In this document: positions 1 to 64,000 of the stretch, piece by piece | How the letters are laid out: each line of letters starts with the position of its first letter | How positions within the stretch are numbered: position 1 is the stretch's first letter | From: a virus | Length of the DNA: 64,000 nucleotides | Strand: one strand, 5' to 3' | IMG/VR virus record: IMGVR_UViG_3300044691_000566 | Coordinates: 32,001-96,000 of that record | Made by a program: the position numbers and the translations under genes | The notes under the pieces: model-generated | Database searches by the model: none | The model's input: the letters and a program-made list of their open reading frames with translations, nothing else | Told to the model about the DNA's origin: nothing

Positions 1-11
1 TACCCCTGTGG

Positions 12-260
12 GTGACGGATATGCCGACTCTGGCGCCGGAGGACGCCCCCACGGTCATCCAGGCCGCATACCGGGTTCAGCCGCTGCCCGGTCTCCCCAA
101 TGCCCTCTTGGGGTTGCCGGAGGACCTCTCGCCGATCCTGGACCGCGACCCGCCGGAGCGTGCGCGGCCGTATGCCAAGGAGTTCCTCGCGCAGGACCCG
201 CAGGAGACGCAGCCCATGATGCTGCCCCCGCTGCCCGAGGACCACCCCTCGGCGTTGTAG
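12..260 (+). CDS. hypothetical protein (start uncertain, at window edge)
   Basis: ORF with phage-like codon usage. Confidence 0.45.
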   Translation: MTDMPTLAPEDAPTVIQAAYRVQPLPGLPNALLGLPEDLSPILDRDPPERARPYAKEFLAQDPQETQPMMLPPLPEDHPSAL

Positions 261-311
261 TACACCTCTGATACGATCATCACCCCCGCCAGAGATCCCG
301 AGGAGTCGCCC

Positions 312-1160
312 ATGACCTCGATCCTGTTCCACTTCGACGACGGGGAGACCTGTCAGGTCTCCGGCCCCGAAAGAGCCCACTTCGCCATCCTGGCGGAGCA
401 GTTCTCCAAGGGGATCATCGGATTGGTGCCGACCTACTTCCCGTCGTCCAGGCTGCACGAGCACCTCGGCCCGTTCCTCAACCCGGAGAACAGGCTCGCC
501 CAGCAGACCCCGGGGACCCCGGAATGGGACTCCGTCCTCGGCGGCACGCTGAACACCATGGGCTTCCGGAACGGTCCTCCCCCCTTCGCCTGGAAGGGGA
601 AGGAGATCGGCACTCTATCCCTGATCTGCAACACCGTACTGGCCGCCGGGTCGGACCCCATGCGGCTCGCCGTGAAGATCCAGTTCACCTGCGAGCACCA
701 CGGCTACGTCATGGGCTTCCACCGTAAGTGGCTGGCCGACCTCATCGACGAGGGCATGGAGGAGGGCATCTACCGCAAGACCATGGGCTGGCCGGACCTG
801 GTCGCCAAGCTACGGTCGGGACGCTCCGGCCCCGTGGTGATGTCGTTCTCCGGTAGCGACCCTTTCCCGGACAGTGACATCGGGTCCTGGATGCCGCCAT
901 GGCCTGAGGGCGTTCCCCGGAACCGGGACGAGTTGACCGAGGAGCAGCAGAAGGAGCGGGGGAGCCGTTCGCAGGAGTGGTACGACCAGTCCTTCGACAA
1001 ACAGTGGGCCATCTCGGTCAGGGGCCTGAAGGCCCAGACGTGGAACAAGCCGATCGACCCCACCACGTTGCGGGCGTACCGCTTCACCCACGAGATCTCC
1101 CTGCTCGACCTGTACAACCAGGACTTCGAGCGGGTGGAGAAGGGCCTGGCGCAGCAATGA
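312..1160 (+). CDS. hypothetical protein
   Basis: 282-aa ORF with GAGGAG RBS. Confidence 0.8.
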   Translation: MTSILFHFDDGETCQVSGPERAHFAILAEQFSKGIIGLVPTYFPSSRLHEHLGPFLNPENRLAQQTPGTPEWDSVLGGTLNTMGFRNGPPPFAWKGKEIGTLSLICNTVLAAGSDPMRLAVKIQFTCEHHGYVMGFHRKWLADLIDEGMEEGIYRKTMGWPDLVAKLRSGRSGPVVMSFSGSDPFPDSDIGSWMPPWPEGVPRNRDELTEEQQKERGSRSQEWYDQSFDKQWAISVRGLKAQTWNKPIDPTTLRAYRFTHEISLLDLYNQDFERVEKGLAQQ

Positions 1161-1540
1161 GCGAGATCGCCGAGGAGTACCAGAAGTACCAGGTGAACGT
1201 GATGGCCTATTCCTTCCCGTACATCGACACGGAGTACGAGTACCGCGATCTCAGGGTGGAGCGCCGGGGACGGCTCAGTGAAGACCGCTGGGCCATCGTG
1301 GACATGGGGTCCTGCTACCAGCCCAGGGGCCGTCGCTGGGCGTACGAACGCAGCAACTCCGGCCGGACCGACAAGTTCATGAGGGCCAGCCGGATGCCCT
1401 TGGAGCAGGCCCTGCCGCTGGCCGAGCGGCTCGCCAAGAGCAAGGCCAAGTACTGGCAGGAGCGTCTTGCCCGCATGATCCTGCGCCAGGAGGCCCAGGA
1501 GGCCGCCAGAGCCGCCGAGAAAGCCCGGGAGGGCGCATGA
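1157..1540 (+). CDS. hypothetical protein
   Basis: ATGA overlaps with both neighbours. Confidence 0.75.
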   Translation: MSEIAEEYQKYQVNVMAYSFPYIDTEYEYRDLRVERRGRLSEDRWAIVDMGSCYQPRGRRWAYERSNSGRTDKFMRASRMPLEQALPLAERLAKSKAKYWQERLARMILRQEAQEAARAAEKAREGA

Positions 1541-2235
1541 GGACCATCTTGCAGGGCATCGTCGGATCGACCGCCTACGGGCTGCACACGCCCGCCTCGG
1601 ACATCGACCGCATGGGGGTGTTCGTCGTCCCCACGCCGGAAGTGGTCGGCCTGGGCCGACCGAGGGAATCGGTCGTCACCACCAAGCCGGACATCACCCA
1701 GCACGAGATCAAGAAGTTCCTCCGGCTCGTGCTCAACGGCAACCCCTCGGTCAACGAGCTGCTGTGGTTGGAGGACTACGAAGTCGTCAGCTACGAGTGG
1801 GGCGCCGGTCTGCTCGCGCTGCGCCAGTCCTTCCTGTCGGCCAGACGCGTCAGGGACGCCTACCTCGGGTATGCCACCCAGCAGTTCAGGGACCTGGAGC
1901 GGCGCGACGGCACGTTCGGGCCGGATCTGCGGAAGCGGACGGAGAAGCACGCCCGGCATCTGCGGCGGCTGGTGGACCAGGGCTATGACCTGTACACCAC
2001 GGGTACGCTCCTGATCCGGGTGCAGGACCCCGAGGCCGTCCACGAGTTCGGCCGCCAGGTGGCCGCTGAGGTCCAGCGCGAGGACCCCGACCAGCGCTTC
2101 CGTACGGCCACCGCGTTCATGGAGGAGGCCAAGACGCGGTTCGACCTCGCCACGACGGTGCTCCCCGAGCACCCGGACACCGACCGTGTCAACCGCTGGC
2201 TCGTCCAGCTCCGCAAGGCCCACTGGGAGATCTGA
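1537..2235 (+). CDS. Pol-beta superfamily nucleotidyltransferase, RlaP/YcgL-like
   Basis: GSTAYGLHTPASDID = GS...DxD motif; NGNPSVNELLW and KHARHLRRL are typical of the family. Confidence 0.85.
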   Translation: MRTILQGIVGSTAYGLHTPASDIDRMGVFVVPTPEVVGLGRPRESVVTTKPDITQHEIKKFLRLVLNGNPSVNELLWLEDYEVVSYEWGAGLLALRQSFLSARRVRDAYLGYATQQFRDLERRDGTFGPDLRKRTEKHARHLRRLVDQGYDLYTTGTLLIRVQDPEAVHEFGRQVAAEVQREDPDQRFRTATAFMEEAKTRFDLATTVLPEHPDTDRVNRWLVQLRKAHWEI

Positions 2236-2490
2236 ATGGAACGCTACAGTTTCCGGCTGGTGCTCGACCGACCGATGACGCAGGCGGATGAGGACACTTT
2301 TGATCATTCGCCTCACTTCACCGACGGCAAGGTATCCCTGCTGATGTCGGAGGCTGGGCAGCCCACCGTGCTCGAATGTGACGACGTCCTTGCCGTCAGC
2401 AAGAACGCAGCCATGACCGACGTGATCCGGCGTATTGGTCTGATCAACAACCTGCGGGTGACCGAATGTCTGCCTGCGGAGGAGATTTAA
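2236..2490 (+). CDS. hypothetical protein
   Basis: ORF abutting both neighbours. Confidence 0.6.
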   Translation: MERYSFRLVLDRPMTQADEDTFDHSPHFTDGKVSLLMSEAGQPTVLECDDVLAVSKNAAMTDVIRRIGLINNLRVTECLPAEEI

Positions 2491-2739
2491 GTGCCCGAGC
2501 GTCCGACGGCCAGCACCATAACCGACGACCAGTTGGACGCTCTGTGGGACTGCCTGGACCAGGTCGATGCCCTCCACCGCGAGGCGCCCCTGTACAGCGA
2601 CCTGGGACCGCCGGACCCCTCCGGTTACTGCGTCTGCGGCGAATCGGGCCCCTGCACCACCATGAAGATCATTTCCCGCCAGAGATCGATAGCCCTGGAG
2701 TCCCCATACCTACCGGAGACCGCAGACCGAGAAGACTGA
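2491..2739 (+). CDS. hypothetical protein with CxxC...PCxT motif
   Basis: GGAG RBS, GTG start. Confidence 0.6.
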   Translation: MPERPTASTITDDQLDALWDCLDQVDALHREAPLYSDLGPPDPSGYCVCGESGPCTTMKIISRQRSIALESPYLPETADRED

Positions 2740-3038
2740 CCGACCTGGAGATCAAAGTCCTGCGTGCCCTGCGCCAGTACCACGTGAACAGGTTCGGCGC
2801 CGGGGCGGTGAACGACCGCTACCTGGCCTCCCTGGCCCAGGTGGCGGTCGACACCCTGACCACCGGCTCGTTCAACGACCGCCGCCGGGTCACCGACCGG
2901 ATACAGCACTACGCCGACCCCGGCTGCACCCCGGACAGCCTCCGCAAGCTCGCCCGACACATCGAGGGCTCGTTCCATACGATGCCCAACGGCTGGGTGA
3001 GCGCCGATCCCCAGAAAGGACGGATCGCCGATGAGTGA
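2736..3038 (+). CDS. hypothetical protein, possible CTG start
   Basis: Coding-like frame beginning at a CTGA overlap with the upstream stop. Confidence 0.45.
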   Translation: MTDLEIKVLRALRQYHVNRFGAGAVNDRYLASLAQVAVDTLTTGSFNDRRRVTDRIQHYADPGCTPDSLRKLARHIEGSFHTMPNGWVSADPQKGRIADE

Positions 3039-3585
3039 GCCGCCGACCCCGAAGAAGCCGATCACCTGGCCTGAGGTCCCCTGCGACGGGGAGTCGATGA
3101 GCCGGATGACCAGGGAGATGTTCGACAAGCGCGGCGGTCTGTACCCGGTCGTTCAGGAGAATCGCGAGGATCGCTGGCGGACCCTGGTGCTGGCCTACGA
3201 GGCCAACCCCGACTTCTACAATGCCTGGCGCTGGATCAACGAGCACCCGTTGTTCTACCGGTTCAACCGCGAGATCCACGAGCGCGGCCTCATGGAGAAC
3301 CGGGCCGTCGTGGACGGCGGCATGGGCGGCATCGAGATCATTCCCGTCATGGTCAACCCGGCCGATGACACACATTCTCAGGACCCCCGGCTGAACACCA
3401 AGCTGGCGTTCTGGGTGGAGGTCTTCCCCAGGGCCTGGGAGATCGAGCCTGCCAAATCCCTGCACGCGTACGAGCAGGACACCGGGGGCGACACGTACGA
3501 GGAGGCCATCGTCAACGTCGCGGCCGGGATCTACGAGTACTACGGCAATGACCGGGCCCGCCTGGACGAGGAGTGGAAGCAGTGA
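3031..3585 (+). CDS. hypothetical protein
   Basis: 184-aa ORF, overlap coupling. Confidence 0.8.
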   Translation: MSEPPTPKKPITWPEVPCDGESMSRMTREMFDKRGGLYPVVQENREDRWRTLVLAYEANPDFYNAWRWINEHPLFYRFNREIHERGLMENRAVVDGGMGGIEIIPVMVNPADDTHSQDPRLNTKLAFWVEVFPRAWEIEPAKSLHAYEQDTGGDTYEEAIVNVAAGIYEYYGNDRARLDEEWKQ

Positions 3586-3766
3586 ACGTGTCCCTGGACG
3601 ATTTCCAGCCCGTCGAGCCCCTGGTGGGCAAGACCCTGGTCCTGGAGACCACCAGGACCTATCCCTGCGGGAGTGGCCTGGGGACCATGCCGAAGCGGTC
3701 TATCACCCGCAGGGGCACACGGTGACCGAGACCGTGGAGTACAAGGTCGTCGAGGTGAAGCCGTGA
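3582..3766 (+). pseudogene. small ORF with apparent frameshift near 3662
   Basis: MNVSLDDFQPVEPLVGKTLVLETTRTY continues with coding-like sequence in another frame (LREWPGDHAEAVYHPQGHTVTETVEYKVVEVKP). Confidence 0.4.
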
Positions 3767-4059
3767 TGCACCGCAGGCCCCACGAGATCGAGCTGACCCT
3801 GCCGTACGGCGTGCTGGTGAGCGCCCTGTCCCAGTTGGAGAAGATGGAGCTTCTCGGCTTGATCGAGGACGTGGAGGATCAGATCTGCGACTGGGACCTG
3901 ATCGTGCGGCTCAAGAAATGGGTCGACCGGCGGCACAGGCAACTGGCCAAGGAGCGGGCCGAAGAGGAGTCCCGGCGGACGCGCTGCTGTGTCCAGTCGA
4001 CCGAGTATTCCGACCTCAGGGTTCACGCCAGCCCGCACGTGAATTGCATCCTGCGGTGA
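3766..4059 (+). CDS. hypothetical protein
   Basis: TGATG overlap, GAGGTG RBS. Confidence 0.7.
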   Translation: MHRRPHEIELTLPYGVLVSALSQLEKMELLGLIEDVEDQICDWDLIVRLKKWVDRRHRQLAKERAEEESRRTRCCVQSTEYSDLRVHASPHVNCILR

Positions 4060-4271
4060 AGATACCCATCGAGAAGCACCTCATCGCCCGGTTCACCCAG
4101 CCGATCGAGACCCTGGAGTGGCTGCGGCAGCGGGGATACCGAGGGGTGGCCACGCTCGTGCCGGGGATCTCGGGCGGAGGGCTGATATTCAGCAAGAAGA
4201 ACGAACCGGCCTACCTGGCCAATGTGGGGGACACATTGATATGGGACGGCGAGAAGGTCGTCATCCAGTAG
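4056..4271 (+). CDS. hypothetical protein
   Basis: GTGA overlap. Confidence 0.65.
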   Translation: MKIPIEKHLIARFTQPIETLEWLRQRGYRGVATLVPGISGGGLIFSKKNEPAYLANVGDTLIWDGEKVVIQ

Positions 4272-4283
4272 TCGAGGAGCACA

Positions 4284-4823
4284 GTGTCGTCGAGCAATCT
4301 CAGTTTCCGTACCCCTGCCGAACTGATGGGCAAGTTCCGGATCCGGGACATCAAGGGCGTGAAAAACCCGGGCGCCATCGCCAAGCGGGACGTCGAGCGC
4401 TGGTACTCGATGCTGGACGCGTGCCGGAAGCAAGTGCGGCTCCAACCCGCCGAGGCCGTGGTGATGATCTATGCCGCCAACTGGTGGCTCAGCGCCATGA
4501 GCGGGGAGTCGCTCTTGGCGCTGCCCCAGCAGTTGCGCCGGGATCTGAGGATGGACCCCTTCTACCGCGACGCCCAGGACTCGCTGGGCGAGCTGGTCAC
4601 GGAGTGGCCCCTGGGGACGCGTGCGGCCATATGGGACGCCGCTGAGCGCTACGACGTCCTGGCCCACCACCACCCCGACACCACCTTCGGGGCCGCCCTG
4701 CACCAGGTGGGCCTGCACTCCTACAGGCTGGCGCCCGAGGAGCTGGCCGTGGTGGAGACCCTCTCCGCCGTAGAGGCCGACAATTTGCCTGCCGCCTATA
4801 TGCAGGCCGTAAACGAAAGGTGA
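4284..4823 (+). CDS. hypothetical protein
   Basis: GAGGAG RBS, 179 aa. Confidence 0.8.
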   Translation: MSSSNLSFRTPAELMGKFRIRDIKGVKNPGAIAKRDVERWYSMLDACRKQVRLQPAEAVVMIYAANWWLSAMSGESLLALPQQLRRDLRMDPFYRDAQDSLGELVTEWPLGTRAAIWDAAERYDVLAHHHPDTTFGAALHQVGLHSYRLAPEELAVVETLSAVEADNLPAAYMQAVNER

Positions 4824-4829
4824 TCCACC

Positions 4830-5573
4830 ATGGCGTTTGAAACAGAGGTCTACGACCAGTTGCACGGGGAGGGCTATCCGGAGTACAAAGACCATCTTCG
4901 GTCCCTTTACCAAGGTTACGGCGGACGGGAGCAGCGCCTGAGCACCTATGTCTCATCCACCTCCTCCCCCGTCACGAAGCAGTATTACTTCCAGCTTGCC
5001 CTCATGGGCTACCCGGCGAACGCCCAGCAGATTTCTATGGATCTGGAGATCCCGGCAGACCGCGTTATGGACAACGTGCTGGTACGTATCTATCGGGAGG
5101 TGCAGGAGCAGTTCACCTTCAGACTGAGCCCGTACGGGCCGCAGACGATTGAGCACGTGGTCCACTATGAGGTGCTGGTGAGGCTTAGGCAGCGCCTGCT
5201 GGGTGCGGTGAGAGTATCTGTACCCGAGGAGTACGAGGGGGTCGCCGAGGGGAACTTCTCCATGGCGAGCTGCAACAACCTCATCTTCAAGAGGTACCTC
5301 CAGGGCGTCCTGGAGAAGAACACCATGATCGTGGTCTCGCCCGCCCGGCCGGATGAGGCATTGCTGCGCATGGGAGGGCCGTGGACGTTCGGTGCCGACC
5401 CTTCTCGTGCCGACGGCTACGTTTCGAAGCTCATCGGGCGCGCTCCGTCCGAGAAGGGTTCGCAGCTCCAGGACGTGGCCCAGCGCAGCCCGCTGAGCGC
5501 CCAGGACGTGGCGACCAGGAGGCCGACTGCCGCCCGAGAGGTCTTCGAGGGTGCCACGGAGCTGGACCTGTGA
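4830..5573 (+). CDS. hypothetical protein
   Basis: AAGGTG RBS, 247 aa. Confidence 0.75.
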   Translation: MAFETEVYDQLHGEGYPEYKDHLRSLYQGYGGREQRLSTYVSSTSSPVTKQYYFQLALMGYPANAQQISMDLEIPADRVMDNVLVRIYREVQEQFTFRLSPYGPQTIEHVVHYEVLVRLRQRLLGAVRVSVPEEYEGVAEGNFSMASCNNLIFKRYLQGVLEKNTMIVVSPARPDEALLRMGGPWTFGADPSRADGYVSKLIGRAPSEKGSQLQDVAQRSPLSAQDVATRRPTAAREVFEGATELDL

Positions 5574-5755
5574 GCGAAGAGCTGGAGGGCTTCTTCGACC
5601 TGGAGGACGACGACGTCCCGATCCGCTGGTTCGACGCGGCGTACGAGTCGGAGTGCCCCGGCTGCGGGGCGACGATCTTCCCCGGGGATCGGGCCGGGTA
5701 CGTCGGCCACGACGACCAGGCCAGTTGTGCGGGGTGCTGTCTCCAGGCGTCGTAG
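5570..5755 (+). CDS. small Zn-ribbon protein
   Basis: CPGC...I.PGD...CAGC. Confidence 0.65.
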   Translation: MSEELEGFFDLEDDDVPIRWFDAAYESECPGCGATIFPGDRAGYVGHDDQASCAGCCLQAS

Positions 5756-5793
5756 CTGGCGTACAGTGCTGTCGAGAGTTGGACGAGGAAGAG

Positions 5794-5819
5794 GCCCCAG
5801 GATTTTAAAATCCTGGGGC
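5794..5819. terminator. perfect 26-bp palindrome (hairpin) with GATTTTAAAATC core
   Basis: GCCCCAGGATTTTAAAATCCTGGGGC is its own reverse complement. Confidence 0.75.
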
Positions 5820-5827
5820 TTCCCGTC

Positions 5828-5857
5828 TTACCGCTCCAAGGATCCTTGGTGTAGAGT
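5828..5857 (+). promoter_or_regulatory. early promoter, repeated family (variant)
   Basis: TTACCG-CTCCAAGGATCCTTGGTG-TAGAGT. Confidence 0.7.
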
Positions 5858-5897
5858 CGAGATGTCCCGCCAGCGACACCGACTCCACGGAGGCACC

Positions 5898-6197
5898 ATG
5901 AAGCACCAGGTCGCCCGATACGAGGCCCACCGTCCCGCAGGGATGGAGACGAACGACTTCATACTCCTCTTGATGAGCCCCGAAGAGCGCGAGATCTACA
6001 CCGAAGCCATGGTCCGCGCCGGTACCAGCGGCCCCATCCTGGTCAACGGCAAGATCGTCCTCATCTCCGGAGTCCGCATGGACGAGATCTTCCGGGTGGC
6101 CAAGGACAAGGGCGGGCGCCCTTGCTATGAGGACGAGGAGACCGGCTACGTCCACGTGGGCCACTTCGTCTTCGTTCCGGCCCCTGAGGAGAGCTGA
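5898..6197 (+). CDS. hypothetical protein
   Basis: GGAGG RBS; C-terminal PCY.DE.TG.V..G.F.FVP motif shared with the next gene. Confidence 0.75.
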   Translation: MKHQVARYEAHRPAGMETNDFILLLMSPEEREIYTEAMVRAGTSGPILVNGKIVLISGVRMDEIFRVAKDKGGRPCYEDEETGYVHVGHFVFVPAPEES

Positions 6198-6487
6198 TGC
6201 GCTTCCAGCACGTCGTCTACGAGATACACAGGCCCGTCCACCGGCAGATGCCCCAGGCCATGGACGAACTGAGCCCTTACCAGGCCAAACTCTATGTGCA
6301 GGCCAAGGACCGTGCGGTGACGGGCGGTCCGCTCATGGTGGACGGCCGAGTGGCCACGGTGATGCAGGGGGACCTGGACCGCATCATGCGCGGCGTGTTC
6401 CGGAGTCATATCCAGCCGTGCTGGAAGGACGAGGCCACGGGCCACGTCTACGCGGGGGCCTTCATCTACGTACCGCGAAGGGGTTGA
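6197..6487 (+). CDS. hypothetical protein, paralogue of upstream gene
   Basis: PCWKDEATGHVYAGAFIYVP vs PCYEDEETGYVHVGHFVFVP. Confidence 0.75.
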   Translation: MRFQHVVYEIHRPVHRQMPQAMDELSPYQAKLYVQAKDRAVTGGPLMVDGRVATVMQGDLDRIMRGVFRSHIQPCWKDEATGHVYAGAFIYVPRRG

Positions 6488-6525
6488 CTCTCCAACAATC
6501 CTTGGAGTAATGTTGACCACGTCAA
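6484..6525 (+). promoter_or_regulatory. early promoter with palindromic spacer and TTGAC-N3-GTCAA box
   Basis: TTGACT-CTCCAACAATCCTTGGAG-TAATGT, then TGACCACGTCAA. Confidence 0.85.
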
Positions 6526-6553
6526 GGCGACACCGACTCCCCTGGAGGGTCAC

Positions 6554-7474
6554 ATGACCGAAGCCAAGAAGATCTCCGCCCCCGTCATCTCCCGCATCCT
6601 CAACAACGCGGGCCTCAAGAGGGCCCTCACCGGGACGAACTCCTGGAGCAGAGGCTTCGCGGTCACCGACTTCGGCCGCTACGTGAAGGTCGCCTACACC
6701 GCCGTCAACACGGAGCAGGCGGTCGAGATCCTCGGCGAGATCGCTGAAATCATCAACAACCGGGCCGACAAGAAGTACTTCGCCACGCTGGTCCGCGAGA
6801 CCTACGGCTTCGAAGTCCAGGTCGTCGCCCACGACGAGACGGACCCCGAGCAGAACGAGGCCCGCAGGGCCATCGAGCTGGAGAAGCTGGCCGCCCTCCA
6901 CCCGGCCGCGCCGGAGATCAAGGACGTCCGCAAGGCGCTCCTCGGCTACGGCGGCAGCGAGTTCGTGCCGAACCAGGTCTCGGGCTTCCACATCGAGCGC
7001 AAGTCCGACGACACCCGGCTGGTGCGCGTCACCTGGCGCGAGACCTCCTTCACCTCCTACGGGAAGAACAACACCCCGGAGGAGAAGGAGAGCATCATCC
7101 ACGACACCCTGGAGAACTTCGGTCACCGGCTGGTGAAGGCGGGCTTCGACGTTCAGGTGGACTACGACGACGACTGGTGCCTGATCGTGGGCATGCCGGG
7201 GGAGTTCACCCCGGTCGAGGAGGAGACCCCGGAGGAGGTCCGCGAGGCCCTGCTGAAGCTGCGGGAGGCCGTGGAGGACGACGACTCGCTCTACAGCACC
7301 CGCCGGGCCGGGGACTACTCGGTCTTCGTCCGCAGGGGCATCCAGCGCCTGGAGGTCTTCTACGGCCAGGGCGAGTACCGCTCCAAGGGGTTTCTGGGCC
7401 GGGGGGAGACCGTCCGCTTCACCAAGCTGGACGCGAAGCTCCTGAACTTCATCCGGGACGAACTGATCGGCTGA
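6554..7474 (+). CDS. hypothetical protein
   Basis: 306 aa, GGAGG RBS. Confidence 0.85.
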   Translation: MTEAKKISAPVISRILNNAGLKRALTGTNSWSRGFAVTDFGRYVKVAYTAVNTEQAVEILGEIAEIINNRADKKYFATLVRETYGFEVQVVAHDETDPEQNEARRAIELEKLAALHPAAPEIKDVRKALLGYGGSEFVPNQVSGFHIERKSDDTRLVRVTWRETSFTSYGKNNTPEEKESIIHDTLENFGHRLVKAGFDVQVDYDDDWCLIVGMPGEFTPVEEETPEEVREALLKLREAVEDDDSLYSTRRAGDYSVFVRRGIQRLEVFYGQGEYRSKGFLGRGETVRFTKLDAKLLNFIRDELIG

Positions 7475-7487
7475 CCCGAACCATTTC

Positions 7488-7546
7488 GGCCGCCCTCTTC
7501 GGAGGGCGGCCCTGGGGTTGCACTCCAACAATCCTTGTAGTAATGT
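7488..7546 (+). promoter_or_regulatory. UUCG hairpin followed by early promoter
   Basis: GGCCGCCCTC-TTCG-GAGGGCGGCC; GTTGCA-CTCCAACAATCCTTGTAG-TAATGT. Confidence 0.8.
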
Positions 7547-7585
7547 CTTCTTTGTCAGCAGGAATCGACTCCCCAGGAGGCCACT

Positions 7586-8626
7586 ATGGCGCTCTCCCCG
7601 CAGGCCCGCAGCGAAGCCGTCTCCCTGATGTCCAGCGAGAGCAACTTCGAGCGCAGCGGCATCTCCGGCCAGCGAGCCAGCAAGTCCTCGCTTCCCCCTC
7701 GTCAGGGCGAGCTGCCCGAGGACGTCTATCGCGACCTGGTGGAGACCATCAGCCGGGACGACGTGTCCTACGTGATCTTCTCCTACCAGACCCCGATCGC
7801 CTGGGTGCACCGCAACGGCGCCGTGACGATGCCGGAGATCGGGTACTCCGCGACCACGAGCCAGCACCGGAAGATGGTCCGCGAGGCGTTCCCCGACCTG
7901 GTGAACGTGCGCGACATGCTGGCGGAGAGCCGGGCCGCCGCGTCGGTCACGGCCCCCTCGGCCAGCCAGTACGCCGAGCTGGGTGAGGACGACCTGATCG
8001 AGCTGGCCTCGGGGCTGGGTTCGCGGCTGAGCGAGATTCGTAGCGAGATGATCCGCCAGGACACCACGCTGGAACTGGTAGCCGTGGTCGAGGCCCTGAA
8101 GGCCCGGCGTGACGCCACCGCCAAGGCCCGGCACCGGATCGGCGAGTACCTGCGCCACCAGGGCCTCCTGGAGGCCAAGTACCAGGCGGCCCAGGCCAGT
8201 ACCTCGGACCACGCCAAGCGCACGGACAAGCAGCCCGATGAGGTTGTGAGCGAGGTCCGGGCCGATGAGTACACGGTTGCGGCCAAGCTCCTGCTGAGCG
8301 ACCTGAACCGCGTGGTGGGCCTGACCGTCCGCGACTCCAAGGCGGAGTTCTACGCTGAGCAGGAGGCCCGGCTGGCGCACTACCTGGAGCACCAGGGCAC
8401 CAAGCTGCCGGAGAAGCAGCGGGTGCTGCTGGCGTGCATCGCCAAGGGACACATCACCGCGTACAGCACCGAAGGCTACCGCCAGGCCTACGACACGAAG
8501 TGCGACACCTGCCAGCGCCCCGACGGCCGCACCGTGGGCGCCTTGGAGCGGAAGGGCTTCCTGGGGTCTCGCAGGGGTCTGGGCTGGAACTCCGGCTCCA
8601 CGCTGTGCCTGAAGAAGCCCAGTTGA
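7586..8626 (+). CDS. hypothetical protein with conserved actinophage N-terminal domain
   Basis: YVIFSYQTPIAW...YSATTSQH motif; GGAGG RBS. Confidence 0.8.
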   Translation: MALSPQARSEAVSLMSSESNFERSGISGQRASKSSLPPRQGELPEDVYRDLVETISRDDVSYVIFSYQTPIAWVHRNGAVTMPEIGYSATTSQHRKMVREAFPDLVNVRDMLAESRAAASVTAPSASQYAELGEDDLIELASGLGSRLSEIRSEMIRQDTTLELVAVVEALKARRDATAKARHRIGEYLRHQGLLEAKYQAAQASTSDHAKRTDKQPDEVVSEVRADEYTVAAKLLLSDLNRVVGLTVRDSKAEFYAEQEARLAHYLEHQGTKLPEKQRVLLACIAKGHITAYSTEGYRQAYDTKCDTCQRPDGRTVGALERKGFLGSRRGLGWNSGSTLCLKKPS

Positions 8627-8791
8627 TAATCCCCGACCGGCTGGCGGAGATCCAGGAGGATCTCCGCCGGTTAGCCGTCGATCCGACCAGCGAGGGCATT
8701 CAGCAGGTCCTGGAGGACTGGGACGAGCGCCAGCAGATGTACGACAACACCACAACCGGCTGGAGCCGGGCCTCAAGCCAAGGAGACACCC

Positions 8792-9175
8792 ATGCAGGAT
8801 GAGCTGGACCAGACCCCCGAGTCGGCATTCAAGGTCGAGGTCAATGCCGAGGGGTTCGTGGAGGTGACGATGCCCCGCGATGTGTTTTTCGCCGGGGAGT
8901 CGCTTCCCGGGGACAACACGGTCCGGCTGTTCCTCAATGAGAAGCAGGCGAAGGAGCTGTCCCGCGCGCAGTCGGACTACTTCCTGACCACCGTGGTGGA
9001 GGCGGCCGAGAAGGCCGTCAGGAACCTCCCCAAGGACAGCGTGCGCCGGGATCTGGGCCGCGCCGGGATCAAGCTCCTGCGGCGCTTCCACGAGGGTTTC
9101 ACGGACCGGGCGAAGATGGCCGAGCACCTGGGGCACGCCCAGGAGGTCTTCGACAAGCACGTCCCGAAGAGCTGA
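8792..9175 (+). CDS. hypothetical protein
   Basis: AGGAG RBS. Confidence 0.75.
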   Translation: MQDELDQTPESAFKVEVNAEGFVEVTMPRDVFFAGESLPGDNTVRLFLNEKQAKELSRAQSDYFLTTVVEAAEKAVRNLPKDSVRRDLGRAGIKLLRRFHEGFTDRAKMAEHLGHAQEVFDKHVPKS

Positions 9176-9190
9176 CTCCGTCATGAGCGT

Positions 9191-9284
9191 GTGAGGCTCC
9201 GCAGATCCACGGCGGGGCCTCACGACTTTTTAAAATCCCCCCTTGACGCTCCAACAATCCTGGGTGTAGAGTTGACTTTGTCAA
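9191..9284 (+). promoter_or_regulatory. hairpin + TTTTAAAATC + early promoter + box
   Basis: TTGACG(9243)-CTCCAACAATCCTGGGTG-TAGAGT-TGACTTTGTCAA. Confidence 0.85.
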
Positions 9285-9309
9285 GACGACGACTCCTCGG
9301 GAGGCCCAC

Positions 9310-9624
9310 ATGGCCGCTACTGCCACCGCGAACGTGATCAGCCGGTTCCTCGGCAAGCAGGGCTTCAAGCGCAGCGCGTACTCCACCACCCGCGTGCGGG
9401 GTTGGGGCCGCTGGAGCGAGGGCTACGAGGTCAGGACCATCAACGACCAGGTCCGGGTGGAGTGGAACCTGTCGAGCAGCCACCGGTTCGGCAACGAGAA
9501 TCCGACCGAGGCCAAGTTGGACGCCATGGAGAAGGCCCTCAACGAGCGCTACACGGTCACCCGCGACAAGGTCGGCATCTCGGACCGCGTGGTCCTGATC
9601 GTCACCCCGAAGGAGGCGCTGTGA
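9310..9624 (+). CDS. hypothetical protein
   Basis: GGAGG RBS after promoter. Confidence 0.8.
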   Translation: MAATATANVISRFLGKQGFKRSAYSTTRVRGWGRWSEGYEVRTINDQVRVEWNLSSSHRFGNENPTEAKLDAMEKALNERYTVTRDKVGISDRVVLIVTPKEAL

Positions 9625-10079
9625 CCACTCGACTCGGCAAAGGCCAGCGCTGGGTGCTGGAGGAACTGGACAGCGGCGACGGCTGCTGGACCCGCAAGTC
9701 GCGCTGGGTGCTGCACACCTGTGGCGGCACGATCCGTACGCTGGACGCTCTCGCCGCACGCGGCCTGGTGACCTGCCTCGACCGTCGTGCGGGCACGGAG
9801 AGGTACGAGATCACCGACGCGGGCCGGGCGATAAACCAGCAGCCCACCTCGGCCCAACTGGACTCGCTCCTGGTCATGATGGCCGAGGAGGACTTCGAGT
9901 GGCGCGACGCCGAGGGCGGCTGGTGGTGGCGCAGCCGGGACTTCACCCGTACGTGCATGGAGCTGCTGGTCCGGCAGGGCCTGGTCGGCAAGCACGGCAA
10001 GATCTACGGCCTGGGCCACAAGGGCCTGGAGCGCGCCAAGGCCAAGGGCTATGACCCCAGCGTCATTTACGAGGACTGA
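9621..10079 (+). CDS. putative tandem winged-helix DNA-binding protein
   Basis: Two L..RGLV...Y.IT..G-type wing motifs. Confidence 0.5.
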   Translation: MTTRLGKGQRWVLEELDSGDGCWTRKSRWVLHTCGGTIRTLDALAARGLVTCLDRRAGTERYEITDAGRAINQQPTSAQLDSLLVMMAEEDFEWRDAEGGWWWRSRDFTRTCMELLVRQGLVGKHGKIYGLGHKGLERAKAKGYDPSVIYED

Positions 10080-10106
10080 GCTGCGACAACGCCTGAGGAG
10101 GCCGCC

Positions 10107-10427
10107 ATGACCAAGATCGATGCCGCCGAGAACACCACCGCCCAGAACGAGTTCGCTGCCGGTCTGCTCACCCAGTGGATCGCTCAGCAGGCCGAGGTGA
10201 ACGCGGGTACGCGGCCCGAGTTCGAGTTCCGTGGCCTGACGGGCATGGACTACAACGGCTGGATCGAGCACCGCCACGGCTGGCCGCTCACGCCCGAGGG
10301 GCTGTGCGGGGTCTCCCTCAGCTCGTGGTGCTGTGACGAGCACGACGACGGTGAGGAGGTGCCGTGGCAGGAGTGCCCGACGTGCTCGGTCATCGTGAAG
10401 TGGTTCGAGGAGGAGCAGGGCAAGTAG
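10107..10427 (+). CDS. hypothetical protein
   Basis: GGAGG RBS. Confidence 0.75.
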   Translation: MTKIDAAENTTAQNEFAAGLLTQWIAQQAEVNAGTRPEFEFRGLTGMDYNGWIEHRHGWPLTPEGLCGVSLSSWCCDEHDDGEEVPWQECPTCSVIVKWFEEEQGK

Positions 10428-10430
10428 GGC

Positions 10431-10505
10431 GCCAAATGGCCGGAGATTCCGGCCATTTGGCAGTTGACGCTCCAACAATCCTTAGAGTAGTCTTGACTCT
10501 GTCAG
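10431..10505 (+). promoter_or_regulatory. hairpin + early promoter + box
   Basis: GCCAAATGGCCGGA/TCCGGCCATTTGGC; TTGACG(10464)-N18-TAGTCT-TGACTCTGTCAG. Confidence 0.85.
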
Positions 10506-10534
10506 GACGGAACACCGACTCCCCGGAGGCCCAC

Positions 10535-10960
10535 ATGGCGAAGCGGAACTACACGCGGGAACTGCTCCAGAAGCGCGCGAAGGGCATGACCATCGTGATC
10601 TCCCTTCAGCCCCATGAGGGCATCGAGGCCCGCTACGAGCCCCGCACCTCCCGGGACCCGATGCCCTGGACCGCCGACCTGCCCTACCGCTTCTCCGGCC
10701 GTGAGTGCCACGCCGTCCAGGACAAGCCGGTGGGCCGGTACAACCAGGACCGCGTCCTGGTGCTGATGGCGCGCAACGAGGCCCCCTACAGCTACGAGGC
10801 CGGGCAGCACGACTTCGGTTTCGACTACACCGACGCGGAACTGACCGCCATACTGCGCGCCATGGTGCGGGACGGCCTGGTGACACTGGAGGGCGCCTGC
10901 TTCACGCTCACCGTGGACGGCCTGGCCCGCCTGAAGGACACCCTCGGCGAGGCGGCCTGA
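10535..10960 (+). CDS. hypothetical protein with C-terminal wHTH-like motif
   Basis: L..MVRDGLV....FTLT.DG. Confidence 0.7.
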   Translation: MAKRNYTRELLQKRAKGMTIVISLQPHEGIEARYEPRTSRDPMPWTADLPYRFSGRECHAVQDKPVGRYNQDRVLVLMARNEAPYSYEAGQHDFGFDYTDAELTAILRAMVRDGLVTLEGACFTLTVDGLARLKDTLGEAA

Positions 10961-11655
10961 TGAGCACAGCGTTCTGGATCGCAGACGGTCTGACGTTGTG
11001 GCTGAGCGGGCGCTCGATCACCGGCGCTTTCCTGAACTGGCGCGGCATCCAGAGGGAGCTGTGGCCCGTGACCCTCGTGGTCCGGGCCGCAGTCCGTGAC
11101 CCCTTCAAGGACCCCGAGCCGGTCAAGCCCGACTACGACAGGATCTTCGAGCTGGAGCGGAAGCTGGGGATCGCGCCCCTCAGCCAGGTGGCCTCCGATG
11201 AGCGCCTCCAGGACGACGAGGAGCCCGATCAGCCCTCTTATCTGATAATCACCGAGGCGGACGTCATCAACTCGCTCGTGTGGTGTTCGGCGGCCTTGGC
11301 GTACCAGTACCGCACGGTCCCCCAGATGGTGGGCTGGGGCCGCGATGTGTACATGCTTACGCCCCACTCCCCGAAGACCGCGTGGGCCGTCCTGCGGGAC
11401 ATGCAGGTGTATGCGGGCCTGCACAATCCCCGGGGCTTTGAGGACTTCCAGTCCGAGCACGAGCTGTACGAGCGCTACGACGAGCTGCGGGCGGCCGTGT
11501 GGCTGTCCCAGGAGCGCGGCGACGCCCTGATGCTCGCCAACGCCCTCAGCCGCCTTACGGATTACTGCGCACGCCACCACAACATGCCGATGGGCCGGAA
11601 CTTCCCGTACCCCGGCGCCCCCAACTACGTCCCCTGGAAACCTGGGAGCCGCTGA
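10960..11655 (+). CDS. hypothetical protein
   Basis: TGATG overlap. Confidence 0.7.
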   Translation: MSTAFWIADGLTLWLSGRSITGAFLNWRGIQRELWPVTLVVRAAVRDPFKDPEPVKPDYDRIFELERKLGIAPLSQVASDERLQDDEEPDQPSYLIITEADVINSLVWCSAALAYQYRTVPQMVGWGRDVYMLTPHSPKTAWAVLRDMQVYAGLHNPRGFEDFQSEHELYERYDELRAAVWLSQERGDALMLANALSRLTDYCARHHNMPMGRNFPYPGAPNYVPWKPGSR

Positions 11656-11657
11656 CT

Positions 11658-11981
11658 ATGATCCCGCCAGAGATCCCGCCAGAGCCCGACCAGCCCGATG
11701 ACCTCCACGGTGACCACGACCCCTTCGTCACCGCCGCCCGGGTGTGGGCCGACCTGGAGGAGCTGCGCAAGGAGGGCTTCCCCGAGGAGTACATAGCCCA
11801 GGTCCGCACGACGCTGGACGATTTGATGTGCCGACATCGCCGGGTGCTCGTTAAGCAGTACATGCTGTCCCCCCTCCCGGCCCATCAGGACCCTCCGGCA
11901 CTGTCCCGGCGACTGGGCCTGTCCCATTGGGAGGACGGGGAGCGGCTGGCGGCCAACGACCCTGACAGGAGAAGCACATGA
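11658..11981 (+). CDS. hypothetical protein
   Basis: ORF within operon. Confidence 0.6.
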   Translation: MIPPEIPPEPDQPDDLHGDHDPFVTAARVWADLEELRKEGFPEEYIAQVRTTLDDLMCRHRRVLVKQYMLSPLPAHQDPPALSRRLGLSHWEDGERLAANDPDRRST

Positions 11982-12307
11982 CCGATACGAAGGCGCTGAT
12001 CACTCCCGTGGAACGGGTGGATGCCGAGCTGAAGGAAGGCCTCACGGACGTGTTGAGCGATCTGGCCCAGGCCACTGTCCTCAGCGAGGAGGAGTGGGCG
12101 GAGCTGAACGGCAACCTGGTGAAGGTGGTCGAGGCGGCACAGGCCGTGATCATCGCCCGGCTCAAGACCCGGGCGTACGCGGTGAGCGAGAGCTACCGCA
12201 ACTCCGGCGCCGACGACACCCCGGACCAGGACGCCTGGGAGGACGCCGTGCAGGTGGCCGACCCCGCAGCTTACGACCCCATGTGGGTGCGGGGGTGGGG
12301 TCGGTGA
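11978..12307 (+). CDS. hypothetical protein
   Basis: AGGAG RBS, ATGA overlap. Confidence 0.75.
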   Translation: MTDTKALITPVERVDAELKEGLTDVLSDLAQATVLSEEEWAELNGNLVKVVEAAQAVIIARLKTRAYAVSESYRNSGADDTPDQDAWEDAVQVADPAAYDPMWVRGWGR

Positions 12308-12729
12308 GCGAGCCGGATCCCGGGCCCCCGCTGGTGCTGCCACCGGAGCAGCAGGACCTGTACGACCATCTGGTGCGGGTGCTGGAGATGTACCAGTCGT
12401 ATCTGCGGAGGAATGTGCCGACCGGTGATCTGGTGGAGGAGGCCGGTCAGGCGTTTCTCGCACTGGACGAGCTGGTGGCGCCGCTGAGGATGCCGGAGTT
12501 CGACACGGACACGGCGCAGGGTCGGCTGATGGCTGCGGTGGCCCGGATCAACCGGGAGATGCCGGGGGTGGCGCTGCGGACCCTGTGGAGGGTGCACGAG
12601 TATCTGAGCACCAGTGACGACGACGGCGTGGTGACCCGGGAGCGGGCGCTGGGCATCATTCAGGATCTGGGGCTGAAGGGGGACGGGGTGTCGTCCACCC
12701 GGCTGCCGGTGTTCCCTCCGCTGCCGTAG
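12304..12729 (+). CDS. hypothetical protein
   Basis: GTGA overlap. Confidence 0.7.
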   Translation: MSEPDPGPPLVLPPEQQDLYDHLVRVLEMYQSYLRRNVPTGDLVEEAGQAFLALDELVAPLRMPEFDTDTAQGRLMAAVARINREMPGVALRTLWRVHEYLSTSDDDGVVTRERALGIIQDLGLKGDGVSSTRLPVFPPLP

Positions 12730-12757
12730 GTGCCGTAGGTGTATGCCCCCTTGTGAA

Positions 12758-12787
12758 TTGACTCCCCAGGAATCCTTTGAGTAGGGT
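12758..12787 (+). promoter_or_regulatory. early promoter (variant)
   Basis: TTGACT-CCCCAGGAATCCTTTGAG-TAGGGT. Confidence 0.7.
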
Positions 12788-13260
12788 CTTGATGGAGTCA
12801 ATGGCATGGGGCGTGTCCCGTGTTCCGTCCCCATTAATCCCTCCGAGAGGAGTCCGGATGGCCGAGGAGAAGAAGCCCCCGCCCGTACCGCCCAAGAGCC
12901 CCACCAAGTGCTCGTGCACGCTCAAGGGCCAGTCGTGCCCTGCCTGCACCCCCTGACCAGCACCACACACAACCCTGTGAGACCGAGGAGAGACCCGTGG
13001 CCCTGAGAGGCGACGAGCACGAGCCCGTACTGGACGACCAGAGCAGTGACGAGGACGCGTCGGCCGGTACCCAGCCCGACCATCAGGACCCTGCCCCGTC
13101 CACGGATGAGACCCCGAGGCGGCACTGATGACCCAGGAGCCCGAGCCGGAGCACGGTGAGACGGATGACCAGGCTCCGCCCCAGTGGGACGCTGAGCCCC
13201 ATCGGGAGGGATCTCACGGCTAGTTGAGCTGCTGCTCACACCGAGCCCTCTGTACGACGT

Positions 13261-13339
13261 GAATGCCCCGGCCCTCGGTAGGGTCGGGGCATTCTCCTTG
13301 ACACTCCAACAATCCTATGAGTAGTCTTGACTCTGTCAG
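13261..13339 (+). promoter_or_regulatory. hairpin + early promoter + box
   Basis: GAATGCCCCGGCCCT/AGGGTCGGGGCATTC; TTGACA(13298)-N18-TAGTCT-TGACTCTGTCAG. Confidence 0.85.
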
Positions 13340-13364
13340 GACGAACCGACCCCTGGAGGCCCAC

Positions 13365-13730
13365 ATGGCGGAAGAGATCAGCGACAAGGACCGCATGGAG
13401 AAGGGCTACGACGAGCTGCGGGCGCAGGCGGTAGAGAGCCCGACCGAGGCGCGGAACCCGGTCGAGGAGTACCAGGCCAACCTGGAGCGCCGGGAGACCC
13501 AGGCCATGGACCTCACGTTCCGCATGAAGGCCCTGGAGGCCGCCGCGCACTTCGCCACCAACCCCACCTGGACGGGCGCCATGCACGGCAAGGTGGACCA
13601 CCTGGACGCCCTCAACGTGATCGCCATGGCCGACGTCTTCGAGGACTACCTCCGCAACGGCCGGAAGGGGCCCAACCCCCTGGAGGCCGCAGCCCGCAAG
13701 CGTCAGCCGTCGCTGTTCCAGGAACTCTGA
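13365..13730 (+). CDS. hypothetical protein
   Basis: GGAGG RBS; R..AL.AA...V...A..FE.YL motif also at the C-terminus of 24787..25866. Confidence 0.8.
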   Translation: MAEEISDKDRMEKGYDELRAQAVESPTEARNPVEEYQANLERRETQAMDLTFRMKALEAAAHFATNPTWTGAMHGKVDHLDALNVIAMADVFEDYLRNGRKGPNPLEAAARKRQPSLFQEL

Positions 13731-13740
13731 GGAGACCGAG

Positions 13741-14193
13741 ATGAACAAGACCGCACTGACCATTGCCGCCACCCTGGCGTCCACGCTGGGCGGCATAGCT
13801 CTGGCGCCCCAGGCGCACGCCATGACCACCACGCTGGAGTCCAGGGCTTTCGGCGTGGCCCTGAGCAAACAGGGCGACCCGTACGTCTACGGGGCTGCGG
13901 GACCCAACGCCTTCGACTGCTCGGGCCTGACCTCGTACTCCTACAAGCGGGCGGGCAAGGCCATCCTGCGTACGGCGCAGGCCCAGTTCAACCACGTGCG
14001 GCACATCTTCTACAACCAGATGCGGCCGGGGGACCTGGTGTTCTTCGGGGGCGTGCGCTCGATATACCACGTGGGCCTCTACGCGGGCGGTGGCAAGATC
14101 ATCAACGCCAACACCGGCCACTACCGGGGGCGCAGGGTCGTGATCGCCCCCATCTCCGAGTACACCGGCACCCGCCACTACGGCCGGGTCTGA
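13741..14193 (+). CDS. secreted NlpC/P60 (C40) peptidoglycan peptidase
   Basis: Signal peptide ending AHA; GDPYVYGAAGPNAFDCSGL, PGDLVFF, HVGLY. Confidence 0.92.
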   Translation: MNKTALTIAATLASTLGGIALAPQAHAMTTTLESRAFGVALSKQGDPYVYGAAGPNAFDCSGLTSYSYKRAGKAILRTAQAQFNHVRHIFYNQMRPGDLVFFGGVRSIYHVGLYAGGGKIINANTGHYRGRRVVIAPISEYTGTRHYGRV

Positions 14194-14214
14194 CAAGAAG
14201 GACGGTCCTGCCAG

Positions 14215-14508
14215 ATGAATCAGAAGAAGACGAGTGCGGCGGAGCAACTCGCCAAGCTCTTCCACGACTCCTACGAGGAGCTGGCGCCCTCCCACGGTTA
14301 CGAGACCCGCGAGGCGTCCCGCAAGCCGTGGGAGGGCGTCCCCGAGAACAACAGGTCCCTGATGGTCGCGGTGGCCCAGAAGATCCTGGACTCCCAGGAG
14401 GACTCCGAGGACCTCCGCAAGCTCCGGGCCCTGGAGACCGCCGGGGTGGACAACTGGGACGGCTACGCGTACGCCATGTCGATCATGGACGGGGATGACG
14501 AGTTCTGA
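14215..14508 (+). CDS. hypothetical protein
   Basis: C-terminal L.ALE.AGVDNWDGY..A motif common in phage proteins. Confidence 0.75.
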   Translation: MNQKKTSAAEQLAKLFHDSYEELAPSHGYETREASRKPWEGVPENNRSLMVAVAQKILDSQEDSEDLRKLRALETAGVDNWDGYAYAMSIMDGDDEF

Positions 14509-14693
14509 TGGCGACGCCCAACATGCCCGCCGAGGAGTGGCCCGACCTGTCCGGCGACGAGCTGCGGCAGGTCGGGGAGGTCCTGAGGGGCGCCGACTAC
14601 ATGCAGGCCCACGAGGACGACGGGACGCCGGTCCCCGATCCCCCCCAAGTAGCCCACAACCCGCCAGAGATCACCCGGGAGGGTGCCGTATGA
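14508..14693 (+). CDS. hypothetical protein
   Basis: Overlap coupling. Confidence 0.6.
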   Translation: MATPNMPAEEWPDLSGDELRQVGEVLRGADYMQAHEDDGTPVPDPPQVAHNPPEITREGAV

Positions 14694-15466
14694 CGATCAT
14701 GGACAAGTTCGTGGAGCTGAACTCCGCCACCAAGTACCCGAGCATCGAGACGTACCACGTGCTGGGGGAGCGGGGCGCCCTGACCGAGGACGTGGGCCCG
14801 TTCGCCGGATACGAGGGCGATGCGCTCTTCACCGAGAAGGTGAACGGCACCAACGGCCGCATAGTCCTCTTCCCCGACGGTGATTTCCTCATCGGCTCCC
14901 GCGAGGAGCTGTGGTACGCCGACGGCGACCGGATCATCAATCCCTCGTTCCGTCTCGTGGAGACGCTCAAGCCGGTGGCCGAGGGTCTGACGGGTGACGG
15001 CACTCAGCACATCTCCGTGTTCTTCTTCGAGGTCTACGGCCACCAGATCGGCTCGGCCGCCAAGCAGTACACGGGCGAGGGCAACGTGGGCTACCGCCTG
15101 TTCGACCTGGCGTACGTGCCCCTGGAGGTCCTGGAGCTGGACCGCGCGAGGATCGCCTCATGGCGGCAGCACGGCGGTCAGCAGTGGGCCACGGAGCCGG
15201 TGCTCCAGCGGGTGGTCCAGGCGGAGGGCCTGACCCTTGCGCCGCGTCTGGGGACTGTACAGGCCGATTCCCTGCCGACCTCCGTGGCGGGCATGTCCAA
15301 GTGGCTGGAGCAGGTGTCCCAGTCCCTGGTGGGCCTGGACGCCAAGGCGAAGGGTCGTTCGGAGGGCGTGGTGCTGCGGTCCCCGCAGCGCACGGTCATC
15401 GCCAAGGCCCGCTTCGAGGACTACGAGCGCACCCTGAACCCCCAGCCGCAGCGCAAGCAGCGGTAG
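14690..15466 (+). CDS. ATP-dependent RNA ligase family protein
   Basis: Motif I TEKVNGTN; FEVYG; RLFD; EGVVLR; IAKARFEDY. Confidence 0.8.
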   Translation: MTIMDKFVELNSATKYPSIETYHVLGERGALTEDVGPFAGYEGDALFTEKVNGTNGRIVLFPDGDFLIGSREELWYADGDRIINPSFRLVETLKPVAEGLTGDGTQHISVFFFEVYGHQIGSAAKQYTGEGNVGYRLFDLAYVPLEVLELDRARIASWRQHGGQQWATEPVLQRVVQAEGLTLAPRLGTVQADSLPTSVAGMSKWLEQVSQSLVGLDAKAKGRSEGVVLRSPQRTVIAKARFEDYERTLNPQPQRKQR

Positions 15467-15480
15467 CCGTCCCCGCCCCA

Positions 15481-15563
15481 CAGAGCCCCCAAGGGATTTT
15501 TAAATCCTTGGGGGCTCTGGTCTTGCGCTCCAACAATCCTGTGAGTAGTGTTGACTCTGTCAG
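15481..15563 (+). promoter_or_regulatory. hairpin with TTTTTAAA centre + early promoter + box
   Basis: CAGAGCCCCCAAGG.../CCTTGGGGGCTCTG; CTTGCG-CTCCAACAATCCTGTGAG-TAGTGT-TGACTCTGTCAG. Confidence 0.85.
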
Positions 15564-15591
15564 CACGGCAACGACTCCCCCGGAGGCCACC

Positions 15592-15849
15592 ATGGCGATT
15601 GAACTCGCGCACAAGCCCGAGAACTCCAACCCCCAGAACCCGTACATCGTGATCAAGCACGTGGGGTCGGAGCTTCCCGAGTACATCGCGAGGGCGCCGT
15701 ACGGCATCTGGATCCGCACCGGCCGGGAGACCGCTCGTCCCCTCGGCTCCGGCCGGGGCATTGCGGACCTGGAGAGCGCCATCCGTGACGCCCAGTACCG
15801 CAACGCGAACTTCAACGCCCCCTCGGAGTCCGGCCAGATGTACGCCTGA
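15592..15849 (+). CDS. hypothetical protein
   Basis: GGAGG RBS. Confidence 0.75.
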   Translation: MAIELAHKPENSNPQNPYIVIKHVGSELPEYIARAPYGIWIRTGRETARPLGSGRGIADLESAIRDAQYRNANFNAPSESGQMYA

Positions 15850-15920
15850 TCCTCCCGAGCCCCCGGCGAACAACCGGGGGCCGCTCCTGCTCCGCCCAAC
15901 TGACTCCCCAGGAGGCCCAC

Positions 15921-16106
15921 ATGGCCGGTACCGCTCGCTCCACGGTCAAGTCCCAGCGCGGCAAGCTCGCCCGCTTCTCCGCCAACAAGGTCTTCATGTC
16001 GGCCAAGCCGTCCAGCAAGAAGATCTACATGCCGCCGCCGTCGGCCAGGGTGAGCGTCTTCCCCAGTGGCGTCGTGCGTGCCGGATCCTGCCTGGTGAAC
16101 CGATGA
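15921..16106 (+). CDS. small basic protein
   Basis: Conserved leader GACTCCCCAGGAGGCCCACATG. Confidence 0.7.
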   Translation: MAGTARSTVKSQRGKLARFSANKVFMSAKPSSKKIYMPPPSARVSVFPSGVVRAGSCLVNR

Positions 16107-16549
16107 CCGTCTACCGCGTCGTCCTGACGGCCATAACGGCCGCTGGCCGCCCTCTGCCGGACGAGTACCCCTTCGAGGTGGAAGTCGAGCAGTCCCCGCG
16201 ACACTGGCGCGAGGGGGACATGGTGACCGAGGCCATCACCCAGGCCGACAAGCTCTTCTACGCCCGTACCTCGTTCGTGTGCGGCGTGAAGCTGGGCGTG
16301 CGCCGGGTGGAGCGCCAGTGGGAGTCCGGCAAGGGCTGGACCGAGCTGGTCACCGCCTACCGGGCCACGCCGGGCACCTGGATCAAGCTGGAGTCCGTCT
16401 ACGACGGCCAGCCCTGGTGGGGATGGCGCTGTGTGGCCCGCTGGGAGCCCACGGGCGACGGCACGTGCCGTCTGATCACCACCCACGCCAGGAACCCGCA
16501 GGGGGGCGTCTACGGGCGTGACGACGTTTTCGAGAAGAGGAGGGTCTGA
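16103..16549 (+). CDS. hypothetical protein
   Basis: ATGA overlap. Confidence 0.7.
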   Translation: MTVYRVVLTAITAAGRPLPDEYPFEVEVEQSPRHWREGDMVTEAITQADKLFYARTSFVCGVKLGVRRVERQWESGKGWTELVTAYRATPGTWIKLESVYDGQPWWGWRCVARWEPTGDGTCRLITTHARNPQGGVYGRDDVFEKRRV

Positions 16550-16551
16550 CC

Positions 16552-16788
16552 ATGGTGGACACGATGTGGCTGGGCAACGCCGACGGTGAATACGTCGGCG
16601 TCGGCGAAGACCTGGACACGGTGATGGACGTGCTCAAGGCGGCCTTCGCCGAGGAGAAGGAGATGACGGACGAGGAGGCCGAGAAGCGCCTGGGCCAGGA
16701 CCTGAAGCTCCAGGACTATTTCGTCACCCTGGACGGGGTCCGGCAGCGCGACTACAGCGCAATTCGGGTGAACGTGCTGGGGAGTTGA
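16552..16788 (+). CDS. hypothetical protein
   Basis: GGAGG RBS. Confidence 0.75.
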   Translation: MVDTMWLGNADGEYVGVGEDLDTVMDVLKAAFAEEKEMTDEEAEKRLGQDLKLQDYFVTLDGVRQRDYSAIRVNVLGS

Positions 16789-16811
16789 CACTTCAAGGAT
16801 TGGAGAATGCA

Positions 16812-16970
16812 GTGAAGAAGCCCAAGCATGCGGCCGACCGCTGCTACCGCATCTACGACCGCGACAATTCCGCGCCCCAGCACTGCTCCGAGCCCGAGGG
16901 CCATGACGGCCTGTGCGGGACCAACTGGGAGTGGTGCGACCGGTACAACGACGGTTCGTGTTTGCTGTAG
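16812..16970 (+). CDS. small Cys/His protein
   Basis: HC..PEGHDG.C motif. Confidence 0.55.
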   Translation: MKKPKHAADRCYRIYDRDNSAPQHCSEPEGHDGLCGTNWEWCDRYNDGSCLL

Positions 16971-16974
16971 GGGG

Positions 16975-17016
16975 TTGACGCTCCAACAATCCTTGTAGTA
17001 GTCTTGACCCTGTCAG
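16975..17016 (+). promoter_or_regulatory. early promoter + box
   Basis: TTGACG-CTCCAACAATCCTTGTAG-TAGTCT-TGACCCTGTCAG. Confidence 0.85.
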
Positions 17017-17043
17017 CACCGAACGACTCCCCTGGAGGCCCAT

Positions 17044-17361
17044 ATGGCGCTCAAGCCCCTCTCCCGCAAGCTCGCCGAGCAGGCCCTCACCGCCGTCAAG
17101 GGCCAGTACAAGAGCTACATGGCGGACGGCGAGGAGTACGGCCCGAAGCTGGTCGAGGCGTGGGACGGCACCCACTGGGCGATCTGCTGGGACGAGGGCC
17201 CGTTCGAGTGGACGCTCAGCAGCCCCGAGGGCGGCATCGACAAGGACCTGTCGGCGATGATGGACCAGCTCGTGGAGACCCCCGCCGCTGAGGGCTTCCC
17301 CGAGGAGGTCTTCGCGGAGCCCTACTGTGGCTCGGTGCTGTGCCTGTACCCCAGCTCCTGA
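17044..17361 (+). CDS. hypothetical protein
   Basis: I.W..GPFEW...VFAEPY...L.LYP. Confidence 0.8.
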   Translation: MALKPLSRKLAEQALTAVKGQYKSYMADGEEYGPKLVEAWDGTHWAICWDEGPFEWTLSSPEGGIDKDLSAMMDQLVETPAAEGFPEEVFAEPYCGSVLCLYPSS

Positions 17362-17399
17362 GCACCACAGCCCGCCGGAGCTGCGATCCCGGCACCCAA

Positions 17400-17480
17400 T
17401 TCCCGGTCGTCTACTTGGTGAAGACGCTCCGTCGGGCCGCACCCGGGGGAGGGACGCTGGTTCGACTCCGGCACGGGAAG
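17400..17480 (+). ncRNA. tRNA-like RNA (Gln-type body) with extended, non-canonical anticodon arm
   Basis: Acceptor TTCCCG/CGGGAA; D arm GTCT-ACTTGGTGA-AGAC; T arm GCTGG-TTCGACT-CCGGC; long stem closed by CCGCA in place of the anticodon arm. Confidence 0.75.
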
Positions 17481-17512
17481 CGCCAGAGAACACCCGAGCA
17501 CAGGGAGCCCAT

Positions 17513-17830
17513 ATGCCCATGTTCAAGATCCAGCCCGCCTCGCGGATCGACAACCTCACGGCCCACGGCGATGTGGGGCTCCAGCGTCCGTACCCCGTCT
17601 ACGCCGACAACAAGGGCAACGTGGAGTTCCAGCGCTCCTTCCGGGGCCGGGTGACCCGCGTCGTGGGCTTCCAGAAGGACCTGGCCGTCCAGCAGATCGA
17701 CCTGTCGTGGAGCGAGGCCCAGAAGAACCCGGACAAGGTCGTGGGCATGTACCTGGTCACGGCCGACAGCAAGGGTGACCTCGGCGTGCACGACACCGCC
17801 GTGGAGACCTTCGAGGAGGTGGTGCTGTGA
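17513..17830 (+). CDS. hypothetical protein
   Basis: GGGAG RBS directly after the tRNA-like element. Confidence 0.8.
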   Translation: MPMFKIQPASRIDNLTAHGDVGLQRPYPVYADNKGNVEFQRSFRGRVTRVVGFQKDLAVQQIDLSWSEAQKNPDKVVGMYLVTADSKGDLGVHDTAVETFEEVVL

Positions 17831-18342
17831 GCATCGACAGAGTCCAGGTCGGCCGGATCTTCCGGCACAAGGCGGACGGCCGCCGCTACGTGCGAATCGA
17901 CCGCCTCTTCGATTCGCTCGATCAGCCGCCGGTCCCGGGCGTCTCGTTCGCCATCTGGGATCTCCGGGAGGGGGTGAGAGCGAAGTGGGAGGAGTTCTCC
18001 GTCCTGCCGGTTGCCATGTTCAATGAGCAGTACCGGTACGCGGCGCAGTTCTTCGAGAACCAGCAGGCCGAGATGGCCGAGGCCACCGCGATGCGCGAGA
18101 AGCTCCAGGCGGACATCGAAGCCGCCCTGGAGGCCGTCGGAGCCCAGGACCCGGCCGCCGTGGCCGGGCTGTTCGTCCGCCTGGTGCAGAACGAGTGCGC
18201 CCACCGTATCTACACCCACGACGGGTTCAAGGAGGGGTGTGCCGCAGGCTGCTGCGACTCCACCACGGACGACGCGGCCGAAGTGATCGAGGTGGAGATC
18301 ACCGACGCGGAGCGCGAGGAGCTGCTCGGGGAGAGCGCTTGA
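17827..18342 (+). CDS. hypothetical protein
   Basis: GTGA overlap. Confidence 0.75.
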   Translation: MSIDRVQVGRIFRHKADGRRYVRIDRLFDSLDQPPVPGVSFAIWDLREGVRAKWEEFSVLPVAMFNEQYRYAAQFFENQQAEMAEATAMREKLQADIEAALEAVGAQDPAAVAGLFVRLVQNECAHRIYTHDGFKEGCAAGCCDSTTDDAAEVIEVEITDAEREELLGESA

Positions 18343-18380
18343 CGCTCCAACAATCCTTGTAGTAGTCTTGACTCTGTCAG
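18339..18380 (+). promoter_or_regulatory. early promoter + box
   Basis: TTGACG-CTCCAACAATCCTTGTAG-TAGTCT-TGACTCTGTCAG. Confidence 0.85.
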
Positions 18381-18408
18381 CACGACGACGACTCCTCAGG
18401 AGGCCCAC

Positions 18409-19266
18409 ATGGCCCGTACCCGCGAAGACCTCATCGCCCAGGTGCTCAAGCTCAACGAGATGGCCAACCGCTCCAGCGAGGCCGACGATGCCGACGACGA
18501 CAACGGTGTGGCCCACGCCGAGATCGTGGACAACGCGACCCGCAAGGCGGCCAAGATCATGCGGCGCCACCAGATCACCGAGGCCGAGATCGGCCAGGCG
18601 CAGGCCGCCAAGGACGAGGAGTTCGTCCACTTCACGTTCTCGGTGCGCAACACCTACGGGCTGGGCAAGGAGCGCTCCACCGCCCTCCACCACGCCGTGA
18701 TCGTCCCCTTCGGCGGCAACTCGATGCGGACCGTCTACAAGTCGGCCAAGTCCGACACGGAGATGACCGTTTTCGCCCCGGCCAGCATCGCCGAGATGCT
18801 CAAGTCGCTGCTGTACAGCATCTCCCTCCAGATGGAGGAGGGCCTGAGGTCGGCGAGCAAGGGCGAGCGCCAGCGGATCGACGAGTCGGTCTTCTCCTGG
18901 ACCCAGGCGGAGATCAACAAGCAGGTCCTGCTCTTCCGCCGGGGCTACCTGCGGGGCTTCGCCTCCACGGTGGGCTCGCGCATCAAGGCCGCCCAGGACG
19001 AGGCCATGGAGGAGATCAAGCGGGAGCTGGAGGCCGAGGGCCGCTCGGTGTCGGCGGGCACGGAGATCGCCCTGTACGACTCCAGCAGGAAGGCGGGCGA
19101 CTTCATGAACGCCTGGTACACCGGTACCAGCGGCGGCGGGAAGCTCCGCAAGACGTCCAACCGCGCCCGGTCGTCGAGCAAGGGCATCGAGGCCGGGGCG
19201 CGGGACGGCCGCCGGGCCGACATCACCCCGCCCAGGACCGACCCGAACCGCCGCTCGTTGGTCTGA
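18409..19266 (+). CDS. DUF2786-like domain protein
   Basis: N-terminal I..V.KL..MA...A..KA.KIM.RH.I; FRRGYL.GFA..V..R. Confidence 0.7.
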   Translation: MARTREDLIAQVLKLNEMANRSSEADDADDDNGVAHAEIVDNATRKAAKIMRRHQITEAEIGQAQAAKDEEFVHFTFSVRNTYGLGKERSTALHHAVIVPFGGNSMRTVYKSAKSDTEMTVFAPASIAEMLKSLLYSISLQMEEGLRSASKGERQRIDESVFSWTQAEINKQVLLFRRGYLRGFASTVGSRIKAAQDEAMEEIKRELEAEGRSVSAGTEIALYDSSRKAGDFMNAWYTGTSGGGKLRKTSNRARSSSKGIEAGARDGRRADITPPRTDPNRRSLV

Positions 19267-19305
19267 TGGAGGACGGCCCGCCGGGAGCCGTAATCCCGGC
19301 ACCAT

Positions 19306-19384
19306 GCCCCTGTAGCTCAATAGGCAGAGCGACCGACGCCCTCGGGCAGTCGGGACGATGCGGGTTCGAGTCCCGTCGAGGGCA
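19306..19384 (+). ncRNA. tRNA-like RNA (Phe-type body) with anticodon loop replaced by a hairpin
   Basis: GCCCCTG-TA-GCTC-AATAGGCA-GAGC...CCGAC-GCCCTCGGGC-A-GTCGG...GCGGG-TTCGAGT-CCCGT-CGAGGGC-A. Confidence 0.8.
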
Positions 19385-19413
19385 CGCCAGAGAATCAACC
19401 CGAGGAGGACCGT

Positions 19414-19767
19414 ATGGGACGGATCAAGCCGAGCAGGTCCAGGCGCATTCGCCCGCAGGACGTCGAGACGGTGGAGGATCTGTACGCGGGGCTCAACCAG
19501 GTCGCGGAACAGGCCCTGGACAAGCTCTCCGGGCGCCTGCTGGCCGCCGGGGCGTCCCCGGAGGACGTGGCGGCCCACTACGACGCCGTGAGGGCGCAGG
19601 CGGCCATGTACGTGCTCCAGATGGACCTGATGTCGTTCATCGACACGCGGCCCGACGCCGGGATCCAGCAGATCATCTTCGACGAGCTGATGAAGGACAT
19701 CAATCCGGTGGAGGCGCTGGCCATCGGTCTGCCGGACGCCGAGGACAACCCGACGGAAGAGGTCTGA
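19414..19767 (+). CDS. hypothetical protein
   Basis: GAGGAGG RBS directly after the tRNA-like element. Confidence 0.75.
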   Translation: MGRIKPSRSRRIRPQDVETVEDLYAGLNQVAEQALDKLSGRLLAAGASPEDVAAHYDAVRAQAAMYVLQMDLMSFIDTRPDAGIQQIIFDELMKDINPVEALAIGLPDAEDNPTEEV

Positions 19768-19768
19768 C

Positions 19769-20212
19769 ATGGGTGCATGGGGTACCGCCGTCTTCGACAA
19801 CGACAACGCCGCCGACTTTGCGGGGTCCCTGGAGTACTGCTCCACGACCGAAGCCCGCACCGACCTGCTGACCGCAACGCTGCGGGCGCTCATCGAGCTG
19901 GAGGACACGGAGCGCTGGCTCATGGCCGGGGACTTCGAGTTCCCCTACGAGATCGAGCACGCGCTGGCCGCTGCGGCCTTTGTGGCCGACCGCAAGAACG
20001 GCCGGGAGGAGTTCATCAACGTCTCCTACGCGCAGGGCCACGACAGGGAGACGGACACCTGGTACACCATCCCCCTGGACGAGCCCACCCCGACCCTGAT
20101 CAACGACGCCCTGACCGCCGTGGAGAAGATCCTGCGGCAGATGGAGGCCGACAAGGTCGAGGACGAGTGGCAGGCGAGCGCCCGTAAGATCTTCGCGGCT
20201 CTCCTCGCATAA
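19769..20212 (+). CDS. DUF4259-like protein
   Basis: MGAWG...FDND.A.DF N-terminal signature. Confidence 0.75.
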   Translation: MGAWGTAVFDNDNAADFAGSLEYCSTTEARTDLLTATLRALIELEDTERWLMAGDFEFPYEIEHALAAAAFVADRKNGREEFINVSYAQGHDRETDTWYTIPLDEPTPTLINDALTAVEKILRQMEADKVEDEWQASARKIFAALLA

Positions 20213-20216
20213 CCCC

Positions 20217-20258
20217 TTGACACTCCAACAATCCTTGGGGTAGTGTTGACCTTGTCAA
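20217..20258 (+). promoter_or_regulatory. early promoter + box driving the RNA cluster
   Basis: TTGACA-CTCCAACAATCCTTGGGG-TAGTGT-TGACCTTGTCAA. Confidence 0.85.
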
Positions 20259-20373
20259 GACGACGCGGTAGCGTCACTCAGCTCGTCCGAGAGACATCCG
20301 TGAACGAGCGGGGCGGAGGACGGGAGTGGGGGGACTGATCATCCCCCGATCCCTCTTCGCGGCCCTAGTACGG

Positions 20374-20447
20374 TCCTCCATAGCTCAGTTGGCCAGAGCA
20401 GTGCACTGTTAATGCACGGGTCGCAGGTTCGAGTCCTGCTGGAGGAG
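20374..20447 (+). tRNA. tRNA-Asn(GTT)
   Basis: Full cloverleaf; anticodon arm GTGCA-CTGTTAA-TGCAC. Confidence 0.95.
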
Positions 20448-20539
20448 CGGGGTACTGCGCAGTAACCGGCTGCTGGCCGGAAGTACCTTAGCCGGGTCTG
20501 TCCGTCATCCCGGGTGCACGAAAGACGGATGCACGATGG

Positions 20540-20608
20540 TCCTCCGTAGCTCAGTGGCCAGAGCGGGCCCGAAGGGGATGCGCGCGGGTTCAACTCCCGC
20601 CGGAGGAT
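20540..20608 (+). ncRNA. tRNA-like RNA (Asn-type body) with truncated anticodon arm
   Basis: Intact acceptor TCCTCCG/CGGAGGA, D arm and T arm; anticodon arm reduced to CCC-GAA-GGG. Confidence 0.75.
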
Positions 20609-20674
20609 CTTGCACGGCCCTGGGTAGGGGCTACCGAACCGGTTTGACCCACCGTACGTGCGAAACGGGTCGCT

Positions 20675-20749
20675 GCCCCTGTAGCTCAGTTTGGCAAGAG
20701 CGCTCGTCTGAAACACGAGAGGTCGCTGGTTCGATTCCAGCCGGGGGCA
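20675..20749 (+). tRNA. tRNA-Phe(GAA)
   Basis: Full cloverleaf; CTCGT-CTGAAAC-ACGAG. Confidence 0.95.
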
Positions 20750-20880
20750 CGCTAGGGACCCACCAGCTTGGTTATCGGATGGGCGCAGATAGAGAGTTGC
20801 CGTCAGATGAAGGTCGGCATCCACTCGCTGCCCGATGTGGGAGCAGAACGGCTAATCACCGTGGACAAGACCAAGCACAT

Positions 20881-20953
20881 GCCCCCGTAGCCCAACGGCT
20901 GAGGCCCCGGCTTCAAACACCGGAAGATGTGGGTTCGAATCCCACCGGGGGTA
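20881..20953 (+). tRNA. tRNA-Leu(CAA), short variable arm
   Basis: Cloverleaf; CCGGC-TTCAAAC-ACCGG with a C31-A39 mismatch; discriminator A. Confidence 0.75.
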
Positions 20954-20959
20954 CGCAAG

Positions 20960-21112
20960 TTCGAGGACTGAGTGGTGAGCGTAGGCCGGTTCAACTCCGG
21001 CCGTCCCGAGGGCTCGGGTGTGGGGTTCGATTCCCCTTGACCATGGTGGCGAACAGGGATCGCGGCGTCAGTGCCGTGCCCGCGCAGAGGGGTTCGACTC
21101 CCTTCCGGTCCA
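20960..21112 (+). ncRNA. degenerate tRNA-like modules (three T arms)
   Basis: GCCGG-TTCAACT-CCGGC, GGGG-TTCGATT-CCCC and AGGGG-TTCGACT-CCCTT without canonical anticodon arms. Confidence 0.6.
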
Positions 21113-21268
21113 CGGCGGTGCCAGTGGAGACGACAGCCGACTCCACACGGGTACGGAGAGGCCAACTGGGGTGATCCGCGTGGCGGCGCTCCCCCAGCAA
21201 GATCTCCGTGCGGACGAGGCCATACGTCCCCCGCACCTTTTTAAAATCTCGACTCCCCAGGAGGCGCC

Positions 21269-21484
21269 ATGGTTGTACCGACCCCCGAACGCGGCGAGTA
21301 CACGGAGCTGGCCGAACGGCTCATCGAGGAGATCGAGATGGCGACCGTCGCCGAGGTGGTGCTGCTCCGCAAGCGCATCGACGGAGCCCTGGCCTACCTG
21401 GACGAGGTGGTCACGCCCAACCAGATCACGCTGCGGCACATTCGTCGGCACCTGGACGGCGGCTACGACGGGATGCCGGGCTGA
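21269..21484 (+). CDS. hypothetical protein
   Basis: Conserved GACTCCCCAGGAGG leader. Confidence 0.75.
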   Translation: MVVPTPERGEYTELAERLIEEIEMATVAEVVLLRKRIDGALAYLDEVVTPNQITLRHIRRHLDGGYDGMPG

Positions 21485-21690
21485 TACCCCGCCACAACCC
21501 CACCGCCTTCTGGATTCTGCTGGCGGTGGGGCTCGACATCATGCTGGCCCTGCTGATCTGGGAGATCGTGCGATGACCACTGAATTACCTGAGCCCACCG
21601 ACCCCGATGAGGGCATTTCGACCACCTGGGACCACCACCCGGTCACCGGGTGGGAGCAGGTCGGCACCTTCGACCCCGACGAGGAGACCG

Positions 21691-21864
21691 ATGGTGGGAC
21701 GCCGTAGGCGCATATATCTGCGGGTGCTGCGGGTGATCCGCAAGCCCTTCTGGTACCCGCGCTGCCTCCACCTGTCCCACCGGCTGCTTCTGCCGTGCTG
21801 GCGTGCGCAGATCTGGGATTCCTACTGCCCCCACCACAACGACACCTGCTGGGGGAGATGCTGA
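21691..21864 (+). CDS. small Cys/His protein
   Basis: C.HLSHRL.LPCWR motif repeated in the next gene. Confidence 0.6.
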   Translation: MVGRRRRIYLRVLRVIRKPFWYPRCLHLSHRLLLPCWRAQIWDSYCPHHNDTCWGRC

Positions 21865-22256
21865 TGAAGACCGCCGTCGTCAAGGACCACTGGTTCCGCG
21901 CCGAATACGCGGATGACCCGTGCGGGTACAGCGGCTGCGGACGGCCCCAGGCCGAACACGTGGAGTCGGTAGGGGAGTGGATGGAGGCGCGGCACCTGTT
22001 CCTGCCGTCCCTGCCCTCCATCCGGTGCGTGCGCTGCGCGCGGTACTGGTCGCACTCCACCCACCACGGCAGCCGGAAGAACCGTCGGCTGTACTGGCGC
22101 GACTGGTTCTTCCTGTTGCGGCAGCGGCTGCTGCACCGTAACGACTTGTGCTGGCACCTGTCGCACCGGCTCAAACTGCCGTGCTGGCGCCGCGTGGACT
22201 CCACGTGCTCCATGCTCTGCGGACGCCACTACGACTCCTGCCGGGAGGGATGCTGA
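21864..22256 (+). CDS. Cys/His-rich protein
   Basis: CGR...EH, CxxC...H and C.HLSHRL.LPCWR modules. Confidence 0.7.
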   Translation: MKTAVVKDHWFRAEYADDPCGYSGCGRPQAEHVESVGEWMEARHLFLPSLPSIRCVRCARYWSHSTHHGSRKNRRLYWRDWFFLLRQRLLHRNDLCWHLSHRLKLPCWRRVDSTCSMLCGRHYDSCREGC

Positions 22257-22573
22257 TGATCGTGATCACCACCAGCAAGTTGGTCCGGGACAAGATCCAT
22301 GACCTGTATCCGGAGTACGGCTACCACACAGCGGCTCCGGAGCAGCGTCTGGATCTGCTGCAAGCCAAGCTCTTCGAGGAGAGCGCCGAGGTGTCGGTCG
22401 CCCGTGACGGCTTCGAGGCGCTCCAGGAGCTGGCCGACCTGGAGGAGATCGTCCGGGCCTACACCAGGGCCCTGGGGTACTCCCTGGAGGATCTGGAGGC
22501 CCAGCGGCTGCGGAAGTTCAGGGAGCGCGGCGGCTTCGAGGAGGGCTGGGTGCTGACCCGGCAGATGCCCTGA
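22256..22573 (+). CDS. MazG/HisE-like NTP pyrophosphohydrolase
   Basis: KLVRDKI...KL.EE..E...ELADL.E...K..ERGGF. Confidence 0.85.
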   Translation: MIVITTSKLVRDKIHDLYPEYGYHTAAPEQRLDLLQAKLFEESAEVSVARDGFEALQELADLEEIVRAYTRALGYSLEDLEAQRLRKFRERGGFEEGWVLTRQMP

Positions 22574-22586
22574 GAGGAGGGGACTG

Positions 22587-22991
22587 ATGATCAAGCGGGG
22601 GGATCTGCCCAACCATCCGGTGTCGGCGCTGGACTACCTGTTCCAGCGCGGCTGGATACCCCGTCCGGTGTGTGTGGGGCAGCCCCTGAGATCCACCGGT
22701 CAGGAATACGCTCTGGTGCTCGAAGTGGAAGGCTACGGTTTCGAGGCCGTCGCCGGGGCGACCAAGAACGAGGCCAAGCGCGAAGCCGCAGAGGCGCTCC
22801 TGGGGCGCGTGCTGGCCATGATGTGCCCGCACCCCACCAAGATGCGTTACGCGACCGACGAGGTGGCGTACGGGACGGCGGAGCGCCATCAGAACATCGG
22901 GAAGACCGGGATTCGGCGTGCGTACCTGTGCCGGTGCGGCTGGTGGCATATGACCAGCCAGCCGGACAACAACGTGAGGAGCGTGTCGTGA
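22587..22991 (+). CDS. double-stranded RNA-binding domain fused to a Zn module
   Basis: HPVSAL...Q...LEVEG....G.TKNEAKREAAEALL (dsRBD); CP..K.RY...RAYLC.CG.WH.TS. Confidence 0.7.
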   Translation: MIKRGDLPNHPVSALDYLFQRGWIPRPVCVGQPLRSTGQEYALVLEVEGYGFEAVAGATKNEAKREAAEALLGRVLAMMCPHPTKMRYATDEVAYGTAERHQNIGKTGIRRAYLCRCGWWHMTSQPDNNVRSVS

Positions 22992-23060
22992 GCGTTCGCT
23001 GGTGGACCTCTACGGACCTACCTCGGCCCCAGGGCGGGGCGAGGTCCGAAAGGGGCCCAG

Positions 23061-23252
23061 ATGGTCAAGCAGAGCCCGCACACCCGCTGGAGGGGGTGCT
23101 GCCTCATGTGCTCCAGCGGTGGAGGGTGGGGAGCCGCCCACAACGCGGTGCACAAGCAGAAGGGCGACGGGGAGCGCACGCCGTTCTCGGCGCTCCGCAA
23201 GATCGGTGTGAAGCGCCGGTACAGCAGGAACCGGGCATACGGCGACGACTGA
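23061..23252 (+). CDS. small basic CxxC protein
   Basis: ORF ending before the terminator. Confidence 0.55.
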   Translation: MVKQSPHTRWRGCCLMCSSGGGWGAAHNAVHKQKGDGERTPFSALRKIGVKRRYSRNRAYGDD

Positions 23253-23263
23253 CACCAGCTACG

Positions 23264-23298
23264 AATCGAAGGCCAGACTCCCAGTCTGGCCTTCGATT
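23264..23298. terminator. bidirectional terminator
   Basis: 16-bp perfect stem AATCGAAGGCCAGACT/AGTCTGGCCTTCGATT between convergent genes. Confidence 0.85.
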
Positions 23299-23343
23299 GT
23301 TGAAAATCTTCCAGAGCCCAGACACCCACATTCGAAGGTTGGA

Positions 23344-23709
23344 TCACCGTGGAGGGCTAGTCCTTTCCCAGATGGTCGCGGCGTGGTCGACGTTCCCGGG
23401 GCAGTCGATGTTGGTGCACTCGGCGGACTGGTCGGGGTATACGGTGTGGAGCCCGGCGCAGGAGAACATGGGGTCGTTCCCGGTCTCCTGCGCCCACCGC
23501 TCGTCGTACGCCCGCACGCTGGCCATGCAGGCGGGCCGCATGTGGAACAGGGCGCTGTCGTCCCCCAGGTCGGGCCGGAGCAGGTTGGGCCCGGGGAAGA
23601 CCACCGACGCCTGCCGCAGGGAGACGGGCCTGCGGCAGGCGTGGCACACCCCGGGGCCGATGCGGCGTCTGGTGGGCCACCAGTCCTCGTACCGGATGCG
23701 GATGAGCAT
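23344..23709 (-). CDS. hypothetical Cys-containing protein (only convincing minus-strand gene)
   Basis: GAGGAGGG RBS on minus strand; ends near the bidirectional terminator. Confidence 0.7.
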   Translation of the reverse strand: MLIRIRYEDWWPTRRRIGPGVCHACRRPVSLRQASVVFPGPNLLRPDLGDDSALFHMRPACMASVRAYDERWAQETGNDPMFSCAGLHTVYPDQSAECTNIDCPGNVDHAATIWERTSPPR

Positions 23710-23723
23710 CTACCCTCCTCGGC

Positions 23724-24008
23724 ATGATGACTTTCAGTGAGGCCATGGAGCGGGTCAAAATACGCGGTACCCGGATCAGTCGGGACGGATGGAACGGCCC
23801 GGGACAATACGTGGTGTACCAGCGGGGGTACCCGAACGGCATCGCGATCAACGCCAACACCGCCGAGGCCACGGGCATCCCAGAGGGCACGCTCATGGCC
23901 TTCAAGCCCTATCTGATGCTCTGCACGGTCGACGGGGAGTTCGTTCCGTGGGTCATCACCCAAACGGATGCCCTCTCGGACGACTGGACTGTCGTACACA
24001 TGAGCTAA
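23724..24008 (+). CDS. DUF2829 family protein, Tad2-like anti-Thoeris/CBASS nucleotide sponge
   Basis: F.EA....K.G.RI.R.GWNG..Q...PYL.....G..VPW..TQTD.L.DDW. Confidence 0.8.
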   Translation: MMTFSEAMERVKIRGTRISRDGWNGPGQYVVYQRGYPNGIAINANTAEATGIPEGTLMAFKPYLMLCTVDGEFVPWVITQTDALSDDWTVVHMS

Positions 24009-24011
24009 GCC

Positions 24012-24125
24012 CTGATAGAGTCAGGACTGCGTGGCTCGGCATGGCATGGTAAGGCTAGGCGGGGCCTGGCAAGGCGCGGCAGGGCAGGGGAACGGCCCCA
24101 ATTCCTACGGGAGTTGGGGCCTTCA
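24012..24125 (-). repeat. hairpin-(NNGCC)12-CTGACTCTATCAG element, copy 1 (inverted)
   Basis: Pentamer array flanked by a hairpin and the box; same layout as the three + strand copies. Confidence 0.85.
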
Positions 24126-24127
24126 TC

Positions 24128-24157
24128 TTGCCACTCCAAGGATTCCTGGGGTAGGGT
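24128..24157 (+). promoter_or_regulatory. early promoter (variant)
   Basis: TTGCCA-CTCCAAGGATTCCTGGGG-TAGGGT. Confidence 0.75.
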
Positions 24158-24195
24158 GAGGTTCCGCCAGAGATACCGAACTCCCAGGAGGCCCC

Positions 24196-24477
24196 GTGGT
24201 TTTCCATACGCTCGCGTTCGCGTTGCAGGTGGCGGCTCTCGCCCTCATGCTCACCGCGCTGGCGCTGCGCATCTCCAAGATCATGCACACCGATTGCACG
24301 ATCCTGTCGGTGGCCTTCGGCTTCGTCCTGCTGAGCTGCTCGGCCATCGTCACCCGTCAGATCACGGCCGCCGGGCTGCTCTTCACCCTCTTCGTGGGCA
24401 ACACGATGATCTTCCACGGTGTCCGCCACGACCTGCGTCCGGCGCGGGCCTACCACAGGATGCGGGGGCGCTCCTGA
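24196..24477 (+). CDS. membrane protein
   Basis: Three hydrophobic segments. Confidence 0.7.
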   Translation: MVFHTLAFALQVAALALMLTALALRISKIMHTDCTILSVAFGFVLLSCSAIVTRQITAAGLLFTLFVGNTMIFHGVRHDLRPARAYHRMRGRS

Positions 24478-24776
24478 TGGCGGAACTCCTGTACTGGGGC
24501 GGCTGGGGACTGTGGATCTGCTCCTTCGGATTCTTCATCCTCCGCAAGGTCGACGGTCGGCGGCACGATCTGCTGATGGCGATCTCCTGGCTGCTGATCT
24601 GTGCCGGTGAGGCCATCCGCCACCGCCAGGGATCGGCCTCCATCGACGCCGCGTTCGCGGGGTTCTACCTCTGGCACTGGTGGACCAACGGCGGGGACGA
24701 CGACACCAAGAGGCGCCTGCGCAAGCTGGCCAAGAAGTTCCAGGGGCGCCGCCGTACGGCCCCCGCGACCGCCTAG
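24477..24776 (+). CDS. membrane protein
   Basis: Hydrophobic segments, then WW..GGDDD.KRR. Confidence 0.7.
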   Translation: MAELLYWGGWGLWICSFGFFILRKVDGRRHDLLMAISWLLICAGEAIRHRQGSASIDAAFAGFYLWHWWTNGGDDDTKRRLRKLAKKFQGRRRTAPATA

Positions 24777-24786
24777 GAGGCGACGG

Positions 24787-25866
24787 ATGGACGAGCAGAT
24801 CGAGAATCCGCATGTGGTGCTGTACGTGGACCAGGAGGGCGACGAGCAGATCACCCCGGTCATGTCGGAGGCTGCGGCCAAACAGCGCGCCTGGTCCATG
24901 CAGGCAACCGGCATCAACGTGCTGAGCGTGGTGTCGGAGGCGTACGGCAAGGAGTACACCGGCTCGTTCTTCGTGCGCTACACGGACGGCTTCCAGCAGC
25001 AGCAGGAGACCGGGATCTTCCCCTCCCGCGAACGCGCCGTCCGGGAATGCGACGAGATCACGGAGGACACCAACAACAGCAACATCGAGATCCTCCCGGC
25101 CAAGATGCACTCCTCGCGCACCACCGAGGAGCAGGTGCAGAAGACGCCGGAAATTCCCTCCGAACCGACGCAGTGGGAGGCCGAATCGACATGGTGGGAG
25201 GTGGTGTACCGCAATCCCAACCTTCCCGACCCGGCGTTCACGGCGCAGTCCACGCTGCCCATGACGGCCGATGAGGCGTCGGCGGCGATGCATCGCCTGA
25301 TCCAGCGGGGCATGACGGAGTGCTCCCTCCGGCGGGTGCCGCGTGACGAGCTGAGCCAGGTCCTCTATCTCGTCCGTTCCGACGACTGGCGGGACAAGAG
25401 CACCGACGTGGAGCGGTACACCGCGCCGGAGCCCCCGCACCTGGCCAAGGATCGTGCCGCCGAGATGAAAGAGCAGGACTACCGGGTCATAGCCATCCTC
25501 ACCGTCAAGGCCGTCGATCAGCGCAGGACCGCCTCCCGGGACGTGGAGGCCGAGACCAACGAGATTCTCGACGTCCAGACGTGGCCGGAATACAAGGACT
25601 TCCAGGAGCCCACCGAGGAGCAGTACGCGGAGGTGGAGCAGGCCCCGCACCAGGATGAGGCCAATGCCGCTCTGCGGGATGCGGCCTCGCGGGCCAAGGG
25701 CCTGATCTCCCGGGACCCGGGGCATCGGGATCTGCGGGACCGGGACCGCGCCCTGAAGCTGGCCCTGAAGTTGGCCAAGATCGGACGACCCAGCAAGATC
25801 TCGGCTGCCACCCTTGTCGCCCACGCCGAGACGATCTTGAAGTTCCTGTACCCCGAGGAGAAGTAG
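24787..25866 (+). CDS. hypothetical protein
   Basis: AGGAGG RBS. Confidence 0.8.
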   Translation: MDEQIENPHVVLYVDQEGDEQITPVMSEAAAKQRAWSMQATGINVLSVVSEAYGKEYTGSFFVRYTDGFQQQQETGIFPSRERAVRECDEITEDTNNSNIEILPAKMHSSRTTEEQVQKTPEIPSEPTQWEAESTWWEVVYRNPNLPDPAFTAQSTLPMTADEASAAMHRLIQRGMTECSLRRVPRDELSQVLYLVRSDDWRDKSTDVERYTAPEPPHLAKDRAAEMKEQDYRVIAILTVKAVDQRRTASRDVEAETNEILDVQTWPEYKDFQEPTEEQYAEVEQAPHQDEANAALRDAASRAKGLISRDPGHRDLRDRDRALKLALKLAKIGRPSKISAATLVAHAETILKFLYPEEK

Positions 25867-25876
25867 AGAGATCCCC

Positions 25877-26563
25877 ATGGACGACAAGACCCTGGAACTG
25901 CCGGTCGTGCCCGATCCCGACACGGTGGCGACGCAGGAGATCCGGGTCGTCCCCGAGCATCTGGTCGGCGACCCGATACTCACCATGGATGCTCCCCGCC
26001 TGCGCTTCTTCTCGCTGTTCGACTACTACTACGGAGACCGGCCGGTCTTCGTGCCGCCACCTCCCAGACAGGTGCATCACAGAGTGCCGAAGACTCATGA
26101 CCGGGTGTTGATAGGACTGGCCGCCACGCTGGCGGCCCTGACCGTGCTGACGTACGTGGAGGTCGCGTCGGGCTGGCATTCGGGAGCGTCCCGGATGCAG
26201 CCCCCGGTGGTCGCCAGCAGCCCGCTGGCCGTCCCGAGTGTGCTGCCGGGCACCAGCGTCCCCGTGCCTTCCCCCGAGCCCGCCAGGACCGCTCAGGTGC
26301 TGGCGGACGTCCAGACGTCGCCCTCCCGCATTCCGGCCGCCGTACGCCCCCGCCGGACCGTGGTGGTGCCCGTGACGCCTTCTGTGCCGCCGCCGGTCAC
26401 CGTGAGCCCCATGCCGTCACCGAGTCCGTCGCCCAGCCCCACCGCGCCGTCTCTCTCTCCGTCGCCCCCGCTGATCGTTGTACCGGTCGGGTCGCCGTCG
26501 GCCCCGGTGGATCCGGGCAGTAGTACATCGTCGACCCCCACCATCACGAGGAGCAGTCCATGA
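25877..26563 (+). CDS. membrane-anchored Pro/Ser-rich protein
   Basis: One TM segment, PS repeats. Confidence 0.65.
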   Translation: MDDKTLELPVVPDPDTVATQEIRVVPEHLVGDPILTMDAPRLRFFSLFDYYYGDRPVFVPPPPRQVHHRVPKTHDRVLIGLAATLAALTVLTYVEVASGWHSGASRMQPPVVASSPLAVPSVLPGTSVPVPSPEPARTAQVLADVQTSPSRIPAAVRPRRTVVVPVTPSVPPPVTVSPMPSPSPSPSPTAPSLSPSPPLIVVPVGSPSAPVDPGSSTSSTPTITRSSP

Positions 26564-26862
26564 CGCAGATGACACCCGAGCAGCGCGAAGAGCGCCTCAT
26601 CCAGACCCTGATGACCACCTGGGCCCGTGACCGGCAGCATGCCGAGGGCATCCTGGCCGGGTACGTGGCCAACGAACTGGCCAAGGCATCCAAGGAGTTC
26701 GATGACCTGGAAAACCCCTACCGCCGCAACAGCTCCCGCCTGAAGTGGAGCACGGGGGTGGTGATGGTGACCTCGATGCTGTTCCGGCGGGAGATGCGGC
26801 TGTGGGCCAAGATGTCCCGGGCGGACGCCGGGCACCCGGAGCGCACGGCCCCGCGTACCTGA
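26560..26862 (+). CDS. hypothetical protein
   Basis: ATGA overlap. Confidence 0.65.
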   Translation: MTQMTPEQREERLIQTLMTTWARDRQHAEGILAGYVANELAKASKEFDDLENPYRRNSSRLKWSTGVVMVTSMLFRREMRLWAKMSRADAGHPERTAPRT

Positions 26863-26886
26863 CAAGTCCCGGGGTATACGGGGGAC

Positions 26887-27072
26887 ATGAATCCGTTGTA
26901 TTTGGTGCTGTACGTGGTCGCGGCGCTGCTGTTCTTCGCCGCTGGTGCCCTCGGGTGGGGATGGGGTGCCCCCGGGGCTGCTCCCCGGTACGCGGGCTGG
27001 AGCAACCTGGTGGCGTTCGGACTTCTGTTCTGGGTGCTGGTGCCGCTCATCGCGCTGGCCCGCACCATGTAG
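26887..27072 (+). CDS. small 2-TM membrane protein
   Basis: Two hydrophobic helices. Confidence 0.7.
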   Translation: MNPLYLVLYVVAALLFFAAGALGWGWGAPGAAPRYAGWSNLVAFGLLFWVLVPLIALARTM

Positions 27073-27101
27073 GGTCTTCCTGTCACGCGCTCCACGCCTG
27101 A

Positions 27102-27183
27102 GGCCCCTCCCCACCATTCCGGGGGAGGGGCTTCGGAATTTTAAAATCCCTCCTTGACACTCCAAGGATTGTTGGAGAGGATG
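27102..27183 (+). promoter_or_regulatory. hairpin + TTTTAAAATC + promoter with inverted spacer
   Basis: TTGACA(27154)-CTCCAAGGATTGTTGGAG, the reverse complement of the usual spacer. Confidence 0.75.
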
Positions 27184-27215
27184 GGGTCAACGCCAGAGAC
27201 CCCGAGGAGGCCCAC

Positions 27216-27974
27216 ATGGGCACACCCGAGATTCCGTCCCTGAAGGACGGCGAGTACCTCCACTTCGAGTACGTGCAGGGCCAGCGCGACGACGAGGACG
27301 GCCCGGTCACCTACTTCTCCAACATGGTCGACCTCGCCAACACCCGCGAGAAGGCCATCCGGGACGTCACCGAGCTGATCGCCAACGAGGACGTGTGGGC
27401 GATCCACGTGCGCCGGGTCGAGCAGCCCGAGCAGGGCGTCCACCTGTACGACGAGTCGCAGCCCCTGGCCGTGGCCCAGAGCGAGGCCCACCAGTACCGG
27501 ACGGCCTACGAGGAGCTGGCCCAGGGGTTCATGAAGCTGGAGGACGCCAAGACCTCCATGCAGGCCGAGTACGAGCGGCAGGCCGACCACTGGCAGATCG
27601 GTCTCAGGGCGCAGGCCGCCGTGATCGAGATGCTCAAGGCCAAGTTGGTGCTGATTCAGGGCCGTGCCCAGCGTGCTCAGCGGGACGCCTATCTGATGGA
27701 GCCCCAGGACGTCTTCCAGGACGCCAAGGTCGACGTGCAGGCGGAGCTGGAGAGCGCCAAGCGCAAGGCCAAGGCGCACCAGGAGGACCGCAAGACACAG
27801 GAACTGGCCGAGCGTACGGGCCTGGTGCGCCTGACCGAGGACGGCACGGGCCTGTCCGAGGACCGGTGCGTCTGCGGTCACCCCCGCCACGTGCACCGCA
27901 AGGGGGACTGCGAGATGTGCCCCAGTGGCAAGGAGCGTTCCTGGCGCCACGAGTTCAACCCGGAGGTGAATTGA
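27216..27974 (+). CDS. coiled-coil protein with C-terminal CxCGH...H module
   Basis: GAGGAGG RBS. Confidence 0.8.
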   Translation: MGTPEIPSLKDGEYLHFEYVQGQRDDEDGPVTYFSNMVDLANTREKAIRDVTELIANEDVWAIHVRRVEQPEQGVHLYDESQPLAVAQSEAHQYRTAYEELAQGFMKLEDAKTSMQAEYERQADHWQIGLRAQAAVIEMLKAKLVLIQGRAQRAQRDAYLMEPQDVFQDAKVDVQAELESAKRKAKAHQEDRKTQELAERTGLVRLTEDGTGLSEDRCVCGHPRHVHRKGDCEMCPSGKERSWRHEFNPEVN

Positions 27975-28222
27975 TGGAGGGCTCCCGTCCGGAGTACTTC
28001 ATCCTCGACGAGGTCGGGGGTACCGCCGAGGCGATCGACAACACTGCCGACACCGTGCAGGCGGAGGACTGCTGCACGGTGCCCGGCTGCGGGCACTGGG
28101 AGTCCCAGCACGAGCGCAACCACTGCCGGGTGTGCCACACCGAGGACACCGGGCTGGGGCGCCCCGAGGACCGCAAGTGCCAGCACTACTTCTTCCCGCC
28201 GCTGGGAAAGGACAAGGACTGA
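27974..28222 (+). CDS. small Cys/His protein
   Basis: CGH...QH..HCRVC. Confidence 0.65.
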   Translation: MEGSRPEYFILDEVGGTAEAIDNTADTVQAEDCCTVPGCGHWESQHERNHCRVCHTEDTGLGRPEDRKCQHYFFPPLGKDKD

Positions 28223-28890
28223 TGGCCGAGAAGAAGCGCCGCTGCGGGGCCAGCCTGCCGGACCGGGACGCCGAGGAGAACCAGCACTACTGCTACCACC
28301 CGGCCGGTCACGCGGGGTGGCACGAGGACGACGTGTGCATATGGAAGGACGGGGACACGGTGAGCGTCCACACCGTGGAGGAGCTGCCCGCCGTGTCCCA
28401 CCACACCCACGACTTCGTGGGCGACGAGGACACCTGCGTGAGCGTTGTGGCCTGCCCGCTCACCTGGGGGCAGTTCACGGCGCAGCAGCGCGAGTGGGAG
28501 GCCGAGCAGGCCGACACCTGCTCGTTCTGCGGCCACGCCGAGCACTGCCACACCTTCGAGGCGCGGGACGAGGGCGGCAGGGACTACCGCACCGAGTGCG
28601 GGGGCGCCAAGGAGTTCCACTCCTTCAACGAGGAGCCCAAGGCCGTCGTCCCGAGCCGTGAGCGCCTCCTGGAGTTCGTGCGGAGCATGCTGGGGCCCGA
28701 TGCCTCCCCCGAGCACGTAGAGCGCGTTGCGCACCGCGTACAGCTCGTCGTGGGGCCCCTCGCCACGGAGTCCGCCCCTGCGGCCCAGCCCGCTCTCCGT
28801 GGCCCGCGCGGTCCCGGCAGCGGCCCGGTGATCATGGACGAGGTTGCCCAGGTGCAGGACGCGTTGAAGGAGACCAGAACTGATGGCTGA
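28222..28890 (+). CDS. Cys/His-rich protein
   Basis: C.HPAGH.GWH and CSFCGH modules. Confidence 0.7.
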   Translation: MAEKKRRCGASLPDRDAEENQHYCYHPAGHAGWHEDDVCIWKDGDTVSVHTVEELPAVSHHTHDFVGDEDTCVSVVACPLTWGQFTAQQREWEAEQADTCSFCGHAEHCHTFEARDEGGRDYRTECGGAKEFHSFNEEPKAVVPSRERLLEFVRSMLGPDASPEHVERVAHRVQLVVGPLATESAPAAQPALRGPRGPGSGPVIMDEVAQVQDALKETRTDG

Positions 28891-29563
28891 GCTGAGCAGC
28901 CGGGGCTTCGAGCAGTACGGCGAGATCGAGACCACGTACGGGCACACGGTGCGCGTGTACGAGTCGTCGGCCGCCAGTGGCCCGCACCTGTGGCTGAAGA
29001 CCAAGCTCGTCGCCGAGCGGTCGACGCACGCCCTTCCGCCGGAGGAGGCCACGGCACACCTGGATCTGCTCCAGGCCATAACGGTGCGTGCCCTCCTGGA
29101 CGAGTTCATTGAGGGTGTGCCCGAGCGATGGGCGAATGGCACCTCTCTGCTCCTCAAGGCCGACAAGGCGTGGCGGGAGGCCAATCCGGAGTTGGTGCTG
29201 GAGCAGACCCGCAGGAACTGCCAGTGCTGCGCGTCCGGCAACCACGACTTCCGGTGCACCTGCGACGGTGAGGGGTGCTGCCACCCGGGTCACCACGCGC
29301 CCGCCCAGGACGTCCCGGATCAGCCGGAGCCCGAGGCCCCTGAGATCCAGGCCCTGAAGCCCCCGGTGGGCTCGTACGTGGCGACGGTGTTCCGAGTGGA
29401 CGGGTACGACCCGGACTGCGGGGAGACCCCGGAGACGGCCAGCATGGCCCGCCTGAGCGCCGTGGACGTGGATGGCGAGATCATGGGGTGGACGCAGAAC
29501 TGCATCGGTCTGTACAACACGACCGACAAGGTGATCGACCATCCCGGGGACGTGCTGGGGTGA
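28883..29563 (+). CDS. hypothetical protein
   Basis: RGF..Y......YG..VRVYESSAA.GPHLW motif. Confidence 0.75.
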   Translation: MAELSSRGFEQYGEIETTYGHTVRVYESSAASGPHLWLKTKLVAERSTHALPPEEATAHLDLLQAITVRALLDEFIEGVPERWANGTSLLLKADKAWREANPELVLEQTRRNCQCCASGNHDFRCTCDGEGCCHPGHHAPAQDVPDQPEPEAPEIQALKPPVGSYVATVFRVDGYDPDCGETPETASMARLSAVDVDGEIMGWTQNCIGLYNTTDKVIDHPGDVLG

Positions 29564-29607
29564 GCGGGGGTTGACCCTGACTCTGTCCTTCGGCTAGCGT
29601 GAGCAGC

Positions 29608-29681
29608 CGCGCGGTGGAGCAGCTCGGTAGCTCGTTGGGCTCATAACCCAGAGGTCGCAGGTTCAAATCCTGTCTGCGCTA
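29608..29681 (+). tRNA. initiator tRNA-fMet(CAT)
   Basis: C1-T72 mismatch, GGG/CCC anticodon stem, CTCATAA loop; own promoter TTGACC(29571)...TAGCGT and downstream terminator. Confidence 0.95.
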
Positions 29682-29831
29682 CAACACGGAAGGCCCGGGA
29701 CCTCGGTTCCGGGCCTTCTTCGTATGTGAGATGAGCAACAGACCGGGTTTGTAGGCCAGTTGAGTGGCGCTCCGGCAATGCTTGGAGTACTCTGGTGCTT
29801 CGCCAGAGATTCCGAGACCGTGGAGGTCCCC

Positions 29832-30182
29832 ATGAACAAGGCTCGCTTGATCGAAAAGGTGTCCGAGACCCTGGGCAGTCGTGCCCTGGCCGTGGAGGCC
29901 GTGGAACTCGTGCTCGACACGATGGTGCGGGAGATCGCCAGTGGCGGCCGGGTGGCCATCACCGGCTTCGGCACGCTGGACAGCGTGGCCGTCAGTGCCC
30001 GTCAGGCGCGCAACCCCGCGACGGGGGAGACGGTGCAGCTCGCCGCCACGCGTCGGGTGCGCTTCCGTGCGGGCCGCAACCTCGCCGACCTGGTGACCGG
30101 CGCCAAGAAGCTGCCGACGGACGTGAGCGCGATCAAGAAGGCGCCCAAGGGTTCGGTCGGCAAGGGCGCCAGCCAGGGCTGA
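29832..30182 (+). CDS. hup: HU family DNA-binding protein
   Basis: MNK..LI...GGRVAITGFGT...ARNPATGETV...FRAG; Streptomyces-like KKLP...KKAPKGS tail. Confidence 0.92.
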   Translation: MNKARLIEKVSETLGSRALAVEAVELVLDTMVREIASGGRVAITGFGTLDSVAVSARQARNPATGETVQLAATRRVRFRAGRNLADLVTGAKKLPTDVSAIKKAPKGSVGKGASQG

Positions 30183-30257
30183 TCCCCGTACGAGGCCCCC
30201 GTCGTCCCTGCGGATGGCGGGGGCCTAGTCTTGCCTCCGTCAACCCCGTCATCCCTC

Positions 30258-30299
30258 TTGACACTCCAACAATCCTTGGGGTAGTCTTGACATTGTCAA
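30258..30299 (+). promoter_or_regulatory. early promoter + box
   Basis: TTGACA-CTCCAACAATCCTTGGGG-TAGTCT-TGACATTGTCAA. Confidence 0.85.
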
Positions 30300-30312
30300 G
30301 GAGCGCACCACC

Positions 30313-30528
30313 GTGAACCACCCGCCCGCCCTGCGACTCCGCAGGGACCGGCAGCCCCGCCTGATCGGCAACGTCCTGGCCATCGCGATCTTCGCGACGA
30401 TAGCCGCGACCGTCCTCGCCAGGGGTGTCATGCCAGGGCCGACCGACCTACCGCAGGCGCCCGGGGTTGCCGTAGTCAACCCCGGGCCGTGCACCCCTGA
30501 CCCCGTCCTGCCTGATCCGTCCTGCTGA
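30313..30528 (+). CDS. small membrane protein
   Basis: One TM segment. Confidence 0.6.
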   Translation: MNHPPALRLRRDRQPRLIGNVLAIAIFATIAATVLARGVMPGPTDLPQAPGVAVVNPGPCTPDPVLPDPSC

Positions 30529-30537
30529 GGAGACCAC

Positions 30538-31152
30538 ATGGAAAGCGACGAGTTCCCCTGGCTGTCCAGCCTGCCCGAGAACGAGGCCCACAACTTCGTC
30601 CTGAAGCTGGGCAGCGCTCTGCACCAAGGCGACTACGTCTACGAGGACGAGGAGGTCGAGCGCTCCTGGGAGGACGTCCTGGCCGACGTGGACAAGGTGA
30701 TCCGCACCTACCGGAACCTCGTCCTGGAGGTCGACGACGTCACCGAGGGCGAGCCCGTGCCGGTGCTGCGGTACACCCTGGAAGAGCGCTCCCAGTGCAA
30801 GTTCGTCTACAACCTGGAACAGGCTCCGGAGTCCATCGCCAACCCCAACTTTCCCGGCCTGACCGTCCAGCCCAAGACCCTGCTGATCCTTCTCGCGCCC
30901 GGCGAGGACGGGAACTGGGAGGCCGGTCTCGTGAGCGTGAGCGGCCCGTTCTTCCTGAAGGATGACCGGCCGGGCAGGCGCGTCGAGAGCGTCCCCTTCA
31001 CGAACCCCATGGACGAGGACAGCGGGGCGCCGGAGTGGGTGCGCCTGATCGTCCAGGACCACCTGGACACCCTCAACCACGAGTACTCCCACCGCACGAC
31101 TATGCAGAGCCGGAGCCTGGTCGCCCACAGCGAGACGATCCCGGAGGGATGA
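30538..31152 (+). CDS. antitoxin-C-terminal-like domain fusion, paralogue 1
   Basis: FPWLSSLPENEAHNFV.KL. Confidence 0.6.
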   Translation: MESDEFPWLSSLPENEAHNFVLKLGSALHQGDYVYEDEEVERSWEDVLADVDKVIRTYRNLVLEVDDVTEGEPVPVLRYTLEERSQCKFVYNLEQAPESIANPNFPGLTVQPKTLLILLAPGEDGNWEAGLVSVSGPFFLKDDRPGRRVESVPFTNPMDEDSGAPEWVRLIVQDHLDTLNHEYSHRTTMQSRSLVAHSETIPEG

Positions 31153-31487
31153 CCATGGAGGCCCCCGCGTTCCCCCGGGTCGGGGACCTGCCCGAGAGCG
31201 AGCAGCGCTCCTTCTGGAACGGGCTGTGCGTCGCCCTGCACAACACCAAAGCCTCCCTGTCGAAGCCCACCGCGCACGACTTCGAGGCGGAGAGTGCGCC
31301 CGTCATCGCCATGTGGAAGGAAAGGGCGCAGATGTACGCGGCCATGTCCCTGGAGGAGCGCCAGCAGGAGGCCGCGCGCACGACGGCTCGGGAGCTGTTC
31401 ACCGTGCTGATGCCGGGTAACACCGGGATCAGCACGGCCGACGAGGTGGCGGACACGATCCTCGCCGCGATCCGAAAGGTGGTCTGA
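31149..31487 (+). CDS. antitoxin-C-terminal-like protein, paralogue 2
   Basis: AFPRVGDLPESEQRSF..GL...PVIAMWKERAQMYA. Confidence 0.6.
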   Translation: MTMEAPAFPRVGDLPESEQRSFWNGLCVALHNTKASLSKPTAHDFEAESAPVIAMWKERAQMYAAMSLEERQQEAARTTARELFTVLMPGNTGISTADEVADTILAAIRKVV

Positions 31488-31489
31488 CC

Positions 31490-32344
31490 ATGGACAGCAT
31501 CGCGTTCCCCTGGCTCAAGCATCTGCCCGACGACGAACAGGTCGAGTGCCTGCGCGAGCTGAAGAAGATCCTGTCCCAGGGCAGCGGCTCCTGGGAGTTC
31601 CGCCTGAACTCCCTGGACGAAGCTCTGATCTCGTGGAAGTCCACGGCCGAGGTGTATGCCGATTCGGAGACGCTGGCGGCCCTCACCGCCAAGGTTCGTC
31701 AGGACGTGCTGACCGCCTTCGAGGTGGACGAGAACTACGCCTCCACGAGGTCGACGGCCCTCACCCCGTCCGAGGAGGCGCAGACCAAGACGGAGATCAC
31801 CGAATACCTGGAGCGCATGTACGGCGTCGGCGAGATGCCGCTCACCGTGGGTCCCGCGCCCCGGTTGCTCGACTGCGGCCTGTGCTACGAGGAGGACGGC
31901 GAGGAGGTCCACCCGCATCCGGAGTGCACCTGGGAGATCCCCTGTCCCCGCTGCGGCAAGCGCGTGGAAACGTGGTTCGACCGCTCGCTGTGCCCCGAGC
32001 CCTGCGGCTCGATGCACAACCGGTGCACCGACTGCGGCAACATCGTGGACCACTGCCCCATCGAGAGCGCCAGGGCGCAGGCCCGCTACAAGCCCGGCTC
32101 CGTCATCACCCAGGGCATCGGGCCCGGTTCGTGGCGCTGGGAAGTCGTCGATGTGCTCAACACCTGCTACCGGGTGCGTACGCTGACGGGTTCGACCTCG
32201 GGCTCGCCCACCTACTCCACCTGGGAGTTCGGCCTGTGCGAGGACGCCACCGTGCTGGAGTGGCAGAAGGACGGCCGTGAGGGCGTCATCGACGCCGAGG
32301 GCAACTCCAGCATCCCGGAGGAGGCGAAGACCGATGGCGACTGA
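31490..32344 (+). CDS. antitoxin-C-terminal-like domain + Zn fingers, paralogue 3
   Basis: AFPWLKHLPDDEQ..CL.EL...WKSTAEVYAD.E.LAAL. Confidence 0.65.
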   Translation: MDSIAFPWLKHLPDDEQVECLRELKKILSQGSGSWEFRLNSLDEALISWKSTAEVYADSETLAALTAKVRQDVLTAFEVDENYASTRSTALTPSEEAQTKTEITEYLERMYGVGEMPLTVGPAPRLLDCGLCYEEDGEEVHPHPECTWEIPCPRCGKRVETWFDRSLCPEPCGSMHNRCTDCGNIVDHCPIESARAQARYKPGSVITQGIGPGSWRWEVVDVLNTCYRVRTLTGSTSGSPTYSTWEFGLCEDATVLEWQKDGREGVIDAEGNSSIPEEAKTDGD

Positions 32345-32681
32345 GGACAAGGCCGTGACGCCCTACGAACGGGTGCGGCTGTACACGGAGCTACACACGG
32401 GTTGCAGTCTGGGCGACGAGATCCTCTTCGACAGGCGCTTCAAGACCGCGCCGTGGCCCCGGACGGGGTACGCCCTGGAGCAGGCCGACGTGGTCGCGGT
32501 CCTGGACGAGCTGGTCCTGCTGCGGGAGGAGCTGGCCAGGGCCAAGGAGGTGAGTGCGGAGGTCGGGGAGAAGGTGCAGCGCATGGTGGCGTTGCACAAC
32601 GAGTACGTGGCCACCGCTGAGCGGGAGATCGAGGGCCTCGAAGCGCAGGTACGAGAAGGAGGTGGCCTCAATGACGACTGA
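32334..32681 (+). CDS. coiled-coil protein
   Basis: GGAGG RBS; N-terminal TPY.R...Y shared with the next gene. Confidence 0.7.
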   Translation: MATEDKAVTPYERVRLYTELHTGCSLGDEILFDRRFKTAPWPRTGYALEQADVVAVLDELVLLREELARAKEVSAEVGEKVQRMVALHNEYVATAEREIEGLEAQVREGGGLNDD

Positions 32682-33300
32682 GCGGACCCCGTACGGACGG
32701 CTGAGCGCCTACCTGGACGTCCTGCCCCAGGGGACGATGTGCGCCGGGGATCCGATCATCGTGGGCGGCGACTCGATGAATCCCCTGCGGGTCTACCGGG
32801 GTGACCTGGCGAGTGTGCTGTACGAACTGAACACGCTGCGGCAGGACCACAAGGACCCGGCGCTGGGCTGGGAGACGGCTGCGATAGAGGCGCAACTGTA
32901 TGAGCAGGCCAACGACAAGCTCTGGGCTCTGGAGGACCTGGTCAAGAAGCTGGGCTCCGAGAAGCTGCGCGACAAGGTGGAGGAGCTGCTGGAGACGCCT
33001 CCGGCCGACGGCCCCACCAAGCGTGAGGGCGTCGTGGAGGAGCTGCGCAAGGCCCTGGAGGAGCTGGCCGTCCAGCGTCAGGACATCGAGGACCTCACCA
33101 ACGAGCGGGACGATCTCAAAGACGAGGTCGAGTACCTGAGGGGGACGGAGGCGGTGTCCGTGGAGAAGGCCGTGGAGGCCGTCAGGCTCCGCCTGGAGGC
33201 GTTCTTGCAGGACGGCACGCTGATGGGTGGCCTGGCGGCCCGCAACGCCGCCCTGGACCTGCTGAGGGGCCTGCCGGGCATCCCCGAGTCCAGGGGCTGA
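32671..33300 (+). CDS. coiled-coil protein
   Basis: GGAGG RBS. Confidence 0.75.
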   Translation: MTTERTPYGRLSAYLDVLPQGTMCAGDPIIVGGDSMNPLRVYRGDLASVLYELNTLRQDHKDPALGWETAAIEAQLYEQANDKLWALEDLVKKLGSEKLRDKVEELLETPPADGPTKREGVVEELRKALEELAVQRQDIEDLTNERDDLKDEVEYLRGTEAVSVEKAVEAVRLRLEAFLQDGTLMGGLAARNAALDLLRGLPGIPESRG

Positions 33301-33503
33301 ACGGATGAGATGGACCATGCGTATCTGGGCGCGTGCCGGGTGCGGTCGGCATCATGCGCCGTGGTGGAGGACTGTTCCTCCGCCGTCCTGCGGGAGGAGG
33401 TGATTTTCATGTCCTGCGCCAACCCTGACTGTCGTCGTGGCGGCTGTACCACCGGCCCCAAGCCATCGGAGGGCTCCGGCCCCAAGCGCTAACCTATGGC
33501 GCG

Positions 33504-33565
33504 AGCCCCCCTTCCTCGGGAGGGGGGCTTTCCCCTTGACTCCCCAACAATCCTTGTAGTAGTCT
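33504..33565 (+). promoter_or_regulatory. hairpin + early promoter
   Basis: TTGACT(33536)-CCCCAACAATCCTTGTAG-TAGTCT. Confidence 0.8.
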
Positions 33566-33604
33566 CAGACCCATCAACCCGCCAGAGAATCCCGGGAGTT
33601 ACCT

Positions 33605-33832
33605 ATGACCAAGACCGTGCGCGCCCTCACCCTCACCGCCGCCACCGGCATGCTCGCCCTCACCGCCGCCTGCGGCTCGCACCACACCCACACCCACGGG
33701 GTCCCGGTGGTCGCGGTGCACCACTACTCCAGCCACCCGGCCCCCACCACCCACGTGATCGTGCACCACGTGCACCACGTCGTCGTGCACCCGGCGGCCC
33801 CCAAGACCTCCTCCAAGTTCCGCAAGCACTAG
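33605..33832 (+). CDS. His-rich lipoprotein
   Basis: Signal peptide with lipobox LTAAC; H/V-rich mature part. Confidence 0.75.
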   Translation: MTKTVRALTLTAATGMLALTAACGSHHTHTHGVPVVAVHHYSSHPAPTTHVIVHHVHHVVVHPAAPKTSSKFRKH

Positions 33833-33900
33833 TCCCGTCCCCGGCGGCCCGGTCTCCTCTCCCCAGGGGGCCGGGCCTTCGCCGTATCGAGAGGAGCCCT

Positions 33901-34089
33901 GTGGCCCAGACCCGAGAACGACGTATGTATCTGTACTGGAAGGCACTCAAGAAGGATCGGGAGTACCAGCGCGGGTACCGCCGTGAGGGCTGTTATCCCA
34001 AGCCGCTGATGATGGTCGCCATCAAGTTCAGCACCCCCATCCGCGAGGTCCGCGAAATCCTCGACATGCAGAAGGGAGAGCCCCGATGA
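33901..34089 (+). CDS. small basic protein
   Basis: GAGGAG RBS. Confidence 0.6.
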   Translation: MAQTRERRMYLYWKALKKDREYQRGYRREGCYPKPLMMVAIKFSTPIREVREILDMQKGEPR

Positions 34090-34907
34090 CGACTGATCCC
34101 CTCCTGGAGTATGTGGCGCGGGCTCTTGCCCGGCACGACATGGTGAACCTGGTCGGCCTGGAGCCGCACCAGGAGCTGCCCGAGCCCGACCACGAGTTCT
34201 GGGCCGTGTGGCGGGCCACGGCCCGTGTGGCCATCCGCGCCGTACGCGAGGCCGACGGTACGCGGACGATGGCGCTGGGCCCGGACCTGTCGGACTGGGA
34301 CAGTGCGGAGGATTCCGTCCACGACGAGCACGGCATGGAACCGGTCGACGAGGCGCCCCACCGCTGCCCGTTCTGTAGCACCGAGACCGTGTACCAGACG
34401 TTCTCCGGCGGCAAGGAGTGGTACTGCCCGGGGTGCGACGCCAGCGACTCGTACGAGAGCGGTCAGGCTCCTCGCCGTGTCGCGATGCTGACCACCCCCG
34501 AGGGCAGGACAGCCTTGCGCAAGGAGATGCGCGAGCACCTCGCCCCCGAGGATCCGGCCCCCGTGGACGCCGTCCCGCCCAACCCCTGCACCGCCACCTT
34601 CCCGGCCGTCAATCTCCGGGGGGAGGAGATAGGGATGATCCGGTGCGCCCTGGTCGCCGGGCACTATGACCGGTCTGTGATACCCGGAGCGGAGGATCCC
34701 GGCGGCTGGCACGAGGGTTCGGGCGTGCGGGTGCGCTCCGTCGTCTGGAGCGACGACGCCCGGGGTGCGGTGCCGCACGACGGCCGCTCGTACGAGGAGA
34801 AGATCAGCGCGCCCATGTCCCCGGCGAGCATCCAGGCACTGGCCAAAAAGCTCGCCGACGGCACTGTCGCCCGCCGCAAGATCAAGATGCCCAAGGAGCC
34901 GGAGTGA
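34086..34907 (+). CDS. hypothetical protein with Zn ribbon
   Basis: CPFC...WYCPGC. Confidence 0.75.
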   Translation: MTTDPLLEYVARALARHDMVNLVGLEPHQELPEPDHEFWAVWRATARVAIRAVREADGTRTMALGPDLSDWDSAEDSVHDEHGMEPVDEAPHRCPFCSTETVYQTFSGGKEWYCPGCDASDSYESGQAPRRVAMLTTPEGRTALRKEMREHLAPEDPAPVDAVPPNPCTATFPAVNLRGEEIGMIRCALVAGHYDRSVIPGAEDPGGWHEGSGVRVRSVVWSDDARGAVPHDGRSYEEKISAPMSPASIQALAKKLADGTVARRKIKMPKEPE

Positions 34908-35338
34908 CCGACGAAGAGCGCGACGACACGGCCCGGCTGGCGTTCGTCCAGCGCGTCATGGAGATCTTCTGGCATGCCGACGTCTGCACCGAACTGATGT
35001 GGTACGTCGAGGACGGAGTGCTGTGCCTGTCGGCGGACGTCTCCGACATCTTCGCGTGGGGCAGCGCCGACTCCGAGGAGATCACCCCGCAGACCCTGCC
35101 GGTCCTGGAGGAGGCGTTCAGGGAACTGAAGGCCCTCGGCTCGCCGCCGTGGGGCCGCGCCGAGTGGCTGCCGGAGCTGTACGCGGCCCGTGTGCGCGGC
35201 ATGAGGCCCCAGGGCGCCGCGTACCCCGAGGGGGCTGCCGACGGCGCTGTGGCGGCTCTCCTGGATGCCTGCGGGCCCGCGCGGGAGACCGGCCTCGGCA
35301 ACCCCAAGAAGCGCCCGGTGTACGAAGGAGAGTCGTGA
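34904..35338 (+). CDS. conserved phage protein
   Basis: SD.F.WG.AD.E.ITP...LY.AR.R.MRPQGA.Y...L.DACGP.R..G.GNP. Confidence 0.8.
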   Translation: MTDEERDDTARLAFVQRVMEIFWHADVCTELMWYVEDGVLCLSADVSDIFAWGSADSEEITPQTLPVLEEAFRELKALGSPPWGRAEWLPELYAARVRGMRPQGAAYPEGAADGAVAALLDACGPARETGLGNPKKRPVYEGES

Positions 35339-35913
35339 ACGACCTGTACTTCTGCCCGACGGCGGGGGAGATCGAGTCGGCCGGGCACGGCGGTTTCAAG
35401 AACGGCGTGTGCTGCAAGCACCCGTGGCTGCACGTGCCGGTGGAGGACTCCCCGGCGGTCCAGAAGATATCCCTGTACCTCAGCGACATGCGCCGGGAGT
35501 GGTACGCCGAGGAGAAGGTGGGTGAGATCTTCCGGCGGCGGCTGACCGAGTACGTCAGGGAGCTGGAGGGGAGGAGCGACCGGATCAGCACGGTAAAGGT
35601 CCGGCAGCGGCTGACCCTGATCCTGGCCATGTCGGGGACGCCGGACCCCTCGGAGCACCAGGACCGGGTGCTGAACGACCCGGAGGGTCTGTGGGGGTCC
35701 ACGCCGGGCTGGCGGTGCTGGGTGGGCCGCCATGCCCAGTGCGAGCCGCTGGGGGCCGACGAGCACTGCACGTGCGCGTGCGGGCTGGGGGAGCGGGGTC
35801 ACGGCCTGGAGCAGAACGGCGTGAAGACCCCGGGCTGCGACTGCGGCCATGAGGGCATGGGCATCACCTGGCATGCCCAGACGTGTGCGTGGAGGGAGAG
35901 CCGTCGTGGATGA
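35335..35913 (+). CDS. Cys/His-rich protein
   Basis: GTGA overlap. Confidence 0.65.
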   Translation: MNDLYFCPTAGEIESAGHGGFKNGVCCKHPWLHVPVEDSPAVQKISLYLSDMRREWYAEEKVGEIFRRRLTEYVRELEGRSDRISTVKVRQRLTLILAMSGTPDPSEHQDRVLNDPEGLWGSTPGWRCWVGRHAQCEPLGADEHCTCACGLGERGHGLEQNGVKTPGCDCGHEGMGITWHAQTCAWRESRRG

Positions 35914-36175
35914 CATGTTCAATCGGGAGCAGATCGGCAAGTTCCGGCTGTATCCGCCGGACAGGCCCGGCGGCGGCTGGCAGATCTCGTACGACGAGGT
36001 GTGGCTGCCGGTGAGCCTGGCCGACCGGGACTCCTGCCTGGTCATTGCGGGCATGGTTCTCGCCGGGGTGGACGACGGGGTGCTGGAGGCGATGCAGGAC
36101 CGCGTCAACCGTGCGCAGTCGTCGCGGAACGTCACCCACGATGTGATCGAAGACCTCATGCGGAAGATGCCCTGA
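35906..36175 (+). CDS. hypothetical protein
   Basis: GGAG RBS. Confidence 0.6.
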   Translation: MDDMFNREQIGKFRLYPPDRPGGGWQISYDEVWLPVSLADRDSCLVIAGMVLAGVDDGVLEAMQDRVNRAQSSRNVTHDVIEDLMRKMP

Positions 36176-36184
36176 CATAGTCAG
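36172..36184. promoter_or_regulatory. perfect CTGAC-N3-GTCAG box upstream of the Thg1-like gene
   Basis: CTGACATAGTCAG. Confidence 0.65.
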
Positions 36185-36237
36185 CCCCTTGTGTAGTACA
36201 GTCCCGACCTATCCCGCCAGAAACCGAGGAGCTGCCC

Positions 36238-37194
36238 GTGAAAGACGAGTTCGGCACCCGCATGAAGCTGTACGAGAAGGTCACCCGGATGGTGCTGCCG
36301 CCGCGCACCTTCACGATTATCCGGGTGGACGGCAGGACCTTCCACACGTACCTGAAGAAGGCCGACAAGCCCTTCGACCAGAAGGTGGTCTTCGGCATGG
36401 ACTACGCGGCGAGGCGGCTGTGCGAGGAGATATCCGGCGCGGTCTTCGCCTACGCCCAGTCCGACGAGATCAGCATCCTGCTGACCGACCTGGGCCCCAG
36501 GACCGAGCCGTGGTTCGGCGGCTCGGTGCAGAAGATGGCCTCGGTGGCCGCTTCGATCGCTACGGCCGCCTTCAACGAGGTCTACCTGCCCAGTCCCGAG
36601 GAGGACCAGGAGCGCAGGCCGGGCAGCGCCACCTTCGACGCCCGGGTGTACACGATCCCCTCCCGCATCGAGGTGGCCAACTACTTTCTGTGGCGGCAGA
36701 AGGACGCGATCCGCAACGCGGTGAGCATGGCGGCGCACGCGAACTTCGAAAACTACGAACTGGGCGGTCTGAACCTGGCCCGGCAACAGGAGCTGCTGTT
36801 CCGGAAGCGGGGGATCAACTTCAAGACCGCGTACACCGACCGGGACCGGCGCGGGGGAGTGGTGGTCTACGAGAGTTACATGCTCCACCGCGCCAGCACC
36901 CAGCACCTCCTCCCGGACCGCGCCGTCCGGGAGGGACCCAAGCTGTCCCCCGTGGAGCGCCACCAGTGGACCGCCAGGGCCGCCCCGGACTTCACCCTGG
37001 ACAACGGGGGCTTCCTGGCCCTCCAGATCCCGCAGGAGCCCTCCGACGCCCTCCAGCCGATGGTCCCCGAGTGCATCCACGAGGCGTGGGAGGAGGGGCA
37101 CGGGGGTACCCCCTATCAGTGCACCGACTGCGACCACGTCTTCACTCCGGCAGAGATCGACGCACGCAAGTGGAACACCAGGGACGGGGTCTGA
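36238..37194 (+). CDS. tRNA(His) guanylyltransferase / Thg1-like protein
   Basis: RVDGRTFH, KPFD, YAQSDEIS, QKMAS, FDARV, YF.WRQ.D..RN. Confidence 0.92.
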   Translation: MKDEFGTRMKLYEKVTRMVLPPRTFTIIRVDGRTFHTYLKKADKPFDQKVVFGMDYAARRLCEEISGAVFAYAQSDEISILLTDLGPRTEPWFGGSVQKMASVAASIATAAFNEVYLPSPEEDQERRPGSATFDARVYTIPSRIEVANYFLWRQKDAIRNAVSMAAHANFENYELGGLNLARQQELLFRKRGINFKTAYTDRDRRGGVVVYESYMLHRASTQHLLPDRAVREGPKLSPVERHQWTARAAPDFTLDNGGFLALQIPQEPSDALQPMVPECIHEAWEEGHGGTPYQCTDCDHVFTPAEIDARKWNTRDGV

Positions 37195-37196
37195 CG

Positions 37197-37445
37197 ATGG
37201 CTGAGCAGCAGACGATGGAGGAATTGCTGAGCGACCGCCTGGCCGCCCTCATCAAGCCCCGGGAGGCGGCCACGGTCCGGGAGGTCTTCCGGATCCTCGG
37301 TGACGACGACATAGCCAGGGCCTGGATCATCGGCATGAACTCCTTCCTGGACGACGAGTCCCCGCTGGTGTGCATCATCCGGGGCGAGAGCGAGAAGGTC
37401 CTGCGGGCCGCCCGCGCCCAGGACGAGGGCACGGTGAGCGCGTGA
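37197..37445 (+). CDS. MbcA/ParS/Xre antitoxin C-terminal-like domain
   Basis: ARAWIIGMN.FLDD.SPL..I..G...VL.AA. Confidence 0.6.
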   Translation: MAEQQTMEELLSDRLAALIKPREAATVREVFRILGDDDIARAWIIGMNSFLDDESPLVCIIRGESEKVLRAARAQDEGTVSA

Positions 37446-38155
37446 CCAGTCTGGGCGACCAACTCGCCAAGAGCCGCAAGAGGTTCGAGACCGAGATCCG
37501 TGGTCACACGATGGAGGTGCTCAGGAACGACGACGTCTACCGGCACCTGCGGTTCCGGAACCGCAAGGACAGCGCCTACTGGTTCGAGATCCACACCGGC
37601 CCCAACTTCCTGCTGTTCCGGGGCGACGGCGACTCCTATGTCTTCTCCAACGGCGACAGCGACATGTTCCGGTCCTTCCGGCACAGCATCTACAAGGACG
37701 GGTCCCTGCACCCGGATCCCGGGTACTGGACGCAGAAGCTGTCCTCCTCCGAGCAGGCCGAGAAGTGGGACACCGACGTCTTCCAGGAGGACCTGGAGAA
37801 GCAGATCGCCGACCTGGTCGAGCAGGAGATCCTCCCCGAGCGGCACGAGAAGCGCTTCCGTGAGGACGTGGAGGCGCACCTGATGTACGAGGACCTGTAC
37901 TCCGCCGACCTGGTCATCAAGTGCCTGATGGAGTTCGACTTCTACTTCGACAAGGCTGACCGCTTCGACCCCAAGCACGAGCCGGACCTGGACTTCGACG
38001 AGTGCTGGGAATGGGTCACCAAGTGCACCGAGTACGACTGGTGGTACCTGTGGGCGCTGCACGGCATCTGCTGGGGTGTCCACCAGTTCGACAAGAAGTT
38101 CGGCCGCCCCGGGGTCGCGGTGGACCTGGCCATGGCCGGAGCTGAGGTCGGATGA
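37442..38155 (+). CDS. conserved phage protein
   Basis: H.M.V...D.VYRHLRF...T.P..L...GD...YVF...DMF..FR...YW..KL. Confidence 0.8.
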   Translation: MTSLGDQLAKSRKRFETEIRGHTMEVLRNDDVYRHLRFRNRKDSAYWFEIHTGPNFLLFRGDGDSYVFSNGDSDMFRSFRHSIYKDGSLHPDPGYWTQKLSSSEQAEKWDTDVFQEDLEKQIADLVEQEILPERHEKRFREDVEAHLMYEDLYSADLVIKCLMEFDFYFDKADRFDPKHEPDLDFDECWEWVTKCTEYDWWYLWALHGICWGVHQFDKKFGRPGVAVDLAMAGAEVG

Positions 38156-38604
38156 TCGAGTACGAGCCGAGGGACACCGACCGGGAGTGGCCGGTGGCGC
38201 TGCTCCCGGGCGCGGCGGTGCGGCAGCTCAACTGGATGGTGCATGAAGGCCATATCGGTGAGGAGGCGGCTCAGAAGGTGTGGGACATGCTGGTGGCGCC
38301 GCTGTACGACACCCGGCAGGCTGGCCGTGACTGGCCGCGCCAGCAATGCCGGGTGTGCCAGGCCCTGCACCCGTCCCACCGGGACTACGAGCGGTCCGTC
38401 TACCGGCGGGCCCATCAGATGCGTTGCCCCAAGTACGTCGGTCCGCTGGAGCACCGACGCAACCGTTCCGACGTGATGTTCATGGGACACATCAACATCG
38501 AATGCACGTGCGGGACGCGTTACAACGAGCTGGACACCGAGGACAGTCCGCAGAACTGTCCGGACGCGGCTGTCGACTGGCGGGGTCCGCGCCCCGTACA
38601 GTGA
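38152..38604 (+). CDS. Cys-containing protein
   Basis: ATGA overlap. Confidence 0.7.
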   Translation: MIEYEPRDTDREWPVALLPGAAVRQLNWMVHEGHIGEEAAQKVWDMLVAPLYDTRQAGRDWPRQQCRVCQALHPSHRDYERSVYRRAHQMRCPKYVGPLEHRRNRSDVMFMGHINIECTCGTRYNELDTEDSPQNCPDAAVDWRGPRPVQ

Positions 38605-38702
38605 GCACGCCACTTGTTGTTGCTCCACTACACCCCCTTCCGGCCTCGCCGTGAGGGGGTGTAGTGCTTTACCCTGCACTTTGGCCGCACCTGAGGAGAT
38701 CA

Positions 38703-39278
38703 GTGGACGACGAGATAGAGTCTGCGCTTGTGGAGGGGTGGGACGAGAGCATTCACGAGGCCCAACTTCGTCTCGCGTCGCTGGATCAGGCGTTCCGCAT
38801 TGTCCGGGAGCATCCGCACCAGAACGAGGTCTTGCTCCGTGCCGACATGTGGCGGCTCGCGGGCGAGATCGTGGCGTGGGCCTCCCGGCGCACCCCGGCT
38901 CATATCAGGATCGTCACCATCGGTGACGTCACGACGCAACAGGAGAAGGCACCGATGCAGATCCATGACAACGAGCAGTTCACCGTGACCATCGAGGTCG
39001 ACGATGCCAAGGGTGCCCCGATCACGGGTGACGCGGTCACCGTGACCAGCGCCGACACCACCGTGGCCACCGTCGTGGCCGAGGCCGACGGCGTGACCTA
39101 CACGGTCGTGGCGGGCCTGCCGGGCTCCACCGTCGTGACCTTCGACGCGGGCCTCGACGCCAACGGCAACGCGGTCACCGCGACCGAGGCCGTGGACGTC
39201 GTCGCGGGCGGTGTCGCCACCGTCAAGATCACCGAGGGTGCCGTCGTCCCGCAGCCCCCGGCCACTCCGGCCGCCTGA
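38703..39278 (+). CDS. protein with C-terminal Ig-like domain; likely internal start at 38955
   Basis: T/V-rich beta region (TSADTTVATV); internal RBS AGGAGAAGG before ATG 38955. Confidence 0.65.
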   Translation: MDDEIESALVEGWDESIHEAQLRLASLDQAFRIVREHPHQNEVLLRADMWRLAGEIVAWASRRTPAHIRIVTIGDVTTQQEKAPMQIHDNEQFTVTIEVDDAKGAPITGDAVTVTSADTTVATVVAEADGVTYTVVAGLPGSTVVTFDAGLDANGNAVTATEAVDVVAGGVATVKITEGAVVPQPPATPAA

Positions 39279-39293
39279 CGCTCCTGGCAGACG

Positions 39294-39399
39294 CACGAAG
39301 GCCCCCACCCGATATGGGTGGGGGCCTTCGTGTTGTTCCCCTGCCGTGCCCTGCCATGCCCAGCCTTGCCGCGCCGTGCCGAGGACTTGACTGTATCAG
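39294..39399 (+). repeat. hairpin-(NNGCC)8-TTGACTGTATCAG element, copy 2
   Basis: Direct inspection. Confidence 0.85.
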
Positions 39400-39470
39400 G
39401 GGCAGAGGGGATTTGCTGGCGCTTCCGGCCCAACTGCCTGACCCGGATGGGGTATTCCTTCCCAAAAGTC

Positions 39471-39500
39471 TTGTCCTACCAAGAATAGTTGGAGTAGGGT
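39471..39500 (+). promoter_or_regulatory. promoter (variant)
   Basis: TTGTCC-TACCAAGAATAGTTGGAG-TAGGGT. Confidence 0.6.
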
Positions 39501-39529
39501 CAGGGGATCCCGCCATCCCGGAGGTACCG

Positions 39530-39712
39530 ATGGACACTGACGTCCCGCTGAGCGCCCTCCTCCAGAAGATCGATGCCGTTCTGCTCTCCCAGGGCACCGA
39601 CCCCGCGTCCATCTCCGACACCGACAAAATCATGCTCGCCGTGCAGTACGTGGAGATCGCCTTCTCCCGGGGACTCACCGTCGCGGCCCACCTGGAGATG
39701 TACCGCCTATGA
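39530..39712 (+). CDS. hypothetical protein
   Basis: GGAGG RBS. Confidence 0.65.
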   Translation: MDTDVPLSALLQKIDAVLLSQGTDPASISDTDKIMLAVQYVEIAFSRGLTVAAHLEMYRL

Positions 39713-39915
39713 TCTGCGAATCCGTACACCCGCTCCGTCCGGACATGTTCTGCGACAAGGAGACCCCCTGCACCGGCTACCACGCCAACGCCGGGCACGG
39801 CCTGGTGTGGCCCCACGAAAAGGGCCTGCCGTCGGTCTCCCCGCCGCCGCAGAAGAAGGGGGCGGCCACCCGCAAGGTGCAGCTCGTCCAGATCGCCCGG
39901 CGCGCCCAGCGCTGA
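39709..39915 (+). CDS. small Cys/His protein
   Basis: ATGA overlap. Confidence 0.6.
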   Translation: MICESVHPLRPDMFCDKETPCTGYHANAGHGLVWPHEKGLPSVSPPPQKKGAATRKVQLVQIARRAQR

Positions 39916-39939
39916 ACTCCCGCCAGAGAGGTTTTTAAA

Positions 39940-40521
39940 ATGCTCGCAGACTTCCAGATACGCAAAGCCGTCGAAGACTGCTGGATCAGCGTCAAGCCCT
40001 TCCGCGAGGAGCACCTCAACCCCGTCTCGCTCGACCTGACCCTCGGCAATACCGTCCGGACCGTCCGGCGCGATGTCCAGATCATCGACACCGCGATGGC
40101 CGACGTCGAGCCCAACACCACCTACTACGGATGCGTCCCCTCCTGGCACCCCCACACCGACGAGGGGGTCATCCACGCCGACGGCTACCACCTGCGCCCC
40201 CGCGAGTTCATCCTGGCCAGCACCGCCGAGCGCATCGAGCTGTCCTCGTTCATCGCCGCCCGGGTGGAGGGCAAGTCCTCCCTGGGCCGCCTGGGACTGC
40301 TGGTGCACGTGACCGCCGGATTCGTCGACCCCGGCTTCGAGGGCGAACTGACCCTGGAGATCGCCAATCTCTCCGACGTCACGCTTGTCCTGTACGCGGG
40401 CATGCGGGTCTGCCAGCTCACGTTCGAGACCGTCGAACCGCCCGAGCAGGACTACCGGCACACGGGCCGCTACCAGGGCCAGACCGGACCCACCGAGTCC
40501 CGGTACCGCCACATTCGCTGA
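39940..40521 (+). CDS. dcd: dCTP deaminase
   Basis: NPVSLDLTL, EGKSSLGRLGL.VH.TAGFVDPGF.G.LTLE, GRYQGQ. Confidence 0.95.
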   Translation: MLADFQIRKAVEDCWISVKPFREEHLNPVSLDLTLGNTVRTVRRDVQIIDTAMADVEPNTTYYGCVPSWHPHTDEGVIHADGYHLRPREFILASTAERIELSSFIAARVEGKSSLGRLGLLVHVTAGFVDPGFEGELTLEIANLSDVTLVLYAGMRVCQLTFETVEPPEQDYRHTGRYQGQTGPTESRYRHIR

Positions 40522-40553
40522 ACGCACGACGTCCTGCGCCGAGCGCACACGAC

Positions 40554-40650
40554 GAAGCCCCCTCCGGTGATCCGGAGGGGGCTTCTCCCTGCCATGCCCT
40601 GCGCTGCCATGCCGCGCCTCGCCATGCCGTGCAAGACCTGACTTTATCAG
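40554..40650 (+). repeat. hairpin-(NNGCC)9-CTGACTTTATCAG element, copy 3
   Basis: Direct inspection. Confidence 0.85.
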
Positions 40651-40679
40651 TCCCATGGTTCTCCGATCGCCGCCGAATG

Positions 40680-40713
40680 CTGTCCTCCGGCACCCTCGGC
40701 CCCGGAAGAGGTG
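40680..40713 (+). promoter_or_regulatory. candidate late promoter
   Basis: CTGTC-N20-GAAGAGGTG. Confidence 0.7.
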
Positions 40714-40723
40714 GAGGACACAC

Positions 40724-42994
40724 GTGGACGAGGACGACGAGGGCTTCGAGCTGTGGCCGCAGGGCTGGCAGCCCGACACCCCTGTCCGCGAAACCATGCG
40801 GGAGCACCAGAAGGTGCACCGCAGTCCTTCACCGAGTGACCTCAAAGTCCGGCGGCGCAACCGCCGGACGACTGCTGGAGGAGACGTGCAGACACGCGCC
40901 CAACTCGTCCGCGCTCTGGGCAAGGCCGCGAGCCTGGCCGAGCAGGCGCGAATCGCCGACGAGATTGCCAAGATCGACAACGGCCTGCGCACCCAGGCCG
41001 CCCAGGACCGGGACCTGGATCTCGCCGACACCGTGGTCCGCGACACCCTCACCCCCGTGCGGGTCCACGAGCACCACACCGCCGCCACCGACTGGATGGG
41101 TGACGAGACCGCCCCCGACCCCCAGTGGCAGGCCAAGGTCGTCGCCGAGGCCGCCCTCTGGTACGGCCGCGTCCCCGACATGGTCAAGGAGGACCCGGAG
41201 GAGTACGCCATCCAGGCGCAGGGCATGGCCCGCCGCGTCGCCGGACCCTACGGCCTCCAGGCCGAGGCCGCCAAGACCGCGTTCTTGAGCTACGCCGCGT
41301 TCCTCCACCAGGGCGCCTCCGGCCTGGACCAGATCCAGCAGACCGTCGACCCCAGCAACGCACCGAAGACCACCCCGCTGCCGCCCGAGGTCTTCGACAA
41401 TTTTGCCCCCGAGGTCGACCCGATCAACGCGGGCGTCTCCGGCACCGAGACCTCCGAGCGCAACCCTCTCCTCCAGGAGATCGTCAACGGCGGCTCCGGC
41501 ATGGACGGCGGCGCCCCCGAAAAGCCCGGCGGCCACTCCGAGGGCAACGAGCTGTCCTGGAACCCCCCGTCCGGCATGCAGGCCGACACCGCCCCCGGCT
41601 GGTCCGACGGCGACCCCGGCGCCCCCGAGCAGGGCGGCAACCGCCCCGACTACACCAAGGCCGCCTCGCTCCGCTTCGTCCCCGGCATGGCCATCCAGCA
41701 CACGATGACCATGGACCAGTACCTCGCCGAACAGGCCAGCACCGCCCGCACTGCGAGCAAGGCCGCCAGCCTGGGAAAATGCGTCGGCTGCGGGACTGAC
41801 CTGTCGGTCGGGAACGCGGCCGACCGCGAGGGCAAGGTCTGCAAGGGTTGCGCCAAGACCGCCTCCAGGCGGCAGGCGGCCTCCGGGCTGCCGCAGATCC
41901 AGCAGACCGTGGACGCCGACAACCAGCCCTCCACCACCCCGCTGCCCCCGGAGGTCGCCTTCCCGCTGGACGACACCATGCAGCAGGAGTGGACCACCAA
42001 CGGCACCGGCAACGCGGCGCCCGGCGCCCCGCAGACCGCGCCCAAGGCCGCCAGGCGCAAGCAGGCCGACATGTGGGGCAACTCCGACGCCCCGCACGCC
42101 GTGGTCCAGCCCGACGTGGCCAACAACCCCACCACCACCCCGCCGACGGCCGCAGGCGCCGGGGGAGCGGCAGCGGGGAAGGCCGACGCCAACAGCGGGC
42201 AGGCCCCCACCTTTGCCGACAACTCCTCCTCCATCCCGGCCCCGGCCCAGCAGTACGCCGAGGGCTTCAGCGGCGTCGACCAGACCGCCAAAGCCCCCGC
42301 CGCCGACGTCCCCGCCTCCATGGCCGGACCCGGCAACGGCGTCACCCACGCGGGCACCAAGGTCTCCTCCCTGATCACCACCGCCGCCGAACGCGCCAAC
42401 ACCGACTTCAAGAAGGGCTACGGCTACGCCTCCCGGTGGACCCCGGGCACCCGCCTGGTCTCCACCGGCTCCAGCGAATTCGAAGCCGGACTGTACGCGG
42501 GCATCTCTGATAACCCCGGTTATCAGAAGGCGTTCGTGGAAGCCCACCGCGACGCGTCCACCGCCTTCCCCAAGATCGCCGCCCGCGTCGACCAGCACAA
42601 GCGCGTCACCGCCCGCGTCGTGGCCAACAACGAGGTCCCCTCCAACGGCCTCTATCTGCTGGCGTCCACCTCCATGGACCTCAACACCACCGCGCCCAAC
42701 ACCACCCCGGCCGCCGACGGCTCCACCCCCATCAACGGCCCCGGCCAGCCCGGCCCGCTCGCGGGGGAGCAGAACGCCGCAGCCCCCGGCGGACCGGCCC
42801 CCTACAACGGCGCCGAGCCCTACGGCACGCCGGTCGTCCCCGGCGCAGGACAGGCCCCTCAGGCGCCCAACCCGGCCGACGCCCTGGTCGGCGGTGGGGG
42901 AATGTCCACCGAGCAGCAGGTGATGGCGTCCCAGACCCTGGCCTTCCGCAAGCGCGTGCAGGCAACCCTGCTGGCCGAACGCCAGGGGAAGTGA
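40724..42994 (+). CDS. putative virion head/internal protein (alternative start 40886)
   Basis: First gene of the late cluster; internal duplication; many [KRH]-x-A motifs. Confidence 0.7.
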   Translation: MDEDDEGFELWPQGWQPDTPVRETMREHQKVHRSPSPSDLKVRRRNRRTTAGGDVQTRAQLVRALGKAASLAEQARIADEIAKIDNGLRTQAAQDRDLDLADTVVRDTLTPVRVHEHHTAATDWMGDETAPDPQWQAKVVAEAALWYGRVPDMVKEDPEEYAIQAQGMARRVAGPYGLQAEAAKTAFLSYAAFLHQGASGLDQIQQTVDPSNAPKTTPLPPEVFDNFAPEVDPINAGVSGTETSERNPLLQEIVNGGSGMDGGAPEKPGGHSEGNELSWNPPSGMQADTAPGWSDGDPGAPEQGGNRPDYTKAASLRFVPGMAIQHTMTMDQYLAEQASTARTASKAASLGKCVGCGTDLSVGNAADREGKVCKGCAKTASRRQAASGLPQIQQTVDADNQPSTTPLPPEVAFPLDDTMQQEWTTNGTGNAAPGAPQTAPKAARRKQADMWGNSDAPHAVVQPDVANNPTTTPPTAAGAGGAAAGKADANSGQAPTFADNSSSIPAPAQQYAEGFSGVDQTAKAPAADVPASMAGPGNGVTHAGTKVSSLITTAAERANTDFKKGYGYASRWTPGTRLVSTGSSEFEAGLYAGISDNPGYQKAFVEAHRDASTAFPKIAARVDQHKRVTARVVANNEVPSNGLYLLASTSMDLNTTAPNTTPAADGSTPINGPGQPGPLAGEQNAAAPGGPAPYNGAEPYGTPVVPGAGQAPQAPNPADALVGGGGMSTEQQVMASQTLAFRKRVQATLLAERQGK

Positions 42995-43004
42995 GGATTT
43001 CAAA

Positions 43005-44387
43005 ATGAGTGATCTGTGGACCGAGGCGTCCTACGACGCCGAGGCCGAATACCGGACCCGGAACCTGGAGATGGCCAAGCAGGCCAGCACCGGCATCTGG
43101 TCCTTCCTTGCCCTCGCCCAGTCCCCGCAGGAGTACGACGACCGGGTGGCCCTGGCCACCGACTCCATCACCGTGGCCGCCCACGCCTTCCAGGTCCCCG
43201 CCGACGACCTCCTGACGGTCTTCGCCCAGCGCTACGCCCTGCTGATGGAGGCCAAGGACAACCCCTTCGCCAACGATTCTCAGGACGACTCCGGGGACGA
43301 CTCCAAAGAATCCAAGGGCGACTCCCATGACGAGGACGACTCCCATGACGACTCTCATGACGACTCTCATGACGACTCCGATGACGACGAGAACGGCGAC
43401 GACACCGGAGACGGCGACGACGAAGACGACGACAAGGGCAACAAGGGCGACGGCGCCGACGACGTAGACGACCAGACCGACCCCGACGACGACGGCGACC
43501 AGGACAACGCCGACAACGACGACAAGGGCCAGTCCCAGGACCCCGACCAGGACGACGACGAGGCCAAGGGCACCACCCAGGGCATCTCCCCCTGGGGGAG
43601 CCGCTACGCCGCCCTGGCCCAGCGCATCGCAGCGGGCGAAAACCCGCTGGAATGGGGTGGTACCCCTTTCGTCGGTAGCCCCGCCCGCAAGCACGCGGCG
43701 GACGGGGCACCCGACACCCAGGCAGGCCCCGAAGGCCCCGCCGGACCCAACGAGCCCGCCCCGCCCGGAGAGCCCGGAACGGAACCCCCCACCGCCCCCG
43801 GCGGACCCGTCACGCCCCCGCAGGAGCCCCTCGTCCCCGGCATGAACGGCGGCATCGCCGAGACCACCAAACCCCGCCAGCTCCCCGCAGACGGCGGCAT
43901 GGACCCCACCACGGGCCCCGGCATGGGCATGGACGGCATCCCCGGCGAATTCAACCCCACCATGAACGGCGGCGACATCGAACAGGGAGCCGACAGCGGC
44001 CCCACCGCACCCGACGAAGCCCGCACCGCCAAACTCCGCACCATCACCGCCGAGGTCAAGCACTACAACCCCGCCCTCACCCCGGCCCAGTGCCACAACG
44101 TCGCCGTACGCGTCTACGAGCGGTACCTCCACAAGCACGCCGAGGACGTCAACCCGCTCCTGTACGGAGACCGGGGCCCCGTACCCGACGGGCCCCTCAC
44201 CGACGCCGTCAAAAAGTGGTCCCCCACCGACATGAAACCCCCCAAGACCACCCCCGGCATGCCCGGCGCAGCCCCCGGCGGATCAAGCACCCCCGGACTG
44301 CCCTCCGGAGGCGCGGGCGGAGGAGCAGGCGAACTGGCCGCCGGGGAAGGCACCGCCGCCGAACTCCTCCCCCTCCTGGCCCTGTAG
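43005..44387 (+). CDS. putative virion protein with Asp-rich tract
   Basis: D-rich and P/G-rich linkers; KQA, KHA and RTA motifs. Confidence 0.7.
   Translation: MSDLWTEASYDAEAEYRTRNLEMAKQASTGIWSFLALAQSPQEYDDRVALATDSITVAAHAFQVPADDLLTVFAQRYALLMEAKDNPFANDSQDDSGDDSKESKGDSHDEDDSHDDSHDDSHDDSDDDENGDDTGDGDDEDDDKGNKGDGADDVDDQTDPDDDGDQDNADNDDKGQSQDPDQDDDEAKGTTQGISPWGSRYAALAQRIAAGENPLEWGGTPFVGSPARKHAADGAPDTQAGPEGPAGPNEPAPPGEPGTEPPTAPGGPVTPPQEPLVPGMNGGIAETTKPRQLPADGGMDPTTGPGMGMDGIPGEFNPTMNGGDIEQGADSGPTAPDEARTAKLRTITAEVKHYNPALTPAQCHNVAVRVYERYLHKHAEDVNPLLYGDRGPVPDGPLTDAVKKWSPTDMKPPKTTPGMPGAAPGGSSTPGLPSGGAGGGAGELAAGEGTAAELLPLLAL
43320..43385 (+). repeat. 12-bp coding tandem repeat (DSHD)
   Basis: GACTC(C/T)CATGAC units. 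Confidence 0.7.
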
Positions 44388-44391
44388 AGCC

Positions 44392-44880
44392 GTGATCAAC
44401 GACGGCTCCCGGGTCCGCTACACCGGCCACGAGGACGGCCCCCTGATTCGTGGGGACCAGGGCTCCGTCCTCGTGGCCTCCGGCCACGCCGCCCACGTCC
44501 AGTGGCGCACAGGAGCCCTCGCCGGACAGGTCACCCTCCACGACACCGACACCGACGACATCGAACCCCTCACCCCCCGCCAGGGCGCCGTGGAAGACGC
44601 CCTCGACGACTCCCTGGACGTCGAGGGCCTCGGCACCTTCACCGCCCGCCAGATCTACGACGAAGGCGGCTCAGAAGCCCTCCTCAACGCCATGGCCGAC
44701 GCCGGACGCCTCGCCGCCTTCCAGGAAATAGCCGAAGACGCCCTCGCCCTGGTCGCCGAACGCATACGCACCTCCGCCGCCTTCACCACCGTGGCCGTCC
44801 ACCTGGACGAAGACGAAGCCGACGAGATGGTCCGCCTGGCCGCCGCAGCCCTCATCCGGGACGCCTACCACACCCCCTGA
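44392..44880 (+). CDS. hypothetical late protein
   Basis: ORF in late operon; SH3-like N-terminus. Confidence 0.7.
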   Translation: MINDGSRVRYTGHEDGPLIRGDQGSVLVASGHAAHVQWRTGALAGQVTLHDTDTDDIEPLTPRQGAVEDALDDSLDVEGLGTFTARQIYDEGGSEALLNAMADAGRLAAFQEIAEDALALVAERIRTSAAFTTVAVHLDEDEADEMVRLAAAALIRDAYHTP

Positions 44881-44913
44881 TGTCCACCACGCCCGATCTC
44901 CGCCGAAAGGTTG
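44880..44913 (+). promoter_or_regulatory. candidate late promoter (variant)
   Basis: ATGTC-N20-GAAAGGTTG. Confidence 0.6.
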
Positions 44914-44923
44914 GAGGTGGACA

Positions 44924-46822
44924 GTGGCCAAGATCAGACTGTGTGACCGCTGCGGAGGAAGATCATCCCCGCACATTCCCCGGGAGCGCGTGGGCGACCA
45001 GATGCTCTGCCAGGGCTGCGCACACGCCGTCGCCCGCCAGCGCACCGCCACCACCCCCACCACCGACTTCTGGCCCGGCGAACACACCCCCGAGGGAACC
45101 CACCCCCTCCTCGCCCCGCTGCCCCCCTCCGTCTGGCGCCGCTACCACAGCACCCAGCACACCGCAGCCCCCGACGCCCCCGGCTACCCCAACCCGCACC
45201 ACCAGGAGATGCACGGCCCCGACAGCCCAGCCGCCCACGAGTGGTACCACGGCACCAGCACGTCCTTCGAAGGACCCCCCAAAAGCGCCACCGAACTCAT
45301 GAACGACCACCAGTACTGGGGCAACTTCGGAGCAGGCGACTGGAACAACCACATCGGCTCCCACTGGACGTCCCTCCACGGCATGGCCAAGGGCTTCCTC
45401 GCCGCCAGCAGCGCAGGCAACCGCGTCATCCACGCCAAGCTCCACATGAAAAACCCCGTCAAATACAACTCCCTGGACCACATGACGCACGACGCCTACG
45501 AGCGCCTGTCCGCCTCCGGGGACATGCAAGACGGCGGAGAACACGTCGGCAAACACCAGGACGACGCAGGAGACCACTCCTGCTGCTCCGGAGCCCTCCT
45601 GCGCTACGCCAAGGGCGAGCACCGCTCAGACGGCAAATACGGCCTGGAACGCTACCGCGACTCCCTGCGCGCCTCCGGCCACGACGGCATCCTCATGCGC
45701 AACAACACCGACGACCCGATCGGCCACTGGAACGCCATCCCCCTGTCCGCCGACCACATACAGATCACCAACAGCGGCTGCAACCGCCCCCACCACGACC
45801 CCCGCGACCACGACGACACCGAATTCGAAGACCACCGCAGCAAGCTCCTCGGGAACTGGCAGGAAGAAAAGCCCTACCACCCCGCCCAGTACACCCACGG
45901 CAAGCCCCTGCCCGGCCCCGGAACCGTCGACCACGCACACACGCAGAAGAAGGCCGACACCTTCCCCCACCTCCAGCCCCACCAGAACCGTCCAGACGCC
46001 GACCCCCACACCCACGGCGAAAACCTGGACGAACTGCACGAGGAGAACGAACCCTCCTTCGGCGGCGAATACTGCGCGCACTGCGACGACCTCACCGACC
46101 ACACCACCGAGCAGCACGGCAAAGAACACGACCTACGGCACCTGGAAACCGAACACGGCTACGGACCCGACCACTACCTGCACCACGCACTCCAGGAAAT
46201 GAGCCCGCAGGAAGTGGCCGACCACCACGAACACGAACACACCACCGACTTCCCCAGCGGCGACTTCCCCACCCATACGCACTTCCCGAAGGAGGCCCGT
46301 ATGGCCGGGGCCATGAACAAAACCGCCCACGACAGCGGCGACGGCGCCACCATCTTCCACTGCCCCTTCTGCGGCTCCGGCCAGGTCATCGCCCGCAGCG
46401 ACCGCACCACCGAGTGCGAGTACTGCCACGCCTGCTTCACCGTCCAGGTCCAGCCCCAATTCCCCGCATTCCCCCAGACCATCGACGGAATGCCCATGCA
46501 GGTCCCCGGCATGCCCGGCCAGATCGGCGGACCCCCCGCAGCACCCCCCGGCGCCGACGGCACCATGCCCCCCGGCCAGGACCCCATGGCCGACCCCATG
46601 AACGGCGGCATGCCCGGCGAAGAAGACCCCGCAGCCCAGGACGAGCAGGACCCCGCCGCCGAAGAAGACAGCGCACCCCCCTTCGCCAAGGGCTCCATGC
46701 TCCGCACCGCCAGCGGCACCCCCCTGGACTGGGACAACTACCTCCGCCACCTCGCCATCAGGCACGCCGACAACGACCAGCGAGACGCCGTGATCGAACG
46801 CGTCCGGGGAGAACGACGATGA
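44924..46822 (+). CDS. multidomain protein with ART-PolyVal-like ADP-ribosyltransferase and Zn ribbons
   Basis: WYHGT...G.HWTS...A..F...V.HAKL.MKNP...LRASGHDGI; CxxC at both ends. Confidence 0.7.
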   Translation: MAKIRLCDRCGGRSSPHIPRERVGDQMLCQGCAHAVARQRTATTPTTDFWPGEHTPEGTHPLLAPLPPSVWRRYHSTQHTAAPDAPGYPNPHHQEMHGPDSPAAHEWYHGTSTSFEGPPKSATELMNDHQYWGNFGAGDWNNHIGSHWTSLHGMAKGFLAASSAGNRVIHAKLHMKNPVKYNSLDHMTHDAYERLSASGDMQDGGEHVGKHQDDAGDHSCCSGALLRYAKGEHRSDGKYGLERYRDSLRASGHDGILMRNNTDDPIGHWNAIPLSADHIQITNSGCNRPHHDPRDHDDTEFEDHRSKLLGNWQEEKPYHPAQYTHGKPLPGPGTVDHAHTQKKADTFPHLQPHQNRPDADPHTHGENLDELHEENEPSFGGEYCAHCDDLTDHTTEQHGKEHDLRHLETEHGYGPDHYLHHALQEMSPQEVADHHEHEHTTDFPSGDFPTHTHFPKEARMAGAMNKTAHDSGDGATIFHCPFCGSGQVIARSDRTTECEYCHACFTVQVQPQFPAFPQTIDGMPMQVPGMPGQIGGPPAAPPGADGTMPPGQDPMADPMNGGMPGEEDPAAQDEQDPAAEEDSAPPFAKGSMLRTASGTPLDWDNYLRHLAIRHADNDQRDAVIERVRGERR

Positions 46823-47022
46823 CCGACACCCGCACCCTCTACGTCCTCGTGAACTACACCGACCACGCCGCCACCCACCAGCGCGGCGAATCCGTCCAGT
46901 TCACCACCGACGACCGCGAAGCCGACGAACTCCTGCGACGCGGCGTCCTCACCACCCACCCCGTACGCCGCCAAGCCGGAGAAAACTCCGCCCGCACCGA
47001 GCCGAAGGCCGACCAGACATGA
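46819..47022 (+). CDS. small late protein
   Basis: ATGA overlaps. Confidence 0.65.
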   Translation: MTDTRTLYVLVNYTDHAATHQRGESVQFTTDDREADELLRRGVLTTHPVRRQAGENSARTEPKADQT

Positions 47023-47327
47023 TCGCCAGGGAGGTCCTCGCCCTGATCGAGGGCACTCCCTCGATCACCCTGCCCGGCATCCCCGCCAACGGCATCAACT
47101 GCCAGGGATCCAGATTCCACTCCCCGCGCCCCATGCTCCTCCACCGCGTGGAACTGCCCCACAACCCCGGACAGCCCATCTACCTCTGCGGCACCTGCGC
47201 AGACAACTACCACCTCCTGCACGCCCTGGAACAGCCCCGAAAGGTGCCCTGGCCCGTCCGACGGTGCTTCGGAAACATGATCCGGGCCCTCGTGCCCCCC
47301 AACACCCAGGAGCACGACCGTGCCTGA
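47019..47327 (+). CDS. Zn-binding late protein
   Basis: C...H...LCGTC. Confidence 0.65.
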   Translation: MIAREVLALIEGTPSITLPGIPANGINCQGSRFHSPRPMLLHRVELPHNPGQPIYLCGTCADNYHLLHALEQPRKVPWPVRRCFGNMIRALVPPNTQEHDRA

Positions 47328-49425
47328 GACGCCCCCCACCCCGGACGAATGGAAGCAGGCCGTCTTCCAGCGCCTCGGCAAGGCCATGATCCGAGGAGGA
47401 GCAGCCCGGACCGACGGCACCCCCGAAGCCGCCCAGATGAAGGCCAACCGCCGCGTCGCCATGAAGAAGACCGGCGCCGCCACCCCCGCGACCGCCTTCG
47501 CCACCGGCCGCCCCCGCGACCCCCTCTTCTACTGGAAGCAGAACAACCTCCCCTACGAGGTCGACGACGAAACCCAGCTCCGGCAGCTCCGCATGTACTG
47601 CCGCCTCCTCTACCAGACCCACCCCGTCATCGCCTCATGCATCGACATCTACACCAAATACCCCCTCCTCGGCATGGAACTGCGCTGCAAAGACGAGCAG
47701 ATAACCCAGTTCTACGAAGACCTCTTCTTCACCGAGGACGGCCTCAACTACGACGAATTCCTCCTCGACGTCGGCCGTGAATACTGGACCGTCGGCGAAG
47801 CATGGCCCTTCGCCACCTTCAATGAATCCCTCGGCATCTGGGACGACGAAGAACTCCTCAACCCCGACGACGTCTCCGTACAACGCTCTGCATTCCTCAA
47901 AGAACCCCGCTTCCTCATCCGCCTCCCCGAAACCATCCGCGAAATCATGCAGAAGCGCTCCCCCGCCTGGGAGTACGAGAAGCTCATGCAGGTCTACCCC
48001 GAACTGTCCCAGTACGGCGGCGCCGACGACATGATGCCCGTCTCCAACATTCTGCTCCGCCAGATGAAATTCAAAGCCGACACCTTCTCCAAACGCGGCA
48101 TCCCCATCCTCATGCGCGCCATGCGAGCCGTCATGCAGGAAGAAATGCTCAACGCCGCCCAGGACGCCATTGCCGACCGCCTCTACACCCCCCTCGTCCT
48201 GGTCAAACTCGGCGCCAGCGCCACCGACCTGGGCACCGAAGTCCCCTGGATCCCCACCCCGGACGACCTCGAAGAGTTCATGGAGTCCCTGGACGCCGCC
48301 CTCGCCGCCGACTTCCGCGCCCTGGTGCACAACTTCGCCGTCACCATGGAACCCGTCTTCGGCCGCGAAAACATGCCCGACATGACCCCCGACTTCGAAC
48401 GCCTGGAAGACCGCATACTCCAGTCCTTCGGCATGTCCAAAACCATGCTCAACGGCGCCTCCTCCGGCGAGACCTACGCCGCCGACGCCCTCAACCGCGA
48501 CCTCGTCTCGCAGCTCCTCACCACCTATCAGGACATGATCAAGCGCCACTTCCACCAGCGCGCCCTCGTCGTCGCGGAGGCCCAGGAGCACTACGACTAC
48601 GACGAGCGCAACGGCAAGCGCTTCGTCAAAATGGAAGAAATCCTGGAAATCGACGAGGAAACCGGCGAAGAACGCATCGTCGAACAACCCAAACTCCTCG
48701 TCCCCGAACTGGTCATGCAGACCATGTCCCTCAGCGACGAATCCGCCGAACGCGAATTCTTCGAAGCCCTCCGCGCCGCCGGAGTCCCCATCTCGATGAA
48801 GACCCGCCTCATGGCCTCCGGCATCGACTTCGAAGACGAGGTGGAGCGCACCCAGGACGAGCAGGTCCAGCTCGCCATCGCCGAGCAGGAGACCCGCAAG
48901 AAGATCTACCAGGGCCTGAAGGACAAGGGCCTCCCCATCCCGGCGGACATGAAGATCGACTTCCAGCCCGCCGCCGAGCAGGCCCAGCCCCCGGCCATGC
49001 CCATGCCACCCATGCGCGCACCCATGCTCGGCACCGACGACATCACCCCCACCCCCAATCTGGCCCCCACCCAGATGGACCTCATGGCCGACGAGCCCGC
49101 CGGAGGCGTCCCCATGCCCGGCATGGACGCCCAACCCGTGGATGGCTCGGAGACCGGCGGCGAAGCCCCCGCCGAAGGCGCCCAGCGCCCGCCCGAGAGC
49201 GACGAGCAGCGCGGCGGCATGCCCAAGCCCGCCGCCCTCTTCCGGCAGTCCGAGCGCACCCGCAAGCTCGCCCGGGAGCTGTACCGGCCCCGCGAGAAGC
49301 CCGACGACGTACCGCTCAGCGAATGGGACCCCATCGGCAAGTTCAGCCAGCCCAAGGTGGTCGGCGTCCGTCGCCACATCGAGGTCGACCCGAAGACGTT
49401 CTACGAGGAGGCAGTAAATGCCTAA
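47320..49425 (+). CDS. putative portal protein
   Basis: 701 aa; R.YCR..Y..HPVI..CIDIY..YP, GEAWP, LLNPD.V, RG.P.L.R, PL.L.KLG pattern of large-phage portals. Confidence 0.7.
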   Translation: MPETPPTPDEWKQAVFQRLGKAMIRGGAARTDGTPEAAQMKANRRVAMKKTGAATPATAFATGRPRDPLFYWKQNNLPYEVDDETQLRQLRMYCRLLYQTHPVIASCIDIYTKYPLLGMELRCKDEQITQFYEDLFFTEDGLNYDEFLLDVGREYWTVGEAWPFATFNESLGIWDDEELLNPDDVSVQRSAFLKEPRFLIRLPETIREIMQKRSPAWEYEKLMQVYPELSQYGGADDMMPVSNILLRQMKFKADTFSKRGIPILMRAMRAVMQEEMLNAAQDAIADRLYTPLVLVKLGASATDLGTEVPWIPTPDDLEEFMESLDAALAADFRALVHNFAVTMEPVFGRENMPDMTPDFERLEDRILQSFGMSKTMLNGASSGETYAADALNRDLVSQLLTTYQDMIKRHFHQRALVVAEAQEHYDYDERNGKRFVKMEEILEIDEETGEERIVEQPKLLVPELVMQTMSLSDESAEREFFEALRAAGVPISMKTRLMASGIDFEDEVERTQDEQVQLAIAEQETRKKIYQGLKDKGLPIPADMKIDFQPAAEQAQPPAMPMPPMRAPMLGTDDITPTPNLAPTQMDLMADEPAGGVPMPGMDAQPVDGSETGGEAPAEGAQRPPESDEQRGGMPKPAALFRQSERTRKLARELYRPREKPDDVPLSEWDPIGKFSQPKVVGVRRHIEVDPKTFYEEAVNA

Positions 49426-52400
49426 GCACCTGACGGTCAACGACGAGTCCGCATTTATCACCGCTGGCCAGATCGGCGTGGCCAATGGGGTCGCGGGGCT
49501 GGGGTCGGACGGGAAGGTGCCGACGGCTCAGCTCCCCACGTCGGTGACCGGCTCGGTCATCTCTGTCGACGGCCTGATCGGCAACGTCGACCTGACCAGT
49601 CGGTATGCGCTGCTGAGCACCTCCTCGCGGGTGGACTGGATCAGTCCGCTGAACTACGAGGCGGTGGCCGACGGCACGACCGATGATCATGTCGCGATCC
49701 AGGCCGCGCTGAACGCGGCTCCGGCGGGTGGCGTGGTGTTCCTGGGCTCGCGGAAGTACGGGCTCGGCGCGAAGATCACGGTGCCGCCGTACGTGACGCT
49801 GCTGGGCGGTTTCGCCGACCGGGACGGTGCGGGAGACCCTGAGGCGGCTCTGATTCCGCTGCCCGGGTTTTCCAGCCCGATGGTGGTTGAGCTGGTCGAT
49901 CAGGTGACCGGTGCGTACGGCACGGTGAGCCGGGATGCGGTGCTGGCGAACTTCACCATTGACGGGCGGCTGCTGACGACGGAGTCCGTCAATGGTGTCC
50001 AGGCCAGTGGCCTTGTGCACGGCGTGCAGATGCAGAATGTGTCGGTTCACAAGGTGCGCGGGCACGCGGTGAGCCTGGTGAGCAACAGCAGCGGCAATCC
50101 GTACTCCTGGCACCTGAGCAACGTGCAGGTCTCCGGCAGCGGGTCGGTGACGACCTGGGACGGGTTCCACTTCATCGGTACGGATCACGTGTTCGTGGAC
50201 TGCCGTACGGAGGGGGTGCGGGGCAACGGTTTCTACCTCCAGGGGTGCCCGAACTCGTCGCTGACGGGGTGCCGTGCCGAGTGGTCGGCCCTCAACGGTT
50301 TCTACATCACCGGCTCGTACGGATCGGTGCAGGGCTCGGGCAGCATCCTGCTGTCCGGCTGCTCCACCGACCGCAGCTCACAGTACGGCGTGCTGATCGA
50401 CTCCACCGGTACCGGGCACGTCATCCTCAGCGGCCTGATGGCCCGCAGGGACGGCCGCAACGGTTTCCCGGGTACGGGCGGCGGCGGGTACGCGGCGGTG
50501 CGGGTGAGCAGCGCCACCACGCCGGTCCTGGTGACGGGTCTGTCGTGCTTCCCCGGGGTCGGCGACGACGGCCTGGGGGTGAACAGTCCCGAGCGCGGAA
50601 TCAGCGTGGCCAACAGCACGTACTGCATGGTGACGGGCTCCTACCTGCACGCGGATCTCACTCCGTATCACGACGGTGGCGGAAACGGGCAGTTCTACCG
50701 GGGACCGAACGTGGCCACGGCCACGGGGATCACCAGCGCGCCCGTCCGCTCGACGACGGAGCCCGCTGCCCTGTCCGGGCCGCTGACCCTCACGCAGGGC
50801 GGCTTCCTCGGCGTGCGGGGGGCGAGCGGCAATACGCTGCTGAACGGGCAGGTCACCGGGGACACCAACAACCGGGTGAACATCTCGGCTGGCGGAACGG
50901 TGACGTGGGGGTCGGGCGGTGCGGCCCCGGATACGACGCTGGCCCGGTCGGGGGTCAACCGGCTCGCGCTGTCCGGGGACGTGAGCCTGTTCGGGGTGGC
51001 CACCACCCCGCTGGGGTGGCTGAACGTCAAGGGCCCGGCGTACGGGGCGCTGGGTGACGGGACCACCGACGACACGGTGGCCATCCAGGCCGCCATCGAC
51101 GCGGCTGCGGCTGCCGGTGGCGGCACGGTGTACTTCCCCTACGGCGTCTACCGGACCTCGAACGCCCTGGTCCTCAAGACCGGCGTGACCCTGCGGGGGG
51201 TCCACTCCACGGCGTGGGCCAACCGCTTCACCACGGCGCTGTGCTCGCTGAAGGCGACGGCGTCGTTTGCGGGCGAATGCCTGATTTCGATGCTGGGGTC
51301 GGACATCACCGGGTCCGGGCACAACGAGGGCAATTGTCGGATCTTCGACCTGGAGCTGGACGGCTCCGCCATGAGTACCGGGTCGGTGTCCGGGATCCAT
51401 GCGCAGGGTGAGGTGCTGGACGTGATGCTCCAGCGCGTGATGGTCCGGAACATGACGCACAACGGTATCCATACGAATGTGGGGACGGGTACGAAAGCTC
51501 CGCACGACTGGAGCTTTGACAGCGTCGTCGCCTACCAGAACGCCCAGTTCGGCTTCTCCATGTCCATGACGGACGGCTACGTGCGCAACTGCGTGGCCAC
51601 CACCAACGGCAGCGACGGGTGGTTCCTCGGGCCGTTCGGGAGTCTCACCATGGACTCCTGCCAGGCGTTGTGGAACACCAACCACGGTCTGACCATCGGG
51701 GGCGGCAGCCAGGTCGGCAACCTGACCGTCAACAGCTTCCTGACCGACCGCAATGGTCACGACGGGATCCACCTGGGGCCGAGTTCCGGTTCGGGTTCTC
51801 CGCCGTTCGTGCTGACCGGCATAACGCTGAACCGGGACGGCCGGAACAGCAAGGCCGGTGGCGCCGGGTACGCGGGCCTGCGGATCGACGGGTGCGCCAA
51901 CCCGGTGATCATCAACGGGCTCAACGTCAACACGGGCGTGGACGACGACGCGACGGGCGTCAACAGCCCGCAGTACGGGATCCGGCTCACCGCCACCAAC
52001 GCCTACGTGCAGGTCAACGGCGGTTATGTGCACGGGGACACGCTGGGCTGGAACGACGACGGGACCAGCACCATCGTCCGTCGCTTCAACGTGGACGAGG
52101 CCACCGGGCTCAGGACCGCTCCGGTCTTCGCCTACGGCAACAGCGTCTCCACGTACGGCAGCTCCCTCGATGTCCCCGGTCACGCGATGGGGCTGCCGAG
52201 CCCCCGGGAGCACGGCGCCATCGCCTGGTCGGTCAACCCCCGGTCGGTCCGGTCCGACAAGCTCACTACCAGCGGCACCCTCTACCTGGCTGCACTGTAC
52301 GTTCCGCGCCCGGCGACGGCCGTGAAGCTCTTCTGGGGCATCAACACGGCCGGGGTGACCCCCACGGCCGGGCAGAACTTCGTCGGGCTCTACAGCGCCG

Positions 52401-52702
52401 CCGGGACGCAGCTCGCCAGCGTCGGCGTGGACGCCCGGGTGACCACGACCGGTCCGTTCCCCGAGGCCATCAGCACCGCGCTGGTGCCCGGCATGTACTG
52501 GGCGGCCTTCCTCTTCAACGCGGCCACCCCGCCGCGCCTGTATGTCGGCAGTGACCTCAACCCGCTGCTGATCAATTTCAACCTCGCCGGGGCCACGCTG
52601 GCCTTCGCCACCAACGGCACCGGCTTGACGGCCCTCCCCGCCTCCTTCTCCCCGTCCAGCAACGTCAGCTCCCAGTTCTGCCTTTTCTCCGCGCTCGCCT
52701 GA
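49418..52702 (+). CDS. virion spike/fibre with two pectate-lyase-like beta-helix modules
   Basis: ANGVAGL..DGKVP.AQLP anchor; two [A/G]DGTTDD..AIQAA motifs; G/S/T/N-rich. Confidence 0.8.
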   Translation: MPKHLTVNDESAFITAGQIGVANGVAGLGSDGKVPTAQLPTSVTGSVISVDGLIGNVDLTSRYALLSTSSRVDWISPLNYEAVADGTTDDHVAIQAALNAAPAGGVVFLGSRKYGLGAKITVPPYVTLLGGFADRDGAGDPEAALIPLPGFSSPMVVELVDQVTGAYGTVSRDAVLANFTIDGRLLTTESVNGVQASGLVHGVQMQNVSVHKVRGHAVSLVSNSSGNPYSWHLSNVQVSGSGSVTTWDGFHFIGTDHVFVDCRTEGVRGNGFYLQGCPNSSLTGCRAEWSALNGFYITGSYGSVQGSGSILLSGCSTDRSSQYGVLIDSTGTGHVILSGLMARRDGRNGFPGTGGGGYAAVRVSSATTPVLVTGLSCFPGVGDDGLGVNSPERGISVANSTYCMVTGSYLHADLTPYHDGGGNGQFYRGPNVATATGITSAPVRSTTEPAALSGPLTLTQGGFLGVRGASGNTLLNGQVTGDTNNRVNISAGGTVTWGSGGAAPDTTLARSGVNRLALSGDVSLFGVATTPLGWLNVKGPAYGALGDGTTDDTVAIQAAIDAAAAAGGGTVYFPYGVYRTSNALVLKTGVTLRGVHSTAWANRFTTALCSLKATASFAGECLISMLGSDITGSGHNEGNCRIFDLELDGSAMSTGSVSGIHAQGEVLDVMLQRVMVRNMTHNGIHTNVGTGTKAPHDWSFDSVVAYQNAQFGFSMSMTDGYVRNCVATTNGSDGWFLGPFGSLTMDSCQALWNTNHGLTIGGGSQVGNLTVNSFLTDRNGHDGIHLGPSSGSGSPPFVLTGITLNRDGRNSKAGGAGYAGLRIDGCANPVIINGLNVNTGVDDDATGVNSPQYGIRLTATNAYVQVNGGYVHGDTLGWNDDGTSTIVRRFNVDEATGLRTAPVFAYGNSVSTYGSSLDVPGHAMGLPSPREHGAIAWSVNPRSVRSDKLTTSGTLYLAALYVPRPATAVKLFWGINTAGVTPTAGQNFVGLYSAAGTQLASVGVDARVTTTGPFPEAISTALVPGMYWAAFLFNAATPPRLYVGSDLNPLLINFNLAGATLAFATNGTGLTALPASFSPSSNVSSQFCLFSALA

Positions 52703-52717
52703 CCGTTCGAGCATCTG

Positions 52718-52751
52718 CTGTCACCCCTTCCGCCAGCGCGCGGAAGGGGTG
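52718..52751 (+). promoter_or_regulatory. candidate late promoter
   Basis: CTGTC-N20-GAAGGGGTG. Confidence 0.75.
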
Positions 52752-52768
52752 AAAGCACAGGAGGACGC

Positions 52769-55700
52769 ATGGGGCTGGGACGCCGCGAGGCCGCACACGA
52801 CACCGCGCTGTCGCGCAAGCAGGCCGGGGACTATCCCACCGACTACTCGGTGGGCCAGAAGGTCATGACGGTCGACGGCATCCCGGGCCGTGTGGAGGAG
52901 GTCATCTTCTCCCCGGCCATGGGGGAGGAGTACGACGTCGTCCTGGACGATGGGGCCGGGCGCGGGACGTATGCGCCCTCCCAGCTCTCCCCGTACGCCA
53001 CCAGCACCCACCAGGCCACCGGGACGCACCTGGCCTCGGACGACTACGAAGAACTTACGGACGTCTTGCGCGACAGGCCCGACATCGCCGTGCCGGTGCG
53101 GTTGGGGTCCCTCCAGGTGCAGGCGTCCACGGAGCCCCTGCCGGGATACGGCACGCCGGGGCCGCGTCCCGAGCCGGAGCAGCCGGATGACGACGAGCAC
53201 TACGACCCGCCGTGCGCCTACCCGCACGAGGGGCCGTGCCCGGTGTGGCCCGAACCCCACGACCACCACACGTCGTCCGTGCACCTCGCGATGCCCCCCA
53301 AGTCGGGGAAGCCCCCCGTGGGCGAGTACTCGTACAAGGTGCATCCCTCCAGCGGCCTGTTGACCGGCTACATCAACGGCGAAGAAGCCGGGTACATCAA
53401 CCACACCCCGTACCGGAACGAGGACGAGTACGGCCACTACGAGGACTACGGCGACGGGGACGACAACCACGAGCACCACCCGTTCAGTGCCGGTCACAAG
53501 GCGGGCGCCGTCAAGGTCCACATGCTGCACACCAACCCCGCGCACCGGGGATCCGGTGTCGCCTCGGCGATGATGGACTCGCTCTACCACCACTACCCGA
53601 ACGCCTGGATCAACCACGGCTACCGGACGGACAATGGGTCGACGTGGTGGAACAAGTACGACGAACCGGACCCCGGTCGCAACGTCCACAACGTGAGCCC
53701 CGACGACCACTCGCACCGGCTGAAGAAGCACTGGACGAGCCACTTCGATGTCGACGACGTGGTCAGCGACATGGACTCCCTCTCCCGCACCAACGAGGAG
53801 CAGGGTCACGAGGGCAACGCGCACCGGCAGTGGGATCAGACCGAGCACGGCGGGACCGGCGCCAGTCCTTCCTGTGAAGACTGTGACTCCGACAGGGACC
53901 ACTACTGCCACGACTGCGAAAAGTACTACCCGCACCGGTACGAGGGCGACACACACGGCGATGATTGCCCGAAGCGGTGCGAGGAGTGCGACTCCGACGG
54001 CGAGCACGAGTGCCCCACGTGCAAAGAGTGGGTCCATCACGACGACCTGGAGCAGCACGAGCAGGACCACCAGGACGAGCATGCGGCCGACGACGAGCAC
54101 GACCCCGTCCAGGTCGGCCTGCACAACTCCGTCACGGTCCCCCTCACCCGCAAAGAGCACGACTTCGTGCACAATCCGGCCATCCCGGCGGACAAGCGGG
54201 CCCACCACCTGCTGAACCGGATCGGGCGGGGCGCCATGCCCAGCCACGACTGGGACGTCGACCCCAAGACCTCGCACGAGATCGAGCACGACTCCCACGA
54301 GCAGACCCCCTACTCTCGGGGCCTGCACACGACGGTGACCCTGCATGCCCACCCGCTGAACGAGCACGAGGCCCAGGACGGTTTCGGCAACGACAGCTAC
54401 ACCCGTGAAGGCGAGCGGTCGCACTTCGACGCCGTCCCCACCAAGTTTCGGCTGAAGGGCATGTCCTGGGGTGACGGCCCCCGGGAGGCGGAACATCACC
54501 ACGAGTTCCCCGGCCACGGCCAGCGGGTGGCCACCGCGCCCAGCACGTACAACAGCCAGCCCGGGAACTACCCCCGCAGCCTCAAGCCCCTCCTGCGCCA
54601 GCCGGGCCACGAGCGCCCGGCCCCCGAGGTCCACCCCGAGCAGGGCAAACTCTTCGCCCGGAAGACGGCCGCGACCCGTGCCGACTTCCAGTTCGAGCAC
54701 GAGGACACCGACATCCGTGGCATCAAGCACGGCTACAAGAACCACCTGCGGGCCATCCACCCGGAGACGGGGGAGCACGCCGGGACGCTGACATACTTCG
54801 CGCCCACGCGTAAGGGTGCCCCGGTGATCGTGGACGATCTGACGACGTCGCACCCGGGCGCGGGCTCCGCGCTGATGGACGAGGTGGAATCCCGGCACCC
54901 GGGCAGCCGGATTCAGCACGGCGTGGACAAGCCCATGAGCAAGGGCAAGCCGCACTACGACCACTCGGACTATGGCAAGGCCACCGACTGGTCCGCCCAC
55001 TACCCGAACCTGCCGGAGCAGGTCCACCGGGGCCTGAACGTGCGCCTGGAGGGTTCCGACGCCCGAGCGGTGACGCGCGGGGAGGGGTCGGCCGCCGACC
55101 ATGCCCAGATCCTGCACAGCGCCTTGCGCGATGGCGGACCTCTCGGCATGCACTGGTCGTCGGACGAGGAGACCAGCCGGAACTTCGCACACCGCAACAT
55201 TCGGGACCCCCGTAAGGACGTGCCGGTAATCCTGCACGCCGACCGGCCCGCCCAGAAAGACCTCGAAACCCGGCCGAACGTGCTCAAGAACAACGGGGTG
55301 TGGATGCACGACTACGAGCACGGCGACGCCGAGGTGCCGGTGCGCCGGGGCCGGTCGGTGAACCTCCGGGGGATCTCCTGGAAGCCGGACGCCCCGCACT
55401 CGGAGGCCGACGCCAGCGGCTGGGTGCACCACACCTTCGGCGAGGGCAGTCAGCACACTGCCGCTCTGTACGCGGCCGTCGGGGGCGAACCGGTCTACCG
55501 GGGCTTGAACCTCGGGCTGGCGAGCGACGAGGACGTGGAGCATCTGCACCGGGACCCGGTGGGGTACCTGAACCAGAAGGGCTTCCGGCCCCACGAGGCG
55601 GGCATCCACTGGTCCACTGACCCGTACACCGCGCACAACTTCGCCCTGGCCCACGATGAGGACGACGACGACGCCACTCCGCACACCCACGGGGTGATCC

Positions 55701-57871
55701 TGCACGGCCGGGCCGAGCCTCAGCACGTTGTGCAGCACGGTACCCCGGAGTGGGACGACTACGCCGATCAGTACGAGATCCACGGGGAGAACAGTCCCGA
55801 GCAGGAGCGCACCGTACGCACGGGTGCCCCCGTGCAGATCACCCACGCCACGGCGGTCTCCAAGCCGGTATGGGGCGACGAGGGCCGTGAGACCGAGGTG
55901 CCCTGGGGGAGCCAGGTCACCGCCAACCAGCAGGACGGCTTCCTCGCCGACACCGCCGACGAGGCCCCCGAGGAGGAGATCGTCTCCCAGGGCGCCTTCG
56001 ACCCGTACGCCATCCTCACCACCGCTGCCGCCGATCCGGAATTCCGCTTCCACGTCACGGCCGCCTGGGCCGACGTCCGCCGCAAGGCGAAGCGGATCCG
56101 CTCCGAGGGCGGCGTACGCATCACCCTGGCCACCGACGGCGTGGTCTTCGGCGAGGTCAAGGGCGACCACCACGTCTACGAGACCGGCGTACAGCGCTTC
56201 CCCGGCACCAAGCACTCCGTGGCCACCTACACCTGCGGCTGCAAGTGGGGCGCCTACCACTGGGGCGCCCCTGACGACTTCAGCCACTTCGCCGGACGTA
56301 TGTGCTCCCACGCCCTCGCCCTCCAGTACGAGGCCCAGTCCCGGGGCATGTTCGGCCGGGACGTGGAGGTCGACTCCACCAAGCCCGAGTGGGTCCCGAA
56401 GAAGGTCGTCCTCCGCTACGACATCGACGACGGCACCAACCGGATGGTGCGCTCCAGCACGAAGACGGCAGCAGCAGAGCCCAATCCGCACGGTCTGTAC
56501 CTGCGTTTCGGCAGGTGGCCCCACGACGAGCGCTCCACCAACAACATCACGGGTGCGAAGGAAGACGGGGTCAGCGTCTACGACCTCGATCATCACGGCC
56601 GCCCCATGGACCCGGACCCGGACGACAGTCGGACCAACATCGACGACGGGGACCGCAACTGGCCCAAGGAGGAGATGCACGGCCGGGTGGGCAAGGCCGA
56701 GCGCGACCGCAAGTGGGGCAATGACCATCCTGACCGTCAGGCCCACATCGTGAGGGGCGACATCGCAGGCTTCGGTCACGACAATGAGCCGCTGCTCAAC
56801 AACGTCGAGCGGATCGGCGACTGGATCGATCACCGGCATCTGTTCTTCAGCGGCAAGCCGCATCCCCTCGCCCGCAGTGAGGACCACGACGACTATGAGC
56901 CGCCGGAGGAGGAGCCCCAGCACCGTACGGCTGCCCTGGAGGTCACCCCGCTGGTGGCCCTCGCGCAGTGGTCCCGTGCGCAGGGCGACGACCCGGAGGA
57001 GTTCGCGTTCCTCCTGGGCATGCACGGCCTGACGGCCGCGATCAGCTCCCCCTGGGGCGAGCCGCAGGCCCCGGCCGCCAACTACACCCCGGGACCGACC
57101 AAGCCCCGCAACCCCGCCGAAAACCCCGGATCCACCGGCTGGGCCACCCAGTCCGACCCCGACAACTGGGATTCGATCAACCCCAACGACCTGGGGGACC
57201 GCGTCGCGGCCCTGGACGAGTTCCTGTTCGAGGGTGCCATCCCGCAGGAGATCGCCCAGTCCGACGACCCGATGGCCTCCTCCCCGGGCACTGAGGACAC
57301 CCCCCTGGAGAACGGCGTGACGGCGTACTGGCGGCACATGGAGGACGTGGCGATGACCACGGAGGCCATCTCGATGCTGGGGGAGCAGGACGGCCCCCTC
57401 TGGCCGTCCGGGCCCAAGGGCGGCCGGGGCGGTCCGATGCCGCCGGGACACGCGCAGATGCCGGAGCACGAGGAGCTGACCCCCGGAGCCGAGGCGGATC
57501 TGCATGTGCAGCCGGAGGGGGCGCTTCCGTACACCGACGGCGACGGCCCGGACCTGACCGACGACGAGTCCCTCACCCCGTCCCGGACCGCCTCCCTGGG
57601 CAGCAGCATCCTGGAACAGTTCCAGGCCACCGCCTCCCACTTGGCCCCCGGCGGCTCCACCAGACCCTCCGGACGCGGGGGTGTCGCGGCGGAGATCGCC
57701 GCCCAGGCCCGGGAAACCCTCAGCAAGATCGCGCTGAAGGACTACAGCCCCGCAGAGCAGGCTGCGATCATCAATGAGGGTGTCAACGTCAGGGCCTCCA
57801 ACCTGGACCGCCTGGACGTGACCGGCACGCACTACGAGTCTCAAGAAGACGAGGACGGGATATGGCCGTAA
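52769..57871 (+). CDS. 1700-aa polyvalent protein: SH3-like, 2 GNAT, Zn cluster, 2-3 ADP-ribosyltransferase-like domains, SWIM
   Basis: [11 protein letters not shown] and HPGAGSALM (GNAT); VHRG..HWSSD..AEV and VYRG..HWSTD..EQE (R-S-E ART); CGC...CSH (SWIM). Confidence 0.75.
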
Positions 57872-58269
57872 CCACCGCCAAGGACGAGCCGGAGGACGGC
57901 GTCCCGCAGGGGATGCTCACGCCGCCCGAGGAGGGCACCGTCCCCTACGGCGGCAAGGGCCTCACCCTGAATGCAACCGGGGACGTCCACCCCTACCAGC
58001 TCATCGAAGAGATCTACCAGCGCCTGGGCGAGCGCGGCGACTACGAAGTGGTCGTCACCGAGTCCCACGACGGCAAACAGCGCTCCGTGCACGTCCTGGG
58101 CGATGCCGACCGGGCCGTCGTGCAGGGCGTCATCGACTCCCACGACCCCGACCCCGACTACGGCCTCAGCGCCGAGGAGCGCCGCATCCAGGACCTGAAG
58201 CACCAGTTGAAGAGCGGCGCCGACCTGTCCCCCCAGGACTTGAACACCCTGATGCGCGCCATGCTCTGA
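57862..58269 (+). CDS. hypothetical late protein
   Basis: Overlap coupling. Confidence 0.7.
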
Positions 58270-58273
58270 CGAC

Positions 58274-58380
58274 GAAGGGGGCGGCCGGAGCCGCCCCCTT
58301 CTCCCTGCCATGCCCAGCCATGCCGCGCCATGCCTCACCTTGCCGTGCCAGGCCATGCCCCGAGGACTTGACTATATCAG
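58274..58380 (+). repeat. hairpin-(NNGCC)11-TTGACTATATCAG element, copy 4
   Basis: Direct inspection. Confidence 0.85.
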
Positions 58381-58382
58381 GT

Positions 58383-58412
58383 CTTGCTCTCCAACAATCC
58401 TTGGAGTACTCT
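58383..58412 (+). promoter_or_regulatory. early-type promoter inside the late region
   Basis: CTTGCT-CTCCAACAATCCTTGGAG-TACTCT. Confidence 0.8.
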
Positions 58413-58444
58413 GGGGGCAGTAACCGACTCCTCTGGAGGCCAAT

Positions 58445-58654
58445 GTGGCATTCTTCCTCGACCCCGAACTGGCCCGTCTCGTCGAGGGCAGTTCCTCCGG
58501 CGCCCCCGCGAAGACCGCTCCGGCCAGCGGGACCCGTCGGCCCAACAAGTTCGGGAAGAAGTGCCACGGCTGCGGGACCTGGGTCAAGCCCCAGGAGGGC
58601 TATCTCGGCAAGGACGGGGGAGCCTGGGTCGTGTACTGCACCACGTGCCCCTAG
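58445..58654 (+). CDS. small Zn-ribbon protein
   Basis: RPNKF..KCHGC..WV...G...YCTTC. Confidence 0.7.
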   Translation: MAFFLDPELARLVEGSSSGAPAKTAPASGTRRPNKFGKKCHGCGTWVKPQEGYLGKDGGAWVVYCTTCP

Positions 58655-58662
58655 GAGGACCC

Positions 58663-58908
58663 ATGGTCACCGGACCGATCGACAACCACCTGTCCCGCAA
58701 CATTCCGCACGTCCACTCCGACGCCGAGCCGGAGGTGGTGCCGGACGAACTGCGCTCCCACCTGATCAAGTACCACGGGTGGGCCCTGTGGATGCTCCGC
58801 AAGCGCGGCGGCGACACCCCGGAGGGGACGGCCTATATCCGTTCGTGGCACGGGGGCGCCCACAAGGGCATTCAGGACGCCTCCGGGCACACCGCCGTGG
58901 AGTGGTGA
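58663..58908 (+). CDS. hypothetical protein
   Basis: AGGAGG RBS; L.SHL..YHG...H..AH. Confidence 0.7.
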   Translation: MVTGPIDNHLSRNIPHVHSDAEPEVVPDELRSHLIKYHGWALWMLRKRGGDTPEGTAYIRSWHGGAHKGIQDASGHTAVEW

Positions 58909-59114
58909 TGGCCACCTGGGTCGTCCGCGAGGACAAGGGCAAGTGGCGAGTGAGCTGCGGCCGGATATCCAAAGAGTTCGGCACGGAGGCCGACGCCATC
59001 CAGTACCTCCGCCAGGAACGCACCTGGAGCGACAAGATCGTCCTGGAGGAGGCCGACGGCTACCGGACCCCGGTGACCAGGCGGTATACCCGGCGGCGGC
59101 ACTGGCGCGGTTGA
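58908..59114 (+). CDS. hypothetical protein
   Basis: TGATG overlap. Confidence 0.65.
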   Translation: MATWVVREDKGKWRVSCGRISKEFGTEADAIQYLRQERTWSDKIVLEEADGYRTPVTRRYTRRRHWRG

Positions 59115-59339
59115 ATCAGGGACCAACGATTCCCCGAGTAACTCCACCACAGGATTTTAAAATCCCGCCGCCTCCACGGAGGGGGACACCGACTCACAAC
59201 GCGTCACACGGGTAACACTCCGCCCGGGGAGTCGCTTGGTGACGCTGGCCCCATCGCCCTCGGATTCCTTGCCAGGGCCCCGGGTACCGGGGCTACAGTG
59301 GCAGCAGCTCCGGTGATCTCTGGCAGGACACCGCACAGA

Positions 59340-59412
59340 CGAGGCCCCCGCACTGCAAGGTGCGGGGGCCTCGTTGTGCTGTCGGGCGGGATTCCAGGGC
59401 CCAGAAGGGGTG
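59340..59412 (+). promoter_or_regulatory. terminator + candidate late promoter
   Basis: CGAGGCCCCCGCAC/GTGCGGGGGCCTCG; CTGTC(59379)-N20-GAAGGGGTG. Confidence 0.75.
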
Positions 59413-59447
59413 AGGGGCCACCGTTTAGACCGATGGGGAGGGGCACC

Positions 59448-59786
59448 GTGTCGACAGATCCGTTGAACAAAGACGACTTCAACCGATACGTCGATCGCCA
59501 CGACACCCAGCATTCCAATCTGGACGGACGCCTCGCGCGGGACATGGTCCCCACAGCGCTCTACATGGCCGACCAGCGGGCCAACGAGAGGCGTCTGACC
59601 GAGCTGGAGCGGGACCTCGCCGACAAGGCCACCAAAGCTGAACACAACACCCTGGCGGGCCGTATGACCTCGCTGGAAGGCCGTCCGGCCAACATGCGGA
59701 ACTATCTGATCGCCCTGGCTGGACTGGGACTGACTCTTCTGGGCATCGTCGTGTCCGCCTACTTCTCTTCCAAGGGCGGTACATGA
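59448..59786 (+). CDS. coiled-coil membrane protein (lysis cassette)
   Basis: C-terminal TM segment. Confidence 0.7.
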   Translation: MSTDPLNKDDFNRYVDRHDTQHSNLDGRLARDMVPTALYMADQRANERRLTELERDLADKATKAEHNTLAGRMTSLEGRPANMRNYLIALAGLGLTLLGIVVSAYFSSKGGT

Positions 59787-59787
59787 G

Positions 59788-60627
59788 ATGCACAAGGCGG
59801 GATGGTTCGACCGAAACCAGATGAAGGTGCTGAAGGCCAGCATCCTGCTGGTTTTTGCGATATTGCTGCTGGGCGGCGTCTACATCTCGCACGAGATCCG
59901 GGCCGCCACCCAGCGGGCCGATGTCGCCACCCAGCGGGCCAACAACAGCGCCCGACAGGCCAATGACAGCGCCCGAGCGGTCGTCTCGTTGTCGAAGAAC
60001 CTGGAAACCTCGCGCAAGCAGCTCACCGATCACGGCATCAAACCCTCCGCGCCGTCGGCCAAGACCGTGATCGAACAGGTCGGCGGGATCCCGGGCGCCG
60101 CCGGATCCCCGGGCCGCAACGGCGCTACCGGCAGTTCCGGCCCGTCAGGTCCCCCCGGACCCACGGGGCCCGCAGGAGTGCAAGGACCCCTCGGCCCGCT
60201 GGGACATACCGGTCTCCCCGGACCCACGGGCATACCGGGGATCAACGGGACCAACGGCAGCAACGGAACAGACGGCAAGCCCGGAGAGCCGGGCATTGTC
60301 GGCCCCACCGGACCGGCGGGAGCCGCTGGAGCACAGGGGCCGCAGGGCGACCCGGGGCCCGCTGGACCGACGGGGCCTGCGGGGCCTTCAGGGCCGACAT
60401 GCCCCACCGGGTATTCGATGCAGACCTCGCCCACCGACCCGTATGCGCAGGTGTGCCGACAGGACGGGGCGCCCTCCCCGAGCCCGACCCCCAGTCCTTC
60501 ACCGACCACCGCAGCATCTTCAACACAGTCCCGGCTCCTCTCCGAGGGACCCGCATCCCCCCGCCAGGAGGCACCCGTTCTGATGGCGGGAATGTATGCG
60601 ATCGTCTCCGAGAGAAAACGCCTGTAG
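59788..60627 (+). CDS. membrane-anchored collagen-like protein
   Basis: TM segment, coiled coil, long Gly-X-Y run, CPTGY...VC cap. Confidence 0.85.
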   Translation: MHKAGWFDRNQMKVLKASILLVFAILLLGGVYISHEIRAATQRADVATQRANNSARQANDSARAVVSLSKNLETSRKQLTDHGIKPSAPSAKTVIEQVGGIPGAAGSPGRNGATGSSGPSGPPGPTGPAGVQGPLGPLGHTGLPGPTGIPGINGTNGSNGTDGKPGEPGIVGPTGPAGAAGAQGPQGDPGPAGPTGPAGPSGPTCPTGYSMQTSPTDPYAQVCRQDGAPSPSPTPSPSPTTAASSTQSRLLSEGPASPRQEAPVLMAGMYAIVSERKRL

Positions 60628-60640
60628 GCAGGGGGCCAAC

Positions 60641-60916
60641 ATGGCCGCACCACCCGCCCGCCCGTCGCAGAACACCGGCCTGATCGTCCTGGTCGTCGGC
60701 ATCTTCATGATCATCATTGCGTTCGGCGCGGTGACGTACCTCAACGGGAACGTCAACACCGTCAAACAGAATCAGACCAAGAACTCCCAAGTGGGCCAGA
60801 CCGAACGCACCGCCCTGACCGCTATCACCTGCGCCCTGTGGCATTCCGTCGGCACCCCCACCAGGATCGACACCACCCTGCGCGCCTCCGTGGAAGCCGT
60901 CTGCGGCAAGCCCTAG
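60641..60916 (+). CDS. membrane protein (lysis cassette)
   Basis: One TM segment, two C-terminal Cys. Confidence 0.7.
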   Translation: MAAPPARPSQNTGLIVLVVGIFMIIIAFGAVTYLNGNVNTVKQNQTKNSQVGQTERTALTAITCALWHSVGTPTRIDTTLRASVEAVCGKP

Positions 60917-60918
60917 TC

Positions 60919-60952
60919 CTGTCGCAGACAGCCCGAGCCCTTTAAAGGGGTG
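60919..60952 (+). promoter_or_regulatory. candidate late promoter
   Basis: CTGTC-N20-AAAGGGGTG. Confidence 0.7.
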
Positions 60953-60974
60953 AGGACGACCCCTAGGAGGGCGC

Positions 60975-61811
60975 ATGACCGTCAACGGAATCGACGTCTC
61001 CGCGTACCAGAACAGCACCTACTCCACTGCGGGCCTCGGCTTCGTCATCGTCAAGGCCACCGAGGGCACCAGCTATGTGAACCCCGCGCACGCCGCGCAG
61101 ATCCAGCACGGCCGCGACGCCCACCTGGTTCCCGGCCACTACCACTTCGTCCGGCCGGGCGACATGAAGGCCCAGGCCGACTTCTTCCTCCAGCACGCCG
61201 CCCCCGGGCCCGGTGACGTCCTCGCCTTCGACTGGGAGGACAAGGCCGTCTCCGGCGGCGACAAGGACGTCTGGCTCAAGTACGTGCAGGCCAAGGCGCC
61301 CACGCACCGCGTGCTGCTGTACTGCGACCTGGACTTCTGGACCAACCGCGACCACACCGGTTTCACCGCCGACGGCCTGTGGATCGCCGATCCCAGCTCC
61401 CCGGCCGGGCACCCCGCCGTCAAGCACGCCTGGGTGATGCACCAGTACAGCTCCAGCGGCGGCATCGACCACAACGTGGCCGCGTTCGCCGACACCGCAG
61501 CCCTGCGCACCTGGGCCGCCAAGGGCACCCCCGCCGTCCAGCCGCACCCGCAGCAGCACCAGCCCTTCCCGGGCGCCTCGTGGTTCACCACGGGCCGCAG
61601 GAGCCCGATCGTGGCCGCCATGCACGACCGCCTGGTGGCCGTCGGCTGCAACCACTACACGAGCAACGCCAACAAGGACGTCATCGGCTCCGGCGACGTG
61701 GCCTCCTACCAAGCCTGGCAGCACAAGCTGGGCTACACCGGCCCGGCAGCCGTCTGGCCGCCCGGCCAGACGAGCTGGGACAAACTCCAGATCCCGAAGG
61801 TGGCGCGATGA
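60975..61811 (+). CDS. GH25 endolysin with C-terminal cell-wall-binding domain
   Basis: GIDVSAYQ, KATEG..Y.NP, G.YHF, DWE, HQY, D.N. Confidence 0.92.
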   Translation: MTVNGIDVSAYQNSTYSTAGLGFVIVKATEGTSYVNPAHAAQIQHGRDAHLVPGHYHFVRPGDMKAQADFFLQHAAPGPGDVLAFDWEDKAVSGGDKDVWLKYVQAKAPTHRVLLYCDLDFWTNRDHTGFTADGLWIADPSSPAGHPAVKHAWVMHQYSSSGGIDHNVAAFADTAALRTWAAKGTPAVQPHPQQHQPFPGASWFTTGRRSPIVAAMHDRLVAVGCNHYTSNANKDVIGSGDVASYQAWQHKLGYTGPAAVWPPGQTSWDKLQIPKVAR

Positions 61812-62074
61812 CGATCCCGACCCCGGTCCCGGCTCCCGACCACCGCGCGTCCACCGCGTGGAAAATCGAGGCGAAGGTCATCGCCTCCACGACGGCCACC
61901 TTCGCCGTCTCCCTCGTCCTGGCCGTCCTCAACGCCGTCCAGGGCAACCACGACCTGCTCGGCTCGATGCCCACCGCCCTCCAGACGGTCATCCTGCTCA
62001 TCGTCCCCACCGCCATCACCTTTCTGGGTGGATACCTAGCTCGTCATACGCCCCGGGCACCCGCCGGAAGCTAG
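61808..62074 (+). CDS. holin
   Basis: IEAKV.AST...2 TM...GY.A.HTPR, directly after the endolysin. Confidence 0.8.
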   Translation: MTIPTPVPAPDHRASTAWKIEAKVIASTTATFAVSLVLAVLNAVQGNHDLLGSMPTALQTVILLIVPTAITFLGGYLARHTPRAPAGS

Positions 62075-62083
62075 CGTTCAACA

Positions 62084-62158
62084 CGAAGGACCCCGGGATC
62101 CCCCACGTTCCCCGGGGTCCTTTGCTGTCTGCCCCCCGGCCAGTACCGGGAAGGGGTG
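62084..62158 (+). promoter_or_regulatory. terminator + candidate late promoter
   Basis: AAGGACCCCGGG/CCCGGGGTCCTT; CTGTC(62125)-N20-GAAGGGGTG. Confidence 0.75.
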
Positions 62159-62168
62159 GAGGTGGCGA

Positions 62169-64000
62169 ATGCTCAAGTACGCGAGCGCCCAGATCATGAC
62201 GGCCGTGATGGCCCCGCAGGACGCGGGCCGCCGTGAGCTGCGCCGGTTCAGCCACCGGCACCACTTTTCGTATGAGGTGCGACCCGGGTACCTGTACGTG
62301 CGCTCTCGCGCCATCTCCAGCCGCTGCAACGACAACTTCGACGAATTCCCCGCCGAAGAACTCGAAAAGGGATACCGGACTTTCATCGGCAAGCCGGTCT
62401 TCGTCAATCATTCGAACGAGGACCACCGCCGGGCCCGGGGTGTGATTATCGACGCGGTCCTGCACAAGGACAGCAACCGCGACGGAACGAAAGACTGGTG
62501 GGTCGAAGTCCTCCAGGAGGTCGACGCCCTGCGCTTCCCCCGCCTGGCCGCCGAGATCCTCAACGGCAACATCGCGCGGACTTCGATGGGCACCGACGTG
62601 TCCCACAGCATCTGCTCCGCCTGCGGCAACCGGGCCACCACTCCCGCCGAATACTGCACGCACATTCCGGCATCAAAAGGAATGATGCTCTACCGGACCA
62701 CCGCGTCCGGCCAGAAGGTCGGCGAAGTCATCCGCGAGACCTGCTACGGCCTGAAGTTCTTCGAGAACTCGCTGCTCGTGGAGCCCCCGGCGGATCCGAC
62801 GGCGTATTTCACCGGGGTGGACGACCGGGGCCTGAAGGGCACCGCCATCCAGCGCGACCAGGCATCCCGCGCCGCCGACCCCTTCTTCTATGCCTCCACC
62901 CAGAAGACCGCCGCGCAGGTCCCGGGGCTGTCCTGGGACGAGGTCGGTGAGCGGCACCCCGAGATCTACGGCGACTCGGAGATCCACGGGGAGCGCGCCG
63001 AGGGCGCTGACGGGGAGATGATCGGCTCGGCGGCCAACGACCTGGCCCACTCCACGCCGGACGACCCCGACGCCGAGGCGCACTCGATCCACGACCTGAC
63101 CTTCCACCGCGCGATGATCGACCCGCACGCCATCGACCACAAGCGGAACGGCATCAGCGACGGCCGGGTGGCCTCCGCCATCCAGGGCTACAGGGAGCAC
63201 CCGGAGCAGATGCCGCCGGTCGTGCTCGTGCACCGGCACGGCGTCTTCCAGGTCGCCGACGGCCACCACCGCACCGAGGCCGCCAAGGCTGTGGGAATGA
63301 GCAAGATCCCCGCCTACGTGACCAAGTCGCCCTACCCCCGCACGCCCAGCGGCTGGGATGCCAAGGGCCCCTACCACGGGGCGGAGACGACCCGCTGGAG
63401 CCCGCCGCAGGTCCGGCCCAGGAAGGACCCGGGGCAGACTCCCGAAAGTTCCGGGTACACCCAGGACCGCATGTTCGAGGCCGCGAAGAAGGACCCCCGC
63501 TTCGCCGAAGTCGGCCTGAAGCAGGACGACAAGGGCCACTACGTGACGACGCACCGTGCGCGCTCCGACTCCTACCCGACCCCCGAAGCCATCCCCCAAT
63601 CGGTCGTGGACAAGATCGCCGCCACTGGCTCCCGCACCACCCTGGACGAGCTGATGACCGAGGGCACCAAGCAGGCCGCCCAGCAGTACCCCAACCCAGC
63701 GGACCACCCGTGGTTCAAGGAGGCCGGGCTCAGTCACGAAAACGTCATCCACCACTGGGACCTGGCCTCCCCCGAGGAGAAGGCACAGGGCAAGCGCTGG
63801 TACCCCGACGCGCACCTGGTGGCTCGATCCATTGCCCGACTGGACACCCGCATCAAGACCGACAAGGAGGCCGCCCACAAGGGCGGCGGGGTCCTGAGCG
63901 CGTACAGCCCGCAGCAGAACTGGTGGGCCAACCAGCACAACGCGGCGCGGTCCTTCCACGAGCAGCGGGCCCTGGGCAAGGGCGAAGGCATCATGATCAT
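62169..64000 (+). CDS. prohead maturation protease fused to ParB/Srx-like and further domains (3' truncated; absent from the ORF track)
   Basis: Translated by hand: N.N.D.F...EL...Y.TFIGKPVFVNH...G.I.D...TSMG.....CS.CGN...YC.H...FFE.S..V.PPAD; later PPVVLV...VADGHHR. Confidence 0.8.
   Translation, partial: MLKYASAQIMTAVMAPQDAGRRELRRFSHRHHFSYEVRPGYLYVRSRAISSRCNDNFDEFPAEELEKGYRTFIGKPVFVNHSNEDHRRARGVIIDAVLHKDSNRDGTKDWWVEVLQEVDALRFPRLAAEILNGNIARTSMGTDVSHSICSACGNRATTPAEYCTHIPASKGMMLYRTTASGQKVGEVIRETCYGLKFFENSLLVEPPADPTAYFTGVDDRGLKGTAIQRDQASRAADPFFYASTQKTAAQVPGLSWDEVGERHPEIYGDSEIHGERAEGADGEMIGSAANDLAHSTPDDPDAEAHSIHDLTFHRAMIDPHAIDHKRNGISDGRVASAIQGYREHPEQMPPVVLVHRHGVFQVADGHHRTEAAKAVGMSKIPAYVTKSPYPRTPSGWDAKGPYHGAETTRWSPPQVRPRKDPGQTPESSGYTQDRMFEAAKKDPRFAEVGLKQDDKGHYVTTHRARSDSYPTPEAIPQSVVDKIAATGSRTTLDELMTEGTKQAAQQYPNPADHPWFKEAGLSHENVIHHWDLASPEEKAQGKRWYPDAHLVARSIARLDTRIKTDKEAAHKGGGVLSAYSPQQNWWANQHNAARSFHEQRALGKGEGIMI

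Follow-up and report, generated by a model that had tools for sequence, protein, structure and literature searches.

The locus examined here raises the question of what the short leaders are that precede two tRNA-like elements in a viral genome, and whether they belong to these elements. The window is the whole stretch of DNA that was analysed, 64,000 nt of IMG/VR record IMGVR_UViG_3300044691_000566 (positions 32,001 to 96,000 of the record). A reading of the sequence confirms the two leaders that an earlier note had described, each directly before a tRNA mimic at a gap of 5-6 nt. Both leaders prove to be copies of a compact H-type RNA pseudoknot that is autonomous, and most copies of the same pseudoknot elsewhere stand apart from any tRNA-like gene.

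The two window copies are near-identical elements of about 28 nt, located on the + strand at 17368-17393 and 19273-19300, each with a stop codon 6 nt to its 5′ side and a tRNA-like gene 5-6 nt to its 3′ side. In copy 1, stem S1 is formed by CAGC (17368-17371) and GCTG (17380-17383), loop L1 is CC (17372-17373), and stem S2 is formed by GCCGG (17374-17378) and CCGGC (17389-17393), with ACC next. In copy 2, ACGGC (19273-19277) pairs with GCCGT (19287-19291), L1 is CC (19278-19279), and GCCGGG(A) (19280-19286) pairs with (T)CCCGGC (19294-19300), with ACCA next. The A-U versus G-C difference in S1 falls at the main covarying position of the family, and the contrast of CAGC/GCTG with CGGC/GCCG, which had been read as compensatory, is a genuine compensatory change. 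When the entire 159,746-bp genome is searched with a covariance model (R1) built from relatives, only these two copies emerge, copy 2 at 44.3 bits (E 3e-7) and copy 1 at 39.7 bits (E 3e-6); the next-best match has 14.7 bits (E 0.8). The pseudoknot cannot be represented in nested minimum-free-energy folding, which is therefore uninformative for the leaders. The gene upstream of copy 1 (17044..17361, +; from the list of open reading frames, TGA stop at 17359-17361) encodes 105 aa and has no PHROG match. Upstream of copy 2 is a 285-aa gene (18409..19266, +; TGA stop at 19264-19266) that matches phrog_421 (E 1e-16), and a search for related loci returned no relatives of its protein.

Support for the fold comes from the family as a whole, which we count as 125 pseudoknot-class copies across 90 loci. 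In these copies, S1 is 3-6 bp long, with GC/GC in every case (xxGC/GCxx), L1 is 2 nt (C-N), S2 has 5-7 bp (GCC[G/C]GG(A); GCCGGG/CCCGGC), and L3 ends in AT. Over 56 covariance-model matches, 97% of the cells are paired, compared with 22-49% in slid controls. The covarying S1 pair is GC in 34 of these matches, CG in 13 and AU in 1, while the covarying S2 pair is GC in 53 and CG in 3; none of 500 shuffles reaches any of the pairing or covariation measures. A further sample of 70 new matches is unbiased for S1, its scan pattern having left the 5′ flank unspecified. Among the matches listed, 36 of the 70 have at least three Watson-Crick S1 pairs with L1 at exactly 2 nt, and S1 pairing at every other offset is seen in 0-2 of the 70. 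Covariation is strong in both stems, and the supposition that the leader is a structured pseudoknot is borne out. About 20 of the 28 nt are near-invariant across phages and many host phyla, an apparent invariance of sequence that is partly due to pattern-based ascertainment.

The family is widely distributed. By pattern scan, at least 120 IMG/VR contigs match the pseudoknot, as do 16 bacterial genomes or MAGs from many phyla, among them Bacillota, Actinomycetota, Proteobacteria, Chloroflexota and CPR bacteria (Saccharimonadales). The sequence flanking the copies ranges from 29 to 73% GC. Phages carry 1-7 copies each, which are clustered, so that several can fall within 1.5 kb and up to 7 in one operon region. 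In one MAG (L055), the motif is present as a CRISPR spacer. An Rfam 15 scan gave no match over either window pseudoknot at E up to 10, nor on the copies of seven other loci at E up to 1, in agreement with the initial impression that this is no known RNA family. Near and distant BLAST searches of a 2.8-kb region against INPHARED phage records, from which the phage's own genome and very near relatives may have been left out, gave no match, and a 45-nt pseudoknot query gave only chance-level matches inside coding genes. The neighbourhoods of two further loci (L013 and L081) were likewise without a match in INPHARED, and hence no cultured phage with the pseudoknot was found. A literature search by sequence fragments and keywords returned no description of the motif, and the abstract of a bioRxiv paper on bacterial tRNA mimics, which treats skipping-rope, DUF2693-FD and salivarius-1 RNAs, does not mention it. 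The family is apparently undescribed so far.

In phages of very different hosts, the copies are always sense to the flanking genes and lie in a short spacer between two cistrons, the usual order being stop codon, 5-12 nt, pseudoknot, 20-31 nt and start codon. The same-strand stop lies a median of 8 nt to the 5′ side (IQR 5-12) and the start a median of 25 nt to the 3′ side (IQR 20-31), and in the antisense control both distances are far more spread out. The flanking genes are unrelated small ORFs that have no function in common.

Each window copy is followed by a tRNA-like element. tRNA-like element 1 (17400..17480, +) folds as a cloverleaf at minimum free energy, with a T-loop motif at 17459; the D and T arms are present, but where the anticodon arm would be there is a 9-bp hairpin whose loop has 5 nt. 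Neither ARAGORN nor Rfam calls it. Element 2 (19306..19385, +) is found by Rfam, by ARAGORN (as Gly-gcc) and by folding. It scores 45.5 bits against the tRNA family (RF00005), for which we required a cloverleaf with a 7-nt anticodon loop and at least 29 bits, and in it a 12-nt insert stands where the anticodon loop would be. At five other loci (L005, L012, L088, L115 and L120), the pseudoknot is likewise followed by a tRNA or tRNA-like gene, with stop, pseudoknot, tRNA-like gene, RBS and ATG in the same order as in the window. At a further locus (L054), a tRNA array of Brevibacterium, two tRNA genes are separated by 31 nt, and the pseudoknot takes up this whole spacer. The pairing in the window is not accidental, because it recurs in the large, high-GC contigs L088, L115, L120 and L012. 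In the family overall, only about 8 of the 125 copies precede a tRNA or tRNA-like gene, and about 94% have no tRNA-like neighbour.

The earlier note had also pointed to a 3′ trailer common to both mimics. The trailer, CGCCAGAGAA followed after 1-3 nt by ACCCGAG, does indeed occur at 17481 and 19385 after both tRNA-like elements, but it is not specific to mimics, since the genome holds 17 exact copies of CGCCAGAGA (15 of them forward) before ordinary genes. At one mismatch or less, the trailer motif matches 13 times within the window, where 4.9 matches would be expected, and a count as high is absent from all 100 shuffles. The window copies of CGCCAGAGA that were inspected stand 10-25 nt to the 5′ side of an RBS and ATG, and at least 3-4 copies start 7-9 nt after a -10-like hexamer. 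At the two units, the motif, a Shine-Dalgarno sequence and the ATG of the next gene occupy 17481..17515 (ATG at 17513) and 19385..19416 (ATG at 19414), both on the + strand. The trailer is a generic start-associated, translation-initiation module of the next gene and is outside of the RNA element. A single motif in one orientation, just before many starts of one phage, resembles the SAS of Cluster K mycobacteriophages, which also stands just before many starts in one orientation, sometimes with a structured inverted repeat (ESAS) to its 5′ side (PMC3203893). The sequences differ, however, and the ESAS is a 17-bp inverted repeat of one phage cluster (PMC3203893), whereas the pseudoknot is a 28-nt interleaved fold common to several host phyla.

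A promoter-like repeat, TTGAC-N-CTCCAACAATCCTTG with TAGTCT, heads operon 1 at 16975..17004 and operon 2 at 18339..18368 (both +). The window has 11 copies of this repeat, whereas shuffles give an expectation of 0. Both units come after the first gene 3′ of this conserved promoter. The + strand between 16400 and 21400, both spacers included, lacks any terminator-like hairpin that carries a T run.

The reading that we favour, although at somewhat less than even confidence, is that the pseudoknot is a cis-acting intercistronic element of punctuation and stability, which together with the tRNA-like genes of this phage forms an RNA-processing cassette. We infer that, as a very stable structure that punctuates the polycistronic mRNA in cis, it would keep folded the sole ribosome-free stretch between two cistrons; the folded spacer would insulate the initiation region of the next cistron from the sequence before it and impede nucleases. 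In the cassettes of the window, RNase P would cleave at the 5′ end of the tRNA-like element, so that the upstream mRNA would end about 4-6 nt past the pseudoknot, which would then be its 3′-terminal protective cap. We propose a cap because no terminator is present. Processing at the 3′ end of the tRNA-like element would subsequently free the downstream mRNA, which would start at CGCCAGAGA; at several promoters of this phage, the same motif is found 7-9 nt past the -10-like hexamer. These processing steps, all of which we infer, cannot be the general mechanism of the family, since most members have no tRNA-like neighbour.

There are precedents for intercistronic RNA processing in the early RNase III sites of T7 and in the tRNA punctuation of mitochondrial transcripts. 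As in those systems, a structured element stands between cistrons, here with the tRNA-like element as the candidate for cleavage; unlike the T7 sites, the pseudoknot presents no long duplex, and its processing is putative.

A pure stabiliser or insulator does not obviously need some 20 near-invariant nucleotides. Such conservation across phyla indicates either a specific partner, such as a protein, the ribosome, RNA polymerase or a ligand, or a precise tertiary fold. It is possible, albeit less probable than the punctuation reading, that the family is a new cross-phylum class of phage RNA, a portable intercistronic part with a near-invariant core that either contacts a universal host machine or is active in itself, and which in combination with anticodon-less tRNA-like elements produces a tRNA-punctuated processing of mRNA in large actinophages. 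Such a core could, for example, block exoribonucleases, bind the ribosome or RNA polymerase, or be a minimal processing site.

An unlikely scenario is that the pseudoknot is an operator, aptamer or ribozyme, with the invariant nucleotides binding a universal host factor (ribosome, RNA polymerase or r-protein), a phage protein or a small molecule, or else self-cleaving, so as to control the downstream cistron. The near-invariance across many phyla, in the face of such variable flanking GC content, would suit this scenario, as would the fixed 20-31 nt to the start codon and the finding that 52 of 73 downstream starts have no Shine-Dalgarno-like 4-mer. On the other hand, no shared partner gene is seen among the unrelated small ORFs, several copies may be packed within 1.5 kb, and some lie between tRNA genes with nothing to translate. 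Nor does it resemble any Rfam riboswitch or ribozyme.

Somewhat less probable still is mimicry of a tRNA acceptor. In the acceptor-arm pseudoknot of the TYMV tRNA-like structure, the loop of a hairpin pairs back with the strand on its 5′ side to give a 3-bp S1; the strand order of the phage element is the same, the topology is likewise H-type, and the window copies also have A-CC after the 3′ strand. Coaxial S1 and S2 together with A-CC(A) could imitate an acceptor/T-arm minihelix that is a substrate of RNase P (with a cut in L1), the CCA-adding enzyme or a synthetase. One report describes cleavage by bacterial RNase P in loop 1 of small pseudoknots with a 3′ RCCA (PMC12710915), and the phage pseudoknot is associated with tRNA arrays and has a conserved A directly after S2 (104 of 125 copies). 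The rest of the tail is not conserved, however. The description of copy 2 as a 7-bp helix ending in ACCA does not extend to the family, in which only this A is conserved and CC(A) is lost once the search pattern drops it (AGA, ACT, ACA, AAA, AAC, ATC and others), so that there is no conserved single-stranded 3′ (N)CCA as in viral tRNA-like structures. The combined helix varies from 8 to 13 bp, and position -1 may be C, A, G or T instead of the usual U. In addition, unlike its TYMV counterpart, the phage pseudoknot is not at an RNA 3′ end but between cistrons of DNA phage operons, and no T-arm is stacked below it.

A role at the level of DNA, as a recombination linker or cassette boundary or as a protein-binding inverted repeat with no RNA structure, is very improbable. 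In T4-type phages, the PeSL, in which a simple stem-loop accompanies a promoter, are lineage-specific and work through DNA recombination (PMC2839356, PMC4122927). The pseudoknot is similarly multi-copy, intergenic and conserved, and flanks small variable ORFs of early or accessory regions; the sequence just upstream of it, stop codon included, is often conserved as well, and Ala is the last residue in 17 of the 43 upstream proteins. Unlike PeSL, it shows pseudoknot covariation and cross-phylum conservation, is always in the sense orientation, and has a core common to phages too divergent to recombine. A palindrome in duplex DNA is excluded as an explanation because two interleaved complementary pairs both covary.

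Three further readings have little probability. The first is the dedicated unit of the earlier note, in which leader, mimic and trailer would be one non-coding RNA and the pseudoknot specifically the 5′ leader of the mimic. The close spacing of both window copies to their mimics and the repeated order in L012, L088, L115 and L120 are what such a unit predicts, but the absence of tRNA-like neighbours from the great majority of copies, on at least 120 contigs, already largely refutes it; moreover, the gap to the tRNA-like gene varies from 5 to about 35 nt, L088 has an additional hairpin in this gap, and the trailer recurs 17 times before ordinary genes. The second, equally doubtful, is a recoding stimulator that, from 5-12 nt past the stop, would promote readthrough, frameshifting or termination-reinitiation. 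The median of 8 nt is within the classical stimulator spacer of 5-9 nt, and TGA followed by C is frequent at these stops, yet intergenic lengths are uniform modulo 3 (25/26/22), loop lengths differ by non-multiples of three, the pseudoknot also follows tRNA genes, and each downstream ORF has its own start codon. The third, no more probable, is a transcription signal, either a terminator without a U tract or a put-type antiterminator that binds RNA polymerase, for which speak the position directly past stop codons, the usual site of terminators, and a conserved core suited to a universal partner such as RNA polymerase. The U tract that directly follows the GC-rich hairpin of intrinsic terminators is seen neither after the window copies nor after pseudoknot-class copies elsewhere, and the matches that do have T runs are plain hairpins with no S1 pairing; separate terminator-like hairpins lie 3′ of some copies (L045, L071), and one operon region may hold up to 7 pseudoknots.

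The remaining candidates were rejected outright: a coding motif (for instance P-A-G..I-P-A-P), whose frame the loop indels would disrupt; a CRISPR repeat or anti-CRISPR RNA, for which a repeat-like 3′ handle is absent; a phage RNA polymerase promoter, with which the covariation of two interleaved helices does not agree; and an ssrA-like C-terminal tag, since the terminal Ala of upstream proteins, though enriched, tracks a conserved GCC-TGA-CC nucleotide context in one CA-rich phage group. Host REP elements are likewise short, GC-rich, structured and extragenic and lie just 3′ of stop codons, but they are long imperfect palindromes with many dispersed host copies, whereas the pseudoknot is phage-borne and has 0-2 copies in each of four bacterial genomes.

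Finally, the punctuation reading suggests that the anticodon-less tRNA-like genes of this phage are operon-internal processing signals and not decoders. If the family is indeed undescribed, few structured RNA motifs of phage genomes would be as small or as widely distributed as the pseudoknot. A part of 28 nt that functions across cells so diverse would shed light on conserved steps of mRNA processing, decay or initiation, and it might be used as a portable insulator or stabiliser for synthetic operons.

The ~28-nt leader that lies 5′ of both tRNA-like elements is a conserved RNA-level pseudoknot, located between cistrons and sense to the genes. The positions that an earlier note had given for its two copies were confirmed on the window sequence (17368-17393 and 19273-19300, + strand). 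From 5′ to 3′ it consists of a (xxGC), CC, b (GCCGG[G]), A, a′ (GCxx), a few nucleotides ending in AT, b′ ([C]CCGGC) and A. Strand a pairs with a′ (stem S1) and b with b′ (S2), and the order a, b, a′, b′ therefore makes an H-type pseudoknot, in which two 2-nt loops bridge a quasi-continuous helix of ~10 bp, including an A-U closing pair. The third S1 pair is A-U in one window copy and G-C in the other. A covariance model (A1, R1) made from 26 copies found the two window copies and no others in the window's own genome, and picked up many more divergent copies in other contigs. These have compensatory swaps in S2, where GCCGGG/CCCGGC becomes GCCCGG/CCGGGC or a 5-bp form, as well as swaps in S1 (GGC/GCC, CGC/GCG, AGC/GCT and extended forms of up to 6 bp). 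When 56 sequences are aligned to the model, 97% of cells are paired, compared with 22-49% in slid-register controls, and none of 500 shuffles reaches any of the measures. S1 was tested without bias in a second scan that fixed S2 and the leading two bases of the loop alone and left the 5′ flank open. Among the matches listed, 36 of 70 new ones had at least three Watson-Crick S1 pairs with L1, the loop between the 5′ strands of the stems, at exactly 2 nt, and 0-2 of the 70 paired at any other offset; the rest are simple hairpins whose short loops read GCA or GCG, and some of these hairpins are ordinary terminators. In pseudoknot-class copies L1 is C-N (CC 91, CA 11, CG 10, CT 6).

A pattern drawn from the two window copies matches 32 IMG/VR stretches, ~24 of which carry the full consensus in an intergenic position after a stop codon; the second scan matches at least 120 contigs. 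Counted among the matches listed, there are 125 pseudoknot-class copies across 90 loci, with flanking GC of 29% to 73%. Each phage has 1-7 copies, which are clustered. A stricter pattern is matched by 16 bacterial genomes or MAGs, among them Bacillota, Chloroflexota, Terriglobia, Spirochaetes, Desulfobacterales and Saccharimonadales, as well as Brevibacterium, Phenylobacterium, Roseovarius and Sutterella. A host repeat is ruled out as the identity of the pseudoknot, because each of four host genomes holds 0-2 copies. In one of the 16, a Fermentithermobacillaceae MAG (L055:5787-5833), the pseudoknot and its flanks form a CRISPR-array spacer between copies of a 37-nt repeat. The earlier note had recognized no known RNA family in it, and the pseudoknot has no match among Rfam 15 families in the window or at seven other loci; we also found no description of it in the literature, and no cultured phage in INPHARED tied to it.

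The distance from the end of the same-strand ORF to S1 has a median of 8 nt (IQR 5-12), and that from S2 to the start codon a median of 25 nt (IQR 20-31); positions in the antisense control are distributed far more broadly. The ORFs on either side are small and encode diverse proteins, and their regions also contain an integrase and a methyltransferase (PHROG matches) and a protein without a PHROG match whose N-terminus reads as SSB-like. In one CA-rich phage group (L003, L006, L013, L021, L025, L026, L027, L030 and similar loci), G-poor leaders without a Shine-Dalgarno sequence follow the pseudoknot. The upstream gene in this group often ends in GCC-TGA-CC, and Ala is accordingly the last residue in 17 of 43 upstream proteins, several of which end in AAA.

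The near-invariance of ~20 nt across phyla suggests a specific partner or fold. It is the main weakness of the model that we favor, a cis-acting element for punctuation, insulation and stability, and because of it the rival explanations keep appreciable weight. The best surviving, itself unlikely, is that the pseudoknot is an operator, aptamer or ribozyme. An acceptor mimic is improbable: 104 of 125 copies have an A directly after S2, but the CC(A) after it is not conserved across the family, and the helix ending in ACCA that the earlier note described is thus a trait of a high-GC or CA-rich subset. There is little likelihood of a DNA-level linker. A recoding element is highly improbable, since the intergenic length around the pseudoknot (median 55 nt) is uniform modulo 3, which speaks against readthrough or frameshift fusions.

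The parent IMG/VR virus record, of which the window is bases 32001-96000, is 159,746 bp long, with high GC and direct terminal repeats. Each window copy starts 6 nt past the TGA that closes a + strand gene (17044-17361 and 18409-19266), and a tRNA-like element follows 5-6 nt after its end. The first element (17400-17480) folds as a cloverleaf with a 9-bp hairpin and 5-nt loop as its anticodon arm, and is called by neither ARAGORN nor Rfam; the second (19306-19385), which is Gly-gcc according to ARAGORN, reaches 45.5 bits with the tRNA model of Rfam and has an insert of 12 nt at the anticodon-loop position. Further tRNA-cluster elements at 20537-20607 and 20960-21110 have T-loops (GGTTCAACTCC, GGTTCGATTCC, GGTTCGACTCC), with no tRNA call by ARAGORN or Rfam and no pseudoknot 5′ of them. 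Both units are placed after the first gene 3′ of a conserved promoter-like repeat (16975 and 18339). The repeat, TTGAC-N-CTCCAACAATCCTTG and then TAGTAGTCT, has 11 copies in the window versus 0 expected, all on the + strand (6484, 7517, 9243, 10464, 13298, 16975, 18339, 20217, 30258, 33536 and 58383). No terminator-like site occurs on the + strand at 16400-21400, which includes both spacers. It is very doubtful that the pseudoknot is a transcription signal.

Of the 125 copies, only about 8 are followed within 140 nt by a tRNA or tRNA-like gene; these are the two window copies and those at L005, L012, L054, L088, L115 and L120. L054 (Brevibacterium oceani) has 19 tRNA genes arrayed within 5 kb (2934-7827), and the pseudoknot there takes up the 31-nt gap from tRNA-Gly to tRNA-Asp. 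L088 (7550-7780, - strand), L115 (2427-2560) and L120 (5700-5891, - strand) are large high-GC phage contigs with the layout of the window, that is, stop codon, pseudoknot, tRNA-like gene, RBS module and ATG. Their tRNA-like genes encode the 3′ CCA and have a long hairpin of ~40 nt in place of the anticodon arm (the L115 element scores 34.8 bits on the tRNA model); the RBS module is each phage's own, and the pseudoknot lies 5, 7 or about 35 nt from the tRNA-like gene. The combination thus recurs in one lineage, as the proposal of a single unit of leader, mimic and trailer would have it, but is built of separable modules, and a dedicated unit has a very low probability. Nor is the trailer part of a mimic-specific RNA: CGCCAGAGA has 17 copies genome-wide (15 forward; 0 for the reversed control pattern) and is instead a start-associated module, in this resembling the SAS of Cluster K mycobacteriophages (PMC3203893). 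The full motif, CGCCAGAGA(T/A), 0-4 nt and CCCG(A/G)GGAGG, precedes many ATGs (window copies at 287, 2677, 11665, 14662, 24165, 27191, 29801, 33580 and 39921, + strand). An RBS and ATG lie 10-25 nt 3′ of the window copies of CGCCAGAGA, and a -10-like hexamer lies 7-9 nt before the start of several (24165, 27191, 29801 and 287).

We infer tentatively, with slightly less than even confidence, that the pseudoknot acts in cis, providing punctuation, insulation and stability. In this phage, RNase P and 3′ tRNA-processing enzymes would cut the adjacent tRNA-like element. The upstream mRNA would then keep the pseudoknot as its 3′ cap, and the downstream mRNA would be set free, beginning at CGCCAGAGA, a module that promoter-proximal genes also carry.

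Follow-up and report, generated by a model that had tools for sequence, protein, structure and literature searches.

Anticodon-less tRNA-like elements of a soil actinobacterial phage, and a conserved pseudoknot module that may mark sites of mRNA processing

tRNA-like elements and their surroundings

A 160-kb soil actinobacterial phage encodes tRNA-shaped RNAs that are unable to read a codon. Three of these, E1, E2 and E3, lie in the window (i.e., the whole 64,000-nucleotide stretch analysed; Table 1), and their cloverleaf folds agree with the earlier note that acceptor, D and T arms are kept while the anticodon arm is altered, such that none has a 7-nt anticodon loop. Specifically, the unconstrained minimum-energy fold of E1 is a four-arm cloverleaf with 6 of 7 acceptor pairs, a 4-bp D stem with A14, G18G19 and A21, a T arm GCUGG-UUCGACU-CCGGC and, at the anticodon-arm position, a 10-bp hairpin with a 5-nt loop. 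E2 also pairs 6 of 7 acceptor positions (mismatch C5.A68), has intact D and T arms, and carries an 8-bp bulged hairpin with a CUCG tetraloop at the anticodon-arm position. Against the Rfam tRNA model (gathering threshold 29 bits), E2 scores 45.5 bits, with a 12-nt insert replacing six loop positions, and E3, in which 13 nt stand in place of the entire 17-nt anticodon arm, scores 42.1 bits; E1 gives no match to this model even at E ≤ 10. ARAGORN, from which pseudo or undetermined calls had been expected, miscalled E2 as tRNA-Gly(gcc) and made no call for E1.

Folding energies by themselves are not significant (z −1.1 to −1.3), and the support for the elements is their architecture, their conserved tertiary nucleotides and the comparison with other contigs. 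Between 17.4 and 21.1 kb there are eight T-arm-like hairpins (a TTCRANN loop on a 5-bp stem), and a tRNA-Met at 29.66 kb adds another; the rest of the 160-kb genome holds just four more on that strand and the opposite strand holds none.

Table 1. Features in the window (S1 and S2, pseudoknot stems with strands a and b)
Feature	Positions	Strand	Remarks
TGA stop of upstream ORF (17044–17361)	17359–17361	+	6 nt ahead of PK1
PK1, H-type pseudoknot, CAGC/GCUG variant	17368–17393	+	S1a CAGC 17368–17371; S2a 17374–17379; S1b GCUG 17380–17383 (in loop); S2b 17387–17393 (one bulged C); S1 covaries across 25 copies
E1, tRNA-like element	17400–17480	+	Minimum-energy fold, T-arm pattern
Trailer CGCCAGAGAAC..., Shine-Dalgarno and ATG (17513) of next ORF (17513–17830)	17481–17515	+	
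PK2, H-type pseudoknot	19273–19300	+	Starts 6 nt past TGA stop at 19264–19266; S1a ACGGC 19273–19277; S2a GCCGGGA 19280–19286; S1b GCCGU 19287–19291; L3 AA; S2b UCCCGGC 19294–19300
E2, tRNA-like element	19306–19384	+	Rfam tRNA score, fold; next ATG 19414
Promoter-like repeat heading tRNA operon	20216–20265	+	Copies also at 15521, 16974, 18338
tRNA-Asn(GUU), genuine	20374–20448	+	Parent-like copy of E3
E3, tRNA-Asn-like body	20540–20608	+	Rfam tRNA score, fold
tRNA-Phe(GAA), genuine	20675–20750	+	5' 14 nt and trailer resemble E2
73-nt tRNA, anticodon CAA	20881–20954	+	Class-I body, no long variable arm, C31.A39 mismatch
E4-d1, conserved 148-nt tRNA-like RNA	20965–21112	+	Five genomes compared
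E4-d2, second conserved structured domain	21113–21245	+	Ends in terminator-like hairpin and T run

E1 and E2 end 32 and 29 nt, respectively, 5' of an ATG with a Shine-Dalgarno sequence, which bears out the observation that two copies precede a ribosome-binding site. Their trailer is shared with tRNA-Phe, and the lead-in "TGA gcac(c/g)" is common to the PK1 locus, the related genome G003 and Streptomyces phage-plasmid contigs. E3 belongs to a tRNA operon headed by a promoter-like repeat (many copies in G003), and has neither an upstream pseudoknot nor a downstream ribosome-binding site; it may be a truncated tRNA-Asn paralogue without a function of its own. The tRNAs of this phage that have their own promoter (i.e., the 20216 cluster, and a tRNA-Met with promoter and terminator) likewise have no pseudoknot; the homologue of tRNA(CAA) in the closest relative, G005, is intergenic and lies behind one. 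Of the family labels given earlier, "Asn-like" is apt for E3 (tRNA-Asn is nearest at 80%, with an identical acceptor stem), "Phe-like" is apt for E2 in its first 14 nt and trailer and nowhere else, and "Gln-like" is not supported for E1, which reaches at most 71% with any tRNA tested.

What had been described as three more T arms at 20960–21112 are internal hairpins of one conserved RNA, E4-d1, and not three remnants. Its 6-bp outer stem (20965–20970 with 21106–21111) is stacked on a 6-bp T arm (21087–21105); a D-loop-like AGUGGUGA is present, and an inner stem GCGU/GCGC encloses four hairpins. E4-d1 is present in four other phage contigs, and the five genomes show compensatory changes in T arms 1 and 3 as well as the outer stem. 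It is the sole non-promoter DNA in this 4.5-kb region that can be aligned with G003, where one homologous protein (31% identical) is detectable in the region. The adjoining E4-d2, with invariant segments GAGGCCAACU and AAGAUC, is missing from G005, in which E4-d1 is intercistronic, directly before an RNA ligase gene, and has no pseudoknot. With contexts and histories that differ among E1/E2, E3 and E4, the idea of a single family does not hold.

A pseudoknot–tRNA-like module in other contigs

E1 and E2 share one arrangement: a stop codon is followed after 5–6 nt by an H-type pseudoknot (PK), which lies 3–9 nt ahead of a tRNA or of a tRNA-like element lacking an anticodon; a ribosome-binding site comes about 30 nt further on. 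This module was seen in about 25 IMG/VR contigs of 37–72% G+C. The PK loop pairs with 4–5 nt upstream, so that what the earlier note read as a hairpin is really a pseudoknot, which had been overlooked. Across 25 copies, 87% of cells are paired and the covariation score of 0.244 is matched by none of 500 shuffles, whose score is 0.055 (slid controls ≤0.074), with S1 occurring as ACGGC/GCCGU, CAGC/GCUG, AGGGC/GCCCU, ACAGC/GCUGU, AGAGC/GCUCU and CUGC/GCAG; in eight chance matches to the hairpin pattern the S1 partner was absent. Both stem-forming PK core copies in each of G000 and G003 lie just 5' of a tRNA-like element. Some contigs pair the PK with a decodable tRNA (Arg-UCU, Thr-CGU, Glu-UUC, Gly-CCC, CAA); in others the partner has no anticodon (extended arm, 3-nt loop or 6-nt loop). 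Several anticodon-less elements encode a proper NCCA end, and many Streptomyces phage-plasmid copies encode one. Only the acceptor stem and T arm are kept in all relatives—G003b is without a normal D arm and G005a carries a 50-nt D-loop insert, so that the D arm and "elbow" are kept in neither.

These comparisons bear on whether the elements are functionless, decaying duplicates of phage tRNA genes whose anticodon arms were hit by chance indels. Several observations are consistent with decay: E3 is a near copy of the adjacent tRNA-Asn and its orthologue is absent among the relatives found, E1 and E2 each have one acceptor mismatch, E1 scores under the Rfam tRNA model, and a search for a sequence orthologue of E1 or E2 found none. 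However, the changes are restricted to the anticodon arm, where they make longer, well-paired hairpins, and the other stems and tertiary nucleotides are intact. The same architecture, moreover, recurs behind the same pseudoknot in many phage contigs, including unrelated ones, and is strongly conserved in one lineage: in nine Streptomyces phage-plasmid contigs the module has a mean identity of 82%, compared with 55–58% for the 300-nt flanks, which excludes random decay there. In G005, past the homologue of the 17044 ORF, a pseudoknot and a different anticodon-less element occupy the E1 position with entirely different stem sequences, and thus shape was retained where sequence was not. Together with the compensatory changes of E4-d1, these patterns favour selection, as the earlier note had argued, and we consider decay improbable.

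Candidate functions of the module

Between the two functions put forward in the earlier note—signals for RNase P/Z that punctuate phage mRNA, or decoys for tRNA-binding proteins—punctuation fits E1 and E2 better, because they are always intercistronic, on the same strand as the flanking genes, 3–9 nt past a post-stop pseudoknot and some 30 nt ahead of the ribosome-binding site that follows, because decodable tRNAs are interchangeable with them, and because what all relatives keep, acceptor stem and T arm, is the minimal RNase P/Z substrate. Overall, the earlier observation is confirmed in its main points, though not in all, and its interpretation is supported in part.

From the structures, conservation, covariation and context described above, we infer the following steps, and give this reading as a whole a probability of roughly 0.45. 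E1 and E2 belong to a conserved phage RNA module, of which each copy lies between two cistrons of a single transcript. As the tRNA-shaped element keeps the acceptor/T-arm minihelix, and here also the D/T elbow (T-loop, G53–C61, A14, G18G19 and A21 are retained in the E1–E3 cloverleaves, with the anticodon loop replaced), host RNase P could cut at its 5' end; its 3' end would be trimmed by the enzymes with which the host matures tRNA 3' ends (RNase Z or exonucleases, followed by the CCA enzyme). The polycistronic mRNA would so be split, with the PK staying on the upstream message as a 3'-terminal cap that has only a 3–9 nt tail and should block 3' exonucleases, and with the downstream message beginning about 30 nt ahead of its start codon. 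Processing does not need decoding, and therefore the anticodon loop would be free to become a stable hairpin. E4-d1 is a distinct, larger RNA of tRNA-like build that shares the acceptor/T-arm handle and probably relies on the same enzymes; its processing would free the conserved E4-d2 here and part two genes in G005. The most likely role of the module is to mark the points at which the host's tRNA-processing enzymes cleave and stabilise long phage mRNAs.

Some features sit less well with processing. E1 and E2 have a single acceptor-stem mismatch each, E3 and E4 of this phage lie outside intercistronic sites, and E4-d1 of G005 stands without a pseudoknot. NCCA ends in several elements and the whole L-shape of E1–E3 suggest that the excised RNA itself may matter, e.g., as a decoy or sponge for those host proteins that hold on to the body of a tRNA or to its CCA end (candidates being tRNA-targeting defence toxins, nucleotidyltransferase or pyrophosphokinase toxins, modification enzymes and stress sensors). 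Having no anticodon loop, such decoys could not be cut by anticodon nucleases and would be barred from decoding. The elbow nucleotides of E1–E3, the NCCA ends of many Streptomyces phage-plasmid copies, the strongly promoted tRNA operon that holds E3 and E4-d1, and a tRNA-repair-type RNA ligase gene 2 kb upstream (the gene that E4-d1 directly precedes in G005) are in keeping with this role, as is the known evolution of phage tRNAs against anticodon nucleases (van den Berg et al., 2023, PMC10264068). Yet a decoy would have to compete with the entire host tRNA pool, and E1 and E2 have no promoter of their own; G003b and G005a keep neither D arm nor elbow; the module can also hold a decodable tRNA; and a search of the phage for a tRNA-binding partner found no TROVE/Ro60 protein, CCA-adding enzyme or L1 homologue. 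We regard a decoy role as rather unlikely.

Further, the PK loop and closing pairs (GGGA-GCYSY-RA-UCCC) are far more conserved than an exonuclease block needs, which points to a specific binder, and pseudoknots of the same kind occur without any tRNA—at two intercistronic sites in bacterial contigs, 4–5 nt after stop codons, and after nusG in Rhodocyclaceae rplK leaders—so a role of the PK is not tied to RNase P. The module might then centre on the PK, which would act as an operator or insulator bound by a protein (perhaps mimicking, in pseudoknotted form, the site of ribosomal protein uL1 on 23S rRNA) and would control or shield what follows a stop codon, with the tRNA-like element as one of several structured partners. 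Its invariant GGGAGCC...RAUCCC core resembles the uL1 operator of the E. coli rplK leader, GGGGAGCC...GUUAUUACCC; one Rhodocyclaceae genome has a full copy, ACGGC-AA-GCCGGGA-GCCGU-GA-UCCCGGC, between nusG and rplK; and at least 10 of 23 inspected Rhodocyclaceae rplK leaders have a PK of the same build there, with S1 covarying. However, in those leaders the canonical uL1 operator (GAG-GA-GCGCG...GUUACCA-CUC) stands apart, about 10 nt 3' of the PK, so the PK and the known operator are different elements; only a single genome among 301 of that class has the exact phage-type core at its rplK leader; and the strand topology is unlike solved uL1 sites. An operator at the heart of the module is, on balance, rather improbable.

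Comparison with known RNA systems

The 3' end of MALAT1 and MEN-beta is formed where a triple helix lies 5' of mascRNA and RNase P cuts between the two, leaving the upstream RNA with a protected 3' end. The phage module similarly has a compact tertiary structure directly 5' of a tRNA-like element that has no normal anticodon loop, but MALAT1 is a nuclear lncRNA of eukaryotes and has a triple helix where the phage has an H-type pseudoknot; no homology is implied, and E2 scores 20.9 bits (E 0.84) against Rfam mascRNA, far under threshold. E4-d1 is reminiscent of the tRNA-like domain of tmRNA or of Y-RNA-like YrlA in its acceptor-like stem stacked on a T arm, its D-loop-like GG segment without a D stem and its large insert at the place of the anticodon arm. 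Unlike tmRNA, it has no G3.U70, tag reading frame or ARAGORN tmRNA call; a YrlA match of 24.5 bits (gathering score 69) overlaps tRNA(CAA), and no Ro60/TROVE gene was found in the phage genome.

The uL1 autoregulatory operator of the rplKA (L11) operon (Fu et al., 2013, PMC3616713) shares with the PK a GGGAGCC core and a purine-A bulge by a G-C-rich helix, and the rplKA leader of Rhodocyclaceae likewise carries the phage-type pseudoknot; the classical operator, however, is a nested helix with an internal loop, beside the PK in Rhodocyclaceae and not identical to it. Theta (minimal HDV-like) ribozymes, also small pseudoknotted RNAs, abut phage tRNA genes, and are proposed to aid tRNA end maturation in phages enriched in RNA ligase genes; they are placed downstream of the tRNA, at whose 3' end they cleave, and have a nested P1-P1.1-P2-P3 HDV fold and a catalytic C (Kienbeck et al., 2024, PMC10879173), whereas the PK lies 5' of the tRNA or tRNA-like element and has about 28 nt and two stems only. 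Some phage tRNAs escape anticodon nucleases through changes in the anticodon loop. They resemble E1–E3 as tRNA bodies altered at the anticodon region in phages with RNA repair genes, but retain a 7-nt loop and can still decode (van den Berg et al., 2023, PMC10264068), whereas E1–E3 have no loop to present an anticodon.

Plant mitochondrial t-elements are non-decoding tRNA-like structures in mRNAs that act as RNase P/RNase Z signals making mRNA 5' and 3' ends (Forner et al., 2007, PMC1920247). Our elements differ in belonging to a bacteriophage with a bacterial host, in the full cloverleaf and closed anticodon arm of E1–E3, in the coupled 5' pseudoknot and in that processing is here presumed; like t-elements, E1 and E2 are embedded in mRNA, do not decode and keep the acceptor/T-arm part.

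Intercistronic pseudoknots and anticodon-less tRNA bodies

Phage tRNA genes are usually seen only as codon-supply or anti-nuclease devices. Two elements of the window, E1 and E2, keep the tRNA shape and give up decoding, and they do so inside operons and behind a pseudoknot supported by covariation. Their source is a complete 159,746-bp IMG/VR virus (direct terminal repeats, 66% G+C) without a near relative among GenBank phages, where its tRNAs alone match (at 74–88%) and tblastn with two flanking proteins gave nothing. An exact-word locus search with a 285-aa protein and an IMG/VR pattern search for the T arm plus trailer of E1 and E2 likewise returned no match. The closest relative is the phage G005 (flanking proteins 48–55% identical); the related 156-kb phage G003, picked up via a common promoter repeat, has proteins at most 31% identical. 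A promoter-like repeat, TTGAC.CTCCAACAATCCT....GTAGT..TTGAC, heads successive small operons and has at least 15 copies in G003. Common to many genes is a 5′-UTR block whose Shine-Dalgarno is self-complementary to the preceding CUCC, and which may form a small hairpin sequestering the ribosome-binding site.

An earlier note had described a single family of tRNA mimics whose bodies had lost the anticodon loop. The loss is confirmed by Rfam alignments of E2 (a 12-nt insert in place of 6 loop positions) and E3 (the whole anticodon arm exchanged for 13 nt), and by the unconstrained minimum-energy fold of E1, a cloverleaf in which a 10-bp hairpin and its 5-nt loop occupy the anticodon position; in E2 an 8-bp hairpin closed by a tetraloop lies there. 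None of the three has a 5-bp anticodon stem with a 7-nt anticodon-presenting loop, and all retain the acceptor, D, and T arms and the T-loop/D-loop tertiary nucleotides, with one acceptor-stem mismatch each in E1 (G7.A66) and E2 (C5.A68). Against Rfam RF00005, E2 scores 45.5 bits (gathering threshold 29 bits) and E3, seen in a more permissive scan, 42.1 bits, while E1 matches no Rfam tRNA even at E ≤ 10. The note expected ARAGORN to report pseudo or undetermined tRNAs; the program instead misses E1 and calls E2 a tRNA-Gly(gcc) at 19306, which we reject as an artefact of a forced loop. Miscalls of this kind by tRNA finders would distort phage tRNA counts. Two long ORFs (20536-21174 and 21018-21707) have genuine tRNAs inside them and were taken to be high-G+C artefacts. 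A genome scan for T-arm hairpins found eight at 17.4–21.1 kb plus that of tRNA-Met at 29.66 kb; the rest of that strand had four and the opposite strand zero. Folding-energy z-scores are not significant alone and are uninformative in this G+C-rich DNA.

The parents proposed for these bodies fared unevenly: tRNA-Asn suits E3 well (80% identity), tRNA-Phe fits E2 in part (its first 14 nt and trailer), and glutamine ancestry of E1 is weak, no parent exceeding 71%. Judged by sequence, E3 is a truncated tRNA-Asn paralogue, and random decay of tRNA copies—credible for E3 only—is a very unlikely account. The elements are thus real and the family heterogeneous, comprising the E1/E2 module, the paralogue E3, and a separate RNA, E4.

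Upstream of both E1 and E2 stands a shared hairpin, and downstream a shared trailer. Searching IMG/VR for the hairpin plus T arm gave first 16 and later 45 loci, and in all true copies the first 4–5 loop nucleotides are complementary to a segment 1–2 nt upstream of the stem, a partner that is missing in eight chance matches. This additional stem (S1) occurs as ACGGC/GCCGU, CAGC/GCUG (E1), AGGGC/GCCCU, ACAGC/GCUGU, AGAGC/GCUCU, and CUGC/GCAG; it pairs in 87% of cells of a 25-copy alignment, and its covariation is 0.244 vs. 0.055 in shuffles (0/500 reach 0.244) and at most 0.074 in slid controls. By these covariants the hairpin is a pseudoknot, with a 5-bp S1, a 7–8-bp second stem, a first loop of 1–2 nt, and a last loop of two purines. 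Phage copies start 5–6 nt past a stop codon (often TGA-GCACG) and end 3–9 nt before the tRNA-like 5′ end. The pseudoknot matches no family in Rfam release 15, and a generic pseudoknot scan of the phage genome gave background level only. Two proposals for the hairpin were discarded: a microhelix-CCA, as the CCA is not general (ACCA follows the E2 copy; ACCCAA, UACAA, UCACA, AACGA, etc. follow others), and an anticodon mimic, as the loop triplet equals the next tRNA's anticodon in L031/L043 (UCU) and L040 (CGU) only and differs from it in nine other modules.

What follows the pseudoknot varies. Decodable partners are Arg-UCU, Thr-CGU, Glu-UUC, and Gly-CCC tRNAs and, in G005, a CAA tRNA; anticodon-less partners are E1, E2, two elements in G003, one in G005 (50-nt D-loop insert, 6-nt loop), one in contig L085 (3-nt loop), and those of a ten-contig Streptomyces phage-plasmid family (~79–99 kb), whose long arm has a conserved GAACCUUGGUCGGUUCC hairpin at its end. 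The acceptor stem and T arm are the sole part common to all partners. At the position equivalent to E1, G005 has a pseudoknot and an anticodon-less element with entirely different stem sequences, and in G000 and G003 both stem-forming core copies per genome sit before a tRNA-like element. E1 and E2 are each flanked by ORFs on the same strand, without a separate promoter-like repeat, a layout shared by relatives; the pseudoknot is absent before tRNAs with their own promoter (the cluster, and tRNA-Met, which also has a terminator). Across nine Streptomyces phage-plasmid contigs the module averages 82% identity vs. 55–58% in 300-nt flanks and so, by nucleotide identity, stands out as a conserved island; a single public plasmid record, NZ_CP041606.1 of Streptomyces sp. 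S1D4-14, bears a copy, with no feature annotated there. Both E1 and E2 belong to a conserved intercistronic module of pseudoknot plus tRNA-like element.

Features of the window and of compared loci (window coordinates unless a locus is named)
Feature	Location	Remark
NlpC/P60 peptidase	13741-14193	upstream gene trio
Protein with T7 gp5.9-like RecBCD-inhibitor domain	14215-14508	upstream gene trio
RNA ligase, family PF09414	14495-15466	upstream gene trio
Promoter-like repeat	15521-15570, 16974-17023, 18338-18387, 20216-20265	50 nt
5′-UTR block	15573-15587, 15902-15916, 17025-17039, 18390-18404, 21251-21265	GACUCC-NN-AGGAGG
Pseudoknot before E1	17368-17393	
E1	17400-17480	tRNA-like
Pseudoknot before E2	19273-19300	
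E2	19306-19384	tRNA-like
tRNA-Asn	20374	ordinary tRNA (1 of 4; ARAGORN + Rfam)
E3	20540-20608	tRNA-like
tRNA-Phe	20675	ordinary tRNA
CAA tRNA	20881-20954	ordinary tRNA
E4, first domain	20965-21112	
E4, second domain	21113-21245	
tRNA-Met	29608	ordinary tRNA
nusG-rplK spacer pseudoknots	L218-L242, e.g., L105:5112-5140	Rhodocyclaceae
Arrays resembling circularly permuted tRNA genes	G003:C1:45780-46350 = L021:5780-6350	+ strand
Arrays resembling circularly permuted tRNA genes	G001:C1:20750-21330 = L028:750-1330	− strand
23-nt match to E4	L018:400-540	low-G+C marine contig
tRNA-like element of G004	L025:15484-15581	98 nt

E4 and other unusual tRNA-like RNAs

Where the earlier note read three extra T arms (20960-21112), we find instead one conserved RNA, E4. 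The segment 20965-21245 aligns with G003 at 71% despite the low protein identity to that phage, and three further copies occur in G004/L016, G005, and L047. In the first domain, a consensus 6-bp outer stem with three covarying pairs stacks on a 6-bp T arm to give 12 bp in total, the length of a tRNA minihelix. The domain also has a D-loop-like segment (AGUGGUGA) and an inner stem around four hairpins, of which two carry T-loop-like loops. In the second domain, a structured RNA of ~130 nt, an internal loop holds GAGGCCAACU and AAGAUC, both invariant; the domain ends in a terminator and has no match in Rfam. It is kept in four genomes and missing from G005, where the ribosome-binding site of the RNA ligase gene lies directly 3′ of the first domain. 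E4 is a separate conserved tRNA-like RNA plus second domain. It is not a tmRNA (no ARAGORN call, no Rfam tmRNA match at E ≤ 10, and A3-U, G3-C, or A3.C in the outer stem in place of G3.U70), nor is it YrlA/Y RNA-like (RF02553, 24.5 bits vs. the required 69), and the phage genome, which is complete, has no Ro60/TROVE gene (PF05731).

Other odd tRNA-like RNAs came to light alongside. A 23-mer of E4 T arm 3 has an exact metagenome match in one unrelated marine contig (L018), inside an apparent odd tRNA-like RNA that ARAGORN does not call; a genome scan with the same pattern gave no match. Within an 11-tRNA-gene cluster of G004, an element with a 6/7-bp acceptor and the T arm GCAGG-UUCGAUC-CCUGC has a long hairpin in place of D and anticodon arms, and a tRNA-like element of G003 (G003b, 70.4 kb) has the same T arm. 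In the arrays that resemble permuted tRNA genes, a 3′ half made up of anticodon-stem strand, T arm, and acceptor strand precedes, by ~6 nt, a 5′ half made up of acceptor strand, D arm, and anticodon-stem strand. A repeated GAUGCGAA..GCGGGUUCCUUC motif is scattered among these units, and the arrays have no counterpart in the window's phage. Bacterial tRNA-Leu has a long variable arm. The window's CAA tRNA (Leu codon UUG) lacks one, having a 73-nt class-I body with a C31.A39 mismatch, and its amino-acid identity is uncertain; its G005 homologue is intercistronic and preceded by the pseudoknot.

Bacterial copies of the pseudoknot

A genome scan for the pseudoknot core returned at least 120 matches, mostly due to chance, and among the matches listed a stem is missing in 105; one in archaeal 23S rRNA domain III is a chance match. 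One full copy, in a Rhodocyclaceae genome, occupies the nusG-rplK spacer. The exact core motif has four matches, three by chance, in 301 genomes of that genome's class. In our reading of 23 distinct Rhodocyclaceae rplK leaders, the nusG stop is directly followed in at least 10 by a pseudoknot built in the same way, whose S1 covaries. Another two bacterial copies come after stop codons and have no tRNA beside them, and phage copies have no ribosomal genes adjacent. The rplK-leader copies indicate that the pseudoknot occurs in cells as well as in viruses.

The uL1 operator is defined by a 6–12-bp stem with an internal bulge (a G-A pair plus an unpaired A) before rplK or rplA (PMC3616713). The core, GGGAGCC...RAUCCC, is similar to the uL1 operator of the E. 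coli leader, and a canonical uL1 operator lies ~10 nt downstream of the pseudoknot in those Rhodocyclaceae leaders. As far as such likeness can tell, the pseudoknot resembles the known uL1 site yet is distinct from it, and it seems to be a so far undescribed part of this ribosomal-protein operon leader. It would also be an RNA motif both new and widespread, whose cellular counterpart is found in the nusG-rplK spacer. Core conservation from 37% to 72% G+C suggests a specific binder and, with the cellular and tRNA-free copies, lends some weight to a protein-binding or insulating role, which we still hold to be improbable; the canonical operator beside it counts against its being the known uL1 site.

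Proposed mRNA punctuation and known systems

RNase P and RNase Z recognise their substrates by the acceptor stem and T arm. Our best reading, to which we give a probability of roughly 0.45, is that host tRNA-processing enzymes punctuate the mRNA at the module, which favors the processing signals that the earlier note had offered as one of two options. It draws on the shared acceptor/T arm, the intercistronic site, the exchange with real tRNAs, and the tight spacing between pseudoknot and tRNA-like 5′ end. Host enzymes would cut the message at the tRNA-like element, and the pseudoknot would then remain on the upstream message as a 3′ cap. Punctuation of mRNA by tRNA processing is known from mitochondria and MALAT1; we found no description of it for phage mRNAs in the literature. 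If the model is true, bacteriophages punctuate and stabilise mRNAs via the host's tRNA-maturation machinery.

The note's other option, that excised elements act in trans as decoys, we judge unlikely. It gains a little from CCA ends being encoded, from the L-shape being kept, and from an RNA ligase nearby; neither a CCA-adding enzyme nor an L1 homologue was found encoded in the phage. The two halves might also be read jointly, if with little probability, as an undescribed two-part RNA device coupling mRNA punctuation to counter-defence, common to phages of very different G+C and with its pseudoknot half also in bacterial ribosomal-protein operons. The pseudoknot would recruit a host factor (uL1 or other) or insulate the following RNA from terminating ribosomes, and the excised anticodon-less body would accumulate as a nuclease-proof mimic titrating a tRNA-directed host defence or sensor.

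Theta ribozymes are the one published small RNA class linked to phage tRNA ends; they lie 3′ of the tRNA and cleave at its 3′ end, and their fold, a nested double pseudoknot, includes P3/L3 and places a catalytic C in J4/2 (PMC10879173). The pseudoknot described here differs in tRNA side and fold—5′ of the tRNA(-like) element, two stems only, no P3/P4—and a theta/HDV-like ribozyme was rejected.

For mRNA punctuation, one of the two closest analogues is the MALAT1 triple helix with mascRNA. The other is the t-elements of plant mitochondria (PMC1920247). Like these signals, E1, E2, and the first domain of E4 are non-decoding and keep the acceptor/T-arm minihelix, and E1 and E2, by their place between ORFs, would sit within a longer transcript where functional RNAs meet.

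Follow-up and report, generated by a model that had tools for sequence, protein, structure and literature searches.

The window analysed here, a stretch of 64,000 nucleotides from a phage genome of 159,746 bp, contains four related repeat units at 24012-24125, 39294-39399, 40554-40650 and 58274-58380, each made of a hairpin, an array with a 5-base period and a 13-base box. These units, the fixed order of their parts and the inversion of copy 1 relative to the other three had been recorded in the initial annotation and were all borne out by our re-check. The features are listed below on the strand from which each unit is predicted to be read, which is opposite to the strand assigned earlier.

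23724-24008, plus: Tad2-like (PF11195) gene, adjoining copy 1
23892-23923: near-target of guide 1 in the Tad2-like gene, 16/22 read positions, codon-aligned, motif LMAFKPYLMLC
24012-24024, plus: copy 1, putative promoter CTGATAGAGTCAG, extended -10 TGA-TAGAGT at 24013-24021; starts 3 nt past the stop codon of the Tad2-like gene
24033-24087, plus: copy 1, guide array of 11 GGY-NN units, NN TC AT AT AA TA GG CT AA GC AG AG
24094-24121, plus: copy 1, tail hairpin, 12-bp stem with G.U pairs, C(UACG)G loop
About 24028-24128: copy 1, predicted RNA
39387-39399, minus: copy 2, putative promoter CTGATACAGTCAA, -10 TACAGT at 39390-39395
39341-39380, minus: copy 2, guide array of 8 units, NN AC GC AA TG AT AG AC AG
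39294-39332, minus: copy 2, tail hairpin, 17-bp stem, 5-nt loop
About 39288-39383: copy 2, predicted RNA
40638-40650, minus: copy 3, putative promoter CTGATAAAGTCAG, -10 TAAAGT at 40641-40646
40589-40628, minus: copy 3, guide array of 8 units, NN AT GA GC AT AG AG AT AG; one of the 8 units off-consensus (CGCAG), two degenerate promoter-proximal units at 40629-40638
40554-40585, minus: copy 3, tail hairpin, 14-bp stem
About 40548-40634: copy 3, predicted RNA
58368-58380, minus: copy 4, putative promoter CTGATATAGTCAA, -10 TATAGT at 58371-58376
58305-58359, minus: copy 4, guide array of 11 units, NN AT CT AC AA GA AT GC AT TG AT AG
58274-58301, minus: copy 4, tail hairpin, 12-bp stem, C(UCCG)G loop
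About 58265-58364: copy 4, predicted RNA

Occurrence of the repeat units in the phage genome and its relatives

The exact box YTGACTNTATCAG occurs four times in the window, and nine matches are found when up to one mismatch is allowed, against 0.16 expected from shuffled sequences. Arrays of at least six in-phase NNGCC units number 19 genome-wide and zero in five shuffled genomes, and in all 19 the array stands between a hairpin and the box. The co-occurrence of hairpin, 5-base-period array and 13-base box is thus far above chance. The description as a four-copy element is correct for the window only, as the whole genome holds 20 units, 12 of which flank a gene that we identify below as vipr, while eight, including the four window copies, are scattered. 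Tandem clusters of units lie at 101.6-102.2 kb and 106.7-107.9 kb of the genome, and the window copies are 17-52 kb distant from vipr. An Rfam scan of the window returned five tRNAs only and no family at the repeat units.

While the variability of hairpin stems and NN positions and the constancy of phase and box were confirmed, the GCC triplet that had been taken as invariant was not. Units departing from GCC nearly all carry ACC, which is GGT on the opposite strand, and hence the true invariant is GGY. Of 200 array units genome-wide, 190 begin with GG, and 198 have a pyrimidine at position 3 (C in 168, T in 30), leaving two with a purine. All 16 possible NN dinucleotides are in use, and each of the 20 guides is different. 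The copies resemble one another at functional positions only and differ everywhere else, which argues for selection on each copy and against recent copying.

A one-base variant of the box, TTGACTCTGTCAG, is a perfect palindrome that occurs four further times on the plus strand of the window, directly after early-type promoters and with neither array nor hairpin; a stoperator or operator role is possible for this variant. The minus strand has another one-mismatch variant at 36172-36184. A pure stoperator or operator function of the box at the array units was considered and set aside as unneeded, since promoter logic explains its conservation there. In IMG/VR, the box pattern gave 68 single matches.

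A single-sequence search of IMG/VR with the vipr product yielded nothing, and an alignment query recovered two relatives; in the GenBank phage collection, neither megablast nor tblastn detected any relatives. Both related phage contigs carry vipr together with arrays that lack promoters; one of the two is a complete sister phage. The tie between array and box on which the initial annotation had staked its reading is consequently broken outside this genome, because the sister phage and a third relative contain GGY/NN arrays without any box. Mapping of the units genome-wide and in relatives, which had been proposed as a check for empty sites, produced the 20 units mentioned above and showed that the sister phage is empty at the otherwise syntenic sites of copies 3 and 4. 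A plain terminator hairpin occupies the copy 3 site in the sister phage. A metagenomic relative harbors a unit behind its Tad2-like gene, with the same promoter and at the same place, carrying a different guide. Between relatives, the units come and go as whole cassettes.

Strand, predicted promoter and tail of the repeat units

On the opposite strand, the units are each predicted to form a complete small gene about 90-100 nt long. The earlier strand assignment was the wrong way round, as seen from the RNA signatures and from the box, which in this orientation reads as an extended -10 promoter of the form TGA-TAnnGT, followed by the array as (GGY-NN)8-11 in the window copies and by the hairpin as a structure-conserved 3′ tail with mostly UNCG loops. 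For 18 of 19 units this is the strand on which the hairpin folds better, with 40 G.U pairs against 8 on the other strand, and by our reading of the folds 15 of the 20 hairpins are closed by UNCG tetraloops. Compensatory changes are present at 9 of 15 tail stem pairs, the repeat-tail junction GGCAG-GGAGAAG preceding the hairpin is conserved, and no pseudoknot was predicted in the tail. The predicted RNAs, from promoter-like box to hairpin, measure 87-104 nt. In GGY conformity and tail structure, the scattered units are as good as those adjacent to vipr.

TGA followed by [T/C]AnnGT is present in all 20 units, 9-12 nt before the first canonical repeat, and the N of the box that had been noted as variable corresponds to position 3 of the -10 hexamer. 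The window copies carry the hexamers TAGAGT, TACAGT, TAAAGT and TATAGT after TGA and have no -35 hexamer. The units thereby conform to the actinobacterial sigma-70-type extended -10 pattern, TAnnnT after TGn with an optional -35. All three units with a C-initial -10 hexamer possess TTGACA or TTGACG at exactly 17 bp, whereas the remaining 17 match a -35 at only 2-4 of six positions (Fisher p ~0.001 for the association). The same reversed box is also found upstream of protein genes bearing a ribosome-binding site, at genome positions 144302 (minus) and 68172 (plus). A scan with the two-hexamer E. coli-type sigma-70 consensus made no call at the unit sites, and an intrinsic terminator scan called none at the units, where the hairpin is followed by a CGUCGUU-type tail instead of five U in eight.

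A promoter or leaderless mRNA on the forward strand of the box was rejected, given that nothing is conserved downstream and TATCAG is not a TAnnnT hexamer. Likewise, the ATG at 40655 was dismissed as a real start, as alignment with the sister phage puts the ribosome-binding site near 40711-40719.

The Vipr homologue and the possible targets of the guides

The gene flanked by 12 of the units encodes a 216-aa protein (genome 107925-108575; L069:7925-8575) that matches the SUSP1 Vipr protein (PDB 36pp_D) over nearly its full length (residues 28-212 versus 5-190, E 6.1e-40). Conserved are H17, K33, R39, K82, R138, D177 and R179, while W178 is replaced by Y; the roles of these residues in GGY and RNA contacts are taken from the VIPR papers. 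VIPR, which silences DNA in a CRISPR-like manner, was first described in 2026 (bioRxiv 10.64898/2026.04.26.720920, 10.64898/2026.04.26.720927). Its guides, the vrRNAs, are defined there by at least four and typically 9-16 GGY-NN pentamers, a structured tail and a length of about 100 nt. With 11, 8, 8 and 11 units, the window arrays all lie above the minimum of GGY-NN pentamers, and two of the guides are one unit under the typical range. A VIPR locus is further recognized by an accessory vap gene adjoining vipr. The ORF after vipr (187 aa, L069:8615-9178), which we tested in this respect, gave no PDB match, a sub-threshold Pfam match and a PHROG of unknown function.

Anatomy, strand, promoter logic and tail covariation of the units, together with a Vipr homologue whose RNA-binding residues are conserved and the statistical link between guide 1 and the Tad2-like gene family described below, lead us to consider it very probable that each unit is a stand-alone vrRNA gene, read on the opposite strand from its own promoter and loaded by the phage's own Vipr for silencing. 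Transcripts, their 5′ ends, Vipr loading and silencing in this phage are what we infer by analogy with the published systems. The host RNA polymerase would start at the extended -10, that is the reversed box TGA-TAnnGT, a few bases before the first repeat and produce a transcript of 8-11 GGY-NN pentamers followed by the GC-rich hairpin, which may both end the RNA and form its conserved 3′ tail. One Vipr protomer would then bind per pentamer, burying GGY and presenting NN, and the NN pairs would read a DNA target at two bases of three and silence its transcription. The notion of a protein polymerising on 5-base repeats was thus apt as far as one protomer per repeat is concerned, but the published Vipr filament assembles on the vrRNA (bioRxiv 10.64898/2026.04.26.720927) and not on DNA from the box. 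VIPR as a kind is already published; what is new here is a member with an unusual scattered and self-promoted layout.

Natural targets are paired with a 1-nt skip and at least 80% of NN positions matched. The best match of guide 1 in its own genome lies in frame in the Tad2-like (anti-Thoeris) gene directly upstream of copy 1, and the guide spells the conserved motif of this gene while skipping the wobble bases. The resident copy differs from guide 1 at 6 of 22 read positions and is thus under the 80% level. The best allele found, in a metagenomic Tad2-like gene, is matched in frame at 18/22, a score reached by none of 5000 shuffled guides; no perfect target was found for guide 1, this best match amounting to 82%. 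Judging from these matches, guide 1 is likely directed against the version of the Tad2-like anti-Thoeris gene that competing phages carry.

The best self matches of the four window guides are 16/22, 13/16, 14/20 and 15/22, and none exceeds the null of shuffled guides; the 13/16 match of an 8-unit guide lies within its null, which reaches 15. Cross-targeting between this phage and the sister phage was not above the null in either direction. For guides 2-4, exact full-length scans of a few collections found no targets. Exact NNx scans of viral contigs returned zero matches for each of the two 11-unit guides. Those of genome contigs gave 10 matches, seven of which represent the same N-terminal peptide (MLTKD[I/M]AICIRA...) of a Planctomycetota gene; all 10 are in non-actinobacterial genomes and were discarded as irrelevant. 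In metagenomes, the scans hit two identical contigs with 44% GC. The 8-unit guides gave chance-level matches, among them one GC-rich cluster that is not in codon phase.

Guide promoters and the operator-like palindrome on early promoters have a 13-bp sequence in common. Tentatively, the scattered guides may act as linked weapon-plus-immunity cassettes, in which VIPR silences the anti-defence gene of a rival, host Thoeris removes this rival in co-infection and the shared palindrome ties the guides to the early programme, a scenario that we regard as possible yet doubtful. Anti-defence genes are not reported as a target class in the VIPR papers (bioRxiv 10.64898/2026.04.26.720920, 10.64898/2026.04.26.720927, 10.64898/2026.10.15.759431).

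Alternative explanations and comparison with known systems

The initial annotation had proposed a nucleoprotein site for segregation, replication, insulation or recombination, or else a small mobile element. A DNA site of this kind, where a DNA-binding protein would assemble first on the box and then extend over the 5-bp repeats in the service of partition, replication, insulation or recombination, gains some plausibility from the near-palindromic box and its perfectly palindromic variant at early-promoter start sites, and some DNA-binding regulator may well recognize the box. However, G.U pairs and UNCG loops are strand-specific RNA signatures that make no sense for duplex DNA, relatives retain arrays without the box, and GGY with its pyrimidine-only third position fits the RNA pocket of the genome-encoded Vipr; the proposal is left without support and we judge it exceedingly improbable. 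The same verdict of extreme improbability applies to VIPR-independent RNAs, be it sponges for another repeat-reading protein of the TRAP or CsrB type, two-tier G-quadruplexes or R-loop primers. Such roles would agree with triplets recurring every 5 nt, with G2N3 spacing and with a transcript rich in G that faces a C-rich template, but the genome encodes a cognate protein reading exactly the GGY-NN repeat, the pyrimidine after GG is conserved yet needless for a quadruplex, the hypervariable NN fits guides and not a sponge, and guide 1 matches a gene family in frame. All three ideas were dropped once the Vipr homologue had been found.

Transposition of a MITE- or REP-like element into intergenic terminators, with any RNA being incidental, would account for the presence or absence of units at syntenic sites of the sister phages and for the metagenomic unit with another guide behind the Tad2-like gene. 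Since neither terminal inverted repeats nor target-site duplications were seen in the two empty-site comparisons with the sister phage, and as the copies are not near-identical and agree at functional positions only, we consider it highly unlikely. Very unlikely, too, is that the scattered units descend from vrRNAs but persist as relics or decoys without targeting, for instance bidirectional terminators with antisense promoters that insulate neighbouring genes. This explanation would suit the terminator hairpin of the sister phage at the copy 3 site, the failure to detect a target for three of the four window guides, and the position of copies 2-4, each antisense between genes of the plus strand and with its hairpin adjoining the upstream stop codon; against it stand GGY conformity and tails equal to those of vipr-adjacent units, the specific in-frame match of guide 1 and a target search that covered exact full-length matches in a few collections.

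Taking the units as vrRNA genes, a strand error had made a guide-RNA gene look like a DNA site. VIPR has so far been described mostly from enterobacterial and Pseudomonas elements, and a well-equipped VIPR with 20 guides is now placed in a large soil actinophage. Its guide genes would be autonomous transcription units scattered through the genome, which surveys restricted to the vicinity of vipr would miss; extended -10 promoter, GGY-NN repeats and UNCG hairpin provide a searchable signature for them. If the Tad2-like anti-Thoeris target is true, the role of VIPR would extend from silencing satellites and prophages to disarming the counter-defence of a rival phage.

With the Type II VIPR of Escherichia phage SUSP1 and a Pseudomonas fulva prophage (bioRxiv 10.64898/2026.04.26.720920, 10.64898/2026.04.26.720927), our system shares the Vipr RAMP protein, guides about 100 nt long that consist of GGY/NN pentamers in which NN is hypervariable, a predicted structured 3′ tail, the lack of self-targeting and, for guide 1, a codon-phased target whose skipped base is the wobble position. 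It differs in its carrier, an actinophage of 160 kb with 67% GC, in the conserved extended -10 promoter that accompanies each single vrRNA, and in that some guides comprise only 7-8 units. Whereas guides flank vipr in those systems, 8 of the 20 guide genes are scattered here, up to 52 kb from vipr, and the tail is predicted to be a simple, mostly UNCG-capped hairpin instead of the pseudoknot of the SUSP1 clade. Stand-alone vrRNAs not adjoining vipr likewise occur as solo vrRNAs in F5 satellites and VIPR-null SUSP1-family phages, elements that lack vipr, borrow or antagonise the system of another element and reside at the old VIPR locus or in satellites (bioRxiv 10.64898/2026.10.15.759431). In contrast, our phage has its own vipr, and its solo units are found in unrelated intergenic places, among early genes, genes of nucleotide metabolism and virion genes.

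The relationship to Class 1 CRISPR, as stated in the VIPR papers, shows in RAMP protomers that line the guide at a fixed step, as Cas7 does on the crRNA, with a thumb periodically interrupting the pairing. The VIPR step is 5 nt, however, with three bases buried and two read, so that the target is read at two of three bases, and repeat-spacer array, adaptation genes and nuclease are absent here. TRAP sites are GAG/UAG triplets at about 5-nt spacing, and CsrB-type RNAs are sponges. Both resemble our units in their short conserved RNA triplets, regular spacing and oligomeric protein reader; unlike them, the units implicate no TRAP or CsrA homologue, and their variable positions are not spacers but carry information, as in guide 1.

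Hairpin and pentamer units and their predicted transcribed strand

Four units were found in the window, each composed of a GC-rich hairpin, 8–11 in-phase NNGCC pentamers and then the 13-base end element YTGACTNTATCAG (the box):

Copy 1: window 24012-24125, minus strand, inverted as a whole unit
Copy 2: window 39294-39399
Copy 3: window 40554-40650
Copy 4: window 58274-58380

Box matches with at most one mismatch number 9 in the window versus 0.16 expected, which is far above chance, and 19 NNGCC arrays are present genome-wide compared to 0 in shuffled genomes. The source record is a complete virus of 159,746 bp with 67% GC and direct terminal repeats, of which the window covers bases 32001-96000. 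The initial annotation described a four-copy element, which is correct for the window but not for the genome, where the total is 20 units. Twelve of these are located around genome 101.6-111.1 kb, as two tandem clusters plus an adjacent site; the other eight, to which the window's four belong, are scattered through the genome.

The hairpins were folded on both strands for comparison. The strand opposite to the one initially annotated yields the more stable hairpin in 18 of 19 units and 40 G.U pairs versus 8, the G.U positions appearing as A-C mismatches on the annotated strand. UNCG tetraloops (UACG, UUCG or UCCG) make up 15 of the 20 loops on this opposite strand, mostly closed by C-G as judged by inspection; such tetraloops are unusually stable. 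Compensatory changes at 9 of 15 stem pairs further reveal stem covariation. Folding stability, the excess of G.U pairs, the loops and the covariation thus argue that the functional molecule is an RNA transcribed from the opposite strand, on which the array would read (GGC-NN)n. The hairpins are not textbook terminators, as a U-tract scan calls none at the units.

We initially considered a small-RNA family with triplets at a 5-nt period and a possible function as a protein sponge, a reading that was dropped once a homologue of Vipr, the effector protein of the CRISPR-like DNA silencer VIPR, had been found. The guide RNA of this system (vrRNA) is an RNA of ~100 nt that contains 9-16 GGY/NN pentamers and a structured tail (bioRxiv 10.64898/2026.04.26.720920, 10.64898/2026.04.26.720927). 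Vipr engages it with one protomer per repeat, whereby GGY is buried and NN presented (bioRxiv 10.64898/2026.04.26.720927), and the NN pairs read dsDNA at two of three bases, resulting in silenced transcription (bioRxiv 10.64898/2026.04.26.720920, 10.64898/2026.04.26.720927). Of 200 repeats genome-wide, 190 start with GG; the third base is C in 168, T in 30 and a purine in 2. Since position 3 is almost always a pyrimidine, the pentamers initially regarded as off-consensus are GGT repeats, which fit the prediction of a pyrimidine-only pocket. All 16 dinucleotides are in use at NN. The Vipr homologue, a 216-aa ORF (genome 107925-108575), aligns over nearly its full length to the solved SUSP1 Vipr chain (E 6e-40) and retains H17, K33, R39, K82, R138, D177 and R179, with W178 replaced by Y. 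No match of the 20 guides to their own genome exceeds the shuffled-guide null. The GGY conformity, the NN variety, the Vipr homologue and the lack of a self match together indicate that the four window units are very probably vrRNA genes with predicted transcripts, located 17-52 kb from vipr.

The read NN positions have 41% GC compared to 67% for the genome, and A occupies the first N in 42% of the units (20 guides), which would fit foreign target DNA of higher AT content or a constraint that keeps these positions from pairing with the GGC scaffold. The vrRNA cluster also harbors a unit without GGY repeats (genome 106835-106950, +), in which ~100 nt containing a long but imperfect hairpin come after a promoter (TTGACA, 17 bp, CAGAGT); this unit possibly represents a further small RNA of the VIPR locus.

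Predicted promoters of the probable guide genes

When reverse-complemented, the box reads C-TGA-TAGAGT-CAR, i.e. TGn and a TAnnnT hexamer, an extended -10 element of a type common in actinobacteria. It is located 9-12 nt ahead of the first canonical repeat in 20 of 20 units, and the variable N of the initial annotation is position 3 of the hexamer, the least constrained one. Three units possess a weakened hexamer (CAGAGT or CAGGGT), and exactly these carry TTGACA or TTGACG 17 bp upstream, whereas the 17 TAnnnT units match the -35 at only 2-4 of 6 positions (Fisher p about 0.001). Because a simple two-hexamer promoter scan makes no call at the units, the assignment rests on extended -10 logic, by which the box is the predicted promoter of each unit, giving predicted transcripts of 87-104 nt.

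The reversed box is also found ahead of two protein genes that possess ribosome-binding sites, at genome 144302 (-) and window 36172-36184. The latter variant (plus strand CTGACATAGTCAG) lacks an array, is separated by 53 nt from the plus-strand gene 36238-37194 downstream of it (start-to-start 66 nt) and seems, like the one at genome 144302 (-), to be a promoter of this class that drives a protein gene. For the window ORF 40655-42994, the ATG four bases past the box (window 40655) is ruled out as start codon by the ribosome-binding site at 40711-40719, as placed by alignment with the sister phage G001; this ORF probably starts near 40725 instead.

A second promoter class shares a related palindrome:

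Early-type promoter family: window 9272, 10493, 13327, 15551, 17004 and 18368 (+); also genome 27657 and 29099

These promoters comprise TTGACG, an 18-bp spacer with CTCCAACAATCCT and TAGTCT. Directly downstream are the palindrome (GTC)TTGACTCTGTCAG(GAC) and GACTCC-n-GGAGG-ATG, a conserved leader. As the palindrome and the reversed vrRNA promoter differ by one base, a single regulator may control both classes. The one promoter inspected in the sister phage has a different palindrome at the corresponding position.

Putative targets of guide 1 and other guides

Exact scans of viral, genome and metagenome collections under the 1-nt-skip target rule (NNx) returned nothing credible for the 11-unit guides of copies 1 and 4 and chance-level matches only for the 8-unit guides of copies 2 and 3. 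Cross-targeting between this phage and its sister was found in neither direction. In 5 of 20 cases, guide and best genome-wide self match are at most 2.5 kb apart (about 1 expected; chance 0.03-0.06 each). The guide at genome 111103-111142 (+) has its genome-wide best self match (13/16) in frame in the neighbouring candidate vap, the 187-aa ORF downstream of vipr, and that at genome 149190-149234 (+) matches best (13/18), likewise in frame, in the neighbouring 720-aa DNA helicase (PHROG 2488).

The best self match of guide 1, the guide of copy 1, scores 16/22 (window 23892-23923) and falls within the gene for a 94-aa Tad2-like protein (PF11195, E 4e-21), the end of which is 3 nt upstream of the guide 1 promoter. 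The match keeps codon register, each skipped base being a wobble base, and the peptide spelled by guide 1 is L L A F (S/R) P Y (F/L) (I/M) (I/M) (D/E), where the own gene has LMAFKPYLMLC. In eight of eight homologous loci fetched, the best match of guide 1 is the same motif (13-18/22), the top score of 18/22 (82%) belonging to an allele from a JGI metagenome. A score of 18 is attained by none of 5000 shuffled guides, and one of 16 on the own gene by 0.02%; the other 19 real guides attain at most 64%. A perfect target allele for guide 1 was not found. From these matches, the LMAFKPYLMLC-type motif of Tad2-like genes emerges as the likely target of guide 1. The resident copy (16/22) lies just below the 80% level of the VIPR authors. 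We infer an arms race between guide 1 and Tad2-like genes, and silencing of a rival's anti-defence gene is a possible further, more novel role.

Relatives and known VIPR systems

The sister phage G001 (complete, 154 kb, 65.6% GC) encodes a Vipr with 68% identity; its vipr is located elsewhere in the genome, with tandem arrays downstream that lack promoters and have another tail, and the box is absent from its whole genome (0 copies). At the site of copy 4, its upstream stop codon runs straight into the next promoter, at that of copy 3 an ordinary hairpin is present, and comparison of both sites reveals no duplicated flanks. In a third relative, whose Vipr is 54% identical, the order is vipr, vrRNA, gene, vrRNA. 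The metagenomic contig L180 (559-1000; Logan SRR23559413) carries, in the order seen at copy 1, a Tad2-like gene, the identical promoter TTGATAGAGTCAA, an array of 15 units and a hairpin; the guide encoded there bears no relation to guide 1, is partly duplicated internally and has no match to Tad2-like genes (at most 60%). The comparison of these relatives argues that this phage lineage is characterised by scattered guide genes with promoters of their own, which are gained and lost cassette-wise.

The VIPR locus occupies genome 106.7-111.2 kb here and 56.3-58.2 kb in G001, with 76% DNA identity of vipr, in otherwise syntenic genomes; these different positions imply that the whole locus has moved between the sisters. 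G001 additionally contains a guide-like array inside coding sequence: 12 GGY-NN units without box (111498-111557, -), antisense within a 688-aa ORF that shares homology with the ends of a 1231-aa gene in this phage (from window 62169 on).

The system is assigned to VIPR and is closest, by protein sequence, to the SUSP1 (type II) clade. The VIPR preprints (bioRxiv 10.64898/2026.04.26.720920, 2026.04.26.720927, 2026.10.15.759431) mention neither actinobacterial phages nor Streptomyces, and the solo vrRNAs published so far are found on satellites or VIPR-null phages (bioRxiv 10.64898/2026.10.15.759431). Compared to SUSP1 VIPR, the tail in this phage is a plain UNCG hairpin, some guides have only 7-8 units, every guide has a conserved private promoter, and the guide genes are distributed over the whole genome of a phage that has retained a vipr of its own.
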